This document shows, in pieces, positions 1-64,000 of a DNA stretch of 64,000 nt. The position numbers and the translations under genes are program-made. Source of the DNA: Schmidtea polychroa (lineage: Eukaryota); NCBI GenBank assembly GCA_044892525.1, contig CM097885.1, positions 109,492,001-109,556,000 of the forward strand. Reading direction: 5' to 3'. The notes below the pieces were generated by a model that saw nothing but the letters and a program-made list of their open reading frames with translations, ran no database searches and was not told the DNA's origin. How positions within the stretch are numbered: position 1 is the first letter of the stretch; each line of letters starts with the position of its first letter.

Positions 1-3000
1 GACTATTTTCAATTTCATCATGTCGAGATCTTCTAATTCGTTCCGCAATATCAGGAATGCTAGATTGAATTTGTACTGCTTCACATAAAATACCCATCAG
101 AGGCTCATTAACAGTTGCGGTTAGTTTTACGAGATCTTTTCCCTCCGAAACTTCTTTCAATAACATTTCTTCTAATTCAATCAGTTTCGATTCACTAATT
201 TCATTTTTCAAAGCATCTTTAGCGACTTTTATTCCATCAAGTAAATTCTCAACGTCTTTCCTGTTCAATAGTTTCTCTTTATCACCTTCTTCGTCATCAA
301 ATAAACATTTAATTGCCTCCAATATTTTGTTACTATCCTCATCGCTATTATCTAATCGCTTTTCACTCTTTATGCCTAATGCTTTTAATTGTTCACAAAT
401 AGATTTGTCAATTTTCACTTTAGATCCACTTTCTAAAGACCTGTTTAAATCGTTTATAATTTCTTCCACAAATCTTCTTTCTTTTTCTCCAGTCTTTGAT
501 TTCGGAATCAATGATTTCATAATTTCCAAACTTTCAACTAGTTCTTTGCCTTTCAAGTTGTTCAATTCACCTTTCTCCAGAGCATCGCATAATAATTTCT
601 GACCACTTTCAAGTCCTACTTTTCGTTCCATAGTTACTTCATCAATAATTTCGTCAACAATGTCTGCATTTCTAATTACTGTCGAATCTGGTACAATGGA
701 TTCTGAGATATCTTTGCACAATTTCCTTAATCTTTCAGCCTCTTCTTTATTCAATTCCAATTCCTTCGATTTGCAATCAATCACTTCTTGTAGTTTAGGA
801 AGAACTGATTCAAATAAAGTTTTATTTGCTTTCCATTCGTTGAATCTTTCTGAGTCTGGCGTTTCATTGATTTTACTTTCAACTTTATCCATAGCCTTTG
901 ACAATTTCGATAAATCTTGTCCTTTCAATTTTATTTGATCATTCTTTGAATTTTCCACTAATTCTTTCAAGATTGTTTCAATTGGTCGTCGACTATTTTC
1001 AATTTCATCATGTCGAGATCTTCTAATTCGTTCCGCAATATCAGGAATGCTAGATTGAATTTGTACTGCTTCACATAAAATACCCATCAGAGGCTCATTA
1101 ACAGTTGCGGTTAGTTTTACGAGATCTTTTCCCTCCGAAACTTCTTTCAATAACATTTCTTCTAATTCAATCAGTTTCGATTCACTAATTTCATTTTTCA
1201 AAGCATCTTTAGCGACTTTTATTCCATCAAGTAAATTCTCAACGTCTTTCCTGTTCAATAGTTTCTCTTTATCACCTTCTTCGTCATCAAATAAACATTT
1301 AATTGCCTCCAATATTTTGTTACTATCCTCATCGCTATTATCTAATCGCTTTTCACTCTTTATGCCTAATGCTTTTAATTGTTCACAAATAGATTTGTCA
1401 ATTTTCACTTTAGATCCACTTTCTAAAGACCTGTTTAAATCGTTTATAATTTCTTCCACAAATCTTCTTTCTTTTTCTCCAGTCTTTGATTTCGGAATCA
1501 ATGATTTCATAATTTCCAAACTTTCAACTAGTTCTTTGCCTTTCAAGTTGTTCAATTCACCTTTCTCCAGAGCATCGCATAATAATTTCTGACCACTTTC
1601 AAGTCCTACTTTTCGTTCCATAGTTACTTCATCAATAATTTCGTCAACAATGTCTGCATTTCTAATTACTGTCGAATCTGGTACAATGGATTCTGAGATA
1701 TCTTTGCACAATTTCCTTAATCTTTCAGCCTCTTCTTTATTCAATTCCAATTCCTTCGATTTGCAATCAATCACTTCTTGTAGTTTAGGAAGAACTGATT
1801 CAAATAAAGTTTTATTTGCTTTCCATTCGTTGGATCTTTCTGAGTCTGGCGTTTCATTGATTTTACTTTCAACTTTATCCATAGCCTTTGACAATTTCGA
1901 TAAATCTTGTCCTTTCAATTTTATTTGATCATTCTTTGAATTTTCCACTAATTCTTTCAAGATTGTTTCAATTGGTCGTCGACTATTTTCAATTTCATCA
2001 TGTCGAGATCTTCTAATTCGTTCCGCAATATCAGGAATGCTAGATTGAATTTGTACTGCTTCACATAAAATACCCATCAGAGGCTCATTAACAGTTGCGG
2101 TTAGTTTTACGAGATCTTTTCCCTCCGAAACTTCTTTCAATAACATTTCTTCTAATTCAATCAGTTTCGATTCACTAATTTCATTTTTCAAAGCATCTTT
2201 AGCGACTTTTATTCCATCAAGTAAATTCTCAACGTCTTTCCTGTTCAATAGTTTCTCTTTATCACCTTCTTCGTCATCAAATAAACATTTAATTGCCTCC
2301 AATATTTTGTTACTATCCTCATCGCTATTATCTAATCGCTTTTCACTCTTTATGCCTAATGCTTTTAATTGTTCACAAATAGATTTGTCAATTTTCACTT
2401 TAGATCCACTTTCTAAAGACCTGTTTAAATCGTTTATAATTTCTTCCACAAATCTTCTTTCTTTTTCTCCAGTCTTTGATTTCGGAATCAATGATTTCAT
2501 AATTTCCAAACTTTCAACTAGTTCTTTGCCTTTCAAGTTGTTCAATTCACCTTTCTCCAGAGCATCGCATAATAATTTCTGACCACTTTCAAGTCCTACT
2601 TTTCGTTCCATAGTTACTTCATCAATAATTTCGTCAACAATGTCTGCATTTCTAATTACTGTCGAATCTGGTACAATGGATTCTGAGATATCTTTGCACA
2701 ATTTCCTTAATCTTTCAGCCTCTTCTTTATTCAATTCCAATTCCTTCGATTTGCAATCAATCACTTCTTGTAGTTTAGGAAGAACTGATTCCAATAAAGT
2801 TTTATTTGCTTTCCATTCGTTGGATCTTTCTGAGTCTGGCGTTTCATTGATTTTACTTTCAACTTTATCCATAGCCTTTGACAATTTCGATAAATCTTGT
2901 CCTTTCAATTTTATTTGATCATTCTTTGAATTTTCCACTAATTCTTTCAAGATTGTTTCAATTGGTCGTCGACTATTTTCAATTTCATCATGTCGAGATC

Positions 3001-6000
3001 TTCTAATTCGTTCCGCAATATCAGGAATGCTAGATTGAATTTGTACTGCTTCACATAAAATACCCATCAGAGGCTCATTAACAGTTGCGGTTAGTTTTAC
3101 GAGATCTTTTCCCTCCGAAACTTCTTTCAATAACATTTCTTCTAATTCAATCAGTTTCGATTCACTAATTTCATTTTTCAAAGCATCTTTAGCGACTTTT
3201 ATTCCATCAAGTAAATTCTCAACGTCTTTCCTGTTCAATAGTTTCTCTTTATCACCTTCTTCGTCATCAAATAAACATTTAATTGCCTCCAATATTTTGT
3301 TACTATCCTCATCGCTATTATCTAATCGCTTTTCACTCTTTATGCCTAATGCTTTTAATTGTTCACAAATAGATTTGTCAATTTTCACTTTAGATCCACT
3401 TTCTAAAGACCTGTTTAAATCGTTTATAATTTCTTCCACAAATCTTCTTTCTTTTTCTCCAGTCTTTGATTTCGGAATCAATGATTTCATAATTTCCAAA
3501 CTTTCAACTAGTTCTTTGCCTTTCAAGTTGTTCAATTCACCTTTCTCCAGAGCATCGCATAATAATTTCTGACCACTTTCAAGTCCTACTTTTCGTTCCA
3601 TAGTTACTTCATCAATAATTTCGTCAACAATGTCTGCATTTCTAATTACTGTCGAATCTGGTACAATGGATTCTGAGATATCTTTGCACAATTTCCTTAA
3701 TCTTTCAGCCTCTTCTTTATTCAATTCCAATTCCTTCGATTTGCAATCAATCACTTCTTGTAGTTTAGGAAGAACTGATTCAAATAAAGTTTTATTTGCT
3801 TTCCATTCGTTGAATCTTTCTGAGTCTGGCGTTTCATTGATTTTACTTTCAACTTTATCCATAGCCTTTGACAATTTCGATAAATCTTGTCCTTTCAATT
3901 TTATTTGATCATTCTTTGAATTTTCCACTAATTCTTTCAAGATTGTTTCAATTGGTCGTCGACTATTTTCAATTTCATCATGTCGAGATCTTCTAATTCG
4001 TTCCGCAATATCAGGAATGCTAGATTGAATTTGTACTGCTTCACATAAAATACCCATCAGAGGTTCATTAACAGTTGCGGTTAGTTTTACGAGATCTTTT
4101 CCCTCCGAAACTTCTTTCAATAACATTTCTTCTAATTCAATCAGTTTCGATTCACTAATTTCATTTTTCAAAGCATCTTTAGCGACTTTTATTCCATCAA
4201 GTAAATTCTCAACGTCTTTCCTGTTCAATAGTTTCTCTTTATCACCTTCTTCGTCATCAAATAAACATTTAATTGCCTCCAATATTTTGTTACTATCCTC
4301 ATCGCTATTATCTAATCGCTTTTCACTCTTTATGCCTAATGCTTTTAATTGTTCACAAATAGATTTGTCAATTTTCACTTTAGATCCACTTTCTAAAGAC
4401 CTGTTTAAATCGTTTATAATTTCTTCCACAAATCTTCTTTCTTTTTCTCCAGTCTTTGATTTCGGAATCAATGATTTCATAATTTCCAAACTTTCAACTA
4501 GTTCTTTGCCTTTCAAGTTGTTCAATTCACCTTTCTCCAGAGCATCGCATAATAATTTCTGACCACTTTCAAGTCCTACTTTTCGTTCCATAGTTACTTC
4601 ATCAATAATTTCGTCAACAATGTCTGCATTTCTAATTACTGTCGAATCTGGTACAATGGATTCTGAGATATCTTTGCACAATTTCCTTAATCTTTCAGCC
4701 TCTTCTTTATTCAATTCCAATTCCTTCGATTTGCAATCAATCACTTCTTGTAGTTTAGGAAGAACTGATTCAAATAAAGTTTTATTTGCTTTCCATTCGT
4801 TGAATCTTTCTGAGTCTGGCGTTTCATTGATTTTACTTTCAACTTTATCCATAGCCTTTGACAATTTCGATAAATCTTGTCCTTTCAATTTTATTTGATC
4901 ATTCTTTGAATTTTCCACTAATTCTTTCAAGATTGTTTCAATTGGTCGTCGACTATTTTCAATTTCATCATGTCGAGATCTTCTAATTCGTTCCGCAATA
5001 TCAGGAATGCTAGATTGAATTTGTACTGCTTCACATAAAATACCCATCAGAGGTTCATTAACAGTTGCGGTTAGTTTTACGAGATCTTTTCCCTCCGAAA
5101 CTTCTTTCAATAACATTTCTTCTAATTCAATCAGTTTCGATTCACTAATTTCATTTTTCAAAGCATCTTTAGCGACTTTTATTCCATCAAGTAAATTCTC
5201 AACGTCTTTCCTGTTCAATAGTTTCTCTTTATCACCTTCTTCGTCATCAAATAAACATTTAATTGCCTCCAATATTTTGTTACTATCCTCATCGCTATTA
5301 TCTAATCGCTTTTCACTCTTTATGCCTAATGCTTTTAATTGTTCACAAATAGATTTGTCAATTTTCACTTTAGATCCACTTTCTAAAGACCTGTTTAAAT
5401 CGTTTATAATTTCTTCCACAAATCTTCTTTCTTTTTCTCCAGTCTTTGATTTCGGAATCAATGATTTCATAATTTCCAAACTTTCAACTAGTTCTTTGCC
5501 TTTCAAGTTGTTCAATTCACCTTTCTCCAGAGTATCGCATAATAATTTCTGACCACTTTCAAGTCCTACTTTTCGTTCCATAGTTACTTCATCAATAATT
5601 TCGTCAACAATGTCTGCATTTCTAATTACTGTCGAATCTGGTACAATGGATTCTGAGATATCTTTGCACAATTTCCTTAATCTTTCAGCCTCTTCTTTAT
5701 TCAATTCCAATTCCTTCGATTTGCAATCAACCACTTCTTGTAGTTTAGGAAGAACTGATTCCAATAAAGTTTTATTTGCTTTCCATTCGTTGGATCTTTC
5801 TGAGTCTGGCGTTTCATTGATTTTACTTTCAACTTTATCCATAGCCTTTGACAATTTCGATAAATCTTGTCCTTTCAATTTTATTTGATCATTCTTTGAA
5901 TTTTCCACTAATTCTTTCAAGATTGTTTCAATTGGTCGTCGACTATTTTCAATTTCATCATGTCGAGATCTTCTAATTCGTTCCGCAATATCAGGAATGC

Positions 6001-9000
6001 TAGATTGAATTTGTACTGCTTCACATAAAATACCCATCAGAGGCTCATTAACAGTTGCGGTTAGTTTTACGAGATCTTTTCCCTCCGAAACTTCTTTCAA
6101 TAACATTTCTTCTAATTCAATCAGTTTCGATTCACTAATTTCATTTTTCAAAGCATCTTTAGCGACTTTTATTCCATCAAGTAAATTCTCAACGTCTTTC
6201 CTGTTCAATAGTTTCTCTTTATCACCTTCTTCGTCATCAAATAAACATTTAATTGCCTCCAATATTTTGTTACTATCCTCATCGCTATTATCTAATCGCT
6301 TTTCACTCTTTATGCCTAATGCTTTTAATTGTTCACAAATAGATTTGTCAATTTTCACTTTAGATCCACTTTCTAAAGACCTGTTTAAATCGTTTATAAT
6401 TTCTTCCACAAATCTTCTTTCTTTTTCTCCAGTCTTTGATTTCGGAATCAATGATTTCATAATTTCCAAACTTTCAACTAGTTCTTTGCCTTTCAAGTTG
6501 TTCAATTCACCTTTCTCCAGAGTATCGCATAATAATTTCTGACCACTTTCAAGTCCTACTTTTCGTTCCATAGTTACTTCATCAATAATTTCGTCAACAA
6601 TGTCTGCATTTCTAATTACTGTCGAATCTGGTACAATGGATTCTGAGATATCTTTGCACAATTTCCTTAATCTTTCAGCCTCTTCTTTATTCAATTCCAA
6701 TTCCTTCGATTTGCAATCAACCACTTCTTGTAGTTTAGGAAGAACTGATTCCAATAAAGTTTTATTTGCTTTCCATTCGTTGGATCTTTCTGAGTCTGGC
6801 GTTTCATTGATTTTACTTTCAACTTTATCCATAGCCTTTGACAATTTCGATAAATCTTGTCCTTTCAATTTTATTTGATCATTCTTTGAATTTTCCACTA
6901 ATTCTTTCAAGATTGTTTCAATTGGTCGTCGACTATTTTCAATTTCATCATGTCGAGATCTTCTAATTCGTTCCGCAATATCAGGAATGCTAGATTGAAT
7001 TTGTACTGCTTCACATAAAATACCCATCAGAGGCTCATTAACAGTTGCGGTTAGTTTTACGAGATCTTTTCCCTCCGAAACTTCTTTCAATAACATTTCT
7101 TCTAATTCAATCAGTTTCGATTCACTAATTTCATTTTTCAAAGCATCTTTAGCGACTTTTATTCCATCAAGTAAATTCTCAACGTCTTTCCTGTTCAATA
7201 GTTTCTCTTTATCACCTTCTTCGTCATCAAATAAACATTTAATTGCCTCCAATATTTTGTTACTATCCTCATCGCTATTATCTAATCGCTTTTCACTCTT
7301 TATGCCTAATGCTTTTAATTGTTCACAAATAGATTTGTCAATTTTCACTTTAGATCCACTTTCTAAAGACCTGTTTAAATCGTTTATAATTTCTTCCACA
7401 AATCTTCTTTCTTTTTCTCCAGTCTTTGATTTCGGAATCAATGATTTCATAATTTCCAAACTTTCAACTAGTTCTTTGCCTTTCAAGTTGTTCAATTCAC
7501 CTTTCTCCAGAGTATCGCATAATAATTTCTGACCACTTTCAAGTCCTACTTTTCGTTCCATAGTTACTTCATCAATAATTTCGTCAACAATGTCTGCATT
7601 TCTAATTACTGTCGAATCTGGTACAATGGATTCTGAGATATCTTTGCACAATTTCCTTAATCTTTCAGCCTCTTCTTTATTCAATTCCAATTCCTTCGAT
7701 TTGCAATCAACCACTTCTTGTAGTTTAGGAAGAACTGATTCCAATAAAGTTTTATTTGCTTTCCATTCGTTGGATCTTTCTGAGTCTGGCGTTTCATTGA
7801 TTTTACTTTCAACTTTATCCATAGCCTTTGACAATTTCGATAAATCTTGTCCTTTCAATTTTATTTGATCATTCTTTGAATTTTCCACTAATTCTTTCAA
7901 GATTGTTTCAATTGGTCGTCGACTATTTTCAATTTCATCATGTCGAGATCTTCTAATTCGTTCCGCAATATCAGGAATGCTAGATTGAATTTGTACTGCT
8001 TCACATAAAATACCCATCAGAGGCTCATTAACAGTTGCGGTTAGTTTTACGAGATCTTTTCCCTCCGAAACTTCTTTCAATAACATTTCTTCTAATTCAA
8101 TCAGTTTCGATTCACTAATTTCATTTTTCAAAGCATCTTTAGCGACTTTTATTCCATCAAGTAAATTCTCAACGTCTTTCCTGTTCAATAGTTTCTCTTT
8201 ATCACCTTCTTCGTCATCAAATAAACATTTAATTGCCTCCAATATTTTGTTACTATCCTCATCGCTATTATCTAATCGCTTTTCACTCTTTATGCCTAAT
8301 GCTTTTAATTGTTCACAAATAGATTTGTCAATTTTCACTTTAGATCCACTTTCTAAAGACCTGTTTAAATCGTTTATAATTTCTTCCACAAATCTTCTTT
8401 CTTTTTCTCCAGTCTTTGATTTCGGAATCAATGATTTCATAATTTCCAAACTTTCAACTAGTTCTTTGCCTTTCAAGTTGTTCAATTCACCTTTCTCCAG
8501 AGTATCGCATAATAATTTCTGACCACTTTCAAGTCCTACTTTTCGTTCCATAGTTACTTCATCAATAATTTCGTCAACAATGTCTGCATTTCTAATTACT
8601 GTCGAATCTGGTACAATGGATTCTGAGATATCTTTGCACAATTTCCTTAATCTTTCAGCCTCTTCTTTATTCAATTCCAATTCCTTCGATTTGCAATCAA
8701 CCACTTCTTGTAGTTTAGGAAGAACTGATTCCAATAAAGTTTTATTTGCTTTCCATTCGTTGGATCTTTCTGAGTCTGGCGTTTCATTGATTTTACTTTC
8801 AACTTTATCCATAGCCTTTGACAATTTCGATAAATCTTGTCCTTTCAATTTTATTTGATCATTCTTTGAATTTTCCACTAATTCTTTCAAGATTGTTTCA
8901 ATTGGTCGTCGACTATTTTCAATTTCATCATGTCGAGATCTTCTAATTCGTTCCGCAATATCAGGAATGCTAGATTGAATTTGTACTGCTTCACATAAAA

Positions 9001-12000
9001 TACCCATCAGAGGCTCATTAACAGTTGCGGTTAGTTTTACGAGATCTTTTCCCTCCGAAACTTCTTTCAATAACATTTCTTCTAATTCAATCAGTTTCGA
9101 TTCACTAATTTCATTTTTCAAAGCATCTTTAGCGACTTTTATTCCATCAAGTAAATTCTCAACGTCTTTCCTGTTCAATAGTTTCTCTTTATCACCTTCT
9201 TCGTCATCAAATAAACATTTAATTGCCTCCAATATTTTGTTACTATCCTCATCGCTATTATCTAATCGCTTTTCACTCTTTATGCCTAATGCTTTTAATT
9301 GTTCACAAATAGATTTGTCAATTTTCACTTTAGATCCACTTTCTAAAGACCTGTTTAAATCGTTTATAATTTCTTCCACAAATCTTCTTTCTTTTTCTCC
9401 AGTCTTTGATTTCGGAATCAATGATTTCATAATTTCCAAACTTTCAACTAGTTCTTTGCCTTTCAAGTTGTTCAATTCACCTTTCTCCAGAGTATCGCAT
9501 AATAATTTCTGACCACTTTCAAGTCCTACTTTTCGTTCCATAGTTACTTCATCAATAATTTCGTCAACAATGTCTGCATTTCTAATTACTGTCGAATCTG
9601 GTACAATGGATTCTGAGATATCTTTGCACAATTTCCTTAATCTTTCAGCCTCTTCTTTATTCAATTCCAATTCCTTCGATTTGCAATCAACCACTTCTTG
9701 TAGTTTAGGAAGAACTGATTCCAATAAAGTTTTATTTGCTTTCCATTCGTTGGATCTTTCTGAGTCTGGCGTTTCATTGATTTTACTTTCAACTTTATCC
9801 ATAGCCTTTGACAATTTCGATAAATCTTGTCCTTTCAATTTTATTTGATCATTCTTTGAATTTTCCACTAATTCTTTCAAGATTGTTTCAATTGGTCGTC
9901 GACTATTTTCAATTTCATCATGTCGAGATCTTCTAATTCGTTCCGCAATATCAGGAATGCTAGATTGAATTTGTACTGCTTCACATAAAATACCCATCAG
10001 AGGCTCATTAACAGTTGCGGTTAGTTTTACGAGATCTTTTCCCTCCGAAACTTCTTTCAATAACATTTCTTCTAATTCAATCAGTTTCGATTCACTAATT
10101 TCATTTTTCAAAGCATCTTTAGCGACTTTTATTCCATCAAGTAAATTCTCAACGTCTTTCCTGTTCAATAGTTTCTCTTTCTCACCTTTTTCGTCATCAA
10201 ATAAACATTTAATTGCCTCCAATATTTTGTTACTATCCTCATCGCTATTATCTAATCGCTTTTCACTCTTTATGCCTAATGCTTTTAATTGTTCACAAAT
10301 AGATTTGTCAATTTTCACTTTAGATCCACTTTCTAAAGACCTGTTTAAATCGTTTATAATTTCTTCCACAAATCTTCTTTCTTTTTCTCCAGTCTTTGAT
10401 TTCGGAATCAATGATTTCATAATTTCCAAACTTTCAACTAGTTCTTTGCCTTTCAAGTTGTTCAATTCACCTTTCTCCAGAGCATCGCATAATAATTTCT
10501 GGCCACTTTCAAGTCCTACTTTTCGTTCCATAGTTACTTCATCAATAATTTCGTCAACAATGTCTGCATTTCTAATTACTGTCGAATCTGGTACAATGGA
10601 TTCTGAGATATCTTTGCACAATTTCCTTAATCTTTCAGCCTCTTCTTTATTCAATTCCAATTCCTTCGATTTGCAATCAACCACTTCTTGTAGTTTAGGA
10701 AGAACTGATTCCAATAAAGTTTTATTTGCTTTCCATTCGTTGGATCTTTCTGAGTCTGGCGTTTCATTGATTTTACTTTCAACTTTATCCATAGCCTTTG
10801 ACAATTTCGATAAATCTTGTCCTTTCAATTTTATTTGATCATTCTTTGAATTTTCCACTAATTCTTTCAAGATTGTTTCAATTGGTCGTCGACTATTTTC
10901 AATTTCATCATGTCGAGATCTTCTAATTCGTTCCGCAATATCAGGAATGCTAGATTGAATTTGTACTGCTTCACATAAAATACCCATCAGAGGCTCATTA
11001 ACAGTTGCGGTTAGTTTTACGAGATCTTTTCCCTCCGAAACTTCTTTCAATAACATTTCTTCTAATTCAATCAGTTTCGATTCACTAATTTCATTTTTCA
11101 AAGCATCTTTAGCGACTTTTATTCCATCAAGTAAATTCTCAACGTCTTTCCTGTTCAATAGTTTCTCTTTCTCACCTTTTTCGTCATCAAATAAACATTT
11201 AATTGCCTCCAATATTTTGTTACTATCCTCATCGCTATTATCTAATCGCTTTTCACTCTTTATGCCTAATGCTTTTAATTGTTCACAAATAGATTTGTCA
11301 ATTTTCACTTTAGATCCACTTTCTAAAGACCTGTTTAAATCGTTTATAATTTCTTCCACAAATCTTCTTTCTTTTTCTCCAGTCTTTGATTTCGGAATCA
11401 ATGATTTCATAATTTCCAAACTTTCAACTAGTTCTTTGCCTTTCAAGTTGTTCAATTCACCTTTCTCCAGAGCATCGCATAATAATTTCTGGCCACTTTC
11501 AAGTCCTACTTTTCGTTCCATAGTTACTTCATCAATAATTTCGTCAACAATGTCTGCATTTCTAATTACTGTCGAATCTGGTACAATGGATTCTGAGATA
11601 TCTTTGCACAATTTCCTTAATCTTTCAGCCTCTTCTTTATTCAATTCCAATTCCTTCGATTTGCAATCAATCACTTCTTGTAGTTTAGGAAGAACTGATT
11701 CCAATAAAGTTTTATTTGCTTTCCATTCGTTGAATCTTTCTGAGTCTGGCGTTTCATTGATTTTACTTTCAACTTTATCCATAGCCTTTGACAATTTCGA
11801 TAAATCTTGTCCTTTCAATTTTATTTGATCATTCTTTGAATTTTCCACTAATTCTTTCAAGATTGTTTCAATTGGTCGTCGACTATTTTCAATTTCATCA
11901 TGTCGAGATCTTCTAATTCGTTCCGCAATATCAGGAATGCTAGATTGAATTTGTACTGCTTCACATAAAATACCCATCAGAGGCTCATTAACAGTTGCGG

Positions 12001-15000
12001 TTAGTTTTACGAGATCTTTTCCCTCCGAAACTTCTTTCAATAACATTTCTTCTAATTCAATCAGTTTCGATTCACTAATTTCATTTTTCAAAGCATCTTT
12101 AGCGACTTTTATTCCATCAAGTAAATTCTCAACGTCTTTCCTGTTCAATAGTTTCTCTTTCTCACCTTTTTCGTCATCAAATAAACATTTAATTGCCTCC
12201 AATATTTTGTTACTATCCTCATCGCTATTATCTAATCGCTTTTCACTCTTTATGCCTAATGCTTTTAATTGTTCACAAATAGATTTGTCAATTTTCACTT
12301 TAGATCCACTTTCTAAAGACCTGTTTAAATCGTTTATAATTTCTTCCACAAATCTTCTTTCTTTTTCTCCAGTCTTTGATTTCGGAATCAATGATTTCAT
12401 AATTTCCAAACTTTCAACTAGTTCTTTGCCTTTCAAGTTGTTCAATTCACCTTTCTCCAGAGCATCGCATAATAATTTCTGGCCACTTTCAAGTCCTACT
12501 TTTCGTTCCATAGTTACTTCATCAATAATTTCGTCAACAATGTCTGCATTTCTAATTACTGTCGAATCTGGTACAATGGATTCTGAGATATCTTTGCACA
12601 ATTTCCTTAATCTTTCAGCCTCTTCTTTATTCAATTCCAATTCCTTCGATTTGCAATCAACCACTTCTTGTAGTTTAGGAAGAACTGATTCCAATAAAGT
12701 TTTATTTGCTTTCCATTCGTTGGATCTTTCTGAGTCTGGTGTTTCATTGATTTTACTTTCAACTTTATCCATAGCCTTTGACAATTTCGATAAATCTTGT
12801 CCTTTCAATTTTATTTGATCATTCTTTGAATTTTCCACTAATTCTTTCAAGATTGTTTCAATTGGTCGTCGACTATTTTCAATTTCATCATGTCGAGATC
12901 TTCTAATTCGTTCCGCAATATCAGGAATGCTAGATTGAATTTGTACTGCTTCACATAAAATACCCATCAGAGGCTCATTAACAGTTGCGGTTAGTTTTAC
13001 GAGATCTTTTCCCTCCGAAACTTCTTTCAATAACATTTCTTCTAATTCAATCAGTTTCGATTCACTAATTTCATTTTTCAAAGCATCTTTAGCGACTTTT
13101 ATTCCATCAAGTAAATTCTCAACGTCTTTCCTGTTCAATAGTTTCTCTTTCTCACCTTTTTCGTCATCAAATAAACATTTAATTGCCTCCAATATTTTGT
13201 TACTATCCTCATCGCTATTATCTAATCGCTTTTCACTCTTTATGCCTAATGCTTTTAATTGTTCACAAATAGATTTGTCAATTTTCACTTTAGATCCACT
13301 TTCTAAAGACCTGTTTAAATCGTTTATAATTTCTTCCACAAATCTTCTTTCTTTTTCTCCAGTCTTTGATTTCGGAATCAATGATTTCATAATTTCCAAA
13401 CTTTCAACTAGTTCTTTGCCTTTCAAGTTGTTCAATTCACCTTTCTCCAGAGCATCGCATAATAATTTCTGGCCACTTTCAAGTCCTACTTTTCGTTCCA
13501 TAGTTACTTCATCAATAATTTCGTCAACAATGTCTGCATTTCTAATTACTGTCGAATCTGGTACAATGGATTCTGAGATATCTTTGCACAATTTCCTTAA
13601 TCTTTCAGCCTCTTCTTTATTCAATTCCAATTCCTTCGATTTGCAATCAACCACTTCTTGTAGTTTAGGAAGAACTGATTCCAATAAAGTTTTATTTGCT
13701 TTCCATTCGTTGGATCTTTCTGAGTCTGGCGTTTCATTGATTTTACTTTCAACTTTATCCATAGCCTTTGACAATTTCGATAAATCTTGTCCTTTCAATT
13801 TTATTTGATCATTCTTTGAATTTTCCACTAATTCTTTCAAGATTGTTTCAATTGGTCGTCGACTATTTTCAATTTCATCATGTCGAGATCTTCTAATTCG
13901 TTCCGCAATATCAGGAATGCTAGATTGAATTTGTACTGCTTCACATAAAATACCCATCAGAGGCTCATTAACAGTTGCGGTTAGTTTTACGAGATCTTTT
14001 CCCTCCGAAACTTCTTTCAATAACATTTCTTCTAATTCAATCAGTTTCGATTCACTAATTTCATTTTTCAAAGCATCTTTAGCGACTTTTATTCCATCAA
14101 GTAAATTCTCAACGTCTTTCCTGTTCAATAGTTTCTCTTTCTCACCTTTTTCGTCATCAAATAAACATTTAATTGCCTCCAATATTTTGTTACTATCCTC
14201 ATCGCTATTATCTAATCGCTTTTCACTCTTTATGCCTAATGCTTTTAATTGTTCACAAATAGATTTGTCAATTTTCACTTTAGATCCACTTTCTAAAGAC
14301 CTGTTTAAATCGTTTATAATTTCTTCCACAAATCTTCTTTCTTTTTCTCCAGTCTTTGATTTCGGAATCAATGATTTCATAATTTCCAAACTTTCAACTA
14401 GTTCTTTGCCTTTCAAGTTGTTCAATTCACCTTTCTCCAGAGCATCGCATAATAATTTCTGGCCACTTTCAAGTCCTACTTTTCGTTCCATAGTTACTTC
14501 ATCAATAATTTCGTCAACAATGTCTGCATTTCTAATTACTGTCGAATCTGGTACAATGGATTCTGAGATATCTTTGCACAATTTCCTTAATCTTTCAGCC
14601 TCTTCTTTATTCAATTCCAATTCCTTCGATTTGCATCCAACCACTTCTTGTAGTTTAGGAAGAACTGATTCCAATAGAGTTTTATTTGCTTTCCATTCGT
14701 TGGATCTTTCTGGGTCTGGCGTTTCATTGATTTTACTTTCAACTTTATCCATAGCCTTTGACAATTTCGATAAATCTTGTCCTTTCAATTTTATTTGATC
14801 ACTCTTTGAATTTTCCACTAATTCTTTCAAGATTGTTTCAATTGGTCGTCGACTATTTTCAATTTCATCATGTCGAGATCTTCTAATTCGTTCCGCAATA
14901 TCAGGAATGCTAGATTGAATTTGTACTGCTTCACATAAAATACCCATCAGAGGCTCATTAACAGTTGCGGTTAGTTTTACGAGATCTTTTCCCTCCGAAA

Positions 15001-18000
15001 CTTCTTTCAATAACATTTCTTCTAATTCAATCAGTTTCGATTCACTAATTTCATTTTTCAAAGCATCTTTAGCGACTTTTATTCCATCAAGTAAATTCTC
15101 AACGTCTTTCCTGTTCAATAGTTTCTCTTTCTCACCTTCTTCGTCATCAAATAAACATTTAATTGCCTCCAATATTTTGTTACTATCCTCATCGCTATTA
15201 TCTAATCGCTTTTCACTCTTTATGCCTAATGCTTTTAATTGTTCACAAATAGATTTGTCAATTTTCACTTTAGATCCACTTTCTAAAGACCTGTTTAAAT
15301 CGTTTATAATTTCTTCCACAAATCTTCTTTCTTTTTCTCCAGTCTTTGATTTCGGAATCAATGATTTCATAATTTCCAAACTTTCAACTAGTTCTTTGCC
15401 TTTCAAGTTGTTCAATTCACCTTTCTCCAGAGCATCGCATAATAATTTCTGGCCACTTTCAAGTCCTACTTTTCGTTCCATAGTTACTTCATCAATAATT
15501 TCGTCAACAATGTCTGCATTTCTAATTACTGTCGAATCTGGTACAATGGATTCTGAGATATCTTTGCACAATTTCCTTAATCTTTCAGCCTCTTCTTTAT
15601 TCAATTCCAATTCCTTCGATTTGCAATCAACCACTTCTTGTAGTTTAGGAAGAACTGATTCCAATAGAGTTTTATTTGCTTTCCATTCGTTGGATCTTTC
15701 TGGGTCTGGCGTTTCATTGATTTTACTTTCAACTTTATCCATAGCCTTTGACAATTTCGATAAATCTTGTCCTTTCAATTTTATTTGATCACTCTTTGAA
15801 TTTTCCACTAATTCTTTCAAGATTGTTTCAATTGGTCGTCGACTATTTTCAATTTCATCATGTCGAGATCTTCTAATTCGTTCCGCAATATCAGGAATGC
15901 TAGATTGAATTTGTACTGCTTCACATAAAATACCCATCAGAGGCTCATTAACAGTTGCGGTTAGTTTTACGAGATCTTTTCCCTCCGAAACTTCTTTCAA
16001 TAACATTTCTTCTAATTCAATCAGTTTCGATTCACTAATTTCATTTTTCAAAGCATCTTTAGCGACTTTTATTCCATCAAGTAAATTCTCAACGTCTTTC
16101 CTGTTCAATAGTTTCTCTTTCTCACCTTTTTCGTCATCAAATAAACATTTAATTGCCTCCAATATTTTGTTACTATCCTCATCGCTATTATCTAATCGCT
16201 TTTCACTCTTTATGCCTAATGCTTTTAATTGTTCACAAATAGATTTGTCAATTTTCACTTTAGATCCACTTTCTAAAGACCTGTTTAAATCGTTTATAAT
16301 TTCTTCCACAAATCTTCTTTCTTTTTCTCCAGTCTTTGATTTCGGAATCAATGATTTCATAATTTCCAAACTTTCAACTAGTTCTTTGCCTTTCAAGTTG
16401 TTCAATTCACCTTTCTCCAGAGCATCGCATAATAATTTCTGGCCACTTTCAAGTCCTACTTTTCGTTCCATAGTTACTTCATCAATAATTTCGTCAACAA
16501 TGTCTGCATTTCTAATTACTGTCGAATCTGGTACAATGGATTCTGAGATATCTTTGCACAATTTCCTTAATCTTTCAGCCTCTTCTTTATTCAATTCCAA
16601 TTCCTTCGATTTGCATCCAACCACTTCTTGTAGTTTAGGAAGAACTGATTCCAATAGAGTTTTATTTGCTTTCCATTCGTTGGATCTTTCTGGGTCTGGC
16701 GTTTCATTGATTTTACTTTCAACTTTATCCATAGCCTTTGACAATTTCGATAAATCTTGTCCTTTCAATTTTATTTGATCACTCTTTGAATTTTCCACTA
16801 ATTCTTTCAAGATTGTTTCAATTGGTCGTCGACTATTTTCAATTTCATCATGTCGAGATCTTCTAATTCGTTCCGCAATATCAGGAATGCTAGATTGAAT
16901 TTGTACTGCTTCACATAAAATACCCATCAGAGGCTCATTAACAGTTGCGGTTAGTTTTACGAGATCTTTTCCCTCCGAAACTTCTTTCAATAACATTTCT
17001 TCTAATTCAATCAGTTTCGATTCACTAATTTCATTTTTCAAAGCATCTTTAGCGACTTTTATTCCATCAAGTAAATTCTCAACGTCTTTCCTGTTCAATA
17101 GTTTCTCTTTCTCACCTTCTTCGTCATCAAATAAACATTTAATTGCCTCCAATATTTTGTTACTATCCTCATCGCTATTATCTAATCGCTTTTCACTCTT
17201 TATGCCTAATGCTTTTAATTGTTCACAAATAGATTTGTCAATTTTCACTTTAGATCCACTTTCTAAAGACCTGTTTAAATCGTTTATAATTTCTTCCACA
17301 AATCTTCTTTCTTTTTCTCCAGTCTTTGATTTCGGAATCAATGATTTCATAATTTCCAAACTTTCAACTAGTTCTTTGCCTTTCAAGTTGTTCAATTCAC
17401 CTTTCTCCAGAGCATCGCATAATAATTTCTGGCCACTTTCAAGTCCTACTTTTCGTTCCATAGTTACTTCATCAATAATTTCGTCAACAATGTCTGCATT
17501 TCTAATTACTGTCGAATCTGGTACAATGGATTCTGAGATATCTTTGCACAATTTCCTTAATCTTTCAGCCTCTTCTTTATTCAATTCCAATTCCTTCGAT
17601 TTGCAATCAACCACTTCTTGTAGTTTAGGAAGAACTGATTCCAATAGAGTTTTATTTGCTTTCCATTCGTTGGATCTTTCTGGGTCTGGCGTTTCATTGA
17701 TTTTACTTTCAACTTTATCCATAGCCTTTGACAATTTCGATAAATCTTGTCCTTTCAATTTTATTTGATCACTCTTTGAATTTTCCAATAATTCTTTCAA
17801 GATTGTTTCAATTGGTCGTCGACTATTTTCAATTTCATCATGTCGAGATCTTCTAATTCGTTCCGCAATATCAGGAATGCTAGATTGAATTTGTACTGCT
17901 TCACATAAAATACCCATCAGAGGCTCATTAACAGTTGCGGTTAGTTTTACGAGATCTTTTCCCTCCGAAACTTCTTTCAATAACATTTCTTCTAATTCAA

Positions 18001-21000
18001 TCAGTTTCGATTCACTAATTTCATTTTTCAAAGCATCTTTAGCGACTTTTATTCCATCAAGTAAATTCTCAACGTCTTTCCTGTTCAATAGTTTCTCTTT
18101 ATCACCTTCTTCGTCATCAAATAAACATTTAATTGCCTCCAATATTTTGTTACTATCCTCATCGCTATTATCTAATCGCTTTTCACTCTTTATGCCTAAT
18201 GCTTTTAATTGTTCACAAATAGATTTGTCAATTTTCACTTTAGATCCACTTTCTAAAGACCTGTTTAAATCGTTTATAATTTCTTCCACAAATCTTCTTT
18301 CTTTTTCTCCAGTCTTTGATTTCGGAATCAATGATTTCATAATTTCCAAACTTTCAACTAGTTCTTTGCCTTTCAAGTTGTTCAATTCACCTTTCTCCAG
18401 AGCATCGCATAATAATTTCTGACCACTTTCAAGTCCTACTTTTCGTTCCATAGTTACTTCATCAATAATTTCGTCAACAATGTCTGCATTTCTAATTACT
18501 GTCGAATCTGGTACAATGGATTCTGAGATATCTTTGCACAATTTCCTTAATCTTTCAGCCTCTTCTTTATTCAATTCCAATTCCTTCGATTTGCAATCAA
18601 TCCCTTCTTGTAGTTTAGGAAGAACTGATTCAAATAAAGTTTTATTTGCTTTCCATTCGTTGGATCTTTCTGGGTCTGGCGTTTCATTGATTTTACTTTC
18701 AACTTTATCCATAGCCTTTGACAATTTCGATAAATCTTGTCCTTTCAATTTTATTTGATCACTCTTTGAATTTTCCACTAATTCTTTCAAGATTGTTTCA
18801 ATTGGTCGTCGACTATTTTCAATTTCATCATGTCGAGATCTTCTAATTCGTTCCGCAATATCAGGAATGCTAGATTGAATTTGTACTGCTTCACATAAAA
18901 TACCCATCAGAGGCTCATTAACAGTTGCGGTTAGTTTTACGAGATCTTTTCCCTCCGAAACTTCTTTCAATAACATTTCTTCTAATTCAATCAGTTTCGA
19001 TTCACTAATTTCATTTTTCAAAGCATCTTTAGCGACTTTTATTCCATCAAGTAAATTCTCAACGTCTTTCCTGTTCAATAGTTTCTCTTTATCACCTTCT
19101 TCGTCATCAAATAAACATTTAATTGCCTCCAATATTTTGTTACTATCCTCATCGCTATTATCTAATCTCTTTTCACTCTTTATGCCTAATGCTTTTAATT
19201 GTTCACAAATAGATTTGTCAATTTTCACTTTAGATCCACTTTCTAAAGACCTGTTTAAATCGTTTATAATTTCTTCCACAAATCTTCTTTCTTTTTCTCC
19301 AGTCTTTGATTTCGGAATCAATGATTTCATAATTTCCAAACTTTCAACTAGTTCTTTGCCTTTCAAGTTGTTCAATTCACCTTTCTCCAGAGCATCGCAT
19401 AATAATTTCTGACCACTTTCAAGTCCTACTTTTCGTTCCATAGTTACTTCATCAATAATTTCGTCAACAATGTCTGCATTTCTAATTACTGTCGAATCTG
19501 GTACAATGGATTCTGAGATATCTTTGCACAATTTCCTTAATCTTTCAGCCTCTTCTTTATTCAATTCCAATTCCTTCGATTTGCAATCAATCACTTCTTG
19601 TAGTTTAGGAAGAACTGATTCAAATAAAGTTTTATTTGCTTTCCATTCGTTGGATCTTTCTGAGTCTGGCGTTTCATTGATTTTACTTTCAACTTTATCC
19701 ATAGCCTTTGACAATTTCGATAAATCTTGTCCTTTCAATTTTATTTGATCACTCTTTGAATTTTCCACTAATTCTTTCAAGATTGTTTCAATTGGTCGTC
19801 GACTATTTTCAATTTCATCATGTCGAGATCTTCTAATTCGTTCCGCAATATCAGGAATGCTAGATTGAATTTGTACTGCTTCACATAAAATACCCATCAG
19901 AGGCTCATTAACAGTTGCGGTTAGTTTTACGAGATCTTTTCCCTCCGAAACTTCTTTCAATAACATTTCTTCTAATTCAATCAGTTTCGATTCACTAATT
20001 TCATTTTTCAAAGCATCTTTAGCGACTTTTATTCCATCAAGTAAATTCTCAACGTCTTTCCTGTTCAATAGTTTCTCTTTCTCACCTTCTTCGTCATCAA
20101 ATAAACATTTAATTGCCTCCAATATTTTGTTACTATCCTCATCGCTATTATCTAATCGCTTTTCACTCTTTATGCCTAATGCTTTTAATTGTTCACAAAT
20201 AGATTTGTCAATTTTCACTTTAGATCCACTTTCTAAAGACCTGTTTAAATCGTTTATAATTTCTTCCACAAATCTTCTTTCTTTTTCTCCAGTCTTTGAT
20301 TTCGGAATCAATGATTTCATAATTTCCAAACTTTCAACTAGTTCTTTGCCTTTCAAGTTGTTCAATTCACCTTTCTCCAGAGCATCGCATAATAATTTCT
20401 GACCACTTTCAAGTCCTACTTTTCGTTCCATAGTTACTTCATCAATAATTTCGTCAACAATGTCTGCATTTCTAATTACTGTCGAATCTGGTACAATGGA
20501 TTCTGAGATATCTTTGCACAATTTTCTTAATCTTTCAGCCTCTTCTTTATTCAATTCCAATTCCTTCGATTTGCAATCAATCACTTCTTGTAGTTTAGGA
20601 AGAACTGATTCAAATAAAGTTTTATTTGCTTTCCATTCGTTGGATCTTTCTGGGTCTGGCGTTTCATTGATTTTACTTTCAACTTTATCCATAGCCTTTG
20701 ACAATTTCGATAAATCTTGTCCTTTCAATTTTATTTGATCACTCTTTGAATTTTCCACTAATTCTTTCAAGATTGTTTCAATTGGTCGTCGACTATTTTC
20801 AATTTCATCATGTCGAGATCTTCTAATTCGTTCCGCAATATCAGGAATGCTAGATTGAATTTGTACTGCTTCACATAAAATACCCATCAGAGGCTCATTA
20901 ACAGTTGCGGTTAGTTTTACGAGATCTTTTCCCTCCGAAACTTCTTTCAATAACATTTCTTCTAATTCAATCAGTTTCGATTCACTAATTTCATTTTTCA

Positions 21001-24000
21001 AAGCATCTTTAGCGACTTTTATTCCATCAAGTAAATTCTCAACGTCTTTCCTGTTCAATAGTTTCTCTTTATCACCTTCTTCGTCATCAAATAAACATTT
21101 AATTGCCTCCAATATTTTGTTACTATCCTCATCGCTATTATCTAATCTCTTTTCACTCTTTATGCCTAATGCTTTTAATTGTTCACAAATAGATTTGTCA
21201 ATTTTCACTTTAGATCCACTTTCTAAAGACCTGTTTAAATCGTTTATAATTTCTTCCACAAATCTTCTTTCTTTTTCTCCAGTCTTTGATTTCGGAATCA
21301 ATGATTTCATAATTTCCAAACTTTCAACTAGTTCTTTGCCTTTCAAGTTGTTCAATTCACCTTTCTCCAGAGCATCGCATAATAATTTCTGACCACTTTC
21401 AAGTCCTACTTTTCGTTCCATAGTTACTTCATCAATAATTTCGTCAACAATGTCTGCATTTCTAATTACTGTCGAATCTGGTACAATGGATTCTGAGATA
21501 TCTTTGCACAATTTCCTTAATCTTTCAGCCTCTTCTTTATTCAATTCCAATTCCTTCGATTTGCAATCAACCACTTCTTGTAGTTTAGGAAGAACTGATT
21601 CCAATAGAGTTTTATTTGCTTTCCATTCGTTGGATCTTTCTGGGTCTGGCGTTTCATTGATTTTACTTTCAACTTTATCCATAGCCTTTGACAATTTCGA
21701 TAAATCTTGTCCTTTCAATTTTATTTGATCACTCTTTGAATTTTCCACTAATTCTTTCAAGATTGTTTCAATTGGTCGTCGACTATTTTCAATTTCATCA
21801 TGTCGAGATCTTCTAATTCGTTCCGCAATATCAGGAATGCTAGATTGAATTTGTACTGCTTCACATAAAATACCCATCAGAGGCTCATTAACAGTTGCGG
21901 TTAGTTTTACGAGATCTTTTCCCTCCGAAACTTCTTTCAATAACATTTCTTCTAATTCAATCAGTTTCGATTCACTAATTTCATTTTTCAAAGCATCTTT
22001 AGCGACTTTTATTCCATCAAGTAAATTCTCAACGTCTTTCCTGTTCAATAGTTTCTCTTTCTCACCTTTTTCGTCATCAAATAAACATTTAATTGCCTCC
22101 AATATTTTGTTACTATCCTCATCGCTATTATCTAATCGCTTTTCACTCTTTATGCCTAATGCTTTTAATTGTTCACAAATAGATTTGTCAATTTTCACTT
22201 TAGATCCACTTTCTAAAGACCTGTTTAAATCGTTTATAATTTCTTCCACAAATCTTCTTTCTTTTTCTCCAGTCTTTGATTTCGGAATCAATGATTTCAT
22301 AATTTCCAAACTTTCAACTAGTTCTTTGCCTTTCAAGTTGTTCAATTCACCTTTCTCCAGAGCATCGCATAATAATTTCTGGCCACTTTCAAGTCCTACT
22401 TTTCGTTCCATAGTTACTTCATCAATAATTTCGTCAACAATGTCTGCATTTCTAATTACTGTCGAATCTGGTACAATGGATTCTGAGATATCTTTGCACA
22501 ATTTCCTTAATCTTTCAGCCTCTTCTTTATTCAATTCCAATTCCTTCGATTTGCATCCAACCACTTCTTGTAGTTTAGGAAGAACTGATTCCAATAGAGT
22601 TTTATTTGCTTTCCATTCGTTGGATCTTTCTGGGTCTGGCGTTTCATTGATTTTACTTTCAACTTTATCCATAGCCTTTGACAATTTCGATAAATCTTGT
22701 CCTTTCAATTTTATTTGATCACTCTTTGAATTTTCCACTAATTCTTTCAAGATTGTTTCAATTGGTCGTCGACTATTTTCAATTTCATCATGTCGAGATC
22801 TTCTAATTCGTTCCGCAATATCAGGAATGCTAGATTGAATTTGTACTGCTTCACATAAAATACCCATCAGAGGCTCATTAACAGTTGCGGTTAGTTTTAC
22901 GAGATCTTTTCCCTCCGAAACTTCTTTCAATAACATTTCTTCTAATTCAATCAGTTTCGATTCACTAATTTCATTTTTCAAAGCATCTTTAGCGACTTTT
23001 ATTCCATCAAGTAAATTCTCAACGTCTTTCCTGTTCAATAGTTTCTCTTTCTCACCTTCTTCGTCATCAAATAAACATTTAATTGCCTCCAATATTTTGT
23101 TACTATCCTCATCGCTATTATCTAATCGCTTTTCACTCTTTATGCCTAATGCTTTTAATTGTTCACAAATAGATTTGTCAATTTTCACTTTAGATCCACT
23201 TTCTAAAGACCTGTTTAAATCGTTTATAATTTCTTCCACAAATCTTCTTTCTTTTTCTCCAGTCTTTGATTTCGGAATCAATGATTTCATAATTTCCAAA
23301 CTTTCAACTAGTTCTTTGCCTTTCAAGTTGTTCAATTCACCTTTCTCCAGAGCATCGCATAATAATTTCTGGCCACTTTCAAGTCCTACTTTTCGTTCCA
23401 TAGTTACTTCATCAATAATTTCGTCAACAATGTCTGCATTTCTAATTACTGTCGAATCTGGTACAATGGATTCTGAGATATCTTTGCACAATTTCCTTAA
23501 TCTTTCAGCCTCTTCTTTATTCAATTCCAATTCCTTCGATTTGCAATCAACCACTTCTTGTAGTTTAGGAAGAACTGATTCCAATAGAGTTTTATTTGCT
23601 TTCCATTCGTTGGATCTTTCTGGGTCTGGCGTTTCATTGATTTTACTTTCAACTTTATCCATAGCCTTTGACAATTTCGATAAATCTTGTCCTTTCAATT
23701 TTATTTGATCACTCTTTGAATTTTCCACTAATTCTTTCAAGATTGTTTCAATTGGTCGTCGACTATTTTCAATTTCATCATGTCGAGATCTTCTAATTCG
23801 TTCCGCAATATCAGGAATGCTAGATTGAATTTGTACTGCTTCACATAAAATACCCATCAGAGGCTCATTAACAGTTGCGGTTAGTTTTACGAGATCTTTT
23901 CCCTCCGAAACTTCTTTCAATAACATTTCTTCTAATTCAATCAGTTTCGATTCACTAATTTCATTTTTCAAAGCATCTTTAGCGACTTTTATTCCATCAA

Positions 24001-27000
24001 GTAAATTCTCAACGTCTTTCCTGTTCAATAGTTTCTCTTTATCACCTTCTTCGTCATCAAATAAACATTTAATTGCCTCCAATATTTTGTTACTATCCTC
24101 ATCGCTATTATCTAATCGCTTTTCACTCTTTATGCCTAATGCTTTTAATTGTTCACAAATAGATTTGTCAATTTTCACTTTAGATCCACTTTCTAAAGAC
24201 CTGTTTAAATCGTTTATAATTTCTTCCACAAATCTTCTTTCTTTTTCTCCAGTCTTTGATTTCGGAATCAATGATTTCATAATTTCCAAACTTTCAACTA
24301 GTTCTTTGCCTTTCAAGTTGTTCAATTCACCTTTCTCCAGAGCATCGCATAATAATTTCTGACCACTTTCAAGTCCTACTTTTCGTTCCATAGTTACTTC
24401 ATCAATAATTTCGTCAACAATGTCTGCATTTCTAATTACTGTCGAATCTGGTACAATGGATTCTGAGATATCTTTGCACAATTTCCTTAATCTTTCAGCC
24501 TCTTCTTTATTCAATTCCAATTCCTTCGATTTGCAATCAATCACTTCTTGTAGTTTAGGAAGAACTGATTCAAATAAAGTTTTATTTGCTTTCCATTCGT
24601 TGGATCTTTCTGGGTCTGGCGTTTCATTGATTTTACTTTCAACTTTATCCATAGCCTTTGACAATTTCGATAAATCTTGTCCTTTCAATTTTATTTGATC
24701 ACTCTTTGAATTTTCCACTAATTCTTTCAAGATTGTTTCAATTGGTCGTCGACTATTTTCAATTTCATCATGTCGAGATCTTCTAATTCGTTCCGCAATA
24801 TCAGGAATGCTAGATTGAATTTGTACTGCTTCACATAAAATACCCATCAGAGGCTCATTAACAGTTGCGGTTAGTTTTACGAGATCTTTTCCCTCCGAAA
24901 CTTCTTTCAATAACATTTCTTCTAATTCAATCAGTTTCGATTCACTAATTTCATTTTTCAAAGCATCTTTAGCGACTTTTATTCCATCAAGTAAATTCTC
25001 AACGTCTTTCCTGTTCAATAGTTTCTCTTTATCACCTTCTTCGTCATCAAATAAACATTTAATTGCCTCCAATATTTTGTTACTATCCTCATCGCTATTA
25101 TCTAATCTCTTTTCACTCTTTATGCCTAATGCTTTTAATTGTTCACAAATAGATTTGTCAATTTTCACTTTAGATCCACTTTCTAAAGACCTGTTTAAAT
25201 CGTTTATAATTTCTTCCACAAATCTTCTTTCTTTTTCTCCAGTCTTTGATTTCGGAATCAATGATTTCATAATTTCCAAACTTTCAACTAGTTCTTTGCC
25301 TTTCAAGTTGTTCAATTCACCTTTCTCCAGAGCATCGCATAATAATTTCTGACCACTTTCAAGTCCTACTTTTCGTTCCATAGTTACTTCATCAATAATT
25401 TCGTCAACAATGTCTGCATTTCTAATTACTGTCGAATCTGGTACAATGGATTCTGAGATATCTTTGCACAATTTCCTTAATCTTTCAGCCTCTTCTTTAT
25501 TCAATTCCAATTCCTTCGATTTGCAATCAATCACTTCTTGTAGTTTAGGAAGAACTGATTCAAATAAAGTTTTATTTGCTTTCCATTCGTTGGATCTTTC
25601 TGGGTCTGGCGTTTCATTGATTTTACTTTCAACTTTATCCATAGCCTTTGACAATTTCGATAAATCTTGTCCTTTCAATTTTATTTGATCACTCTTTGAA
25701 TTTTCCACTAATTCTTTCAAGATTGTTTCAATTGGTCGTCGACTATTTTCAATTTCATCATGTCGAGATCTTCTAATTCGTTCCGCAATATCAGGAATGC
25801 TAGATTGAATTTGTACTGCTTCACATAAAATACCCATCAGAGGCTCATTAACAGTTGCGGTTAGTTTTACGAGATCTTTTCCCTCCGAAACTTCTTTCAA
25901 TAACATTTCTTCTAATTCAATCAGTTTCGATTCACTAATTTCATTTTTCAAAGCATCTTTAGCGACTTTTATTCCATCAAGTAAATTCTCAACGTCTTTC
26001 CTGTTCAATAGTTTCTCTTTATCACCTTCTTCGTCATCAAATAAACATTTAATTGCCTCCAATATTTTCTTACTATCCTCATCGCTATTATCTAATCGCT
26101 TTTCACTCTTTATGCCTAATGCTTTTAATTGTTCACAAATAGATTTGTCAATTTTCACTTTAGATCCACTTTCTAAAGACCTGTTTAAATCGTTTATAAT
26201 TTCTTCCACAAATCTTCTTTCTTTTTCTCCAGTCTTTGATTTCGGAATCAATGATTTCATAATTTCCAAACTTTCAACTAGTTCTTTGCCTTTCAAGTTG
26301 TTCAATTCACCTTTCTCCAGAGCATCGCATAATAATTTCTGACCACTTTCAAGTCCTACTTTTCGTTCCATAGTTACTTCATCAATAATTTCGTCAACAA
26401 TGTCTGCATTTCTAATTACTGTCGAATCTGGTACAATGGATTCTGAGATATCTTTGCACAATTTCCTTAATCTTTCAGCCTCTTCTTTATTCAATTCCAA
26501 TTCCTTCGATTTGCATCCAACCACTTCTTGTAGTTTAGGAAGAACTGATTCCAATAAAGTTTTATTTGCTTTCCATTCGTTGGATCTTTCTGAGTCTGGC
26601 GTTTCATTGATTTTACTTTCAACTTTATCCATAGCCTTTGACAATTTCGATAAATCTTGTCCTTTCAATTTTATTTGATCATTCTTTGAATTTTCCACTA
26701 ATTCTTTCAAGATTGTTTCAATTGGTCGTCGACTATTTTCAATTTCATCATGTCGAGATCTTCTAATTCGTTCCGCAATATCAGGAATGCTAGATTGAAT
26801 TTGTACTGCTTCACATAAAATACCCATCAGAGGCTCATTAACAGTTGCGGTTAGTTTTACGAGATCTTTTCCCTCCGAAACTTCTTTCAATAACATTTCT
26901 TCTAATTCAATCAGTTTCGATTCACTAATTTCATTTTTCAAAGCATCTTTAGCGACTTTTATTCCATCAAGTAAATTCTCAACGTCTTTCCTGTTCAATA

Positions 27001-30000
27001 GTTTCTCTTTATCACCTTCTTCGTCATCAAATAAACATTTAATTGCCTCCAATATTTTGTTACTATCCTCATCGCTATTATCTAATCGCTTTTCACTCTT
27101 TATGCCTAATGCTTTTAATTGTTCACAAATAGATTTGTCAATTTTCACTTTAGATCCACTTTCTAAAGACCTGTTTAAATCGTTTATAATTTCTTCCACA
27201 AATCTTCTTTCTTTTTCTCCAGTCTTTGATTTCGGAATCAATGATTTCATAATTTCCAAACTTTCAACTAGTTCTTTGCCTTTCAAGTTGTTCAATTCAC
27301 CTTTCTCCAGAGCATCGCATAATAATTTCTGACCACTTTCAAGTCCTACTTTTCGTTCCATAGTTACTTCATCAATAATTTCGTCAACAATGTCTGCATT
27401 TCTAATTACTGTCGAATCTGGTACAATGGATTCTGAGATATCTTTGCACAATTTCCTTAATCTTTCAGCCTCTTCTTTATTCAATTCCAATTCCTTCGAT
27501 TTGCATCCAACCACTTCTTGTAGTTTAGGAAGAACTGATTCCAATAAAGTTTTATTTGCTTTCCATTCGTTGGATCTTTCTGAGTCTGGCGTTTCATTGA
27601 TTTTACTTTCAACTTTATCCATAGCCTTTGACAATTTCGATAAATCTTGTCCTTTCAATTTTATTTGATCATTCTTTGAATTTTCCACTAATTCTTTCAA
27701 GATTGTTTCAATTGGTCGTCGACTATTTTCAATTTCATCATGTCGAGATCTTCTAATTCGTTCCGCAATATCAGGAATGCTAGATTGAATTTGTACTGCT
27801 TCACATAAAATACCCATCAGAGGCTCATTAACAGTTGCGGTTAGTTTTACGAGATCTTTTCCCTCCGAAACTTCTTTCAATAACATTTCTTCTAATTCAA
27901 TTAGTTTCGATTCACTAATTTCATTTTTCAAAGCATCTTTAGCGACTTTTATTCCATCAAGTAAATTCTCAACGTCTTTCCTGTTCAATAGTTTCTCTTT
28001 CTCACCTTTTTCGTCATCAAATAAACATTTAATTGCCTCCAATATTTTGTTACTATCCTCATCGCTATTATCTAATCGCTTTTCACTCTTTATGCCTAAT
28101 GCTTTTAATTGTTCACAAATAGATTTGTCAATTTTCACTTTAGATCCACTTTCTAAAGACCTGTTTAAATCGTTTATAATTTCTTCCACAAATCTTCTTT
28201 CTTTTTCTCCAGTCTTTGATTTCGGAATCAATGATTTCATAATTTCCAAACTTTCAACTAGTTCTTTGCCTTTCAAGTTATTCAATTCACCTTTCTCCAG
28301 AGCATCGCATAATAATTTCTGACCACTTTCAAGTCCTACTTTTCGTTCCATAGTTACTTCATCAATAATTTCGTCAACAATGTCTGCATTTCTAATTACT
28401 GTCGAATCTGGTACAATGGATTCTGAGATATCTTTGCACAATTTCCATAATCTTTCAGCCTCTTCTTTATTCAATTCCAATTCCTTCGATTTGCAATCAA
28501 CCACTTCTTGTAGTTTAGAAAGAACTGATTCCAATAAAGTTTTATTTGCTTTCCATTCGTTGGATCTTTCTGAGTCTGGCGTTTCATTGATTTTACTTTC
28601 AACTTTATCCATAGCCTTTGACAATTTCGATAAATCTTGTCCTTTCAATTTTATTTGATCATTCTTTGAATTTTCCATTAATTCTTTTAAGATTGTTTCA
28701 ATTGGTCGTCGACTATTTTCAATTTCATCATGTCGAGATCTTCTAATTCGTTCCGCAATATCAGGAATGCTAGATTGAATTTGTACTGCTTCACATAAAA
28801 TACCCATCAGAGGCTCATTAACAGTTGCGGTTAGTTTTACGAGATCTTTTCCCTCCGAAACTTCTTTCAATAACATTTCTTCTAATTCAATCAGTTTCGA
28901 TTCACTAATTTCATTTTTCAAAGCATCTTTAGCGACTTTTATTCCATCAAGTAAATTGTCAACGTCTTCCTTGTTCAATAGTTTCTCTTTCTCCCCTTCT
29001 TCGTCATCAAATAAACATTTAATTGCCTCCAATATTTTGTTACTATCATCATCGCTATTATCTAATCGCTTTTCACTCTTTATGCCTAATGCTTTTAATT
29101 GTTCACAAATAGATTTGTCAATTTTCACTTTAGATCCACTTTCTAAAGACCTGTTTAAATCGTTTATAATTTCTTCCACAAATCTTCTTTCTTTTTCTCC
29201 AGTCTTTGATTTCGGAATCAATGATTTCATAATTTCCAAACTTTCAACTAGTTCTTTGCCTTTCAAGTTGTTCAATTCACCTTTCTCCAGAGCATCGCAT
29301 AATAATTTCTGACCACTTTCAAGTCCTACTTTTCGTTCCATAGTTACTTCATCAATAATTTCGTCAACAATGTCTGCATTTCTAATTACTGTCGAATCTG
29401 GTACAATGGATTCTGAGATATCTTTGCACAATTTCCTTAATCTTTCAGCCTCTTCTTTATTCAATTCCAATTCCTTCGATTTGCAATCAACCACTTCTTG
29501 TAGTTTAGGAAGAACTGATTCCAATAAAGTTTTATTTGCTTTCCATTCGTTGGATCTTTCTGAGTCTGGCGTTTCATTGATTTTACTTTCAACTTTATCC
29601 ATAGCCTTTGACAATTTCGATAAATCTTGTCCTTTCAATTTTATTTGATCATTCTTTGAATTTTCCACTAATTCTTTCAAGATTGTTTCAATTGGTCGTC
29701 GACTATTTTCAATTTCATCATGTCGAGATCTTCTAATTCGTTCCGCAATATCAGGAATGCTAGATTGAATTTGTACTGCTTCACATAAAATACCCATCAG
29801 AGGCTCATTAACAGTTGCGGTTAGTTTTACGAGATCTTTTCCCTCCGAAACTTCTTTCAATAACATTTCTTCTAATTCAATCAGTTTCGATTCACTAATT
29901 TCATTTTTCAAAGCATCTTTAGCGACTTTTATTCCATCAAGTAAATTCTCAACGTCTTTCCTGTTCAATAGTTTCTCTTTCTCACCTTCTTCGTCATCAA

Positions 30001-33000
30001 ATAAACATTTAATTGCCTCCAATATTTTGTTACTATCCTCATCGCTATTATCTAATCGCTTTTCACTCTTTATGCCTAATGCTTTTAATTGTTCACAAAT
30101 AGATTTGTCAATTTTCACTTTAGATCCACTTTCTAAAGACCTGTTTAAATCGTTTATAATTTCTTCCACAAATCTTCTTTCTTTTTCTCCAGTCTTTGAT
30201 TTCGGAATCAATGATTTCATAATTTCCAAACTTTCAACTAGTTCTTTGCCTTTCAAGTTATTCAATTCACCTTTCTCCAGAGCATCGCATAATAATTTCT
30301 GACCACTTTCAAGTCCTACTTTTCGTTCCATAGTTACTTCATCAATAATTTCGTCAACAATGTCTGCATTTCTAATTACTGTCGAATCTGGTACAATGGA
30401 TTCTGAGATATCTTTGCACAATTTCCATAATCTTTCAGCCTCTTCTTTATTCAATTCCAATTCCTTCGATTTGCAATCAACCACTTCTTGTAGTTTAGAA
30501 AGAACTGATTCCAATAAAGTTTTATTTGCTTTCCATTCGTTGGATCTTTCTGAGTCTGGCGTTTCATTGATTTTACTTTCAACTTTATCCATAGCCTTTG
30601 ACAATTTCGATAAATCTTGTCCTTTCAATTTTATTTGATCATTCTTTGAATTTTCCATTAATTCTTTTAAGATTGTTTCAATTGGTCGTCGACTATTTTC
30701 AATTTCATCATGTCGAGATCTTCTAATTCGTTCCGCAATATCAGGAATGCTAGATTGAATTTGTACTGCTTCACATAAAATACCCATCAGAGGCTCATTA
30801 ACAGTTGCGGTTAGTTTTACGAGATCTTTTCCCTCCGAAACTTCTTTCAATAACATTTCTTCTAATTCAATCAGTTTCGATTCACTAATTTCATTTTTCA
30901 AAGCATCTTTAGCGACTTTTATTCCATCAAGTAAATTGTCAACGTCTTCCCTGTTCAATAGTTTCTCTTTCTCCCCTTCTTCGTCATCAAATAAACATTT
31001 AATTGCCTCCAATATTTTGTTACTATCATCATCGCTATTATCTAATCGCTTTTCACTCTTTATGCCTAATGCTTTTAATTGTTCACAAATAGATTTGTCA
31101 ATTTTCACTTTAGATCCACTTTCTAAAGACCTGTTTAAATCGTTTATAATTTCTTCCACAAATCTTCTTTCTTTTTCTCCAGTCTTTGATTTCGGAATCA
31201 ATGATTTCATAATTTCCAAACTTTCAACTAGTTCTTTGCCTTTCAAGTTGTTCAATTCACCTTTCTCCAGAGCATCGCATAATAATTTCTGACCACTTTC
31301 AAGTCCTACTTTTCGTTCCATAGTTACTTCATCAATAATTTCGTCAACAATGTCTGCATTTCTAATTACTGTCGAATCTGGTACAATGGATTCTGAGATA
31401 TCTTTGCACAATTTCCTTAATCTTTCAGCCTCTTCTTTATTCAATTCCAATTCCTTCGATTTGCAATCAACCACTTCTTGTAGTTTAGGAAGAACTGATT
31501 CCAATAAAGTTTTATTTGCTTTCCATTCGTTGGATCTTTCTGAGTCTGGCGTTTCATTGATTTTACTTTCAACTTTATCCATAGCCTTTGACAATTTCGA
31601 TAAATCTTGTCCTTTCAATTTTATTTGATCATTCTTTGAATTTTCCACTAATTCTTTCAAGATTGTTTCAATTGGTCGTCGACTATTTTCAATTTCATCA
31701 TGTCGAGATCTTCTAATTCGTTCCGCAATATCAGGAATGCTAGATTGAATTTGTACTGCTTCACATAAAATACCCATCAGAGGCTCATTAACAGTTGCGG
31801 TTAGTTTTACGAGATCTTTTCCCTCCGAAACTTCTTTCAATAACATTTCTTCTAATTCAATCAGTTTCGATTCACTAATTTCATTTTTCAAAGCATCTTT
31901 AGCGACTTTTATTCCATCAAGTAAATTCTCAACGTCTTTCCTGTTCAATAGTTTCTCTTTCTCACCTTCTTCGTCATCAAATAAACATTTAATTGCCTCC
32001 AATATTTTGTTACTATCCTCATCGCTATTATCTAATCGCTTTTCACTCTTTATGCCTAATGCTTTTAATTGTTCACAAATAGATTTGTCAATTTTCACTT
32101 TAGATCCACTTTCTAAAGACCTGTTTAAATCGTTTATAATTTCTTCCACAAATCTTCTTTCTTTTTCTCCAGTCTTTGATTTCGGAATCAATGATTTCAT
32201 AATTTCCAAACTTTCAACTAGTTCTTTGCCTTTCAAGTTGTTCAATTCACCTTTCTCCAGAGCATCGCATAATAATTTCTGGCCACTTTCAAGTCCTACT
32301 TTTCGTTCCATAGTTACTTCATCAATAATTTCGTCAACAATGTCTGCATTTCTAATTACTGTCGAATCTGGTACAATGGATTCTGAGATATCTTTGCACA
32401 ATTTCCTTAATCTTTCAGCCTCTTCTTTATTCAATTCCAATTCCTTCGATTTGCAATCAACCACTTCTTGTAGTTTAGGAAGAACTGATTCCAATAAAGT
32501 TTTATTTGCTTTCCATTCGTTGGATCTTTCTGAGTCTGGCGTTTCATTGATTTTACTTTCAACTTTATCCATAGCCTTTGACAATTTCGATAAATCTTGT
32601 CCTTTCAATTTTATTTGATCACTCTTTGAATTTTCCACTAATTCTTTCAAGATTGTTTCAATTGGTCGTCGACTATTTTCAATTTCATCATGTCGAGATC
32701 TTCTAATTCGTTCCGCAATATCAGGAATGCTAGATTGAATTTGTACTGCTTCACATAAAATACCCATCAGAGGCTCATTAACAGTTGCGGTTAGTTTTAC
32801 GAGATCTTTTCCCTCCGAAACTTCTTTCAATAACATTTCTTCTAATTCAATCAGTTTCGATTCACTAATTTCATTTTTCAAAGCATCTTTAGCGACTTTT
32901 ATTCCATCAAGTAAATTGTCAACGTCTTCCCTGTTCAATAGTTTCTCTTTCTCACCTTCTTCGTCATCAAATAAACATTTAATTGCCTCCAATATTTTGT

Positions 33001-33336
33001 TACTATCATCATCGCTATTATCTAATCGCTTTTCACTCTTTATGCCTAATGCTTTTAATTGTTCACAAATAGATTTGTCAATTTTCACTTTAGATCCACT
33101 TTCTAAAGACCTGTTTAAATCGTTTATAATTTCTTCCACAAATCTTCTTTCTTTTTCTCCAGTCTTTGATTTCGGAATCAATGATTTCATAATTTCCAAA
33201 CTTTCAACTAGTTCTTTGCCTTTCAAGTTGTTCAATTCACCTTTCTCCAGAGCATCGCATAATAATTTCTGACCACTTTCAAGTCCTACTTTTCGTTCCA
33301 TAGTTACTTCATCAATAATTTCGTCAACAATATCTG
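1..33336 (-). repeat. Coding tandem array, 990-bp unit, ~33.7 copies visible (continues past the left edge)
   Basis: Exact 990-bp periodicity: the plus-strand shadow ORFs recur at 327, 1317, 2307 ... 32007. Only substitutions were seen between units. Homology ends near 33336 (tcgtcaacaa-tatctg vs tcgtcaacaa-tgtctg). Confidence 0.99.
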
Positions 33337-35460
33337 TAAAATCGGGTTTCTTTGTTTCATAGTCCATAAAATTCACTTGAGATTCTCTTGTTTTATTTTC
33401 TTCTTTTTCTTTTTCTTCATTTATTATTTCATTTTTTTTTGTGTTTTCAAAATTTTGTTTTTCTTCCTGTTCATATTTATTTAATTTGTTATCGTCGTCT
33501 TTTATTTTGCTTTCTTTATATACTAATACTTCTGTTTTCCTGCTATCATTATCTGGTTTTTCTTGAGTTCCTTTTAGGTGATACTCCATTATATCTGTCA
33601 TTTCCAAGCATATTATGTTTTCTGTATCCGAACCTACACTTGTTTCGTCTGCCTCTTCAATTGTGTCAAGAACTTCATTTATTATTTGAGTTTCCTTTTC
33701 ATTACATTTTATGTTTTTATACTCTCCTTTATTTTCAATTTTTTCTATTACTTCTATTAGTTGAAAAATGGTATTTTTATTTTTATGAATTCCTATGCTC
33801 TTGCTAGCAATGGATTTCAGTGATTTTACTAATTTTTCGTCGCAATCAATCCCATTAGTTTGATTTACAATGTTTCTTACAGCTTTAGCATTTTCGAAAT
33901 TAAAACTTTCTAAATTTTCATTTTCTTTAATATGTTTTATTATTGCAGTATTAATTTTTAGGATTCTCAACGCCTCTAATAATTTATTAGCTTCTTCTTG
34001 TGACAATTTTAATAAAATATCATTAGTGGTTTGTTGCTTCGTTTTCATAGCCTTATTTAATATTTCATACGCTTCATTTATAATTTCAGTTTCTTCTTTT
34101 TGCAAGAATCCCGCATTATTTTCTTGTACTTCTTTTCCGTAAATATTTATAAGATTTTCTAATTCTTTTACTAAAGGCCGGTCTAAAATAACTTCATTTT
34201 CAGTATTTTCAAAAAGTACATCATTTAATTTTTTCGAAACGTTTTCAATTGTCTTTATTTTTTGTTTTGCATTGAATATTTCTGAACCGCAAACAATTAA
34301 TCTAGTTTCTTCAGAATACTCTAAAGGATCTTCATCGTCGTCACTTTCATTGGGTGTATCATTATAATATTCCATTATTTTATAAACAATATTTTCTTGA
34401 TTTTCTTCATCCACAGAGTTAACTAAATCAAAAATACTCTCTACCCTTTTCCCGCGATATCCGTCTTTTTTTATTCGATCCAAAAATAACTTTGTATATT
34501 CAGTTTGATTTGTTATTTGCTTCTTTTGTTGTAATATGTTAGTCAAGGAGCTTTTAACTCGTAGATAACTTGCATTTGAAATTTCACACGAATTTCTAGT
34601 TAAGTAACCGTAAACTAACGATGATTTTTTTAATTTTTTTGAAGGATTTTGCTTAACACTTTTTTCTGGGTCATATCTGTGTTCTATTGTGAATGTGAAT
34701 TCTTCATTTTCCGGTTTATTGTAATTTGTTATTCGAACATTCAGCTGTTCACTCATGTCAAAATCGCTTTCGAATTCTGAAGATTCGATTGATTCCGTTC
34801 GAGAATCAAATGTATCTGAAATGTCTGATTCACAATAAATGTCGAACTCTCGATTAATATTAGCCCTCGAATGACTTATTAATGAATTTAGTTTTATAAA
34901 TGATTCTTTCTTTATCACTTCTGGCATTTCGTTATTCACCGGTTTCATTAATTTACCCAATCTCGATATTTGAGATTTAGCAGTAGATTGTTTTGTTAAT
35001 AAATAATTAATTAAATTTGTATTATTGTCCTGAGATTCGCTGACATTTGTATCAAAGAACTCTTGATTTTCTGGATTATCTTTATCTTTATTTTCTGAGA
35101 AATTTGTAAGCAATTGATCTGATTTTTTAAATTTTTTATAATCATCACTGATAAAATTAGATAAATTTTTCTTAATTGACTTCTTTGGTCTCTCTTTGTT
35201 GATATTAATGCATTCATCTTTTGGTAAAGATATTTCTGGATTAGATTCAAAATAAAAAGTGGGATAAAAATTCTCTTGGACGTGTTCACAAGACGATGAC
35301 AAAGTATTGCTATCGCTGGTTACTATCTCAATTTGTTGGCACTGGTCCGTGTCGATAACAATATGATCCGTAGTAATGATTTTCTTTTTCGTAGGAAATT
35401 CATTACTTGATTTATCTGATTTCTTTTTCTGCCTAATCCGTTTTTTTCTGTGCTTTTTAC
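2..35460 (-). CDS. Giant single coding exon (>35.4 kb, >=11,820 codons, 3'-incomplete): ~700-aa unique acidic/basic region followed by >=33.6 tandem 330-aa E/K/L-rich helical repeats; probably the central exon of the STARD9-like kinesin
   Basis: I translated the unique region (35460-33337) and one full repeat unit codon by codon in the minus frame (plus-strand triplets starting at position = 2 mod 3) and found no stop. The variant sites I checked in other units also create no stop. The frame closes just upstream at TAA 35473-35471, after a polypyrimidine/AG acceptor (TTTTTTTAG|GT AAA AAG CAC, AG = 35462-35461, phase 1). It begins (G)KKHRKKRIRQKKKSDKSSNEFP...; the repeat starts DIVDEIIDEVTMERKVGLESGQKLLCDALEKGELNNLKGKELVESLEIMK... 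It is absent from the ORF track because no stop lies inside the window. Confidence 0.93.
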
Positions 35461-38445
35461 CTAAAAAAATTTATTTAACTAAAATATATATGTGGGTATG
35501 AAAAATTTCGAAAATAAAATTTTAAAAATCTTTTTCAGTTTCAAATATTGAAATTATATCATTTGCAGGTGATGTTTAATAACCTTTTTTTAGAGAAAAA
35601 TTAGTTGTCCTTAAATTTTATTAGTTATTAGAATAATAACATAACATTTTTTAGTTAACTTGAAAAAACATTTAATTTGAGATGCTACTTTTCGTTTTTA
35701 TGATTCAAAGATTCTATTAAAACAAAGTTAAAGGGAGAGCATTGGAACACAGTACGTCCATTTTTATCAAAACATGTTTATAACGAGACAGAAATTATTT
35801 TACCTTATAAATCTTTTCATCCACATGAATATAATCACATTTTGTTTGTTGAAGGGTTCTGTTAACTTCCCAAATAAAGACTACGAAATTAGCGTATTTT
35901 TTATGATTTACGTTAAAGTATATTTTTTAAGTTCCTTTAAAGTTTTAACTATAGATTTTTCCTATTATTTGATACAAATTTGCAACTCTGGCTTTATTCA
36001 GTGTAATTTAAAATAAATAAATAGAAAGTACAGAAAATTTGTGTAAAAAAAGAAAATCAGTTGACTAATAGTCAAAATGAAAATAAATTCAATTGGAATT
36101 AACAAAAAATGAAAAAAAAACATTTTATGCATTTTATTTTACGGTTAATCATACTTTGTTGTAACTTTGAGTTAGCATTCTTTACACGAAAACTATAAAA
36201 TCTAAATACTTCAGAAAACATTCGGAAGGACATTTCAAAATTTTCATACATTTGAAAGCGATAAGTGACGTCCTTTTGATCTGCTTGTTTTATATATATT
36301 CATGCAAAATTTAACTACATTTTCATAAGTTATTTTTAAATAAAAATTGTGTGATAACTATAAATATTAGAAAAATAAATAACATTTAAAGGACGAATAG
36401 GGATATATGCAATAAGTTAAACGTCAATATTTGTGGGAGTAGCACTTGTAAAATATTGTAAATATTCGAATCCTTGAAAATACGACACCCAAAAGAAATT
36501 CGATGAAACCTATATAGAAAATAAATAAAAAGAATTATTGGAACAAGATTACTAAAAATTGATTTTCATTCAAAACACAATAATAATACTGGAAATGTTT
36601 TAAAACAATAATAGAATTTCCTATTGTCAACAATATGGCAATCAATAAATTGTGTAAAATTTCTAAAAATTAGCATAATAAATTCTTAACAAAAAACCCA
36701 CAACATAAGAAATTATTGAACATGTGAATGAATTCTTTGAAAAAGATTTCTATTAGCATAATTTCAATTCATAACAGTCATTGGTTACTTAATTCTCAGA
36801 ATTATACAAAACATTGATCAATGAAATAAGACATCAAGATATTATACATTATTTTCAAATTGAATCTGCTATATGCTGGAAATTTGTGTGTCAAACTGAG
36901 GTGAAATTTTTTATCAGTTGTCCAGAAAATACATGAATTAACTCAAAATTTTATGCTCTTTAGTTATTTTTATGGATATGATTAGAACAAGATGTAATTT
37001 GTATTTGTCTGTGATTCTGACGGAATTTCATTAATAAATTTGTGTGTATGCATTGATCAGTGTTTACATTTATCCGTAAATGGAATTTGGATCTTAGCAA
37101 CATTCACTTTCTAACACGTATACCATTTTTGTGAAGTCTGAGAATAATTAACTAGTTTTCTATATATGATCTCATCCTCGTGTCTAATATGTATTACTGT
37201 AAAATGTATGTCACATAAATATGTACAAAACTTTATTTTTCCTTGTTAAACACACTTGGTTAGAAAAATTGAAAAATATAAAACTGAACTTGTCCAGTAA
37301 TGCCATTTCCCCCTATTGTTAGAAATCACTTGCAATATCAGTCAAAAAAATTAAATTTTATCCAAGTTCCATTTTTGCACATTTTTGCAGATACAAGTTA
37401 TTTCAATTAAATTGTATCGAACCTCCTTCATTTTTAATTACTAAAAAACAAATAAATGGTGTTTTTCGAATTGAACGGCATCTAAACATTTAGGTTGTCG
37501 GATTATTTTAAGAAAAAAAATTTTGCTTTTATAAAATTTGAATGTAATGTTAGTTGTTTATGAAAAATAATGGTAAAATTATCGAAGGATTGTTAGATAT
37601 CACATCATTGTTACTTAAAAAAAAAATTGTGATTTATAAGTCGTAATAAAGAGAAGTTTTTCGAAAATTAATAATAAAATTACTAATTACTAATAAGCAT
37701 GAAAATATTAAAGTTAAGTTTATTTTTGCATGGAAATTTCGAAACATTCTACAGCACAAAGTATTGAATATTATAGTTATTTGCTTTCATTTATGAACCG
37801 ATTATTTTGAAAGAGACCTAGGCCCATTTCTGTTAAGCCACTTTAGAAATAAAATTTTTTATCATTCTATTAACCAACTAATTTTCATTTTTACAAAATC
37901 TTAGTGATTTTAAATATATTATTTATAATTTACTTCAAAATGAAAAGGTAACGTAAAAATGTAATCATTTAAATATTTAGCTTGAATTTTTTGATAATTG
38001 ACTTAGACCACTTTTCAAATAAACGGCTATTTACAATTTACAATTTCTTTATTTATTTTTAAAATATTGTTTGAAACATGGACTAATCTCTGAAAAATCA
38101 AAAAAATTATTTTATTCTTATGGCATTTTTCAATCTTGGCAGCCAAAAGATTAATGGTCAATGACGATAAGATAAATATGTATAAATAATGCAATTTAAT
38201 AACCTGGATGTATTGTTTAGTTAAACTAATTAAAAAATATCTAAGCAATTAAATCATATTAAAATTTTATTAATATACAACTTTTTAACATTTTAACACA
38301 AAATTAATTTAAAATTATCAAACGTTATTTAAATGTATCATTTATAAATTGTTGTTTATCAAACATTTAAAAACGTCCATCTTTTATTTTAATTACCACT
38401 GAAAAATTATATTACCTGTAATTTAAAATTGAAAATAAAATTTAC

Positions 38446-38473
38446 CACGTGTACATGACGAAGTCAAGCCCAT
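38446..38473 (-). CDS. Candidate alternative first coding micro-exon MGLTSSCTR(G), N-myristoylation-type start, splicing in phase 1 to the giant exon
   Basis: ACT-ATG-G start context with an in-frame TAA 21 nt upstream. ATG GGC TTG ACT TCG TCA TGT ACA CGT G|GTAAA. The phase matches the 35460 acceptor (G+GT = Gly). Confidence 0.5.
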
Positions 38474-38663
38474 AGTAAAATAAATTCCATTTATTTAGAT
38501 AATGAATCAATATTTCTCAACTAACGTAAATTGAAATTATTAGTTGCTGATTGGATATTTAAATGAAAATTTATTGTCTATTTTTAGAACACAACATAAG
38601 AAAATTAATAATTAATAAATTAATGACTTTATTATTATTGAATCAAAATTTATTTGTTATTAC

Positions 38664-38746
38664 CTTGGTTATCGATACGGTGTTTGATGCTGTCAGATGA
38701 ACCAGAATGTCCATTGTAGAAATAAGTTGTTGGTAGCCTTGAAACT
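38664..38746 (-). CDS. 83-nt internal exon (K)VSRLPTTYFYNGHSGSSDSIKHRIDNQ(G) linking upstream exons to the giant exon
   Basis: Acceptor TGTTTTGTTTTAACCTTTATCTAACAATAG| with a CTAAC branch-like motif, donor CAAG|GTAATA. Open reading, phase 2 to 1, matching the phase-2 donor at 47776 and the phase-1 acceptor at 35460. Confidence 0.7.
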
Positions 38747-39640
38747 CTATTGTTAGATAAAGGTTAAAACAAAACAGATATAATATTCATTTGTTATGAT
38801 AAATGTTCACGTCAGGCATTAGGTTTAATTAAACTTTTACATTTTCTTTGGTTGTCATAAATTTTTTATTATACAAATTGCTTCAAGAAAACATGTTTTA
38901 CAAAATGTAAAATTTGTTCTAATTCATTTACTTAATATTGAAAGTAAATTGTATTTATAAAAAAAACTTTAATTACAATTGTTTTATAAATATTTTCTTT
39001 TTCTTTATTTTCTTTTTAGGTAAACTGACCATTTCTCTATGAAAATAATGCGAGATTATATTTTTTGGGAGGGGGGGGGGGGGAGTTGCAAAGTACTGTA
39101 AATAATAAAATTTATTACATATTGACTGTATTAAATAAAAACATGCTTTTAATTAATATTTTTGTAACTAGTGGGATTATTATGATTAGTTTAACTTTCG
39201 TACAAGATTAATAAATGTCAACCCTTTCACGAATATGAAACACATAGAAACAAATACATACTCTGGAGTGTATTTTTGGTAAGTTTATAATTGACAACCT
39301 TTGAGAACCTCACATGTCCAAAAATATTTTATTCCTAAAACGTGTATTATTTCATCAGTCCTGGTTCTGAAAGGATTAGCATTATAATTAGATTATGCAG
39401 TGCCTCTGACTTTCAAATTAATAAATATATTAATTTAATAATTAAATTGCAAATACATTATTAAATTAATTAAATTAATATATTGTTTTAATATTTATAT
39501 ATATACACTTTTCCTTAGAACATCTCCATCTTTTTAATTCAGATAATGTGCTCAAAACTCTGGAATTTGAATAATTTGTGGATCAAAGAACTGCCTCAGC
39601 TTTATACATTACAAATGATAAATTTTGTAAAGCTGCTCCT

Positions 39641-39748
39641 AGTAACATTTTCATTGGTAATCATTTAAATTAACACGCTATTTTCAAATATATATTTTAA
39701 TATAAAATCTGAATATTTAAACAATATAACAATTTAAATATCATCACT
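39641..39748 (-). repeat. 3' LTR (108 bp)
   Basis: AGTGATGATA...ATGTTACT, immediately preceded by the polypurine tract. Confidence 0.92.
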
Positions 39749-39760
39749 CTCCCCTTCTTT
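39749..39760 (-). other. Polypurine tract AAAGAAGGGGAG
   Basis: Purine run directly abutting the 3' LTR and overlapping the integrase stop codon. Confidence 0.85.
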
Positions 39761-41057
39761 AAGAACTGTGATACTCTTTCAGCCATTCAATTCTTCTGCA
39801 TCTTTTCCCACCTTGATATTCTAGTTCAACTTGGTGTTCCGTTGAAAAACCAAGAATCTTTACAGGACCCTCGAACATATTACCATGTTTTGATCTCTTA
39901 TGAGGATCTATTTTTATTAGAACTCTCTGACCCACCTCAAAATGCCGATGACTTTTCTTATCTGCATCTCTTGATCTCATTTTATCTGCCGCTACCATAA
40001 CATTATTCTGTGCAGTCAATAATACTTGTTCTCGATTAAGATCTATGAATGAATTCTTTCCATGTATATTAACCTTTCTTCCAAATAGTATTTCCATTGG
40101 CGAAAATCCCGTAGAATTCTGTGTTGTTGAGTTTAGGGAATATTCAATTTTTGGCATAATGTCGTCCCAACACCCTTCAGTTTGACCATTACTCAAAAAT
40201 GTCATGATCATATCAAGAACTGTTCGTATTACCCGTTCTGCTAAACCATTAGACTTATGATCATATGGCGAAGTAAATATCCATTCGATGTTAAAATTAT
40301 CAGCTAACCCTTTGATTTGATTTCCCTCGAAAACCTTAACTCTATCCGAAACAATGTAAGCTTGTTTACCAAATTTGTATATCCAATTGTGTAAAAGTGC
40401 ACGATATAGTCTTTTCATCTTGGTTTTGAGTAGGCGTTAAACTAACCATCTTGCTGAACTGGTTTCCTTCATATGAGCAATATCGATTACGATTTGTTCC
40501 ATCGAGTTCATTATTACCCTAGGAATTAAATATTCAGCTGTTTTACTTGTCAAAACTTTCCTTATCATGCATACATCACGTTTTTTTATAATATCAAGTA
40601 TATCGGTTACCATGTGTATCCAAAAGAAATAATCGTTCATATAATTTGTTGTTTTCTTAACTCCTAAATGACAGAGTTCTTTGTGCATATGCTGTACGAC
40701 TTGTGACACTATCTTCTGCGGAATTATTATCTCCTTCTTATTATTATTTACTATTAATAACAGATTGTCTTTTACCAATATGTGATCCAATCTTTTGAAA
40801 TAAAGTGAGTCCCGAATCAAGTGAAGTATCTCGGGGCTCGGGTTTAGTATATATTTCTTTATTGTAGACAGCAAATTATCTGTTTCCTGATTCTCAATAT
40901 ATACCTGCATATTTAAATTACTTGAAGTAATCACGTTTAAAATTCTTATTCGGCTCTTCTCAAGTTTTCCTTCTTCGTGTTTGGTTTGACATTGTAGGTG
41001 AGTTCCATGGGCTTTGCATTTCTTGATAATGCCCATTTTCAATAATTTCATAATCAT
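39759..41057 (-). pseudogene. Ty3/gypsy integrase split into two ORFs (40437-41057 zinc-binding domain; 39759-40418 catalytic core and C-terminus)
   Basis: HxxxxHLGVKKT...YFFW...CxxC-like zinc motif (first Cys lost), IDIAHM (first catalytic D), IVSDR and TSPYDHKSNGLAERVIRT core motifs, LNSTTQNSTGFSPMEILFG. The segment between the first D and WIYKFG is deleted. Confidence 0.92.
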
Positions 41058-41149
41058 ATTGGTTCCGGTAATCCTTTCGCTTTGTTGAAAACTTGTCTTG
41101 CAATATGTTTCAAAGAAACCGTAGGCCTATTGTGTCTTCATTAACCAAT

Positions 41150-41410
41150 AAACTTTCTTAGCTTCATCTTCTTTCAGTACCATGTGATCTATTGTCATAA
41201 TTGTCGTAACTTCTTTTTTTACTGATGGTCTAATCTATGATTGAACATTCTGCCTTACTGCCTTGTTACCGATGCATACGACAATTTTTTCTTATCATCT
41301 GCCAATACAAATACCTCTCTGGCGTCTTCTGTATGTAAAATATTTTCAAAATTTACATTCAATTTCTCTATTTCTGTAAGAGATACTTCTAGGTTCATTG
41401 CAATTGCATC
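41150..41410 (-). pseudogene. Degenerate RT-connection/RNase H remnant
   Basis: ILHTEDAREVFVLADD vs ILxxPDxxKPFxLxTDAS; SYAS...SKAECSIID vs IAYAS...AExNYS; TIMTIDHMVL vs FTIxTDHxxL. Interrupted by stops and frameshifts. Confidence 0.55.
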
Positions 41411-42013
41411 CTAAACTTTTTCTGAATACATACGTTGTTTAAAATCAAGATATAAAATAACAATTTTATTGTCATCAACAGAGCCACTGGGATCAGTTTT
41501 GAATAATAACAGTTTGTCCATTTCAATATCATAAGATAATGCCATCATTGAACAACCTAACGGTCGCATCTCAGCCGATTGGGTGTAAAGCTTATTAATA
41601 TCCGCAATAGAACTACATATTATGTCACAAGCCATTTCATATCCATTTTTATATCTAAATCGAGCTGCTTCCATTTGTGCACGACATACTTGAGATCGAT
41701 AATCAGGGATCATACCAGTCATAACACCTCCAGGACTTTCAGTAATATTAAACAACCTTGAAGCTGAACTCTTCTCAATCATTTTATCTGGAACCTTTCT
41801 TTGTGTAGCTACTACATCACAATTATTGCCTCGAATACCAACGGAAAGCAATCCACCAAATAAATTTGATATTAGTTGGCCAAAAACACCATTAACGTTA
41901 TCAAGATCTCTTGGGGTCATGGAAAAGGAACCATCAGTTTCGTTGGTAGTATTTCCCATTTCCATTTCTTCATTAAAAGCAGCCATATTTGATCGGAAGC
42001 ACATAAACTCCAA
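41411..42013 (-). pseudogene. PSMA6: Chimeric ORF: degenerate RT segments flanking an in-frame, intronless proteasome subunit alpha type-6 (alpha1) fragment at ~41483-41857
   Basis: GGLLSVGIRGNNCDVVATQRKVPDKMIEK...LFNITE..GGVMTGMIPDYRSQVCRAQMEAARFRYKNGYE...IADINKLYTQSAEMRPLGCSM...FKTDPSG aligns with the PSMA6 core as I recall it (GGLTSVAVRG...TQKKVPDK...VYTQNAEMRPLGCCM...YKCDPAG). The flanks resemble RT motifs: MTPRDLDNVNGVFGQLISNLFG vs MPFGLxNAPxxFQxLM, and EKV*DAI vs PEKVxAI. Confidence 0.85.
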
Positions 42014-42090
42014 AAAACCGAAATCGATACCATTAACAACTCTCTAAATCCATTCACATTCAAAAATCTAATTAACTTCTAAATCTCTTG

Positions 42091-42237
42091 CTCGCGTCTG
42101 TGTGCGCACACAAGCCAAAAACAAAGAAAAGACAAGCGCACACAGACGCGAGATAAACTAATAATCCAACACAAAAATGACACTGCTTGCGTCTGTGTGC
42201 GCATACAAACCCATAATACAACGCGCACAGAGACGCG
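42091..42237. repeat. Two tandem GC-rich hairpins inside the LTR element
   Basis: 42091-42107 CTCGCGTCTGTGTGCGC pairs perfectly with 42136-42152. 42188-42202 pairs with 42223-42237 with a couple of mismatches. Confidence 0.85.
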
Positions 42238-42247
42238 AATTGACCTT

Positions 42248-42649
42248 CTAATTTACCATACGTCTTGTTACAATATCCTTGACAATCATATCTTCTGTTT
42301 GATTTGCGGAAAGAACTTCACGAACTAATTTTCTCACTCTGATTACAAAATTTTCAAACCTTTCGTCCGATCTCTGCTTTATCAGACTCATGTCTTCGAT
42401 ATTTTGCAAAAAACTTTTGAATTTTACATATTTTAAAATAAACCAACTCCGGTTCCTTAAAGGCCATCCATAACTCTTTTGCGTCTTTTGTAATAATAAA
42501 TCGAATACTGCTTTTAAATTGAGCGAATTTATCGTCACAAATTCTTCAATAGATACAAGCCAGTCCTTTGCATTTTCTTCTTTTCCTCCAAAACACTTCT
42601 TTATCACTGGGTAAATTGAATCTTGAATATTCCTTGTCAAAGATTCCAC
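42248..42649 (-). pseudogene. Retrotransposon Gag remnant
   Basis: FGGKEENAKDWL (FxG...WL) and KQRSDERFENFVIRVRKL (major-homology-region-like) motifs just downstream of the PBS. Confidence 0.75.
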
Positions 42650-42693
42650 AATTTTCTACCTTTGCTGTGATCTCGTCAGAGATGCGATTTCGG

Positions 42694-42704
42694 CGTGGTC
42701 GCCA
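42694..42704 (-). other. Primer-binding site TGGCGACCACG (tRNA-Arg(UCG)-type 3' end)
   Basis: Starts at the last base of the 5' LTR with TGG. Complementary to a tRNA ending CGUGGUCG-CCA, as I recall for metazoan tRNA-Arg(UCG). Confidence 0.75.
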
Positions 42705-42811
42705 GTAACATTTTCATTATTAATCATTAAGACTAACACGCTATTTTCAAATATATATTTTAATATAAAATCCGAATATTTAAACAATATATTAATTTAA
42801 ACATCGTCACT
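42704..42811 (-). repeat. 5' LTR (108 bp)
   Basis: AGTGACGATG...ATGTTACT; direct repeat of 39641-39748 with 10 substitutions by my manual alignment. Confidence 0.92.
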
Positions 42812-42868
42812 CTCCTTACTCGTCGTCGGATCACAGAACATCGAGTCAATGGATACGTCAAGAACAAA

Positions 42869-43231
42869 TCAATAGTTTAAATAATTTAAAATTAACAAAG
42901 GTAATCTAAATATTGATGTACTCATATTTGCAGCAATATTGATTGAAATCGGTAACGTCGAATTGTTTTTCAAATATTCTATTAATCCTTTGATTGTTTG
43001 AATTTCGCTTAATAATAATTCAATCTTTTTTAACAAATGATCATGCTTCTTATCAATAATTTTCATATTCTTTTTATTTTCAACAAAAGAGTTATTGAAA
43101 ACTTCAATATGATCAATCAATTTAAATTTTATATTTTGTATATATTCAAATGATAGTTCATAGCAGTTTTCTAATTCTCCAATCTTTGAGATATTTTTAT
43201 CCTGGATGCTTTGCCCATTTTGGTTTGTCAA
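42869..43231 (-). CDS. Small hypothetical coiled-coil-like protein (120 aa)
   Basis: ATG-started 120-codon ORF in AT-rich DNA with a heptad-like stretch (HLLKKIELLLSEIQTIKGLIEYLK). Divergent from the Bcl-2-like gene. No recognised family. Confidence 0.45.
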   Translation of the reverse strand: MTNQNGQSIQDKNISKIGELENCYELSFEYIQNIKFKLIDHIEVFNNSFVENKKNMKIIDKKHDHLLKKIELLLSEIQTIKGLIEYLKNNSTLPISINIAANMSTSIFRLPLLILNYLNY

Positions 43232-43474
43232 GAATATATAAAATATCCATCAACTTGGCAGCATTCAAACAAACACATATTGATTTATTAAAAGACTCCA
43301 GTTATTGTTGTATTGTGTATCACACACTCGTTATAATAATTAGCAATATGAATATAGTTTTCATGGTGTATCAAATCAAAACTCGTATATATTTTACATT
43401 TATAGTCTATCAACCAATCAGAATCATGTGGTATTAGTATAAATAAAAATATTATATTTTAAATTATTGTAGAA

Positions 43475-43960
43475 ATGTCGCAACCTAATTTTATTGAAAA
43501 CCTGGTAAATGAAGTAATCAACAAGAACATTATCGAAAGCCTCAGTTCCCTGATCGATCGGACCGAAAAAATCATCGAGGGGAATCATATTGATTACGAA
43601 GATATGCTGAATTCGGAATGTTTGGAGACGAAGAAGTTCTACTTTAATAGAATATTCGATTGTCTATGTGATGAAGAAATGAAGTGGACCCCAATAATAG
43701 TAGGATTCACTTATATGAAGATCATCATTGAAAAATGTTTATGGGACTCAGAACACTATTATCAGTGGTCTCAAGAAGTAATACTTTTATAATTTATATT
43801 TTAATAATATTTATTTTCTAGATAATCAAGTCCAAGTTTACACCATGGATAGAAGCCAATGGAAATTGATGAGCATCAAAGAAAGTTTAAAAACTATATT
43901 AAACCTGCAACAGGTGTTGCTATTTTGTATGTAATTTCTAGATTTTTGAATAAAAATTAA
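43475..43960 (+). CDS. Bcl-2 family-like protein; exon 1 43475-43777, 44-nt intron, exon 2 from 43822; +1 frameshift at ~43864 before the C-terminal membrane anchor
   Basis: BH3-like LSSLIDRTE, BH1-like FNRIFDCLCDEEMKWTPIIVGFTYM (vs NWGRIVALF), BH2-like FTPWIEANG after a GT-AG phase-0 intron. The +1 frame continues IDEHQRKFKNYIKPATGVAILYVISRFLNKN* (transmembrane segment plus basic tail). Confidence 0.7.
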
Positions 43961-44028
43961 TGTAGTTATGTTGTTTTATTTTTTTAAATAAATATTAAGA
44001 AAGTATAAGAAATAATTAACTAAATTTA

Positions 44029-44390
44029 TTAATTAAAACATTCACAATCGTCATCTCCACATTTCATTACATTTTCAACGACATGATCAATACAATCATT
44101 CGTAATATTTTTCGTGTCTTTAGGTTCATCTATAGGTTCATCTATAGGTTCATAGATTTCCTCATCAATTTCTTGAGTATCGGTTTCTTGAGTTTCTTCC
44201 TGATCATCAAATCCTGAATCTTCACTCTCAACTACCCAGCCGATATTTAATGCATTTGTAACAGATAATATGTCCTCAATTTTTACACCAGCTATTTCTG
44301 CTAATTTTTCCAACAAAAAGTTGATTACAAATTCTAAATAATAAATAATTCGTTAATTAATTAATCATGTTAACCTTTTTCTGCAGTCAT
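44029..44390 (-). CDS. Small acidic protein with a Cys-rich tail; exon 1 44390-44375, 41-nt intron, exon 2 44333-44029
   Basis: ATG ACT GCA GAA AAA G|GTTAAC...TTTAG|AA TTT GTA joins in frame to the supplied 44029-44316 ORF: MTAEKEFVINFLLEKLAEIAG...EPIDEPIDEP...CGDDDCECFN*. Confidence 0.6.
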
Positions 44391-45179
44391 TTTTATCACT
44401 TTAAAACTATATTGTAAGTTTGTTTATAGACTTTCTTTGTTAAATTTGCATGTCATTTGCATTAATGTTGCAATTTCTTTTTTAATAAAGAGAAAAACAT
44501 ATATGACTAATACATTTATTAAATACATTAAATATAACATTAAAATATTTGTGAAAGTCTAGCAGACATAATTTTTCAAATAGGAGAATATACATCATTA
44601 TTATCAACTTTATATCCCTGGATTGCAATTGTTATGCTTATGCTTATGCTTACGCATTGGCCAAAGAGGAACTATGTTCTTCATTGGAGGCTTCTCAAAT
44701 TGTATATAGAATTATGTGTGGTTGTTGTAAATATTCATAGATGTATAAAATTTAAACAAGGATCTATATTTAAATCGTATATAGACACTAATACATCTTT
44801 AAGATCTTGTTTCTAAGAATCCATCTAATTACATTTAATAATGTTATGATGTACGAGCGATTATAAAGGTAAATTTACACTATAACATTCATAATATATT
44901 TGATACAAGTTTCACTAAATCTATATTTTGTCGTTTATATATTTTTTTCTAAAATTAATATCAGCCATCTTGGGTTACAAAACGGACAGAATTTGCAGGG
45001 AAATAAGTGTTTAAATATGTAATTAAGTGATCACTTGAATTTTATCGTTTATTCCTTATTTTTTAAGCAATAGTTTCATTCCCATTTCATCCATCCATCC
45101 TTTTCTAGAACGTAAATAAAAACACTTGATGGAATTTTATATTTAGGCAGAGTTTTTCATTTTAAAATGAGCATGGAGT

Positions 45180-45860
45180 GAATTTCTTTTTCACCCGTAC
45201 AATAGTAATCCAAAACAATAGTGCGTCTTTTCGTGGCCTGTTTTTACCAAAATTGATTTGGAACCCTTTGATTCCATATTAAAATTTCATGGAACATTAA
45301 ATGTCAACAGTACTCCATTCATATTTTCGATTTGATTAAGGTCAAATTGAAAATTTTCAATAACAACCCTATTTCTTTTCATAAATCAAAAGCAATGAAG
45401 ATGTTCCTTTCAAATTTCATTAGAAACTGCCCACCGTTTCACTTAATTATTTACCGACGCTTCTATTCTATTTTTCAATTGTTATTCTAGTTCAAGCAAA
45501 TTTGTTAAATTTTCACAGAAAATGTTTCTTGTTTTTAATCTATATGTCTAGTTTTTTTCTTGTTTTCTTTATCCTCTTATCCTTTTCTCTGTTGTTGGTG
45601 GATTGAATTGTCGTTCAGCCGCTCTGTTTCCACGTTTTTAAGCATAAATAATTATTTGCAACTCAGTATTCATCATAAGAATATCTTTGTAAGTTCAAAC
45701 TCATTTCTCTTTATCCTTATGGGTAGACACTTTAAAATCATAATAGGTTTAAAACAAAACTTTTGTAAAACAATTAAATAAAATAAAATATTGGAAAATC
45801 TTATATAAAATGTTTGACATACAAAAAATTTATCACATTTTTCTTCATTCCGGACTGAGA
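45180..45860 (-). mobile_element. Decayed pogo-like (POGK/Brinker-DBD type) DNA transposon fragment
   Basis: Minus-strand LQIIIYA*KRGNRAAERQFNPPTTEKRIRG*RKQEKKL at ~45545-45665 resembles the Brinker-type N-terminus of pogo transposases. An AAGACGCAC terminal-type motif lies at ~45220. Confidence 0.6.
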
Positions 45861-45954
45861 TGCACAACAATTTTAAAGCAAAAATAAGTACAAAAAAGTA
45901 CGTACAATAATCCGAAAAATATGGTAATTTTTGTATTCAATTATCCTACTAATC

Positions 45955-46205
45955 NNNNNNNNNNNNNNNNNNNNNNNNNNNNNNNNNNNNNNNNNNNNNN
46001 NNNNNNNNNNNNNNNNNNNNNNNNNNNNNNNNNNNNNNNNNNNNNNNNNNNNNNNNNNNNNNNNNNNNNNNNNNNNNNNNNNNNNNNNNNNNNNNNNNNN
46101 NNNNNNNNNNNNNNNNNNNNNNNNNNNNNNNNNNNNNNNNNNNNNNNNNNNNNNNNNNNNNNNNNNNNNNNNNNNNNNNNNNNNNNNNNNNNNNNNNNNN
46201 NNNNN
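45955..46205. other. Assembly gap (251 N)
   Basis: Run of N. Confidence 1.
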
Positions 46206-46753
46206 ACTGGAACATTTATTCAAGTAATTTCATTAACATAATTCTTGGTGCTAATGAGCACTTATATATATCAAGAAGTGTTACAAATAGAAGTTTAATA
46301 TATTAATTGTATCAAATAAAATGAGATATTGTAGCATCAGTTGTTTCTGATTGGTTAAAAATATATAAATTTTCTTATTTGTTTCATTTGATAATCTTTC
46401 ATATTTTTCAAATATTTTTGATTATAAATTATCTGGAAAATTATTCGTTTTTTAATCTACAGGCAGATATGACCCAATAAACTCAGATATTTAATATATA
46501 GAATGGCAGAGGTTTCCAACCAGTGCATCGCAAGTATGTTACAAATGCCCCGTTAAATATGAAACATTGGCCATTTTATTATGATTTTTCTTACTTTTTT
46601 TGGTTGTAACCTATATAAATAAATACAATGTTCATACACATTTTATTGTTAAATCAGATTTTTTAGGGTTTTGGTGATCCACTAATTTTTGTTATAATCA
46701 TGAGTGTTTCGTAATTTCAAAAGGTCCATGAGTCACTCCGCTTAATACAATTA

Positions 46754-47115
46754 CAGTACCTACTCTCTTATCCGCCATAAACGGAACTATGAAAAGAGGT
46801 GACGATATCTAGAAAATGGCGGCTTTTAGAATAAAAAATAATAAAATTTATTAAAAAATCTAGTAAAAAATTAGTTCCTTTATTATCCAGTTATCCAAAG
46901 TCATATTTAATACAAAAATAGCAAAAATTATAAACAAAAATAATTAATAAAATATATTATTAACCGTTTGCGGACGAAATTAATTTCGTATAAGCCATTT
47001 AAGGCCAGCACTGCTGGACTACCGTCCACAAACGGTTAAACCAAATTACACTTATTTATATTCATTTTTGCAAAAATAAATTGGCGGATTCCAGAAAGTG
47101 GTGGATAAGAGACTG
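46754..47115. mobile_element. Tc1/pogo-type MITE with TA target-site duplication
   Basis: TA|CAGT(ACCTACT)CTCTTATCCGCCA ... TGGTGGATAAGAGACTG|TA; imperfect terminal inverted repeats with a 7-nt deletion in the right arm. Confidence 0.55.
46964..47035. mobile_element. 72-bp piggyBac-type mini element nested in the MITE
   Basis: TTAA|CCGTTTGCGGACG ... CGTCCACAAACGG|TTAA: 13-bp TIR with 1 mismatch and a TTAA duplication. Confidence 0.75.
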
Positions 47116-47775
47116 TATATGGTTATAATCAGAAATTTATTTATAAAATTTTGACTTAAATTCTGTATATAATAGTGATGACACCAAATATAATGTTTAA
47201 ATTATAAATAGCCCGTGATAAATAGCCCGTCAGTCGCGAACTGCAGCTCAATATATTATTTAGATGATTTTATTCGGTTATACCCGTATAAAATTTAATA
47301 ATTTAAGCCAACTATGGTTGGAATAACCGATACAGAGGTTATTAAAGAAATATTACGTTATCCTTTTCCGATGTTTGTTATTGGTGAAATTGTTCTTTAT
47401 TATCGTGGTATTCCTACCTTATCTCACACCTTCAAAAATGTGCAACTACTTGGATGTGAGGCTAAAAAAGTGATTACATTAATGAATTGTTTGACTTACT
47501 ATTTTGAATTGTTAAACGATGGTTTTATGTTTATTTTAGGTAATTGTTTTCTCAGTTGAGGTTTTGTTTTTTTCCCGTGAAAAATGTTTTCAACAATATT
47601 CTAAAGATGGAATAAATTGATAATAAAAACATTTGAACAAATTGCTAGTCTTTCTAAGCTTTATTACTTTCTTTAGTAAACTTCTGAATAAAATTCATAA
47701 TAATTGTGTCCAATTTTTTAAAATTTGAAATGGTTCAATGGTAATTTTAAATTTGTGAAAATCTACAAAGTTTAC

Positions 47776-50078
47776 TTTTTATCTCCGGAATTAGTTGCAT
47801 CGTCATCTAAGCTATCAGTCTCCACATGGCTAAGGGAACTTTCTGAAAGTGCAGTGAGAGAGAATCTGATGGACGATCTACCTCTTGGTATTTGATAAAT
47901 TGGCGAATTTTCAGACGAAATTCCGACAATTAAGGAGGAACCAGAAGCCGATAAATTTGGCAAACTTTCTCCAATTTTTTGTTTCATTATTGAACGAGGA
48001 CGGATATTCCTTAAACACTCGTGTGAAATTCTATGTATAGATCGGTTATCATTCAAATTATGAAAGGAAGATTTCATTTCGATATCTTTTCCTAATAATT
48101 CAGTTGACACTCCAATAGAGGTGTACCTCTTCTCCGATTTTTGAGTTACTTTTAATTTATCATTTGAAAATGTTTGAACTTCTGATTTTGATGTCTCATC
48201 TAGTAGACTTAGAGAGCTTATATAATATTTCTTTTCAAAATTAAATGCAGGTTGGTCAACAGATAACGCTTCGACGGACTTAATTATATTCTCCGATATC
48301 AATTCATTAAGAGAATCTTAAATTGTAAAACTTTAAGAGGCGCAAATTTTATAATTAAATACCTTCATATTGCATGTCTTCAAAAGAGCTCCGAGAAGTC
48401 TCTCTATACATAAATTTGGTAAAATTATTATTAAATTAAAATTTTATTAACGACATAAAGTGCCAAACTAACTTTAAATAACAACATGTTTTAAAGGGAG
48501 AAAATTAATAAAAAATTTGGCCCAAAGTGATATAACTGTTTTTAGCTATGACGCCCTTTCTCCCTTTACGAAGATTAAATAAATTTTTAAAGTAATTCTT
48601 AAAGTATTTTCGGGAAATGTTTGTAGAAATGGAGAAATGGAGTGCTAAACCAATATTGTTTATATTTGAAAGCATAAGAAAGAACCATATACGGTTTTGG
48701 AGGTTAACAAACACTTATCCAGTGAGTCTGATCAAAGTAGATGAAGGAAGGTATAGGTAAAGGTTGGCACGAAGCGCTAGTGCTAAGTATGTGGATAGGA
48801 ATTTACAGAATGTCAATACATCTACTTTTAATATGAATGGGACAAGTTATCAATTAACGTAGGTCACTTTTAAGTGATACTTTCCCGAAAAACGATGGAT
48901 TAAAAGTAATTATGCAGCAACCAAAAAATGATAAGCTGATTAACATCTTTTGTAAAATTTATAAACATTCATTTCTTTTTTAACTAGATTGACAAGACTT
49001 ACGACATTATATTAGAAGGAAATATATATAATTCATAATAATTTTAAGCAGGCGAAAAATAATAGTCAGAGAAATCCTGAAAGAGTGAAATGTGCTCTTT
49101 CTATTAACATAAAATTTCAAAATTTACATAAATATTGAGGAGTATGAACTACTTATCCCTTTAAGTGCGGAGTTAAATTTCATAAAAAGTCAGGAAATGT
49201 GTCAATTATCCATCAAAAATAAGTTAAAGATGTAATTGTGATTTGAAAATTTGAAACACGTGTAGAACAATCAAGGAAACATAATACATTCAGTAAATAT
49301 TAAAAAAAAAATTTTCACCCAAGGGTTGTTAAAAGTAGAAACAAAGGTCTATTCGATAGTATTCGGATTTATCCGCATTTCGCTTGTTAGAGGGTTAAAA
49401 CTATTTTTCTGTTTAGAAAAGATTTTTGTAAAAAAATGCAGTTTGAATGATAGTAAAAAGAATATTTACAAAGATCGTGCAAAACCTCAATATAATTTAA
49501 GAAAAATAAAGGGAGAATTAAAGAAAATTAGAAAAATTAACTAGGAATGGAATCAATATAGAAGCAAAACTATAACGAAGAAACGTTTGAAAATATATGT
49601 ACGGATAGATTTGGAAATCACAATTAATTAAAGAAAAGCTGACTTTAGCCTTATCGGTGAAAGTAAACAAATGATTATCAAGACAGACTGAAGGGTGGGC
49701 ATTTATTTTCCCAGTGACATCAGAAAAATATCAAAACTACATTCTAAACAAGTTGGTCATTATCCTTGATAATCTGCCATAAAAACCTTATTTTATAGCA
49801 CTTCAAAACACAAAAATTAAAAGCCGAAATATTTTTTTGGAATAATTAAAAATATCTAACAATATTTTCTGTTAAAAATAAAACAAAATAATAATAGTCG
49901 AAAAATATAATAAATAAAATTGTAAAAAAATCATCGATATTAATGAATAAAAAGAATTTAGTGAAATACAGATAAAAAATAATCGAAAAATACTTTATAA
50001 AACGAAAATTACAAATAACCAACTAAAAAATTCATACCTTTGAAGCAAAGATTCCTTGGATTCGTTAATTTTCTGCAT
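47776..50078 (-). CDS. Three spliced exons (50078-50038, 48403-48363, 48316-47776) encoding a Ser-rich low-complexity segment, inferred tail of the kinesin
   Basis: All are GT-AG bounded and phase-consistent (0 to 2, 2 to 1, 1 to 2), with a 46-nt intron at 48362-48317: MQKINESKESLLQR|ETSRSSFEDMQYED|SLNELISENIIKSVE...ATNSGDK(K). The third exon is the supplied 47772-48302 ORF. Confidence 0.72.
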
Positions 50079-50380
50079 CTAAAATAAAGTATTGAATAAT
50101 GTGAATAAATTGCACTCAGTGCTAGCTTGTGTGCAAACAGCACAGTAACAGAGCAGCACTGTGCAAAAAGTTGATAATTACAATAATGCAAACATGATTA
50201 ATATAAAATTTGAATATTTGATTAACAGTCTGAATTTGTATAACCGCGTAAAATTTGTTTTAATGAAGCTTATACAGATTATCTTTTTCTTTATCTATTT
50301 AGATATGGTTTCGATAAAATAACATATTTATAGTTTGCCTATTTTTATGTAGTGATTTAGTTATAATATAAAGGATTCCC

Positions 50381-50732
50381 GGTACTTCCGTGTTATCTTA
50401 CCCCCAAAAATTAAATTAAAAAAGAATACATATAATTATTATATTTGTTTTCTAAATTACAGTTACAAATTCAGCAAATGTTTGTAAAGAGTTTGTAAAT
50501 GGTCATCCAGGTGGCCTGAAAACCACAATGTCGTTTCGAATAGTGTCGAACACATCGGCACTGTTGCTTAGAACACGTTTGCGCCACATAAACTCACATA
50601 ATCACATAAATCACAGATAGCCTCTATAAATTCATGTTCAATAATGTTCAATAACGTCATCAATTTTTTATATTGTTATTTTAATTTTATTTTATAATTT
50701 AATTTTTGGGGGTAAGATAACACGGGAAAACC
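50381..50732 (-). mobile_element. Merlin (IS1595-like) deletion derivative
   Basis: ~38-bp TIRs starting GGTAC/GGTTT, 8-bp flanks GGATTCCC/GGATTCCA (7/8 identical). Internal minus-strand LCEFMWRKRVLSNSADVFDTIRNDIVVFRPPG* resembles the Merlin transposase C-terminus. Confidence 0.8.
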
Positions 50733-51929
50733 GGATTCCATTTAAAAAAATACCAAATAAAACTTGAAATTACATTAAAAGTAAAAGTCGAAGTTGGGAA
50801 AAATTGAGCTCAAATTAAACCTATGGATTTTCATTTACAATATAAATTTCCTATCTATATTATATTTATTTAACAATTGAGTGAATCAATAAAGATATCA
50901 AAAAACATCGATATATTTACTGATTTATAGTCAATTTTTTAGAAATTACAATGTCAATGGAAAATGACAAGAAATCAGAGGTGAAAATCAAAAGAAGTTC
51001 TTATAATTCGTATCAGTAAAATATATTATTTTCACTATTGATATTTTTTATTTTCAAATTTCTTTATTTTTATATTTTTACAAAATCCTTATATCTTTTA
51101 GATAATTTGAGAGATCTATGTAACCGAAATGTCCCATTCGGTCCACCATCACAAGTAATACATTTTGCAAAATTTTAAGTTCCATTCCTTAGATCCATTA
51201 AATCATTTACGAAAGGGTTTTTAGAAGCATCATTTATATCATGATTTGAAACTTTAACATGGTATTGTTCAACTACATTTTCGGTTGAAATTCGACAAAA
51301 TGAACTTCCAAAACATATTGCAAAGAAAATCTTCCAAAAGATGGTTATTAAAAATTCATTGAAAATCCTATGATGTCGCTTTTTCTTCAAATTTATAAAG
51401 TTCTTAAACTGATTTACTTTTCATGAATTATTTTGGATTTACACAAAATTATTTAATTTAAACAAAGACAAATAAATAAAAAATTTCAGAGAAGCGGTTG
51501 AAATGAATTACGACTGATAAAATAAGTGAAATTTAAAACACAAAAAATTAATTAATTAACTTTCATCCGCCCGGGTCTATTTAGACCCAAAGCAAAATGA
51601 AATAATTTTTTTTATTCAATTCATGTATCTTTTTTCGTATTGAATTTATGTAAAATATTTTATTTATTTATTTGAATTTATTATTTATTATAAATCATTG
51701 TAATAAGATAAGCAAAATTCATTTTTTTACAAGAAAAACAAATTAAAATATTAAAATAATTGTGTTTTTAAAAGAATCCCAGAACAAGGATAACATTTAG
51801 TTTAAATAATTGCTTAATGGTGAAATTTGGTTAAAGAAGGGTAAATAATACTTCAATTGTCAACTTTCAAAAACAAACAAATCCAATTCTTAACTTAAAA
51901 ATTTGATTTTATATTGACAAAACGACTCG

Positions 51930-52020
51930 ACAAAAATAGTGGTAGCATCTTTATCATTTTGAGAAAGGATAGAAAGCTGCTCAGTCATTTCGCGATCTCA
52001 ACAAACCCTTCGAGTCGAAA
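51930..52020 (+). mobile_element. Mariner transposase N-terminal HTH fragment
   Basis: HLYHFEKG*KAAQSFRDLNKPF resembles the Mos1-type HTH start. Confidence 0.5.
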
Positions 52021-54019
52021 ATGAAAGATTAATGAAACTTAATGTCGAGAGTGATTAATACATAAAAATAAACTATAATTTCCTACCATTTTAAATTTAT
52101 TGATTAAAACGATTAAAAAATAGAAAATCAATAATAACTAAAAGTTTTTCTAAGAATTTATTAATTTCAAATTCAGTCGGAATAGACCGAGCTAATTAAT
52201 ATTATTATTAAAAAATTATAAAAATTCTCACTATAAAGTTAATAGTAAAATTTTTATCTATCACAATGAACTTTTGTTTGGTTGTATTTTTTATTGTATT
52301 TTTAAAAATCGAAATATGTTGAAAAGATAATTAGTTGCGCAGTGTTCATATAAAATCATAATAAATGACTTTTGTTTGTTTTTGACGTTACTCGTTTCAA
52401 TCAAACTATTTATATATTTATTTTACTGACAATAATTATTTGAACTGCAAATATTAATTCTTAGTTTGTATTTGACAGATTTGATCTCATTATAATGTTA
52501 ATTGCAATAATTATTTTTTAAGTAATGATTTAAAATTAGATCAAAATTGTCTTACCAAAGCATGGTTTGAATGTAGTGACTTAGCTTTTCATGTATTTAT
52601 ATTTTAATTCTAAAATTGACAGGTCACCTCAAGTCATTTAAATTTTTTATTTGAAAGAAAGTTTAGAAATTAAATGATAAAAAGCAGTACCGAAAATTGG
52701 CGTTGTTTAAAAAATATTGATCTGAAGAAAAAAATTAATTGAAGATAAATGAAATTGTAACTGAAAAGGACAAATTTATTTTATATTTATATAATGATTA
52801 GTAGTAGATTTTTAAATATAAATTTTTGAATGTTAAATTTTAAATATTAAAATAGTAAATTAGTTTGATAAATTATTTTGAAAGTATTCAATTCAAGGCT
52901 GAAGAAGTTTGTTTAAAAATTAAACAATATTGTATTATTAATAAACTTTTGGATTATGATTTTATTTACTGAAAACGATATAGAAAATGTTCCCGTAACA
53001 TCTAACAGTAATTATCTTTTAACAGTTATCTTTTTGTACCTAAAAGATCTAGGAATTGTAATCTTTAGTTACTCGGTTACTCTGACTCCTAGTGTTTTTT
53101 GATAAAAAAAAGTAATAATAACTTTCAATGTAAAATGAAATATTTCAAATTTGTAGTATTAGCTAATTTCAAAAAAAGAGCCGAGTCTTATCTCTACTGT
53201 CACTAGTTGTTGGGACTCTGTATAATATAATAACATAATTAATTTTAGATATCTGCCAAACGACCTTTTGATTCTTCAGATTAAATTTTCTTCTCATTAG
53301 AGTTCCTCTAAATACGAAATCTTAATTCAATTTTCTTTTGTCGCAATTAATTACCCTTTGTTCTATTGTCACTTTCTTCTTTGTATAATGTTTATCTTCT
53401 ATGATTAGAAAAATAAACAATTACAATTTTTTTTAAATAATAAATTGTATTTTCGTTATTAACGATTTTTATGAAATTTCTCTTACGAAGAACTTGTAGA
53501 ATTCCACTTCTAGTGGAATTAATTTTTCAATACCTATCTGAGGCTAATGACCGATTTCTAAATGTCACTTCTCTTTATATAATTTATCAATACAAGCCTA
53601 GTTTAGCCTAAGCCATTAATTATAAAGATTATTAAAAATTCCCCTTAAAAATTATTTGCTTAATTAATGATCTTATTGTTGGATATAATAAAATTTCAAT
53701 CTCAGATTTATTATTAGTTAATTTAAAGGACGTTCTTAATATCAAAAAAAGAAAACAGTGAAAGGTGATTAAAAAATTAAGAGATTTTACTGATAATATT
53801 TTTAATTATCATGATCATTTCATTTTTAATTTATTTATAAAAAAGTGAAATATACAATTATTTATAAATTTATGTTATTTTATTCTGACTGGGTGTTCTA
53901 GATTTAAATTTTTTGATGTTTGACAAATGAGGGAGTTTAAAAGGGGAACAAAATTTTGTGCCTCATTTATTGAATTCCATTTGACCTTAAAAAAATAGAA
54001 TTCAATTATTTAGAATAAC

Positions 54020-54119
54020 CTGATTTCCTTTGTTAATTGATCCTTCATCTAAAATTTATTTAACAAAATGCTAATATAAAATTTATTTTCGTACCAGCAT
54101 CATACGACCCATCTTCTTC
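54020..54119 (-). CDS. Two micro-exons (54119-54095, 54048-54020) continuing the kinesin: EEDGSYDAD|EGSINKGNQ
   Basis: Strong acceptors and donors, 46-nt intron, phase 0 to 1 to 0, matching the phase-0 donor at 56283. Confidence 0.6.
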
Positions 54120-56282
54120 CTAAAAATAATTTAATTTTAGAATTCATTTATAAAAATATTCAACAATTTAATTATATCAATTTACGTATTTGTTTTCGTT
54201 ACTACTACCTTACCGCAAAATAATTTCTTAACTAGTTTTAATAATTTCAATTATAAATTAAAATCGAATTTCTGACAATGAAATTCCATTATATTTTATT
54301 TTGAAAAGACTTGAATTAAATAATTCAAAATGAATATGATTTTAAATATTAATTTAAATAATAATCTTGTTTTAAACTATCAGTTTTATTTATATGACCT
54401 TGAAAAATTGATATAATCGTTTTGTTGCTATGAATTTTAAACGATTGATGAATTATAAATTTGAACTTTTACAGAAATAATGTTACTTTTGTTTATTAAA
54501 TTTGATTGTTTATAATGTAGTTGATTTAGTCATTTTTTATGTACGAATATTTTTAATAAGTTGTATGTAGAACCATAGTTGATAGATTTATACAACTCTT
54601 CGATTAGATTAAAAGAGTGCATTCTGATTTGTAAATAAATTTAAAGTACCAAAAATAACAATTAAATTATTTTTTTTCTTTGCACTGTATATAAAGGGTT
54701 TAGAATGAACTGTTGTTTAATAGTATTAATTATTCCTATAAATTTTATATCCTTTTTAGATTTTATAAAATTTAAAACAAATCTATGAACAAGTGAGAAA
54801 TTTTCCACAATTATTCAAGACTCATTTTAATGTTCTATTTATGACTGGACAAAATTTCCAAGTCCAGATTAGGTCTATTCAAAGTATCAAGACAGAATAT
54901 TCTGGAACATTTTAATAAGAAACGATTACCAAAAATTTTGAAAAGCACAAGAAATATTTTATTGTAATTTTCAACTTTTATTAATATGAACTTATAAATG
55001 ATGAAAAATGGAAACTTTCGAAGATGAATTAAAAGTTTTTATTTGAAACACGGTCGAATGTAGAGATAACAAAACATCATCATACATTTCACATAAATCT
55101 TAATTTTCTTATAAAAATTTTTGATAGGGATCATTGCATAATAACGTCACGTCAAAAATGATCATTTCTGATATCACCCACCCACCTTGTCACGTTTGGT
55201 CACATTTCTGTTGATTCACTCTCCCACCCCTCCTCATAGTGACGTCATTTTATTTTTCACGAAATGAGGGTAGCCTAGTGGAACCATACGGTCCTCTAGA
55301 CTGCTTTTTCTGATTTCTTTGTCTGGCATTGCAAACAAGTATTGTTATTATAATGAAAAAAAACCCGATGTTTTTTAACTACTTTTTGAATCATAACCCA
55401 AAGGTAGGGTGGTTAATACACAGTACAAACAATCATTTGTACCGATAAAACTATTTAAAATTGATACTCTGTCGCATGATCATGCCTTGAACTGTTTTGC
55501 ATTGGTTTTCGAAGCAAATCCGAATATATAAAAGCTTCTTGGTTCATATTGCTTTCTTCAAAATACTGAATTGAATTATTTAAGATTACATTGCTTCGTG
55601 CGAAAATATAGCTTTATAAATTTCTACAACATCGATTAAAGTAAGTTTTACATCCACATCTGCTTCACAATCCTTAATTGAATCCCAATGTTCAAGATAT
55701 TCCAATGTTTCAAGATATTACACGACATTATCCATTTAAAAATACTTAAGTTCTTTTTCAAAGATAATCTGTTTACTTCGAGTTAGGGAATTACCTCTTA
55801 TAACTGTAAATTGACGAGCCAAATCAAAAGCATGGCCTCGAATTCCTTTATCGATTACATAAAATAGTTTGAAAACAGAAAATTTTCGTACTCTTGCCTT
55901 AAAAACATATAATTCCTGAGCCCAATCACCGAAGAAGCAAAATCAAATTTGATAGTATATGCAATCACCAAGTTTCCCAGGTTTGCTTTTTTGTCTACAC
56001 CATGTGGTTAGTTCGGTTCATTAGATTATTGAAATCCAAGATATATTCGCTAAAGATTTGATTTGTCGATCAAGCCTTATTACTTTACCTATGGACATAT
56101 GGTAAAGAAATATAAATATGGACATATATTTATATTATTCATCTATTTAAAATGTTTCATATCTATTTTGGTTGTTCAAAAATCTGTATCTAGCGGTGCG
56201 ACAGCTAAATTTTATTGGCCAAAGGATGAAACTTGGACGAAAACTGACTTAAAACAAATGTTTTTTTCAATTTAGAACTTAC

Positions 56283-59200
56283 TGCTGAACTGTATCTTTT
56301 GTATGATATACTATTTTTTCTTTGTTTTGTCCAGTTTCGCGACATCTCATCGACCTATTAACAAAATTCCATCAATTAATTTGTATTAATAAAATTTCAG
56401 AAATATAAATTGACCACCTTTTGTGATTTTATGAGCAAATCTTCTGGTATTTGCTGAAAAATTTATATTAAAATTGACCGAATTTTTTCCAAAATTACTT
56501 TGCTATTTAACTGATTTTGTAATATTTTTATTTGCTCCCTCAATTCTCTTATCAGTTTTACATTTGCATCCTGAAATTAATTTCAATAATTAAAAATTCT
56601 TTAAAAATTTTAATACTTCATTGACAATTGGAGTGTTCTTAATTTCTTTGGTTCTTTTAGCGAATCGCAGAGTTGCTATAGTTTCGTTGTAGAATTTTCC
56701 GTTCGGCGTAATGGCTACACAACTTTTAATTATTTGACGCAGATAAAATATCTCATTTATAATTTATACCAAAGAATGTCTACTTTCAAAATTAAGTAGT
56801 AGGTGAATAGAAGAAAATAATTTTAATTATTACAGTAACATTTAACGTGTTTAAGTTATTCTTGGACACTTAAGAAAAAATGTGAAATATTATTTTAATT
56901 ATTTTATTTTACACAAAAATAAAATTTTTATTCAAGTATATTAATAAAAGCCTATTTTAATAATAATTAATATTCGTAATTAGTATTCGTAAATATTATT
57001 TGTATATTTTTCATAAAGTACGAAAAATAAATAATTAAAAATAATAATTAAAATTAAATGGTAAAAATTAAAAATATATAATATTAATAAATATTATTAT
57101 TGACTTCACTTTTCTTAAGATAAAGACAAATGATTTCTTGAATAAAAAGTAATTTCAACATTAAATTTTATTTTTGGACAAAATTATAGCATGATCCGTT
57201 TATTTTTGGAACCTATGAAGATTCTTTGATATTTTTGTATTACTGTATGGCAAGATTCATTAATTGTTTTATTGACATTTTAATGGGTTATAACAATTAT
57301 ATAACAATACACATGCTTCCTCCTTTTTTAGATCTTCTATTGAAAAACTATAATTTGGAAATAAATTTTATTAATATCAAAGACAAAAGTGTGAGAGTGA
57401 ACTTTGACTGATGAAAAAAGCCAAACACTGGAACGATCAATTTCAGAAAAAATCTGCACAAGAACTCCAATATGAAAATAATTTTTGAATTTGTGGTTGC
57501 ATTATACGCGTTATTCAAATAAATTTTTATTGGTTTTTATAATTTAACATTATTTTAATTTTCATATAATAAATTAATATAAAGAACTAGACTTCAATAA
57601 TTGACACTTCAGGCATTTTCCGAAAATGGCAATTAAAATGTTCATAGAGTAAAACGAGTTTTTGCCTAAATTACTAATTTATGTTTTCAACAATTCACCG
57701 AGTTTTCTTTTCTATATTAAATTTATGGATCATATAAAAGAATGGAAAAAATCAAAAAATCAAATAATGAAACATGACTAGGTCATTTTTTAATTGAAAA
57801 GTACACAGCAAAAAAGGGAAAACAAAAACAAAACAAAATAAAATTTAAACGGGCATAATTTGACAGCCTGATCGAAATAAGGAAAAGAGGTCACAATGGA
57901 AGCCGGGAGATGGCATCTTCTGCCAGGCATATTAGGAGAATTGGAGAGGACCAAACGAAATGTGCGGGAAAAAATATTGAAATTGAAGTCTATATCAATA
58001 AGTGCTATTAGATTGTGGACTATAAAAAACACGCCTGGAGTTAAAACTGAGTTGAATACTGAGTTGAAAACTGAAGAAAGAGAAACAAAAACAAGACAGA
58101 ATTTGTAAAGAGAAGAAAATAAAAATTCTAAAGAAAGGAAGAAAAACCACTAGGACAAATCTACAGATTATTGAAACCAGAAACAATAGTCAAGTGGTTG
58201 TGAATTTCAAGATGTATTGTTGTTTTCCTCCTGAATGAGTTGTCTTTGTGTCACTCTAAATCGGTAATCAATTGTTTTAATCAATAAAGTTTATATTGTC
58301 GGGAACTCGTTATTGTTATTAAAGAAGGCACGCTTTGGAGTGAGATCAATAATTGATAATATTTAAATTTACCCACAACACCAACAAAATCAACAAAATA
58401 TATTTTATTATTTTCTAACACTAGAATTTGTGTTATGGAATGCAGTAATTGATCATATGTAGCTATTTTACAGGCCACCATTGACCTTGTTTATTGAAAA
58501 TGAGAACATTTAAAATATATATATTCCTGTGAAAATAATATTTACTTCCAATCATTGTTGTTAAGGAATTTCCACCGAGAGAATCTTTCAATATCCAAGT
58601 CAATTTCGAGTTTCGATAAGGAATGTAAGAAGTCTTGTCTGCTTTAAGACTTAATTTGGCTAAATGAAGAAATAAAAACCATTTTCTTAATTTCGATATA
58701 TTTTACCTAAAGCATCAATTACTGTACCAAGATTCATTAATGACTTGTTTATGCTTGACCCTTCTCTTTGTCTTTCATAAGAATATATAGGTGAATCCAA
58801 ACTTGAACGCTCACTACATTTTAAACAAATTTATTTAATATAACAAAAATAATGAAAATGATTTAAATCAATGTTAATTACTTGTTGGGCCAAAATTAAA
58901 AAAAAATAAAATAAAATTATACTATAATGATTTTGTTGAAATATGTCGGTAACACAACACAAAAACAGCATTAAGTTGAGTAAAACTCAAAACACGATGA
59001 AACACCAAATAAACAATTAAATATGGAGAAAATATACACAAAAAATCATAATGGATTAAAAAATAAATTTTTTTACGGATGTCTAACAATAAAATAAGAT
59101 AAAAATTACAAGCTTTGTGATACCCATTGCAAATCCCAATAGTAGACTAGTTTCGAGCTTTTGGCTCTCATCAGTACTATGCAGTGTATGCTGTGTATGA

Positions 59201-61922
59201 CGGTGTCTTCAGAGGCGAATATGATTTTTCATACGCCATGTTTACAAGTTTGCAGATATTTGTTTCTGTGATTTAGCGAATTTGCAAGTGATGTGATTTC
59301 CAGTGTAGCAGGTAAAGTATGCAATAGAGTTGAATCAGCAATATTGTATACTTACCAGGTGCGAAGAGAAATCTTCGCGTCTCCTGCATAGTACTGATGA
59401 GAGCCAAAAGCTCGAAACTAATCTACTATTGGGATTTGCACTGGGTATCACAAAGCTTGTAATGTTTATCTTAAAAAAATCATAAATATAAAAATAATAT
59501 TCAAATAATTGATGTTCAAGAAGTTCAGCAATAAAATAATACAAACATAACAAAAAAGATATTACAAAATTAAAACAAATTCAAGGAAAATAAGAAATAA
59601 ATTATAAAAATAAAATTTTAGCAAAAATAATTAAAAAGTAATATAAGAAATGGAAAAATACAATTGTAATTAGTTAAATTATCAAAAAAAGAATGAAAAA
59701 TCTCACAATCCAATAAGGAATTGCGAATAAAGTAAATTAAATAAATTAGAAATTTTAGGAAGTTAATAAAAATAGATTAGAAAAGACATTAAAATATAAT
59801 GCAAAAGACTTAAAGGGTAAAAAACGAATAATAACTGCGAAATCAATCATGGAATAGCAAATAACATAAATTAATTACAGTGTATATTTGAATAAATAAA
59901 TTCATTCTACAAGACTACTATAGTAATTAATTTAGAAACAGTTTCAACAACTAAATGGAATAATTGGTGAATAAATAGCTAAAAAATAGAACCAGTAGAC
60001 AACGCAACATTTGAATCGCTTAAAAGAAGGAAATTTGGTAAGAGCATAAATTTGTCGAAATTACTTTTCTAGACATTTTTTCAGAGTTGTAATTTTGTAA
60101 TTTCAAAGGGATAATATAATAGAATAATCAATATTTATTGAATTGCAATTTGCTTTCTTGAAATTGTCTTATTTTTAGTTTATTAGTATGCGAGCTTTAT
60201 ATACTTTATATGACAGCAGTTTTCAATGGTTTATGTTGTGGTTCGTCCTTATGTAAGATGGTTAGTTATAATTTTCTATAATATAATTTAGCCAGCGATT
60301 TTACGAATAGAGTTTACAATTTATAAATATGGTTATTGTATACCGTCAACAAAGTAATTTATTGTCTTGAAAAAGGCAAACATAATTTATAAAACTTTTA
60401 AACTTGATAATAATTTGCAGTTAAACATAAATAAAAATAGATAAGAACTTTAATGAAATTTTTAGGTCTGTTTAACTGATTAATTTGAAATATTTGATAT
60501 ATGGCGATATTCAGAGTATTAGTCTGAAAATGGGAACGATATATGTCCATTTGCAAGTCTATTAAAATCAGGACAAATAAAATTTTTTTTGTGTAATATT
60601 ATTTAATTGATTTACATAGATCTACAATTCTTATGTCTGGTGTTGAGTAAGGTGACCAGATTTTTAGATGGGCAAAGCGGGACAGCTTTGAAGGAGGGGG
60701 ATATCAACAAAAATTTTCATATAGAATAAAAATAATATGTAATATTTTTTGATTTTTAGCATAAGTACAATTTATAAATATAGAAAATTGTATAATATTT
60801 TATTCCTTGACATATTTTTTATGCATTTTGATGCGAGATAGATCGTGAAAAATCGGGACGTCTGGTCACCTTAGTGTTGAGTGTCTAACTACAACGGGGA
60901 CCGTGAAGCAAATCGGACACATATTTTTCATTGATAGTTGGTGGATTCATGAGAACTTTAACTAACTATAGTTCACCAACTATATTTATTAACATTCATC
61001 CATTCGACATATACTAACTTTGTTTATTCAACGCGTGTCTAGTGGTAGGGAAGCGTTGTATTCTGGGTTAAGCTGGTAAGGTATAATTTTGGTTATCTGT
61101 AATCACCAGTTTGAAGATTTGGAATTTTCTCAANNNNNNNNNNNNNNNNNNNNNNNNNNNNNNNNNNNNNNNNNNNNNNNNNNNNNNNNNNNNNNNNNNN
61201 NNNNNNNNNNNNNNNNNNNNNNNNNNNNNNNNNNNNNNNNNNNNNNNNNNNNNNNNNNNNNNNNNNNNNNNNAAACATTCTTTAAACGAAATATTTTGAC
61301 AGTTTTCCTGTCATCATCAGGTAGGATATAATAACTATTTAAATTAAGGATTTTTAAAATATTAATACAATAAATATTTTTTTTTAAATCCTTAATTTAT
61401 ATAGTTATTATATCCTACCTGATATTGACAATAAAACTGTCGAAATATATCGTGAAAAGAATGTTTGATTGGCGATTTCTTATAATTAAATCATTGACTA
61501 TAATGATTACTAAAAATATCACAAAACTAAAATACAAGTTTCGGTCAATGAAATACAGCTAAATCCTTATTTCGTTTTCTTATAAATTTTTATAGTAACC
61601 ATAGACCGAGACTTGGTGAAGTTATTTGAAAGGAAAGATGTTCTGATGTTTGACTAATATAGGAAATTAAAACTACCTTGTAGAAAAAAGTATATATCTG
61701 ATTTTAAGAATAATAATATTTAAAATTTCAAACTAACCTGCCTGCCAAATCAACAAGATGAAATTTGCTTTTAAAGTCTTGAGGAGCTTCTGAATCCAAC
61801 ACAACCTAAAGAACACGGTAAGTTTGTTTTATAATAAAAAAAGTAATACATGTTGATAATGAATTGTCAAAATAGCATGACTCCTACTACTCTGGTCATG
61901 AATGTGGGTTGCTCCAATTGCT
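56283..61922 (-). CDS. STARD9: Kinesin-3 motor C-terminal half and neck, STARD9/KIF16A-like; exons 61922-61850, 61805-61738, 58813-58707, 58659-58546, 56714-56617, 56570-56499, 56453-56418, 56354-56283 (5' exons not found in the window)
   Basis: Spliced translation, all junctions GT-AG and in phase: RAIGATHIHDQSSRSHAILTIHYQH|VVLDSEAPQDFKSKFHLVDLAGS|ERSS...EGSSINKSLMNLGTVIDALA|KL...[75 protein letters not shown]...|QIPEDLLIKSQK|VDEMSRNWTKQ. Kinesin identity is certain. ATH-x-H before SSRSH, TIHY and EDANxKLIREL match STARD9 as I recall it, so the symbol is tentative. Confidence 0.9.
57785..58010 (-). mobile_element. 3' end fragment of a non-LTR retrotransposon (CR1/L2/Jockey-like)
   Basis: NIFSRTFRL...HLPASIVTS resembles the FFPRTxRLWNxLPxSIV C-terminal motif, followed by a T-rich UTR and an A-rich end. 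Confidence 0.4.
59139..59180 (-). ncRNA. Minimal type-I hammerhead ribozyme (intact core)
   Basis: AUAGUA-CUGAUGA-GAGC(CAAAA)GCUC-GAAAC-UA-GUC^UACUAU: 6-bp stem I, 4-bp stem II, minimal palindromic stem III, GUC cleavage triplet at 59147-59145. Confidence 0.85.
59388..59429 (+). ncRNA. Second hammerhead copy with a G16.2-to-A change (GAAACUAAUC)
   Basis: Same architecture on the plus strand. The substitution breaks the C-G pair of stem III. Confidence 0.75.
60648..60873. mobile_element. 226-bp hAT (Tip100-type) MITE
   Basis: Perfect 13-bp TIR TAAGGTGACCAGA / TCTGGTCACCTTA and perfect 8-bp TSD GTGTTGAG (60640-60647, 60874-60881). Confidence 0.93.
61134..61272. other. Assembly gap (139 N)
   Basis: Run of N. 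Confidence 1.
61273..61466. repeat. 194-bp imperfect palindrome (fold-back element)
   Basis: The left arm AAACATTCTTT...TCAGGTAGGATATAATAACTAT..AAATTAAGGATTT is mirrored by the right arm ending ...AAAGAATGTTT; ~90-bp arms with a short AT loop. Confidence 0.9.
61535..61615. mobile_element. Small MITE-like element with 16-bp inverted repeats
   Basis: CAAGTTTCGGTCAATG ... CATAGACCGAGACTTG (2 mismatches); no clean TSD. Confidence 0.4.
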
Positions 61923-62639
61923 CTAAATGAAAGTTACATTAATTCAATATTATACACGAAAAATATATAAAAAGTAATTCTCAAGGCAAGGAACTTTTGA
62001 TCAACCAACTAATTCATAACAATTTTCCTACTCAAAAATATTCTTTTCTGAATTTAGCATATTTATATAATAAACAAAACCAATTCAAATTATTTTCTTA
62101 GTGTAAATTTTATGTAGAAAATTCTAATGAGTTATCAGTAACATCAGTTATCCTTTTCTTTTCTGATTTGTTTTCAATTATTTTCAATTTTCATTTATCT
62201 TCATTCAGTGTTCGATTATAGATCAATGTTGTCTGTTTAACACAAATTTAGGCACTATCTTTTCCAAGTATTATTCCTAAATAGTAATTGAAAATAAATT
62301 AAAGTGATATCTATAACCAAATATAATTTATTATTAATGGAAAGGCAAATTGCAATTTTCTAAAGAATTCACTTGTAAACGTCTAATTGTAAATGTCAGT
62401 AATCTAGTAAATTACAATTTCGTGATCATCGGTTGTTGACAAAGTCGTTTCTTGACTTTTTTTGGCCAAACCCTCTTTAGGGATATTTTGTTTAAATTAA
62501 CTAAATTTTATGCCAAGTGAAATAAATATCAACGTTAAAATCTTTTTAATAAAGTGAAATTATTGCCTAGAAACATTAATGTCAATTTTGATTAACTACT
62601 AATTTCAATTTGACAATAAACTCAAGTGCTGGGTTACGG

Positions 62640-62780
62640 AAACACGAGAGTTGGGGAATCCAATTTCCTACAGTTCGTTCACATCCTGATTATTTTTATC
62701 GATGCATTCTCACAACAATAATCTGGCTCAAGTGCATTTTCAGTGTAACAATTTGTAGTAACAATATACTGTGAAAACGT
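62640..62780 (-). mobile_element. Possible decayed piggyBac transposase fragment
   Basis: IVTTNCYT...IRM*TNCRKL loosely resembles NVTTDNFFT...GTxRxNR. Confidence 0.3.
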
Positions 62781-63084
62781 AGAATTCTTACTGCAACTGG
62801 TTGATGTGTGTAGATCTAAAAGTAACCAGTTGGTCTTCAATGCGACTTTAAAAAGTTTGTGTTTCTTTTATCTTTGAAATAACCAAGATGATTCAAAACA
62901 ATTCATTTTAACAAAATGCCTATTAGCAACCGAGTTTCCTTTGGGTTTAAAAATATTATGCTTAATTATCGTACACTGTCAGTTTATGGCTAACTTTGTG
63001 AGATTGTATTAACACGAGTTCATCTTTTTGTAATAATGATCTAGTTAATTTTTAGTTTGTATTCGAAATTCGAGTACCGCTATA

Positions 63085-64000
63085 CAGGATATTAGAGTAC
63101 ATTTATTTTCAAATATCTCAAAAGTAAAATTGACTAAATGTGGCAAATATTTTTTATTTTATAGTATGTAAAATTCTATAATATGAAAATCTACAAATTT
63201 ATTAATGCAAAGACACTCATTACGGCAGTTCTTTAATTTTTGGATTACACTTCTGCATATATTTTCGCACTCAAAGCTCCTCGATTGTATCTACCTTCTC
63301 TTAAGGTAGTCCCAAAGAAAGAAGTTACTAGGAGAAAGGTCAGGCGAACGCACATACCATTCTATTTAACGAGGTTTGCAAATCCAACTACTAGGTAACT
63401 TCTTGTCGAGCTAGCTCCTCACACAAGTAACATAGTGAGTTGATGCTTATTCTTCTTGAAAGAACATAGTCTTGCACTTTATTTTTGGCCAAAGAAAGGT
63501 TTTGAGCATGACCATTTAAGCGTGTGTGGTGACAATTTACACGAAGAAATAAGGTTCGATTATGCCTATTGTGATTACTCCACACTATACCATGATGCTT
63601 AGAGCAAAATGTAACCGGAAATTGGACGCATGGTTTAAAGAATACACAGTAGCAGCTGGTGTGACAGTTTACGACTCCGTTCAACTTGAAATCACACTCA
63701 TCAGACTATATATACTTTGTCAAGAAGCCTTGGTTCCCGCTCAAACTTTTCCAAGAACGATGAATAAAATTCTTCTCCCCTATTTAAATCGTTGTTCCTT
63801 AGTTTGTGCACGATAGTTGGTAGATAAAGGCGGAGACTTGTCTTGTGAGCACCACGATGAAAACACACATTACTAATTCCTAGCTCACAAGAACCAACTT
63901 TGATTGAGGTATTATGTTTATCGGTTAGCATTTTTTTAGGAATTCGACAGATTCCTCAGCCATCACTTTCTATAACTGACCAGGTTTGCGATGGTCATGA
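63085..64000 (-). pseudogene. Decayed Tc1/mariner DD41D (rosa/Visitor) transposon, 3' part with terminal repeat
   Basis: Across frameshifts: ELGIS...HKL...D...R.EF...FLEK; SDECDFKLNGVVNCH; GIIEPYFF; FFQEE*A...RSPDLSPSNFFLWDYLK, with 41 residues between the 2nd and 3rd catalytic positions. The end is TA|CAGGATATT at 63083-63093. Confidence 0.88.

Follow-up and report, generated by a model that had tools for sequence, protein, structure and literature searches.

A kinesin-3-type motor and an orphan giant coding tandem array on one strand of a Schmidtea polychroa contig, possibly parts of a single gene

Introduction

The minus strand of a 64,000-nucleotide stretch of Schmidtea polychroa DNA (hereafter the window) carries kinesin motor exons at one end and, at the other, an open frame of more than 35 kb made of near-identical repeats, which raises the question of whether motor and repeats belong to one protein. 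The original prediction was that they do, as a STARD9-like kinesin whose large central exon had been expanded by a repeated helical module. STARD9/KIF16A is a vertebrate kinesin-3 of ~517 kDa, the central region of which is mostly encoded by one very large exon.

Results

Kinesin motor exons

Five exons between 61922 and 56617 cover positions 188-327 of the Pfam Kinesin profile (PF00225) without a break and are followed by a sixth exon:

61850..61922, minus strand: motor exon m1, encoding AIGATHIHDQSSRSHAILTIHYQH, switch I and SSRSH (profile positions 188-211), with canonical AG/GT sites
61738..61805, minus strand: motor exon m2, ending in KFHLVDLAG plus two bases, the start of switch II, and joined in frame to m3
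58707..58813, minus strand: motor exon m3, encoding (S)ERSS...INKSLMNLGTVIDAL, switch II and helix alpha-4 (profile positions 232-271, E 1.1e-5)
58546..58659, minus strand: motor exon m4, encoding a short loop 12 and helix alpha-5 (profile positions 268-301, E 7.7e-11)
56617..56714, minus strand: motor exon m5, joined in frame and encoding (T)ITPNGKFYNETIATLRFAKRTKEIKNTPIVNE, the motor end and the neck linker (profile positions 302-327)
56499..56570, minus strand: exon m6, encoding DANVKLIRELREQIKILQNQLNSK, a kinesin-3-type neck coil

Homology and exact joins validate the motor exons: the frame is kept at DLAG|SER, ALA|KL and MIG|TITP, with DLAG|SE spanning the m2/m3 junction. The introns are of 44 nt (m1-m2), 47 nt (m3-m4) and 46 nt (m5-m6), and the m2-m3 intron is of 2,924 nt. 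Neither a P-loop (GxxGxGKT/S) nor an N-terminal motor half was found on the minus strand within the window. Since m1 is entered in phase 2, earlier motor exons must lie beyond 61922, and the missing half is expected beyond 64000.

Compared with canonical kinesin-3 proteins (KIF1A, KIF13B, KIF14, KIF16B), the exon m4, which spans alpha4-L12-alpha5, is closest to KIF13B, KIF14 and KIF1A, its best matches in the PDB. The m6 sequence DANVKLIRELREQI resembles the neck coil of KIF13 (PDB 5djn, E 0.027, 22 of 24 residues aligned) and aligned with positions 5-33 of Pfam Kinesin_assoc (E 0.017), below the curated cut-off. Loop 12, on the other hand, is of 10 residues, three of them Lys, the loop of KIF1A being longer and more basic, and none of the kinesin-3 tail domains PH, PX and CAP-Gly was detected. 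No FHA domain was found by a motif scan of the window or in exon C, the head and the repeat unit (all described below) and 10 further open pieces of the minus strand between 56.0 and 50.5 kb, a search that very small exons could escape; therefore, this is not a textbook kinesin-3 motor. Homology nevertheless supports a kinesin-3-type motor and neck, partly present in the window. The exons predicted for this motor extended from 61922 to 56283, of which the motor half and the neck were borne out by homology and the last piece (56354-56283) was not.

The giant exon

The other end of the window is occupied by one open frame in two parts:

33335..35460, minus strand: head of the giant exon, unique in sequence and of 708 aa counted from the acceptor, which is canonical
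2..33334, minus strand: tandem array of 33 full units and one partial unit, passing the window's left end

The frame runs without a stop from 35470 to 2 (11,823 codons) and exits the window at the left end, so that the extent of the exon (at least 35.5 kb) and the copy number (at least 33 full units) are lower bounds set by the window edge. Together with a repeat period of exactly 990 bp, this agrees with the minus-strand exon of more than 35 kb and 330-aa tandem repeats that had been predicted. A T-rich AG acceptor lies 10 nt inside the open frame; counted from the frame's opening the head is of 712 aa, and from the acceptor on it starts with a basic cluster, KKHRKKRIRQKKK. The first ATG is codon 175 (34948). 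As the 174 codons before it are devoid of ATG, this is not a first coding exon and upstream exons are needed. From base composition, the probability of an open frame by chance is 1.8e-14 per unit and 7e-31 for the 712-codon head. Moreover, with codon usage trained on the motor exons, the head, the unit and exon C each had a positive codon score in the proposed frame only. The giant exon is a coding, internal exon.

Plus-strand ORFs of 203-289 codons within the array were considered as a second gene and rejected, being explained by the purine-rich sense strand.

Candidate exons between motor and giant exon

Between the two ends, the following pieces were considered:

56283..56354, minus strand: candidate exon m7 of 24 codons, entered and left in phase 0, with the donor gtaagt and without homology support
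54119-54095 and 54048-54020, minus strand: two candidate micro-exons of 25 and 29 nt around a 46-nt intron, conjectural and without homology
50038..50078, minus strand: candidate exon A, 41 nt, with an ATG right after its AG acceptor
48363..48403, minus strand: candidate exon B (41 nt), which contains an ATG in frame and is separated from exon C by a 46-nt intron
47776..48316, minus strand: exon C, open over 181 codons and encoding a Ser-rich sequence of low complexity, between an AG acceptor and a GTAA donor
38664..38746, minus strand: candidate exon D of 83 nt; the 3.2 kb that precede the giant exon contain no other GC-rich island

Each of the splice sites named in the prediction proved to be a canonical AG/GT site, and its last five pieces (50078, 48403, 48316, 38746 and the giant exon) do join in frame with no stop. 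Exon A may be either internal or a start exon, perhaps a trans-spliced one: an in-frame stop lies directly upstream of its AG|ATG, and in lineages with trans-splicing a spliced-leader acceptor site is expected to have this form, the ATG following immediately on the AG. The first M of exon C is codon 80, its first 79 codons being without ATG, and exon C gave no Pfam match. Exon D is not unique by phase or openness and contains, in an alternative frame, an ATG able to join the giant frame at 35452. The four micro-exons and exon D are putative parts of the gene.

One gene or two

The chain that starts at 61922 stays in frame through canonical sites and gives 12,274 aa in the window, as was expected of a motor protein of more than 12,000 aa. 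Between exons C and E (the giant exon) alone, however, there are 368 other open, phase-compatible AG..GT segments; consequently, some in-frame chain is nearly always available and carries little evidential weight, and this part of the prediction was rejected as evidence for the link. One long minus-strand gene is the model that we favour, albeit tentatively, and fusion of the giant exon to the kinesin is plausible. Every piece is on the minus strand and every join keeps the frame, and the introns between the proposed micro-exons, at 46 nt, agree in length with the short introns (44-47 nt) among the validated motor exons. No alternative kinesin tail is visible in the next 8 kb downstream. Against a single gene, the micro-exons of 25, 29, 41 and 41 nt are without homology support, we know of no kinesin of ~12,000 aa, the motor is no textbook kinesin-3, and, of two features located in the proposed 9-kb C-D intron, the first also speaks against it:

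39641..42815, minus strand (sense strand): degenerate LTR-type retroelement recognised by Pfam, with 112-nt flanking direct repeats
45955..46205: assembly gap of 251 N between exons C and D (47776-38746), crossed by no open frame

Elements of the LTR type in sense orientation are commoner in intergenic DNA than in introns. Two-gene models fit just as well, because exons A and B hold in-frame ATGs and the ATG of exon D joins the giant frame; these are possible independent start codons.

The stronger of these models, which we consider somewhat unlikely, separates the genes after exon C. A short kinesin made of motor, neck and a Ser-rich tail of ~250 aa would end at the TAA at 47772, and an orphan gene would start within 47.7-35.5 kb, possibly in exon D, whose ATG at 38714 would be spliced to 35452 in phase 0. 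The frame of exon C does reach a TAA one codon past the proposed donor, so exon C could be a terminal exon, but a GTAA donor yields TAA in one of three phases by construction. An ATG-initiated path from exon D into the giant frame exists as well, although it is of only 17 codons and nothing supports it independently. The interval from exon C to the giant exon, with its sense-strand LTR-type element and its assembly gap, is of a kind often met in intergenic DNA, and the ease of building in-frame chains favours this separation too, while a kinesin tail of only ~250 aa with no recognisable domain speaks against it.

The split could also fall before exon A or B, with the kinesin ending within 56.2-50.1 kb and a second gene running from the ATG of A (50078) or B through C, with or without D, to the giant exon; this we regard as unlikely. 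The AG|ATG of exon A with its upstream stop and the in-frame ATG of exon B would suit such a second gene, no coding exon or Pfam domain was detected in 56.2-50.1 kb, and read-through past the m7 donor meets a stop after 25 codons. This donor is a consensus gtaagt, however, and if m7 is real, which homology does not support, the kinesin transcript continues downstream. The kinesin would moreover be reduced to motor and neck, and exon A is entered in phase 0, the phase in which the donors at 54020 and 56283 are left.

Under the favoured single gene, motor and orphan repeat tail would form one polypeptide of at least 12,274 aa and ~1.4 MDa in the window alone, which we hold as possible at somewhat less than even confidence. 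The 5' part of the gene, half of it in the window, would encode a kinesin-3-type motor and neck coil that binds and walks along microtubules and, from what is known of the kinesin-3 family, probably dimerises via the neck coil. The motor would be followed by a few small Ser-rich exons and then by a single internal exon, at least 35.5 kb long, giving a 712-aa unique head and at least 33.7 near-identical 330-aa modules. Such a tail may function as a very long modular tether or scaffold on the motor.

The repeat array

The array was mapped by lag-identity and unit extraction; Tandem Repeats Finder missed it because the longest period it covered was 500, below 990 bp. The unit is of exactly 990 bp (330 aa) and the partial unit of 221 aa, which makes ~33.7 copies. 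Neighbouring copies are 99-100% identical, with no indels in 33 copies and 30 variable sites across the units. Copies 10-12 recur as copies 16-18 and copies 25-28 are identical, a pattern expected from unequal exchange. The array has the features of a coding macrosatellite, namely a unit that is a multiple of 3, a frame open in all copies and coding codon usage, and these copy haplotypes suggest that it is a young one, grown and kept uniform by unequal crossing-over.

The encoded unit (37.4 kDa, pI 4.9) is rich in E, K and L and predicted to be all-alpha, and the tail within the window is acidic and of at least 1.34 MDa. The AlphaFold2 model of two units is helical throughout and has a pLDDT of only 47.5; each module is predicted in it, with low model confidence, to consist of ~12 short amphipathic helices. 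Self-BLASTP, self-hhalign and hydrophobicity autocorrelation were used on a possible sub-repeat inside the unit, which was rejected, as they returned a 3-4-residue helical signal only and no clear heptad.

Pfam and PDB sequence searches with the unit, the head and exon C returned nothing meaningful. When the head and one unit were compared with 1.84 billion representative proteins (phmmer), a single weak match was obtained, the metagenomic fragment P0001, an ORF on the 2-kb contig Ga0173609_11053246 of JGI sample 3300013315. This only detectable relative is 30% identical, with no gaps, over 132 aa to unit residues 27-158, and it is present in single copy as opposed to the tandem array here. 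Among metagenome contigs there was no match for an exact 28-mer of the unit, nor for a profile of the unit and P0001. By eye, the flanks of P0001 look like those ends of a BEL/Pao element that encode protease and integrase, a likeness that Pfam did not confirm.

That the array is no functioning coding exon, being instead a satellite derived from a coding fragment and open through its youth, or owes its copy number to an assembly artefact, is very improbable: its divergence is too low for a clear selection test (synonymous to non-synonymous changes 11:20, not significant; 11, 5 and 15 changes by codon position in a hand tally, most at the third, not significant with a rough chi-square p of ~0.09) and known homologues are lacking, but the frame runs unbroken through the 712-codon unique head to a canonical acceptor, the unit keeps a multiple of 3 with zero indels in 33 copies, codon usage agrees with that of the motor exons in one frame only, an ungapped 132-aa relative exists elsewhere at 30% identity, and the structured haplotype blocks speak against a collapsed or inflated assembly. 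The array is a real orphan giant coding tandem array.

Comparison with STARD9 and with giant repeat proteins

If motor and tail are linked, the layout of the locus is analogous to that of STARD9/KIF16A, in which an N-terminal kinesin-3-type motor precedes a central region of great length where no domains are recognised (PMC3383713). The likeness to STARD9 that had been proposed did not extend further. STARD9 is marked by a conserved 26-aa insertion in loop 12 with a DSGXXS motif (PMC4310736), which is absent from the 10-residue loop here, and it is reported to be conserved in vertebrates only (PMC3383713). With no FHA found and a tail bearing no similarity to STARD9, the description as STARD9-like is not supported; the 44-47-nt introns and the invertebrate-like best matches of this genome were also counted against homology. 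The long region of STARD9 is unique sequence, whereas the tail here is a near-identical tandem array. An origin of this tail by expansion of the STARD9 central exon is likewise not supported, the head and unit having matched a single metagenomic fragment. A START domain like that at the C-terminus of STARD9, if present at all, would lie outside the window.

Another parallel is to giant single-exon repeat proteins, such as profilaggrin (~324-aa units), Ki-67 (one large repeat exon) and Drosophila dumpy. Members of this class have near-identical in-frame units of about a hundred to a few hundred residues, kept alike through unequal exchange and probably variable in copy number. As in these, many in-frame units are found here in one very large exon. 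The present unit differs in being unrelated in sequence, all-alpha by prediction and acidic, and the array is longer (at least 33 x 990 bp) and adjoins a motor gene.

Implications

If the link is true, the locus encodes a motor protein on the scale of titin, by residue count several times STARD9 and, to our knowledge, larger than any motor protein described so far. The tail, a young array whose copy number probably varies, would be built from a 330-aa helical module without known relatives. The length of this tail could be changed by unequal crossing-over, which would offer a natural test of what tether length does to the transport of cargo or the organisation of the cytoskeleton. The exon would be unusual even if motor and tail were not linked, with at least 35 kb of 990-bp coding units more than 99% identical; it exemplifies in extreme form the gain of new protein mass by tandem amplification, and both genome assembly and gene prediction are put to a hard test by it.

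Retroelement and intronic gap

The LTR-type element of the C-D interval contains a Gag p24 C-terminal domain, a proteasome alpha-6 fragment, an integrase H2C2 domain and an integrase core. The proteasome alpha-6 fragment is at most 58% identical to proteins of flatworms, insects, molluscs and rotifers, and the integrase had matches in environmental contigs only. A second gap is found among the motor exons:

61134..61272: assembly gap of 139 N, inside the 2,924-nt m2-m3 intron (donor 61738, acceptor 58813)

Since the Pfam profile is contiguous over the m2/m3 junction, this gap hides no motor exon and the frame is kept. It is bordered by a 92-nt inverted repeat.

A giant exon of tandem 330-aa units

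The minus strand was found to be free of stops over 11,823 codons from 35470 to 2, where the frame leaves the window at its left end. After a unique head, a tandem array starts at window position 33334 (codon 713) and comprises 33 complete units plus a partial one of 221 aa, the unit being exactly 990 bp (330 aa) long with no indels and just 30 variable sites across the array, which confirms the >35-kb exon of 330-aa tandem repeats of the original prediction. Self-comparison of the DNA at a lag of 990 bp gave 99-100% identity from about 32.5 kb leftwards, while Tandem Repeats Finder did not report the array in the window because its longest period was 500, shorter than the unit.

Based on sense-strand base composition, stops are expected at 9% of codons and, therefore, the chance of one open unit is about 2e-14 and that of the open 712-codon head about 7e-31. 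A codon-usage score trained on homology-validated motor exons only reached, in the proposed frame, 0.24 bits per codon for the head, 0.51 for the unit and 0.19 for the upstream exon C (48316-47776, minus strand), and was negative for all three in each of the other five frames. The plus-strand ORFs of 203-289 codons present inside the array are explained by a strongly purine-biased sense strand.

Variants are shared between copies in blocks: copies 10-12 recur as 16-18, copies 11, 17 and 19 are identical, as are 25, 26, 27 and 28, and copies 3 and 5 differ only slightly. This is the pattern of unequal exchange in a real array, unlike that of a collapsed or inflated assembly. Synonymous and non-synonymous changes (11:20) and changes at codon positions 1, 2 and 3 (11, 5 and 15, hand tally) both lean towards constraint, not significantly at this low divergence, and an array that is non-functional or an artefact is considered very improbable. 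No unit-like sequence was found elsewhere in the window. We conclude that the array is a genuine coding macrosatellite, an orphan of very recent origin, which forms a giant internal exon immediately downstream of a gene for a kinesin-3-type motor.

Protein encoded by the head and the unit

The head begins with a dense, strongly basic cluster, KKHRKKRIRQKKK (35458-35420, minus strand), which we take to resemble a nuclear localisation signal. The unit (37.4 kDa, pI 4.9) is enriched in E, K, L, S, I and D, and neither an internal sub-repeat nor a clear heptad signal was found within it. A two-unit AlphaFold2 model, at a pLDDT of only 47.5, is all-alpha; each unit forms in it about 12 helices that are 15-30 residues long and linked by short loops.

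Pfam and PDB searches with the head and the unit gave no matches, and phmmer, run exhaustively over 1.84 billion representative proteins with the head and one unit as query, returned a single one, P0001, a 524-aa ORF on a 2-kb metagenome contig (L001 427-2001) that is 30% identical to the unit across 132 ungapped residues. The repeat module is consequently an orphan. In P0001 the relative of the unit is single-copy, and the two termini of this protein resemble, by eye, the protease end and the integrase end of a BEL/Pao element, which Pfam did not confirm; its layout echoes the gag, captured fragment and integrase order of the LTR-type element of the window.

Kinesin motor exons

Seven exons, the last of them a candidate, join in frame through canonical sites.

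Kinesin exons, all in frame with canonical sites
61922-61850, minus strand, exon m1
61805-61738, minus strand, exon m2
58813-58707, minus strand, exon m3
58659-58546, minus strand, exon m4
56714-56617, minus strand, exon m5
56570-56499, minus strand, exon m6
56354-56283, minus strand, candidate exon m7

Exons m1-m5 cover positions 188-327 of the Pfam Kinesin profile unbroken and carry the motifs SSRSH, DLAG/SER (spanning the m2/m3 junction) and INKSL..LG.VI.AL. The alpha4-alpha5 exon best matches KIF13B, KIF14 and KIF1A, and m6 is a kinesin-3-type neck coil that matches that of KIF13 (5djn) and, weakly, Kinesin_assoc. The predicted kinesin-3 motor at 61922-56283 holds to this extent; its P-loop and N-terminal half were not found in the window and, as m1 is entered in phase 2, earlier motor exons are expected beyond 64000. 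Three validated introns of 44 nt (61849-61806), 47 nt (58706-58660) and 46 nt (56616-56571) define a tight class with TAG/CAG acceptors and GTA/GTT donors, in non-coding DNA of about 25% GC; together with invertebrate best hits, these features indicate a non-vertebrate animal of a lineage with small introns.

The 2,924-nt m2-m3 intron contains an N gap (61134-61272), which hides no motor exon and does not affect the frame, given the DLAG-S-ER join and the contiguous profile. A 92-nt inverted repeat (86% complementary, 10-nt spacer) at 61273-61466 adjoins this gap and may have caused the assembly break. The same intron holds a MITE-like foldback at 59095-59473 (90-nt arms, 97% complementary, spaced 199 nt), and debris at 63294-63955, minus strand, includes open pieces like a mariner/Tc1 transposase C-terminus (e.g. 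...VRSPDLSPSNFFLWDYLK), although Pfam gave no match to these short pieces.

STARD9 is reportedly conserved in vertebrates only (PMC3383713) and has a conserved 26-aa loop-12 insertion (PMC4310736), whereas loop 12 here has 10 residues. No FHA domain was found in the window, and the repeat tail is unrelated in sequence to STARD9 (phmmer, 1.84 billion representative proteins). The proposal of a STARD9-like motor with an expanded central exon was therefore not borne out; with the short loop 12, no FHA found and an unrelated tail, the likeness extends at most to the layout and does not reflect common descent.

Proposed connection between motor and repeat tail

A T-rich AG acceptor at 35460 lies 10 nt inside the giant frame, whose first ATG is codon 175, so that the giant exon is internal and needs upstream exons. 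Exon C is solidly a real exon, with 181 open codons, a positive score and its first 79 codons free of ATG. That motor and repeat tail form one gene is the single likeliest reading, although it falls somewhat short of an even chance. All splice sites originally named are canonical, the chain from m1 to the giant exon is in frame throughout (12,274 aa inside the window), and the proposed 46-nt introns fit the validated 44-47-nt class; candidate exon D (38746-38664) is the sole GC-rich island in the 3.2 kb preceding the giant exon, and candidate m7 ends in gtaagt with no other kinesin tail visible. The case is weakened by 368 open, phase-compatible AG..GT candidates between C and the giant exon alone.

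Two genes split after exon C are a rather doubtful alternative. Also weakening the one-gene case, a TAA directly follows the donor of C, an ATG in an alternative frame of D reaches the big frame via a phase-0 acceptor at 35452, and a sense-strand LTR-type element lies inside the proposed C-D intron; a direct splice of C into the big frame at 35447 is also possible. A split before candidate exon A (50078-50038) or B (48403-48363) is less likely still; both contain in-frame ATGs, A reading AG/ATG, which likewise weakens the one-gene case.

Retroelement between exons C and D

Direct repeats of 112 nt that are 91% identical bound the non-autonomous LTR-type element (39641-42815, minus strand). A proteasome alpha-6 gene fragment sits between the Gag p24 part and the integrase part of the element; it shares no more than 58% identity with animal proteins and appears to be a piece captured from a host gene. 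No coding-like frame was seen crossing the N gap at 45955-46205, also between C and D. Two more minus-strand open frames, 42872-43249 (126 codons) and 44032-44352 (107 codons), lie a short way upstream of the retroelement; one is very acidic, neither has a meaningful Pfam match, and they may be further parts of the element or unrecognised exons.

What the first reader, a model, noticed from the sequence alone, without database searches (positions are those of the whole stretch)
2..35460. Uninterrupted >35.4-kb exon / >11,800-codon ORF invisible to the ORF track
One exon this size exceeds typical giant exons and sits in a genome whose other exons here are mostly 25-115 nt. About 34 repeat units have accumulated dozens of substitutions, yet I found no indel or nonsense change, so the frame looks actively maintained rather than being satellite DNA. 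This holds whichever 5' exon is used.
Basis: seen in the sequence. Interest (0 to 1): 0.85.

Follow-up and report, generated by a model that had tools for sequence, protein, structure and literature searches.

The report
Giant repeat-built coding exon, kinesin-linked
A single real, transcribed exon of more than 35 kb, made mostly of near-identical 330-amino-acid helical units and probably forming the tail of a kinesin motor, would encode one of the largest animal proteins, though giant repeat exons as such are already known (mucins, filaggrin).

Summary
The minus strand of window 1-35470 is open for 35,470 nt (11,823 codons, no stop). The next longest open stretch in the window is 867 nt. The exon starts at 35460. 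An RNA contig joins it, GT..AG and in frame, to an 82-nt exon at 38745-38664, and the intron between them has no RNA depth.

From 33336 down to position 1 lie 33.7 head-to-tail units of exactly 990 nt, without an indel, and the array runs off the window. The units are 98.4-100% identical. Only 31 distinct variants exist, so "no nonsense change" is weak evidence on its own (P about 0.12).

Better evidence for coding:
- Only one of six frames of the unit is open (chance about 2e-14).
- G is enriched at codon position 1.
- Between-strain SNPs in the unique 5' part are 9 synonymous to 9 non-synonymous (p = 0.004).
- All listed between-strain indels lie in the intron.

Read depth gives about 96 units in the assembly's strain and about 55 in another. 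The array is therefore not over-assembled, and it is probably length-polymorphic.

The unit is an acidic, all-helical orphan. Kinesin-3-type motor exons lie 21-26 kb upstream on the same strand, but their splicing to this exon is not shown.

The scan noted the same stretch before (s1-229089) and a similar 332-aa-repeat exon elsewhere in this genome (s1-229117).

The parts
2..35460 (-). Visible part of the giant coding exon. It runs 5' at 35460 to 3' beyond window position 1, and its 3' end is not in the window.
   Evidence: No stop in 11,823 codons. The AG acceptor is at 35462-35461. RNA contigs cover 32600-35462, and depth is 0 in the intron.
1..33336 (-). Head-to-tail array of 990-nt (330-codon) units: 33 full units plus 664 nt, truncated by the window edge.
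   Evidence: Exact 330-aa spacing. Pairwise identity is 98.4-100% with 31 distinct variants and no indel. Variants are shared in blocks of 1-6 units. The unit-unit junction is present in RNA and DNA contigs.
33337..35460 (-). Unique 5' part of the exon, about 708 codons. It opens with a polybasic patch (GKKHRKKRIRQKKK), followed by a Ser/Asp/Glu-rich stretch and then a helical-looking stretch.
   Evidence: Translation. No similarity to the unit. Between-strain SNPs are 9 synonymous to 9 non-synonymous. RNA contigs lie at 33302-35462.
35461..38663 (-). Intron defined by RNA, GT at 38663-38662 and AG at 35462-35461. It holds a high-copy element near 37800-38000 and the proposed alternative start at 38473.
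   Evidence: The loose end of RNA contig X7 record 21 maps to 38666-38695. Splice sites were read. RNA depth is 0 at 35600-37800.
38664..38745 (-). 82-nt upstream exon spliced to the giant exon. It is open in the frame that the junction dictates (VSRLPTTYFYNGHSGSSDSIKHRIDNQ|G).
   Evidence: An AG precedes it, so it is an internal exon. The RNA contig carries about 18 further nt from an exon I could not see.
56466..61933 (-). Kinesin motor and neck exons on the same strand. They include switch I SSRSH near 61891, switch II LVDLAG near 61757, IPYRNSKLT near 58624, the end of the motor at 56763-56593, and the neck coil DANVKLIRELREQI at 56576-56466. The P-loop part lies beyond 64000.
   Evidence: Motif scan. 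Pfam PF00225 profile positions 188-327 are matched in order by four pieces, the best at 42 bits. The best PDB matches are KIF13B, KIF14 and KIF1A. Splicing to the giant exon is inferred, not shown.

Best explanation
Window 35460 down to 1 (minus strand) is the first 35.5 kb of one real, transcribed coding exon. It has 2.1 kb of unique sequence followed by a variable-number tandem array of 990-nt units, each encoding a 330-aa, acidic (pI about 5), all-alpha-helical orphan module. The array continues past the window edge.

The array is young or continually homogenised. It has grown by unequal crossing-over or duplication of blocks of 1-6 units, which keeps the frame automatically because 990 is a multiple of 3. 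Its length differs between strains, at roughly 55 against roughly 96 units.

Most likely (inferred) the exon is the tail of the kinesin-3-type motor whose exons lie 21-26 kb upstream on the same strand. That would give a microtubule motor or anchor carrying a modular helical rod of megadalton size. The visible part is 1.34 MDa, and about 96 units would make about 3.6 MDa. The rod would act as a long spacer or tether whose length is set by the number of units.

**Shown:** the open frame, the exon boundary and splice, transcription, the coding signature, constraint on the unique part, and read-depth support for copy number.

**Inferred:** translation, the link to the motor, the total length, and the tether function.
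For: - **Open frame.** 35,470 nt without a stop.
- **Unit.** Open in only 1 of 6 frames, with 0 of 20,000 shuffles open. G at codon position 1 is 35.5%, against 13.6% and 16.7% at positions 2 and 3.
- **Splice.** An RNA contig joins 35460 to 38664 with GT..AG, in frame.
- **Transcription.** RNA depth is 7-70 on the unique exon part, about 1,500 on the unit, and 0 in the intron at 35600-37800. RNA runs of at least three studies hold 66-86% of the unit's words.
- **Constraint.** Between-strain SNPs in the unique part are 9 synonymous to 9 non-synonymous (ratio about 0.24, p = 0.004). Listed indels are all intronic.
- **Copy number.** Collapsed-unit contig depth over unique-flank depth is 5204-5255/54.1 (about 96) in X1, which has 0 differences from the window. 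It is 2696-2850/49.7 (about 55) in X5, which is about 1% diverged.
- **Growth by blocks.** Variants are shared in blocks across units.
- **Motor.** Kinesin exons lie on the same strand.
- **Secondary structure.** The AF2 model is all-helical, and hydrophobic periodicity is 3.4-3.7 residues.
Against: - There is no evidence of translation.
- Only one short upstream exon is tied to the giant exon by RNA. No contig links it to the motor, and no FHA-like motif was found between them.
- Inside the array the selection signal is weak (11:20, p = 0.05; P(no stop) = 0.12).
- The depth ratio is a rough proxy and would also count identical units elsewhere in the genome.
- RNA depth on the unit is 2-4 times higher per copy than on the unique part. 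This could mean 3' bias, or extra transcripts starting inside the array.
- The AF2 model has low confidence (pLDDT 50), so the fold is unknown.
- The unit has no homologue except one weak metagenomic hit.
Confidence: 0.8

Rival explanations
1. The giant exon is real and coding, but it belongs to its own gene. That gene would start between about 39 and 48 kb, downstream of the kinesin, and the kinesin-3 gene would end before it. Motor and repeat rod would then be separate proteins.
For: - No RNA contig links the motor exons to the 82-nt exon (one search covered only 32600-38599).
- About 17.7 kb separates the neck exon from that exon. It holds a retroelement, an assembly gap and a plus-strand ORF.
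- No FHA-type motif was found downstream of the neck.
Against: - An AG acceptor precedes the 82-nt exon, and the RNA contig continues about 18 nt into a further upstream exon, so it is not a first exon.
- Motor and exon are on the same strand, with no other recognisable minus-strand gene between them.
- As seen here the kinesin motor has no tail of its own.
Confidence: 0.25
2. The array is a transcribed satellite that happens to sit in or after an exon and is not translated as such. The open frame would persist only because the copies are too young to have decayed.
For: - Units are 99.3% identical, with only 31 distinct variants.
- P(no stop by chance) = 0.12, and the synonymous excess is borderline.
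- Variant blocks resemble the higher-order repeats of satellites.
- The unit has no protein family.
Against: - A founder unit of 330 codons that is open in exactly one frame has a chance of about 2e-14 in this A+T-rich composition.
- The codon-position composition is typical of coding sequence.
- The array is in frame with 708 unique codons that show purifying selection, and with the spliced upstream exon.
- The period is a multiple of 3 and there is no indel in 33 units.
- A 132-aa ungapped match of 29-30% identity in a protein from another organism suggests an older protein module.
Confidence: 0.08
3. The copy number, or the perfect register, is an assembly artefact: the assembler expanded or tidied a shorter array.
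For: - Blocks of identical units (for example units 25-28) are hard to assemble.
- X1 may come from the same sample as the assembly, so it is not fully independent.
Against: - Word depth of the collapsed unit is about 96 times (X1) and about 55 times (X5, a different strain) that of the unique flank. Both exceed the 33.7 units in the window.
- The variant pattern is structured rather than noise-like.
- Unit-unit junction contigs occur in all four runs.
- Another window's note places the same coding array 12-30 kb further on (s1-234531, unchecked).
Confidence: 0.03

Closest known systems
Repeat (VNTR) exons of mucins, e.g. human MUC12 and MUC4 (PMC13345508)
   Same: Both are a single very large exon built of tandem repeats, with the open frame kept across the array and large differences in length between alleles. 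MUC12 alleles encode 4,677-23,080 aa.
   Different: Mucin repeats are short, Pro/Thr/Ser-rich, disordered, glycosylated and extracellular. Here the unit is 330 aa, acidic, helical and 99% identical between copies, with no signal for secretion seen, and it is apparently attached to a cytoskeletal motor.
Filaggrin (FLG) exon 3
   Same: Both have long, near-identical protein-sized repeat units in one large exon. FLG has 12 tandem repeats (PMC8659778). From my own knowledge, each is about 324 aa, close to the 330 aa here, and the number of copies is polymorphic.
   Different: FLG has 10-12 units that are cut apart into monomers. Here there are at least 34 units, and probably 55-100. No processing sites were identified, and the protein context (S100 fused-type against kinesin) is different.
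STARD9/KIF16A and other kinesin-3 motors (PMC4310736)
   Same: Both have an N-terminal kinesin-3-type motor. The best PDB matches are KIF13B, KIF14 and KIF1A. The neck coil reads VNE/DANVKLIRELREQI. A very long, poorly conserved tail follows. From my own knowledge, human STARD9 is about 4,700 aa and much of it is encoded by one large exon.
   Different: The START domain cannot be checked because the 3' end is outside the window. No FHA motif was found. The tail here is a tandem array several times longer than the whole of STARD9. The link between motor and tail is not shown.
Giant modular rod proteins: titin, AHNAK, spectrin/plakin family, Chironomus Balbiani-ring proteins (my own knowledge)
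   Same: All are megadalton size built from many repeated modules. AHNAK and the Balbiani-ring genes also place the repeats in one giant exon.
   Different: The unit has no sequence similarity to Ig/Fn3, spectrin, plakin or AHNAK repeats (no hit in Pfam, PDB or the Atlas). Its copies are nearly identical, whereas titin and spectrin modules have diverged.
Leishmania kinesin K39 with tandem repeats (PMC8480608, PMC6355020)
   Same: Both are kinesins whose tail contains tandem repeats.
   Different: From my own knowledge the K39 repeats are 39 aa and the protein is far smaller. It comes from an unrelated lineage, and no sequence relation was tested.

Membership tests
Giant tandem-repeat (VNTR) coding exon | One uninterrupted exon holds the whole array | tested here: met
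   No stop or gap in 35,470 nt. RNA contigs are colinear with the genome over 32600-35462 and across the unit-unit junction, and no RNA joint lies inside. The far end of the exon is outside the window.
Giant tandem-repeat (VNTR) coding exon | Unit length is a multiple of 3 and the frame is kept in all copies | tested here: met
   990 nt = 330 codons. There are 33 full units in exact register, with no indel and no stop.
Giant tandem-repeat (VNTR) coding exon | Copy number differs between individuals or strains | tested here: inconclusive
   The depth ratio of unit to flank is about 96 in X1 and about 55 in X5. Word depth of collapsed contigs is only a rough proxy, and no long reads were available.
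Giant tandem-repeat (VNTR) coding exon | Transcribed and spliced into an mRNA | tested here: met
   Splice 38664|35460 in RNA contig X7 record 21. The intron has zero RNA depth.
Kinesin superfamily, kinesin-3 type | Motor domain with switch I (SSRSH) and switch II (DLAG) | tested here: met
   SSRSH near 61891 and LVDLAG near 61757. PF00225 profile positions 188-327 are matched by four exon pieces. One piece (42 bits) is above the 29.3-bit cut-off.
Kinesin superfamily, kinesin-3 type | P-loop (GQTGSGKS/T) | not testable with these tools
   The first 187 profile positions of the motor lie beyond window position 64000.
Kinesin superfamily, kinesin-3 type | Kinesin-3 neck coil, and an FHA domain after the motor | tested here: inconclusive
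   A neck coil of kinesin-3 type, DANVKLIRELREQIKILQ, lies at 56576-56466. The best PDB matches are KIF13B, KIF14 and KIF1A. A regex scan found no FHA motif, but exons here are tiny, so absence is not shown.
Kinesin superfamily, kinesin-3 type | The giant exon is part of the same transcript as the motor | not tested
   Only the 82-nt exon at 38745-38664 is tied to it by RNA.
STARD9 (KIF16A) orthologue | C-terminal START lipid-binding domain | not testable with these tools
   The 3' end of the gene is outside the window.
Spectrin-repeat or coiled-coil rod proteins | Recognisable spectrin or other helical-repeat domain in the unit | tested here: not met
   - Pfam shows only sub-threshold noise.
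- PDB has 0 hits at E <= 10.
- The best Atlas score is 0.58.
- No internal period stands out.
- The AF2 model is all-helical, but its pLDDT of 50 is too poor for a fold search.
Non-coding satellite DNA | No frame kept and no coding signature | tested here: not met
   One frame has 0 stops, against 3-48 in the other five. G is enriched at codon position 1. The array is in frame with the constrained unique part.

The most novel reading that the evidence does not exclude
The array is one exon of about 55-100 kb. With the kinesin-3 motor it would encode a single polypeptide of about 20,000-33,000 aa. That would be the largest motor protein known, in titin's size range, with a micrometre-scale helical tail. 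The tail's length would be set, and varied between strains and haplotypes, by unequal crossing-over of a 330-aa orphan module. The motor would then double as a tunable molecular ruler or tether.
Probability: 0.3. Interest if true: 0.85.

Novelty: new variant of a known kind. Interest (0 to 1): 0.62.

Why it matters
- **Size.** If it is translated and joined to the motor, this would be by far the largest kinesin. It would also be among the largest animal proteins and coding exons.
- **How it formed.** It would be built by very recent tandem amplification of a folded-looking 37-kDa helical module, not by slow divergence of modules as in titin or spectrin.
- **Natural experiment.** Strains with about 55 and about 96 units could be compared to ask how the length of a motor's tail affects its function.
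- **Evolution.** It shows how a lineage-specific orphan domain can expand to megadalton scale while keeping its frame.
- **Annotation.** Such exons escape ORF tracks, TRF (period above 500) and short-read assembly, so they are probably under-counted in annotated genomes.

Tried and rejected
- **TRF.** It missed the array because its longest period is 500.
- **Protein family of the unit and the unique part.**
  - Pfam gave only sub-threshold noise.
  - HMMER against 1.84 billion representatives gave one weak hit, P0001, at E = 3e-4.
  - The word-indexed search of 5.8 billion proteins gave nothing.
  - PDB sequences gave nothing at E <= 10.
  - The best ESM Atlas score was 0.58, which is noise.
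- **Structure.** A single-sequence AF2 model of one unit had pLDDT 50.4 and pTM 0.27. I used it for secondary structure only, ran no fold search on it, and left the second structure job unused because no deeper alignment exists.
- **Internal sub-repeats of the unit.** Ungapped BLOSUM lag scores show no dominant period (best z about 2), and self-BLAST found nothing. I found no support for 55-60-aa sub-repeats, though they are not excluded.
- **Old diverged units in the unique part.** BLAST found none.
- **P0001.** Its contig is a 2-kb metagenome fragment that gives no organism or context, and Pfam found nothing on it.
- **Rfam.** The gathering scan of the window gave 0 hits.
- **FHA motifs.** A regex scan downstream of the kinesin neck found none.
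- **Literature.**
  - Searches for giant kinesin, planarian plus STARD9, largest known exon, and Schmidtea plus kinesin-3 found no description of this gene.
  - The planarian genome paper lists longest transcripts of 76,733 and 94,201 bp for the two S. mediterranea haplotypes.
  - I could not tie those transcripts to this locus. I also did not verify the species, which rests on other agents' unchecked notes.
- **Poly(T) ends of X9 contigs inside the unit.** I rejected these as real poly(A) sites because each lies next to a genomic A run in the mRNA sense, which points to internal oligo-dT priming.
Full report
**1. The observation**

A six-frame translation that allows open ends finds one stop-free stretch of 35,470 nt on the minus strand, window 1-35470. 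It translates to 11,823 residues without a stop. The next longest open stretches in the whole 64-kb window are 867 nt (antisense of the same array, once per unit) and 687 nt (a retroelement ORF).

The ORF tool lists nothing of 250 aa or more in 1-35500, because it skips ORFs that run off the source. TRF also misses the array because its longest period is 500. So "invisible to the ORF track" is right.

On the minus strand the sequence reads ...tttttttag|GTAAAAAGCAC..., with the AG at 35462-35461.

**2. Anatomy**

The exon opens with about 708 unique codons (35460-33337). These comprise a polybasic patch (GKKHRKKRIRQKKK), a Ser/Asp/Glu-rich stretch and a helical-looking stretch.

From 33336 down to position 1 the sequence is a head-to-tail array of 990-nt units. 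An anchor motif recurs 34 times exactly 330 residues apart. There are 33 full units plus 664 nt, cut by the window edge.

| Measure of the array | Value |
|---|---|
| Pairwise identity of units | 98.4-100%, mean 99.34% |
| Differences from the consensus | 139 |
| Distinct variants | 31, in 30 columns |
| Indels, stops | none |

The variants are shared by neighbouring units and by blocks:
- Units 25-28 are identical.
- Units 3 and 5 share a haplotype at a spacing of two units.
- Units 11, 17 and 19 are identical, as are units 12 and 18.

This is the signature of growth by duplication or unequal exchange of blocks of one to six units.

**3. Is it coding?**

This is weaker than it looks. Only about 31 independent changes exist, and 6.5% of possible single changes make a stop. 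About 2 stops are therefore expected, and P(none) = 0.12. The 11 synonymous to 20 non-synonymous split gives a ratio of about 0.5, with p = 0.05. The array is simply too young or too homogenised to say much.

*Stronger evidence:*
- **(a) One open frame.** The consensus unit has 0 stops in one frame and 31, 48, 27, 3 and 16 in the others. None of 20,000 shuffles has any open frame, and the analytic chance is about 2e-14.
- **(b) Codon-position composition.** G is 35.5% at position 1, against 13.6% and 16.7% at positions 2 and 3.
- **(c) Between-strain SNPs.** DNA run X5 comes from a strain about 1% diverged from the assembly.
  - Its 18 listed SNPs in the unique exon part split 9 synonymous to 9 non-synonymous.
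  - The expectation is 18% to 75%, so the ratio is about 0.24 (p = 0.004).
- **(d) Indels.**
  - The five listed between-strain indels (2, 1, 1, 7 and 1 nt) are all intronic.
  - Contig lengths imply one further length difference, of 15 nt, inside the coding part at 33302 to about 33430 (X7 record 18: 468 nt laid on 453 nt; X5 record 13: 26 gap letters). It keeps the frame. This last point is my inference from table 8.
- **(e) A distant match.** A 524-aa protein from a metagenome contig (P0001) matches unit residues 28-159 without a gap at 29-30% identity. The whole-library E is 3e-4 and the pairwise E is 3e-13. This hints that the module is older than the array.

**4. Transcription and splicing**

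I laid two RNA-labelled runs (X7, X9) and two DNA runs (X5, X1) on 32600-38599.

- **Depth.**
  - RNA contigs cover the unit and the unique part up to 35462.
  - RNA depth is 0 through the intron at 35600-37800, while DNA depth there is about 50-60.
  - The RNA signal is therefore not DNA carry-over.
- **Splice junction.**
  - X7 record 21 ends its match at 35462 and continues with 100 other letters. The first 30 of them map uniquely to 38666-38695.
  - With the two ambiguous letters, the junction is 38664|35460, with GT at 38663-38662 and AG at 35462-35461.
- **Upstream exon.**
  - The upstream exon (38745-38664, 82 nt) is open in the frame that the junction dictates.
  - An AG precedes it, so it is not a first exon.
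- **Colinearity.** RNA contigs also contain the unit-unit junction at high depth (X7 record 19) and show no joint inside the unit. As far as short contigs can show, the array is transcribed colinearly and is not spliced.
- **Breadth.** RNA runs from at least three studies hold 66-86% of the unit's sampled words.

**5. Copy number**

| Run | Relation to the window | Collapsed-unit contig depth | Unique-flank depth | Ratio |
|---|---|---|---|---|
| X1 (DNA) | 0 differences over 3.6 kb | 5204-5255 | 54.1 | about 96 |
| X5 (DNA) | about 1% diverged | 2696-2850 | 49.7 | about 55 |

Word depth is a rough proxy, and it would also count identical units elsewhere in the genome. Both values nevertheless exceed the 33.7 units in the window, so the assembly has not inflated the array.

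The difference between strains suggests length polymorphism. An earlier, unchecked note of this scan (s1-234531) places the same coding array 12-30 kb beyond the window start, which fits.

The visible part already encodes 1.34 MDa. About 96 units would be about 95 kb, about 31,700 aa and about 3.6 MDa.

**6. What the protein looks like**

The unit is 37.4 kDa with pI 5.0. It has 74 Asp+Glu against 59 Lys+Arg and is rich in Glu, Lys, Leu, Ser and Ile. Hydrophobic periodicity is 3.4-3.7 residues.

The single-sequence AlphaFold model is entirely helical, with about 12 helices of 15-58 residues separated by short loops. Its pLDDT is 50, so I used it for secondary structure only and ran no fold search.

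No family recognises the unit:
- Pfam gave only noise.
- PDB gave nothing.
- The Atlas scored at most 0.58.
- The 1.84-billion-protein HMMER search gave one weak hit.
- The word-indexed search gave none.

I found no clear internal sub-repeat. The unit is a lineage-restricted orphan.

**7. Context**

Kinesin motor exons lie on the same strand, 21-26 kb upstream:
- SSRSH near 61891, LVDLAG near 61757 and IPYRNSKLT near 58624.
- Four exon pieces match Pfam Kinesin profile positions 188-327 in order.
- The best solved relatives are KIF13B, KIF14 and KIF1A, which are kinesin-3.
- The neck reads ...IVNE | DANVKLIRELREQIKILQ, a kinesin-3-type neck coil by my own knowledge.

The motor's P-loop half lies beyond the window. 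I could not show that the motor and the giant exon share a transcript. The single read-laying run ended at 38599, no FHA motif was found, and the 17.7 kb between them holds a retroelement, a gap and other ORFs.

Notes by other agents call this genome planarian-type (Burro-like elements). I did not verify this. The planarian genome paper lists longest annotated transcripts of 76,733 and 94,201 bp for the two S. mediterranea haplotypes (PMC11410931). These figures are compatible in size with this gene and with a length polymorphism, but I could not tie them to it.

**8. Most likely mechanism**

*Shown.* This is a real, spliced, transcribed coding exon that consists mainly of a young variable-number array.

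*Inferred:*
- The array grows and shrinks by unequal exchange. Because the unit is 330 codons, every such event keeps the frame, so a megadalton open frame can arise quickly and be kept with little selection on any one copy.
- The product is the tail of the kinesin-3-type motor.
- The tail is a long acidic modular helical rod that works as a spacer or tether between microtubules and whatever the unseen C-terminus binds, with its length set by the number of units.

*Rivals:*

| Rival | Probability |
|---|---|
| A separate gene for the rod | 0.25 |
| A transcribed but untranslated satellite | 0.08 |
| An assembly artefact | 0.03 |

**9. Comparison with what is known**

Giant repeat exons are a known kind:
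- All human mucins have a large repeat exon, and MUC12 alleles encode 4,677-23,080 aa (PMC13345508).
- Filaggrin has 12 tandem repeats in its largest exon (PMC8659778).
- AHNAK and the Balbiani-ring genes are further examples (my own knowledge).

The size alone is therefore not unprecedented.

The combination is what is unusual:
- a protein-sized (330-aa) helical orphan unit;
- about 99% identity between copies;
- tens to perhaps a hundred copies;
- an intracellular motor as the probable carrier.

No paper in the searchable library describes such a kinesin.

**10. Verdict**

- Novelty: a new variant of a known kind.
- Interest: 0.62.

The same stretch was noted before in this scan (s1-229089). 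A similar exon of 332-aa repeats was noted on another piece of the genome (s1-229117), so the phenomenon may recur in this genome.

Noticed in passing
window 33302-33430 (coding, E/K-rich stretch): Contig lengths imply a 15-nt length difference between strains inside the exon, which keeps the frame. X7 record 18 has 468 nt laid on 453 nt, and X5 record 13 has 26 gap letters, of which only 11-12 are the listed intronic indels. The listed intronic indels are 2, 1, 1, 7 and 1 nt.
   Followed up: partly
window 38473 (minus strand): The proposed alternative start MGLTSSC (note s1-229202) lies inside the RNA-defined intron 35461-38663. No contig of RNA runs X7 or X9 supports it. The only signal at 38400-38599 is an 18-nt touch by an unrelated 2.8-kb contig.
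   Followed up: partly
window 37800-38000: There is a high-copy element in the intron. DNA word depth is 1,570-2,150, against about 50 in the flanks.
   Followed up: no
window 32609, 32631, 32960, 33165, 33432: Contigs of RNA run X9 end in non-templated T runs at these places. Each lies next to a genomic T run, which is an A run in the mRNA. This looks like internal oligo-dT priming on the A-rich message rather than real poly(A) sites.
   Followed up: partly
L001:427-2001 (protein P0001, JGI metagenome contig, GC 37.5%): This is the only database relative of the unit. It matches unit residues 28-159 over 132 aa without a gap at 29-30% identity. To my eye the flanks look like retroelement protease and integrase sequence, but Pfam finds nothing. 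It may be a retroelement that captured a fragment of a homologous gene in another organism.
   Followed up: partly
whole window, including 59105-59463: The Rfam scan at gathering threshold finds no RNA family anywhere in the window. That includes the place where another note (s1-229257) proposes paired hammerhead ribozymes. I did not run a more permissive scan.
   Followed up: no
window 39759-42649 (minus strand): There is a run of long minus-strand ORFs (219, 206, 200 and 133 aa). By eye their translations look like retroelement integrase and gag-type sequence. They sit in the interval between the kinesin exons and the giant exon. I did not test them against Pfam.
   Followed up: no
window 1-33336, plus strand: The antisense strand of every unit has an 867-nt open stretch (289 of 330 codons) in one frame, with 3 stops per unit. 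This is probably a by-product of the Glu/Lys/Leu-rich sense codons.
   Followed up: no
unit, window 32345-33334: RNA runs labelled with two other organisms (B and C) hold 40-64% of the unit's sampled words, and a metagenome holds 74%. These are either very close relatives or samples that contain this animal.
   Followed up: no
window 45955-46205 and 61134-61272: Two runs of N (251 and 139 nt) lie in the interval that holds the kinesin exons and introns. I left them as they are.
   Followed up: no

What the first reader, a model, noticed from the sequence alone, without database searches (positions are those of the whole stretch)
41411..42013. Proteasome alpha-6 coding fragment captured in frame inside a retrotransposon RT
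About 125 codons of PSMA6-like sequence lie between an RT motif-B-like segment and the RT 'EKVxAI' segment, where the catalytic YxDD region should be. They are in one reading frame, inside an element with matching LTRs and TSD. The fragment has no intron although genes in this window are interrupted every ~25-115 nt, pointing to capture from spliced mRNA by template switching, perhaps via GGL microhomology. The element must then have been mobilised in trans. Host-gene transduction by LTR elements is well known in plants but much less documented in animals.
Basis: partly seen in the sequence, partly recalled or inferred. Interest (0 to 1): 0.72.

Follow-up and report, generated by a model that had tools for sequence, protein, structure and literature searches.

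The report
Retrotransposon ends built from host mRNAs
The proteasome-gene piece is real and was copied from spliced mRNA, but it sits in a leftover terminal repeat of a second jumping-gene family whose repeats carry swappable, in-frame patchworks of host genes in front of a ubiquitin-capsid fusion, the ubiquitin likely serving as a cut point that frees the capsid protein.

Summary
The PSMA6 piece is real (95% identical to the host CDS) and lacks the host's 43-nt intron 2 exactly, so it came from spliced mRNA. It is not inside an RT. It lies in an 823-bp TG..CA solo LTR (41436-42258, minus, own 5-bp TSD) inserted into the gag of an unrelated gypsy-type element; 24 of 24 relatives of that element have the empty site. 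The 'RT motif B' is a piece of an RNF126-like E3 ligase; 'EKVxAI' belongs to the outer gag. The LTR belongs to a young, high-copy BEL/Pao clade (552 exact spliced-junction matches, 356 LTR-PBS junctions). Its LTRs carry mosaics from at least 11 host gene families, sense and in the frame that runs through the PBS into ubiquitin(GG)-Gag-Pol: 64 of 90 sampled copies have at least 100 open codons there. The PSMA6 piece has dN/dS near 1, ubiquitin 0.37, Gag 0.25. Best reading: translation likely starts in the LTR and ubiquitin likely lets host enzymes cut off the variable leader (untested). The scan noted this clade before in other windows of this genome; I found no paper describing it.

The parts
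41436..42258 (-). 823-bp solo LTR (TG..CA) of the BEL/Pao clade; carrier of the PSMA6 piece
   Evidence: homology to other loci starts and stops at these ends; in other loci the unit is followed by the PBS or preceded by a purine tract
42259..42263 (-). 5-bp target-site duplication of the solo LTR, upstream copy
   Evidence: present once in relatives of the outer element
41431..41435 (-). 5-bp target-site duplication of the solo LTR, downstream copy
42091..42238 (-). two GC-rich inverted-repeat (hairpin) units in the 5' part of the LTR, a shared mark of the clade's LTRs; function unknown
   Evidence: sequence; such a motif was found 300-1100 nt upstream of the PBS in 63 of 90 loci
41436..41986 (-). 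leader ORF of the LTR, from its ATG to the LTR end with no stop; in full-length copies this frame continues through the PBS into ubiquitin-Gag
   Evidence: 86-87% identity over 110 nt to L182/L184; that ORF has PF14369, a RING and RING-E3/RNF126 look-alikes
41847..41855 (-). 9-nt microhomology at the RNF126-like / PSMA6 junction
41478..41855 (-). spliced PSMA6 piece (about residues 35-160); exon-exon junction between 41643 and 41642
42704..42811 (-). 5' LTR (108 bp, AGT..ACT) of the outer gypsy-type element; followed by a PBS-like TGGCGACCA (42704-42696); TSD copy at 42812-42816
42259..42727 (-). outer element gag, 5' part (broken), interrupted by the solo LTR
   Evidence: PF19317 weak hit; relatives
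41258..41430 (-). outer element gag, part after the insertion (contains the 'EKVxAI' segment)
   Evidence: contiguous with the 5' part in 24 of 24 relatives
39759..41060 (-). outer element pol remnant: short stub of the RT start near 41057, most of protease/RT missing, then integrase (broken)
   Evidence: (PF17921, rve)
39641..39748 (-). 3' LTR of the outer element; TSD copy at 39636-39640

Best explanation
The PSMA6 piece is part of a solo LTR left by a BEL/Pao retrotransposon clade whose LTRs carry swappable, sense, in-frame pieces of host mRNAs; these are likely picked up by reverse-transcriptase template switching, likely translated as the N-terminal leader of the ubiquitin-Gag-Pol protein, and likely cut off after the ubiquitin's Gly-Gly by host deubiquitinases. 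Shown: nested solo LTR with TSD; spliced origin; mosaic LTRs; one open frame from the LTR through the PBS, ubiquitin, Gag and (in some copies) Pol. Inferred: because the start codon lies in the LTR, any capture must keep the frame open or the copy cannot make Gag in cis, so only in-frame captures spread; because ubiquitin separates leader from Gag, the leader's amino-acid sequence is free to drift and be replaced. Captures would end up in both LTRs if the switch happens while the primer-proximal (strong-stop) DNA is made (inference from standard LTR reverse transcription). The window copy is a dead remnant: LTR-LTR recombination left the solo LTR inside another element's gag.
For: Solo LTR and TSD. 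Intron loss; intron sequences found only in the host locus among fetched loci. Copy number: 552 exact matches to a 21-mer across the splice junction, control 0; 356 LTR-end+PBS matches, control 0. Family: DUF1759, Peptidase_A17, DUF5641, RVT_1. Frame: 64 of the first 90 PBS sites on C1 have >=100 open codons upstream in the PBS frame against 0 and 1 in the other sense frames; in 63 of them 0.86 stops per 140 codons against 5.4-14.2 in the five other frames; 40 of 41 PSMA6 pieces in frame, none antisense; 62 of the 64 have an ATG >=100 codons upstream. Host families in that frame: Proteasome, EAP30, RING, Ras, DSPc, Cpn60_TCP1, Adaptin_N, LIM, Cofilin, CLP_protease, Myotub-related; out-of-frame control: 1 real hit in 146 ORFs from 24 LTR classes. 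CCT piece 98.9% identical to its host gene. Unbroken LTR-to-integrase frame in 2 of 15 long loci; LTR pairs mostly 99-100% identical. Selection contrast: PSMA6 piece dN/dS about 1, PBS-ubiquitin spacer 0.81, ubiquitin 0.37, Gag 0.25. 56 of 59 ubiquitin units end in GG, in two lineages with different tails. Precedent for ubiquitin as a captured processing signal: PMC8310069 passages.
Against: No transcript start, ribosome or protein data: translation of the leader and cleavage are unobserved. The Gag-adjacent ubiquitin has lost Arg74 in both lineages (tails LRLCGG, LGLAGG), and UCH-L3 prefers Arg at that position (10.1101/2020.01.30.926881 passages), so cleavage may be slow or done by another protease. 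A donor-like AAG-GT follows the PBS in 72 of 90 loci, so splicing could change what the leader joins. Only 38 of 55 loci with a detected ubiquitin have it in the PBS frame and 30 are open through it (the rest look decayed). Stop depletion among shared substitutions is modest (0 of 77 against 4.0 expected, p=0.016; singletons against shared, Fisher p=0.14; copies partly chosen by protein search). Microhomology alone puts 42-49% of junctions in frame. The host RNF126-like gene was not located, so its spliced origin is untested.
Confidence: 0.66

Rival explanations
1. Captures are kept for their nucleotide sequence: host-like LTR sequence shields the element from piRNA silencing (or turns piRNAs on host genes), and swapping cassettes escapes existing piRNAs; the open frame is only a constraint. 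Compatible with the best explanation, but puts the benefit at RNA level.
For: Neutral protein evolution of the PSMA6 piece; 24 LTR classes among 63 loci on shared internal regions; sources are conserved housekeeping genes; precedent in Drosophila telomeric elements and maize (PMC13534243 passages).
Against: No small-RNA data; pieces drift to 83-87% identity in young, spreading subfamilies, where targeting is expected to fade (passages); abundant mRNAs would be captured most often without any benefit.
Confidence: 0.25
2. The captured pieces are functional accessory proteins (dominant-negative fragments that disturb the proteasome, ESCRT-II, trafficking or chaperones).
For: Several sources belong to proteostasis or trafficking (PSMA6, RNF126-like, EAP30, ClpP, CCT, Rab, Adaptin_N); the frame is kept.
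Against: dN/dS about 1 for the PSMA6 piece in most lineages (0.44-0.55 only in one, where a compensated frameshift lies in the piece); pieces are progressively truncated (36-562, 96-479, 145-460, 145-218 of the CDS) and are not whole domains.
Confidence: 0.08
3. One reading: PSMA6 mRNA was switched into the RT of the surrounding element, which then moved in trans.
For: One open frame across the piece; spliced origin.
Against: Separate TSD and LTR ends; empty site in 24 of 24 relatives; site is in gag, RT starts downstream; flanks are not RT.
Confidence: 0.01

Closest known systems
LTR-mediated retrocopies in metazoans (Tan et al. 2016, PMC5131818; abstract and passages seen)
   Same: Spliced host mRNA pieces joined to LTR elements at short microsimilarities; multi-gene chimeras, one case by a Pao element; sense orientation.
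   Different: There the retrocopy replaces part of the internal ORFs between the LTRs, giving non-autonomous loci. Here the pieces lie inside the LTR, are carried by copies with complete pol, reach hundreds of copies, and are in frame with ubiquitin-Gag.
BEL/Pao (Belpaoviridae) LTR retrotransposons
   Same: DUF1759 Gag with Cys-His boxes, protease-RT-RNase H-integrase order, Peptidase_A17, DUF5641, TG..CA LTRs, 5-bp TSD.
   Different: ORF opens inside the LTR and reads through the PBS; ubiquitin (one or two units) before Gag; host mosaics in the LTR.
Cellular inserts of cytopathogenic pestiviruses (ubiquitin before NS3; PMC8310069 passages)
   Same: Captured ubiquitin, N-terminally trimmed and preceded by another host piece, placed directly before a mobile-element protein.
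   Different: RNA virus, sporadic variants, cleavage shown experimentally; here a fixed feature of a retrotransposon clade, Arg74 lost, cleavage untested.
Burro/GYPSM1 giant gypsy elements of planarians (PMC6431247 passages)
   Same: Flatworm LTR elements with host-like domains, including ubiquitin-like ones, in the polyprotein.
   Different: Gypsy, over 30 kb, domains internal to the ORF; not LTR cassettes, not BEL/Pao.

Membership tests
Solo LTR | TG..CA ends, own TSD, no PBS or internal region, same unit found as paired LTRs elsewhere | tested here: met
BEL/Pao LTR retrotransposon | DUF1759-type Gag with Cys-His boxes | tested here: met
BEL/Pao LTR retrotransposon | Pol with protease, RT, RNase H (Peptidase_A17), integrase with DUF5641, in that order | tested here: met
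BEL/Pao LTR retrotransposon | PBS after the 5' LTR and purine tract before the 3' LTR | tested here: met
   that the PBS matches initiator Met-tRNA is recalled, not tested
BEL/Pao LTR retrotransposon | RT phylogeny within the BEL/Pao clade | not tested
   no RT tree built; assignment rests on Pfam domains
LTR-mediated retrocopy (Tan et al. type) | Exact intron loss | tested here: met
   PSMA6 introns 1 and 2; not testable for the CCT piece (host stretch has no intron) or the RNF piece (host not found)
LTR-mediated retrocopy (Tan et al. type) | Microsimilarity at the junctions | tested here: met
   9 nt at the RNF/PSMA6 junction; the 3' junction donor is unknown
LTR-mediated retrocopy (Tan et al. 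type) | Retrocopy replaces internal ORF sequence between the LTRs | tested here: not met
   pieces lie within both LTRs; internal region intact
Ubiquitin processing signal | Ubiquitin fold ending in GG directly before the mature protein | tested here: met
   PF00240; 56 of 59 units end in GG
Ubiquitin processing signal | Cleavage after GG by host deubiquitinases | not testable with these tools
   Arg74 is replaced in Gag-adjacent units

The most novel reading that the evidence does not exclude
An autonomous animal retrotransposon clade uses its LTR as a continuously re-shuffled gene-capture cassette: translation starts in the LTR, a captured ubiquitin insulates Gag from whatever is upstream, and so the element samples and amplifies in-frame chimeras of host mRNAs, scattering over a thousand promoter-plus-open-frame solo LTRs; cassette turnover is selected as escape from, or subversion of, piRNA silencing.
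Probability: 0.35. Interest if true: 0.88.

Novelty: new variant of a known kind. Interest (0 to 1): 0.74.

Why it matters
Gene transduction by LTR elements in animals is known as rare internal replacements that cripple the element. Here capture is built into the LTR of a successful clade with intact pol, repeated for at least 11 gene families, always sense and almost always in frame. If the ubiquitin is a cut point, it explains how an element can tolerate arbitrary N-terminal cargo, and it makes testable whether host-like cargo protects transposons from piRNAs in an animal. It also matters for annotation: hundreds of PSMA6-, RING- and other look-alike 'genes' in this genome are LTRs.

Tried and rejected
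RT-insert model rejected. Helitron or MITE carrier considered from the hairpins and tandem spacing, rejected: TG..CA ends, 5-bp TSDs, PBS and purine tract. Host RNF126-like gene: PF14369 gave 11 matches; the 10 loci held for them were LTR copies as far as examined (5 read, 5); a pattern for the uncaptured RING end found nothing; a homologue search with the LTR ORF found none at E<=0.001. Two candidate Rab host loci proved to be LTR copies. Expression: no RNA holder listed; contigs of four runs guessed to be RNA cover parts of LTR, ubiquitin and Gag, but no listed piece bridges LTR to ubiquitin and two joints lack GT..AG ends: no evidence either way on start site or splicing. L115 (HSP70 hit) lacks the hairpins and ubiquitin and was not counted among the 11 families. 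Grohme et al. 2018 is not held; it, its supplements and Repbase may describe this family. No structure or complex prediction was run.

Full report
Observation. The minus-strand frame 41411-42043 is open and its residues 63-188 match proteasome alpha-6 (E=1.4e-39; PF00227). The best named database hit is a flatworm protein at 58%; the host is an AT-rich animal, probably a flatworm (inference). The host gene was found with the C-terminal part that the copies lack: G000:C1:117275317 onward (L056), 246 codons, three introns of 50, 43 and 42 nt. The window piece is 95.05% identical to CDS nt 96-479 and lacks intron 2 exactly. A longer variant in 11 loci (nt 36-562 or less) lacks intron 1 as well. 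Spliced origin is therefore shown.

It is not in an RT. Compared with the surrounding 3.2-kb element, 34 of the 35 other fetched loci of this type matched only an 825-bp part; one (L045) also held separate pieces of the outer family. The part has fixed ends, TG..CA, at 42258 and 41436, with a 5-bp duplication on both sides. Seven of nine solo units with both ends located had a direct 5-bp TSD, two of them trivially in (AAT)n; the other two had 6- and 4-bp matches. In other loci the same unit is followed by a PBS or preceded by a purine tract, so it is an LTR. The top 24 relatives of the outer element all have the empty site and none carries the unit. In them the sequence after the site continues gag; zinc knuckle, protease and RT start follow later. 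The supposed RT motif B is 86-87% identical over 110 nt to an ORF in sister LTRs that has the PF14369 zinc ribbon, a RING and RING-E3/RNF126 look-alikes; it has no PDB or Pfam hit of its own. The RNF and PSMA6 pieces overlap by 9 identical bases.

The carrier family. Full-length copies are about 7.3-7.8 kb with DUF1759 Gag, Peptidase_A17, RVT_1, integrase and DUF5641: BEL/Pao by domains. Copies of 4.7-5.6 kb lack most of pol. LTR pairs are mostly 99-100% identical, so the clade is young. Exact counts: 552 matches to a 21-mer across the PSMA6 splice junction and 356 LTR-end+PBS junctions, both with control 0; an RNF-type LTR hit the 150 cap. I took the first 90 of the 356 PBS sites, all on C1. 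Sixty-four have at least 100 open codons upstream of the PBS in the frame that reads on through the PBS, against 0 and 1 in the other sense frames. Because a shared stop near the LTR end biases that count, I also counted stops in a 140-codon stretch in the 63 loci where a hairpin motif marked a complete LTR: 0.86 per copy in that frame, 5.4-14.2 in the other five. Pfam finds 11 host families in these leaders and in those: Proteasome, EAP30, RING, Ras, DSPc, Cpn60_TCP1, Adaptin_N, LIM, Cofilin, CLP_protease, Myotub-related (49 of 77 leaders were scanned, near-duplicates left out). Many leaders join two or three genes. As control, 146 ORFs in the other frames of 24 class representatives gave one real hit, a PSMA6 piece in one decayed copy, and one set of spurious repeat hits. 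Forty-one of 90 loci have a PSMA6 piece: all sense, 40 in frame. The CCT piece is 98.9% identical to its host gene over 443 nt, so capture is recent. Microhomology between coding sequences is in frame 42-49% of the time; about 12 distinct junctions read from the Pfam hits are all in frame (my count; about 2e-4 at 0.49 each).

Downstream, the frame runs through a T-rich spacer into ubiquitin and Gag. Of 55 loci with a detected ubiquitin, 38 have it in the PBS frame, 30 are open through it and 25 are open from at least 100 codons inside the LTR. Two of 15 long loci have one unbroken frame from the LTR to the integrase end. Fifty-six of 59 ubiquitin units end in GG; the Gag-adjacent tails are LRLCGG in one lineage and LGLAGG in the other.

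Selection. Against the host CDS, 70 copies give dN/dS near 1 for the PSMA6 piece (window copy dN 0.055, dS 0.038); substitutions shared by four or more copies include 0 stops of 77 against 4.0 expected (p=0.016), but singletons against shared is not significant (p=0.14) and many copies were chosen by a protein search. Among 19 copies of one lineage, pairwise dN/dS is 0.81 for the spacer, 0.37 for ubiquitin, 0.25 for the first 150 Gag codons; RT 0.17 on six close copies (pairs are not independent). So the frame is kept, the leader's amino acids are not, and ubiquitin is.

Mechanism. Shown: anatomy, spliced origin, frame, selection contrast. Inferred: transcripts start upstream of the leader ATG (62 of 64 long leaders have an ATG at least 100 codons before the PBS); RT switches to co-packaged host mRNAs at short matches while copying the primer-proximal end, which places the piece in both LTRs; out-of-frame captures cannot make Gag in cis and do not spread; host deubiquitinases cut after GG so Gag gets a constant N-terminus. 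Against: Arg74 is lost, and UCH-L3 prefers Arg there; a donor-like AAG-GT follows the PBS in 72 of 90 loci; there is no direct expression evidence. Nested truncations and substitutions shared by nearly all short variants (for example 35 of 35 at CDS nt 140) suggest one PSMA6 capture followed by replacement of its ends by later captures. I put the anatomy at about 0.95, translation of the leader at about 0.8 and deubiquitinase cleavage at about 0.55.

Known systems. Tan et al. 2016 (PMC5131818; abstract and passages) describe microsimilarity-driven capture in animals, with internal ORFs replaced in all Drosophila cases; here the LTR itself is the cassette. Pestivirus ubiquitin inserts are the functional analogue (PMC8310069, passages). 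Burro elements carry ubiquitin-like domains but are giant gypsy elements (PMC6431247, passages). Gene capture as anti-silencing is described for Drosophila telomeric elements (PMC13534243, passages). A planarian comparative-genomics paper has no occurrence of 'proteasome' in its main text (PMC11410931, passages; supplements not read). Searches (listings only) showed no description of this arrangement; the library lacks most subscription papers, Grohme et al. 2018 and Repbase, so prior description cannot be excluded. Earlier notes of this scan on other windows of the same genome describe the same clade; I had reached and recorded this reading before opening them, and they are not independent support.

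Verdict. Observation partly confirmed, interpretation partly supported. The window copy is a dead solo LTR, but it marks a new variant of LTR-mediated gene capture. Interest 0.74.

Noticed in passing
window 1-33800, minus strand: 34 tandem copies of a 990-bp unit at 98-100% identity form one stop-free frame of 11,266 codons (330-residue acidic repeat): a giant repeat-protein exon.
   Followed up: partly
   Followed up: partly
L009, L011, L012, L037, L039, L060, L193, L195, L199, L200: Many insertions of the BEL/Pao clade lie in (AAT)n microsatellites, suggesting a target preference; not counted against a null.
   Followed up: no
L067, L068, L069, L196: Tandem elements sharing LTRs (LTR-internal-LTR-internal-LTR).
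   Followed up: no
L092/L136/L175, L101/L108/L139/L176, L104/L122/L179, L069/L156/L160/L177: Four further LTR leader classes of 130-290 open codons with no Pfam hit: probably pieces of unannotated host genes.
   Followed up: no
L101, L122, L145, L165, L193: One lineage has two ubiquitin units in tandem, the first close to host ubiquitin with LRLRGG, the second with LGLAGG: likely a polyubiquitin capture.
   Followed up: partly
L057 (G000:C3:79621486-79624614): A decayed PSMA6 3' fragment outside the LTR family.
   Followed up: no
P0039: A database protein from an unnamed ENA contig is an EAP30-PSMA6 chimera like the leaders of L091-type LTRs.
   Followed up: no
L038:3736-3850 and 8516-8644: An element of the clade inserted in a gypsy RT is flanked by a duplication of about 115-129 bp rather than a 5-bp TSD.
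   Followed up: no
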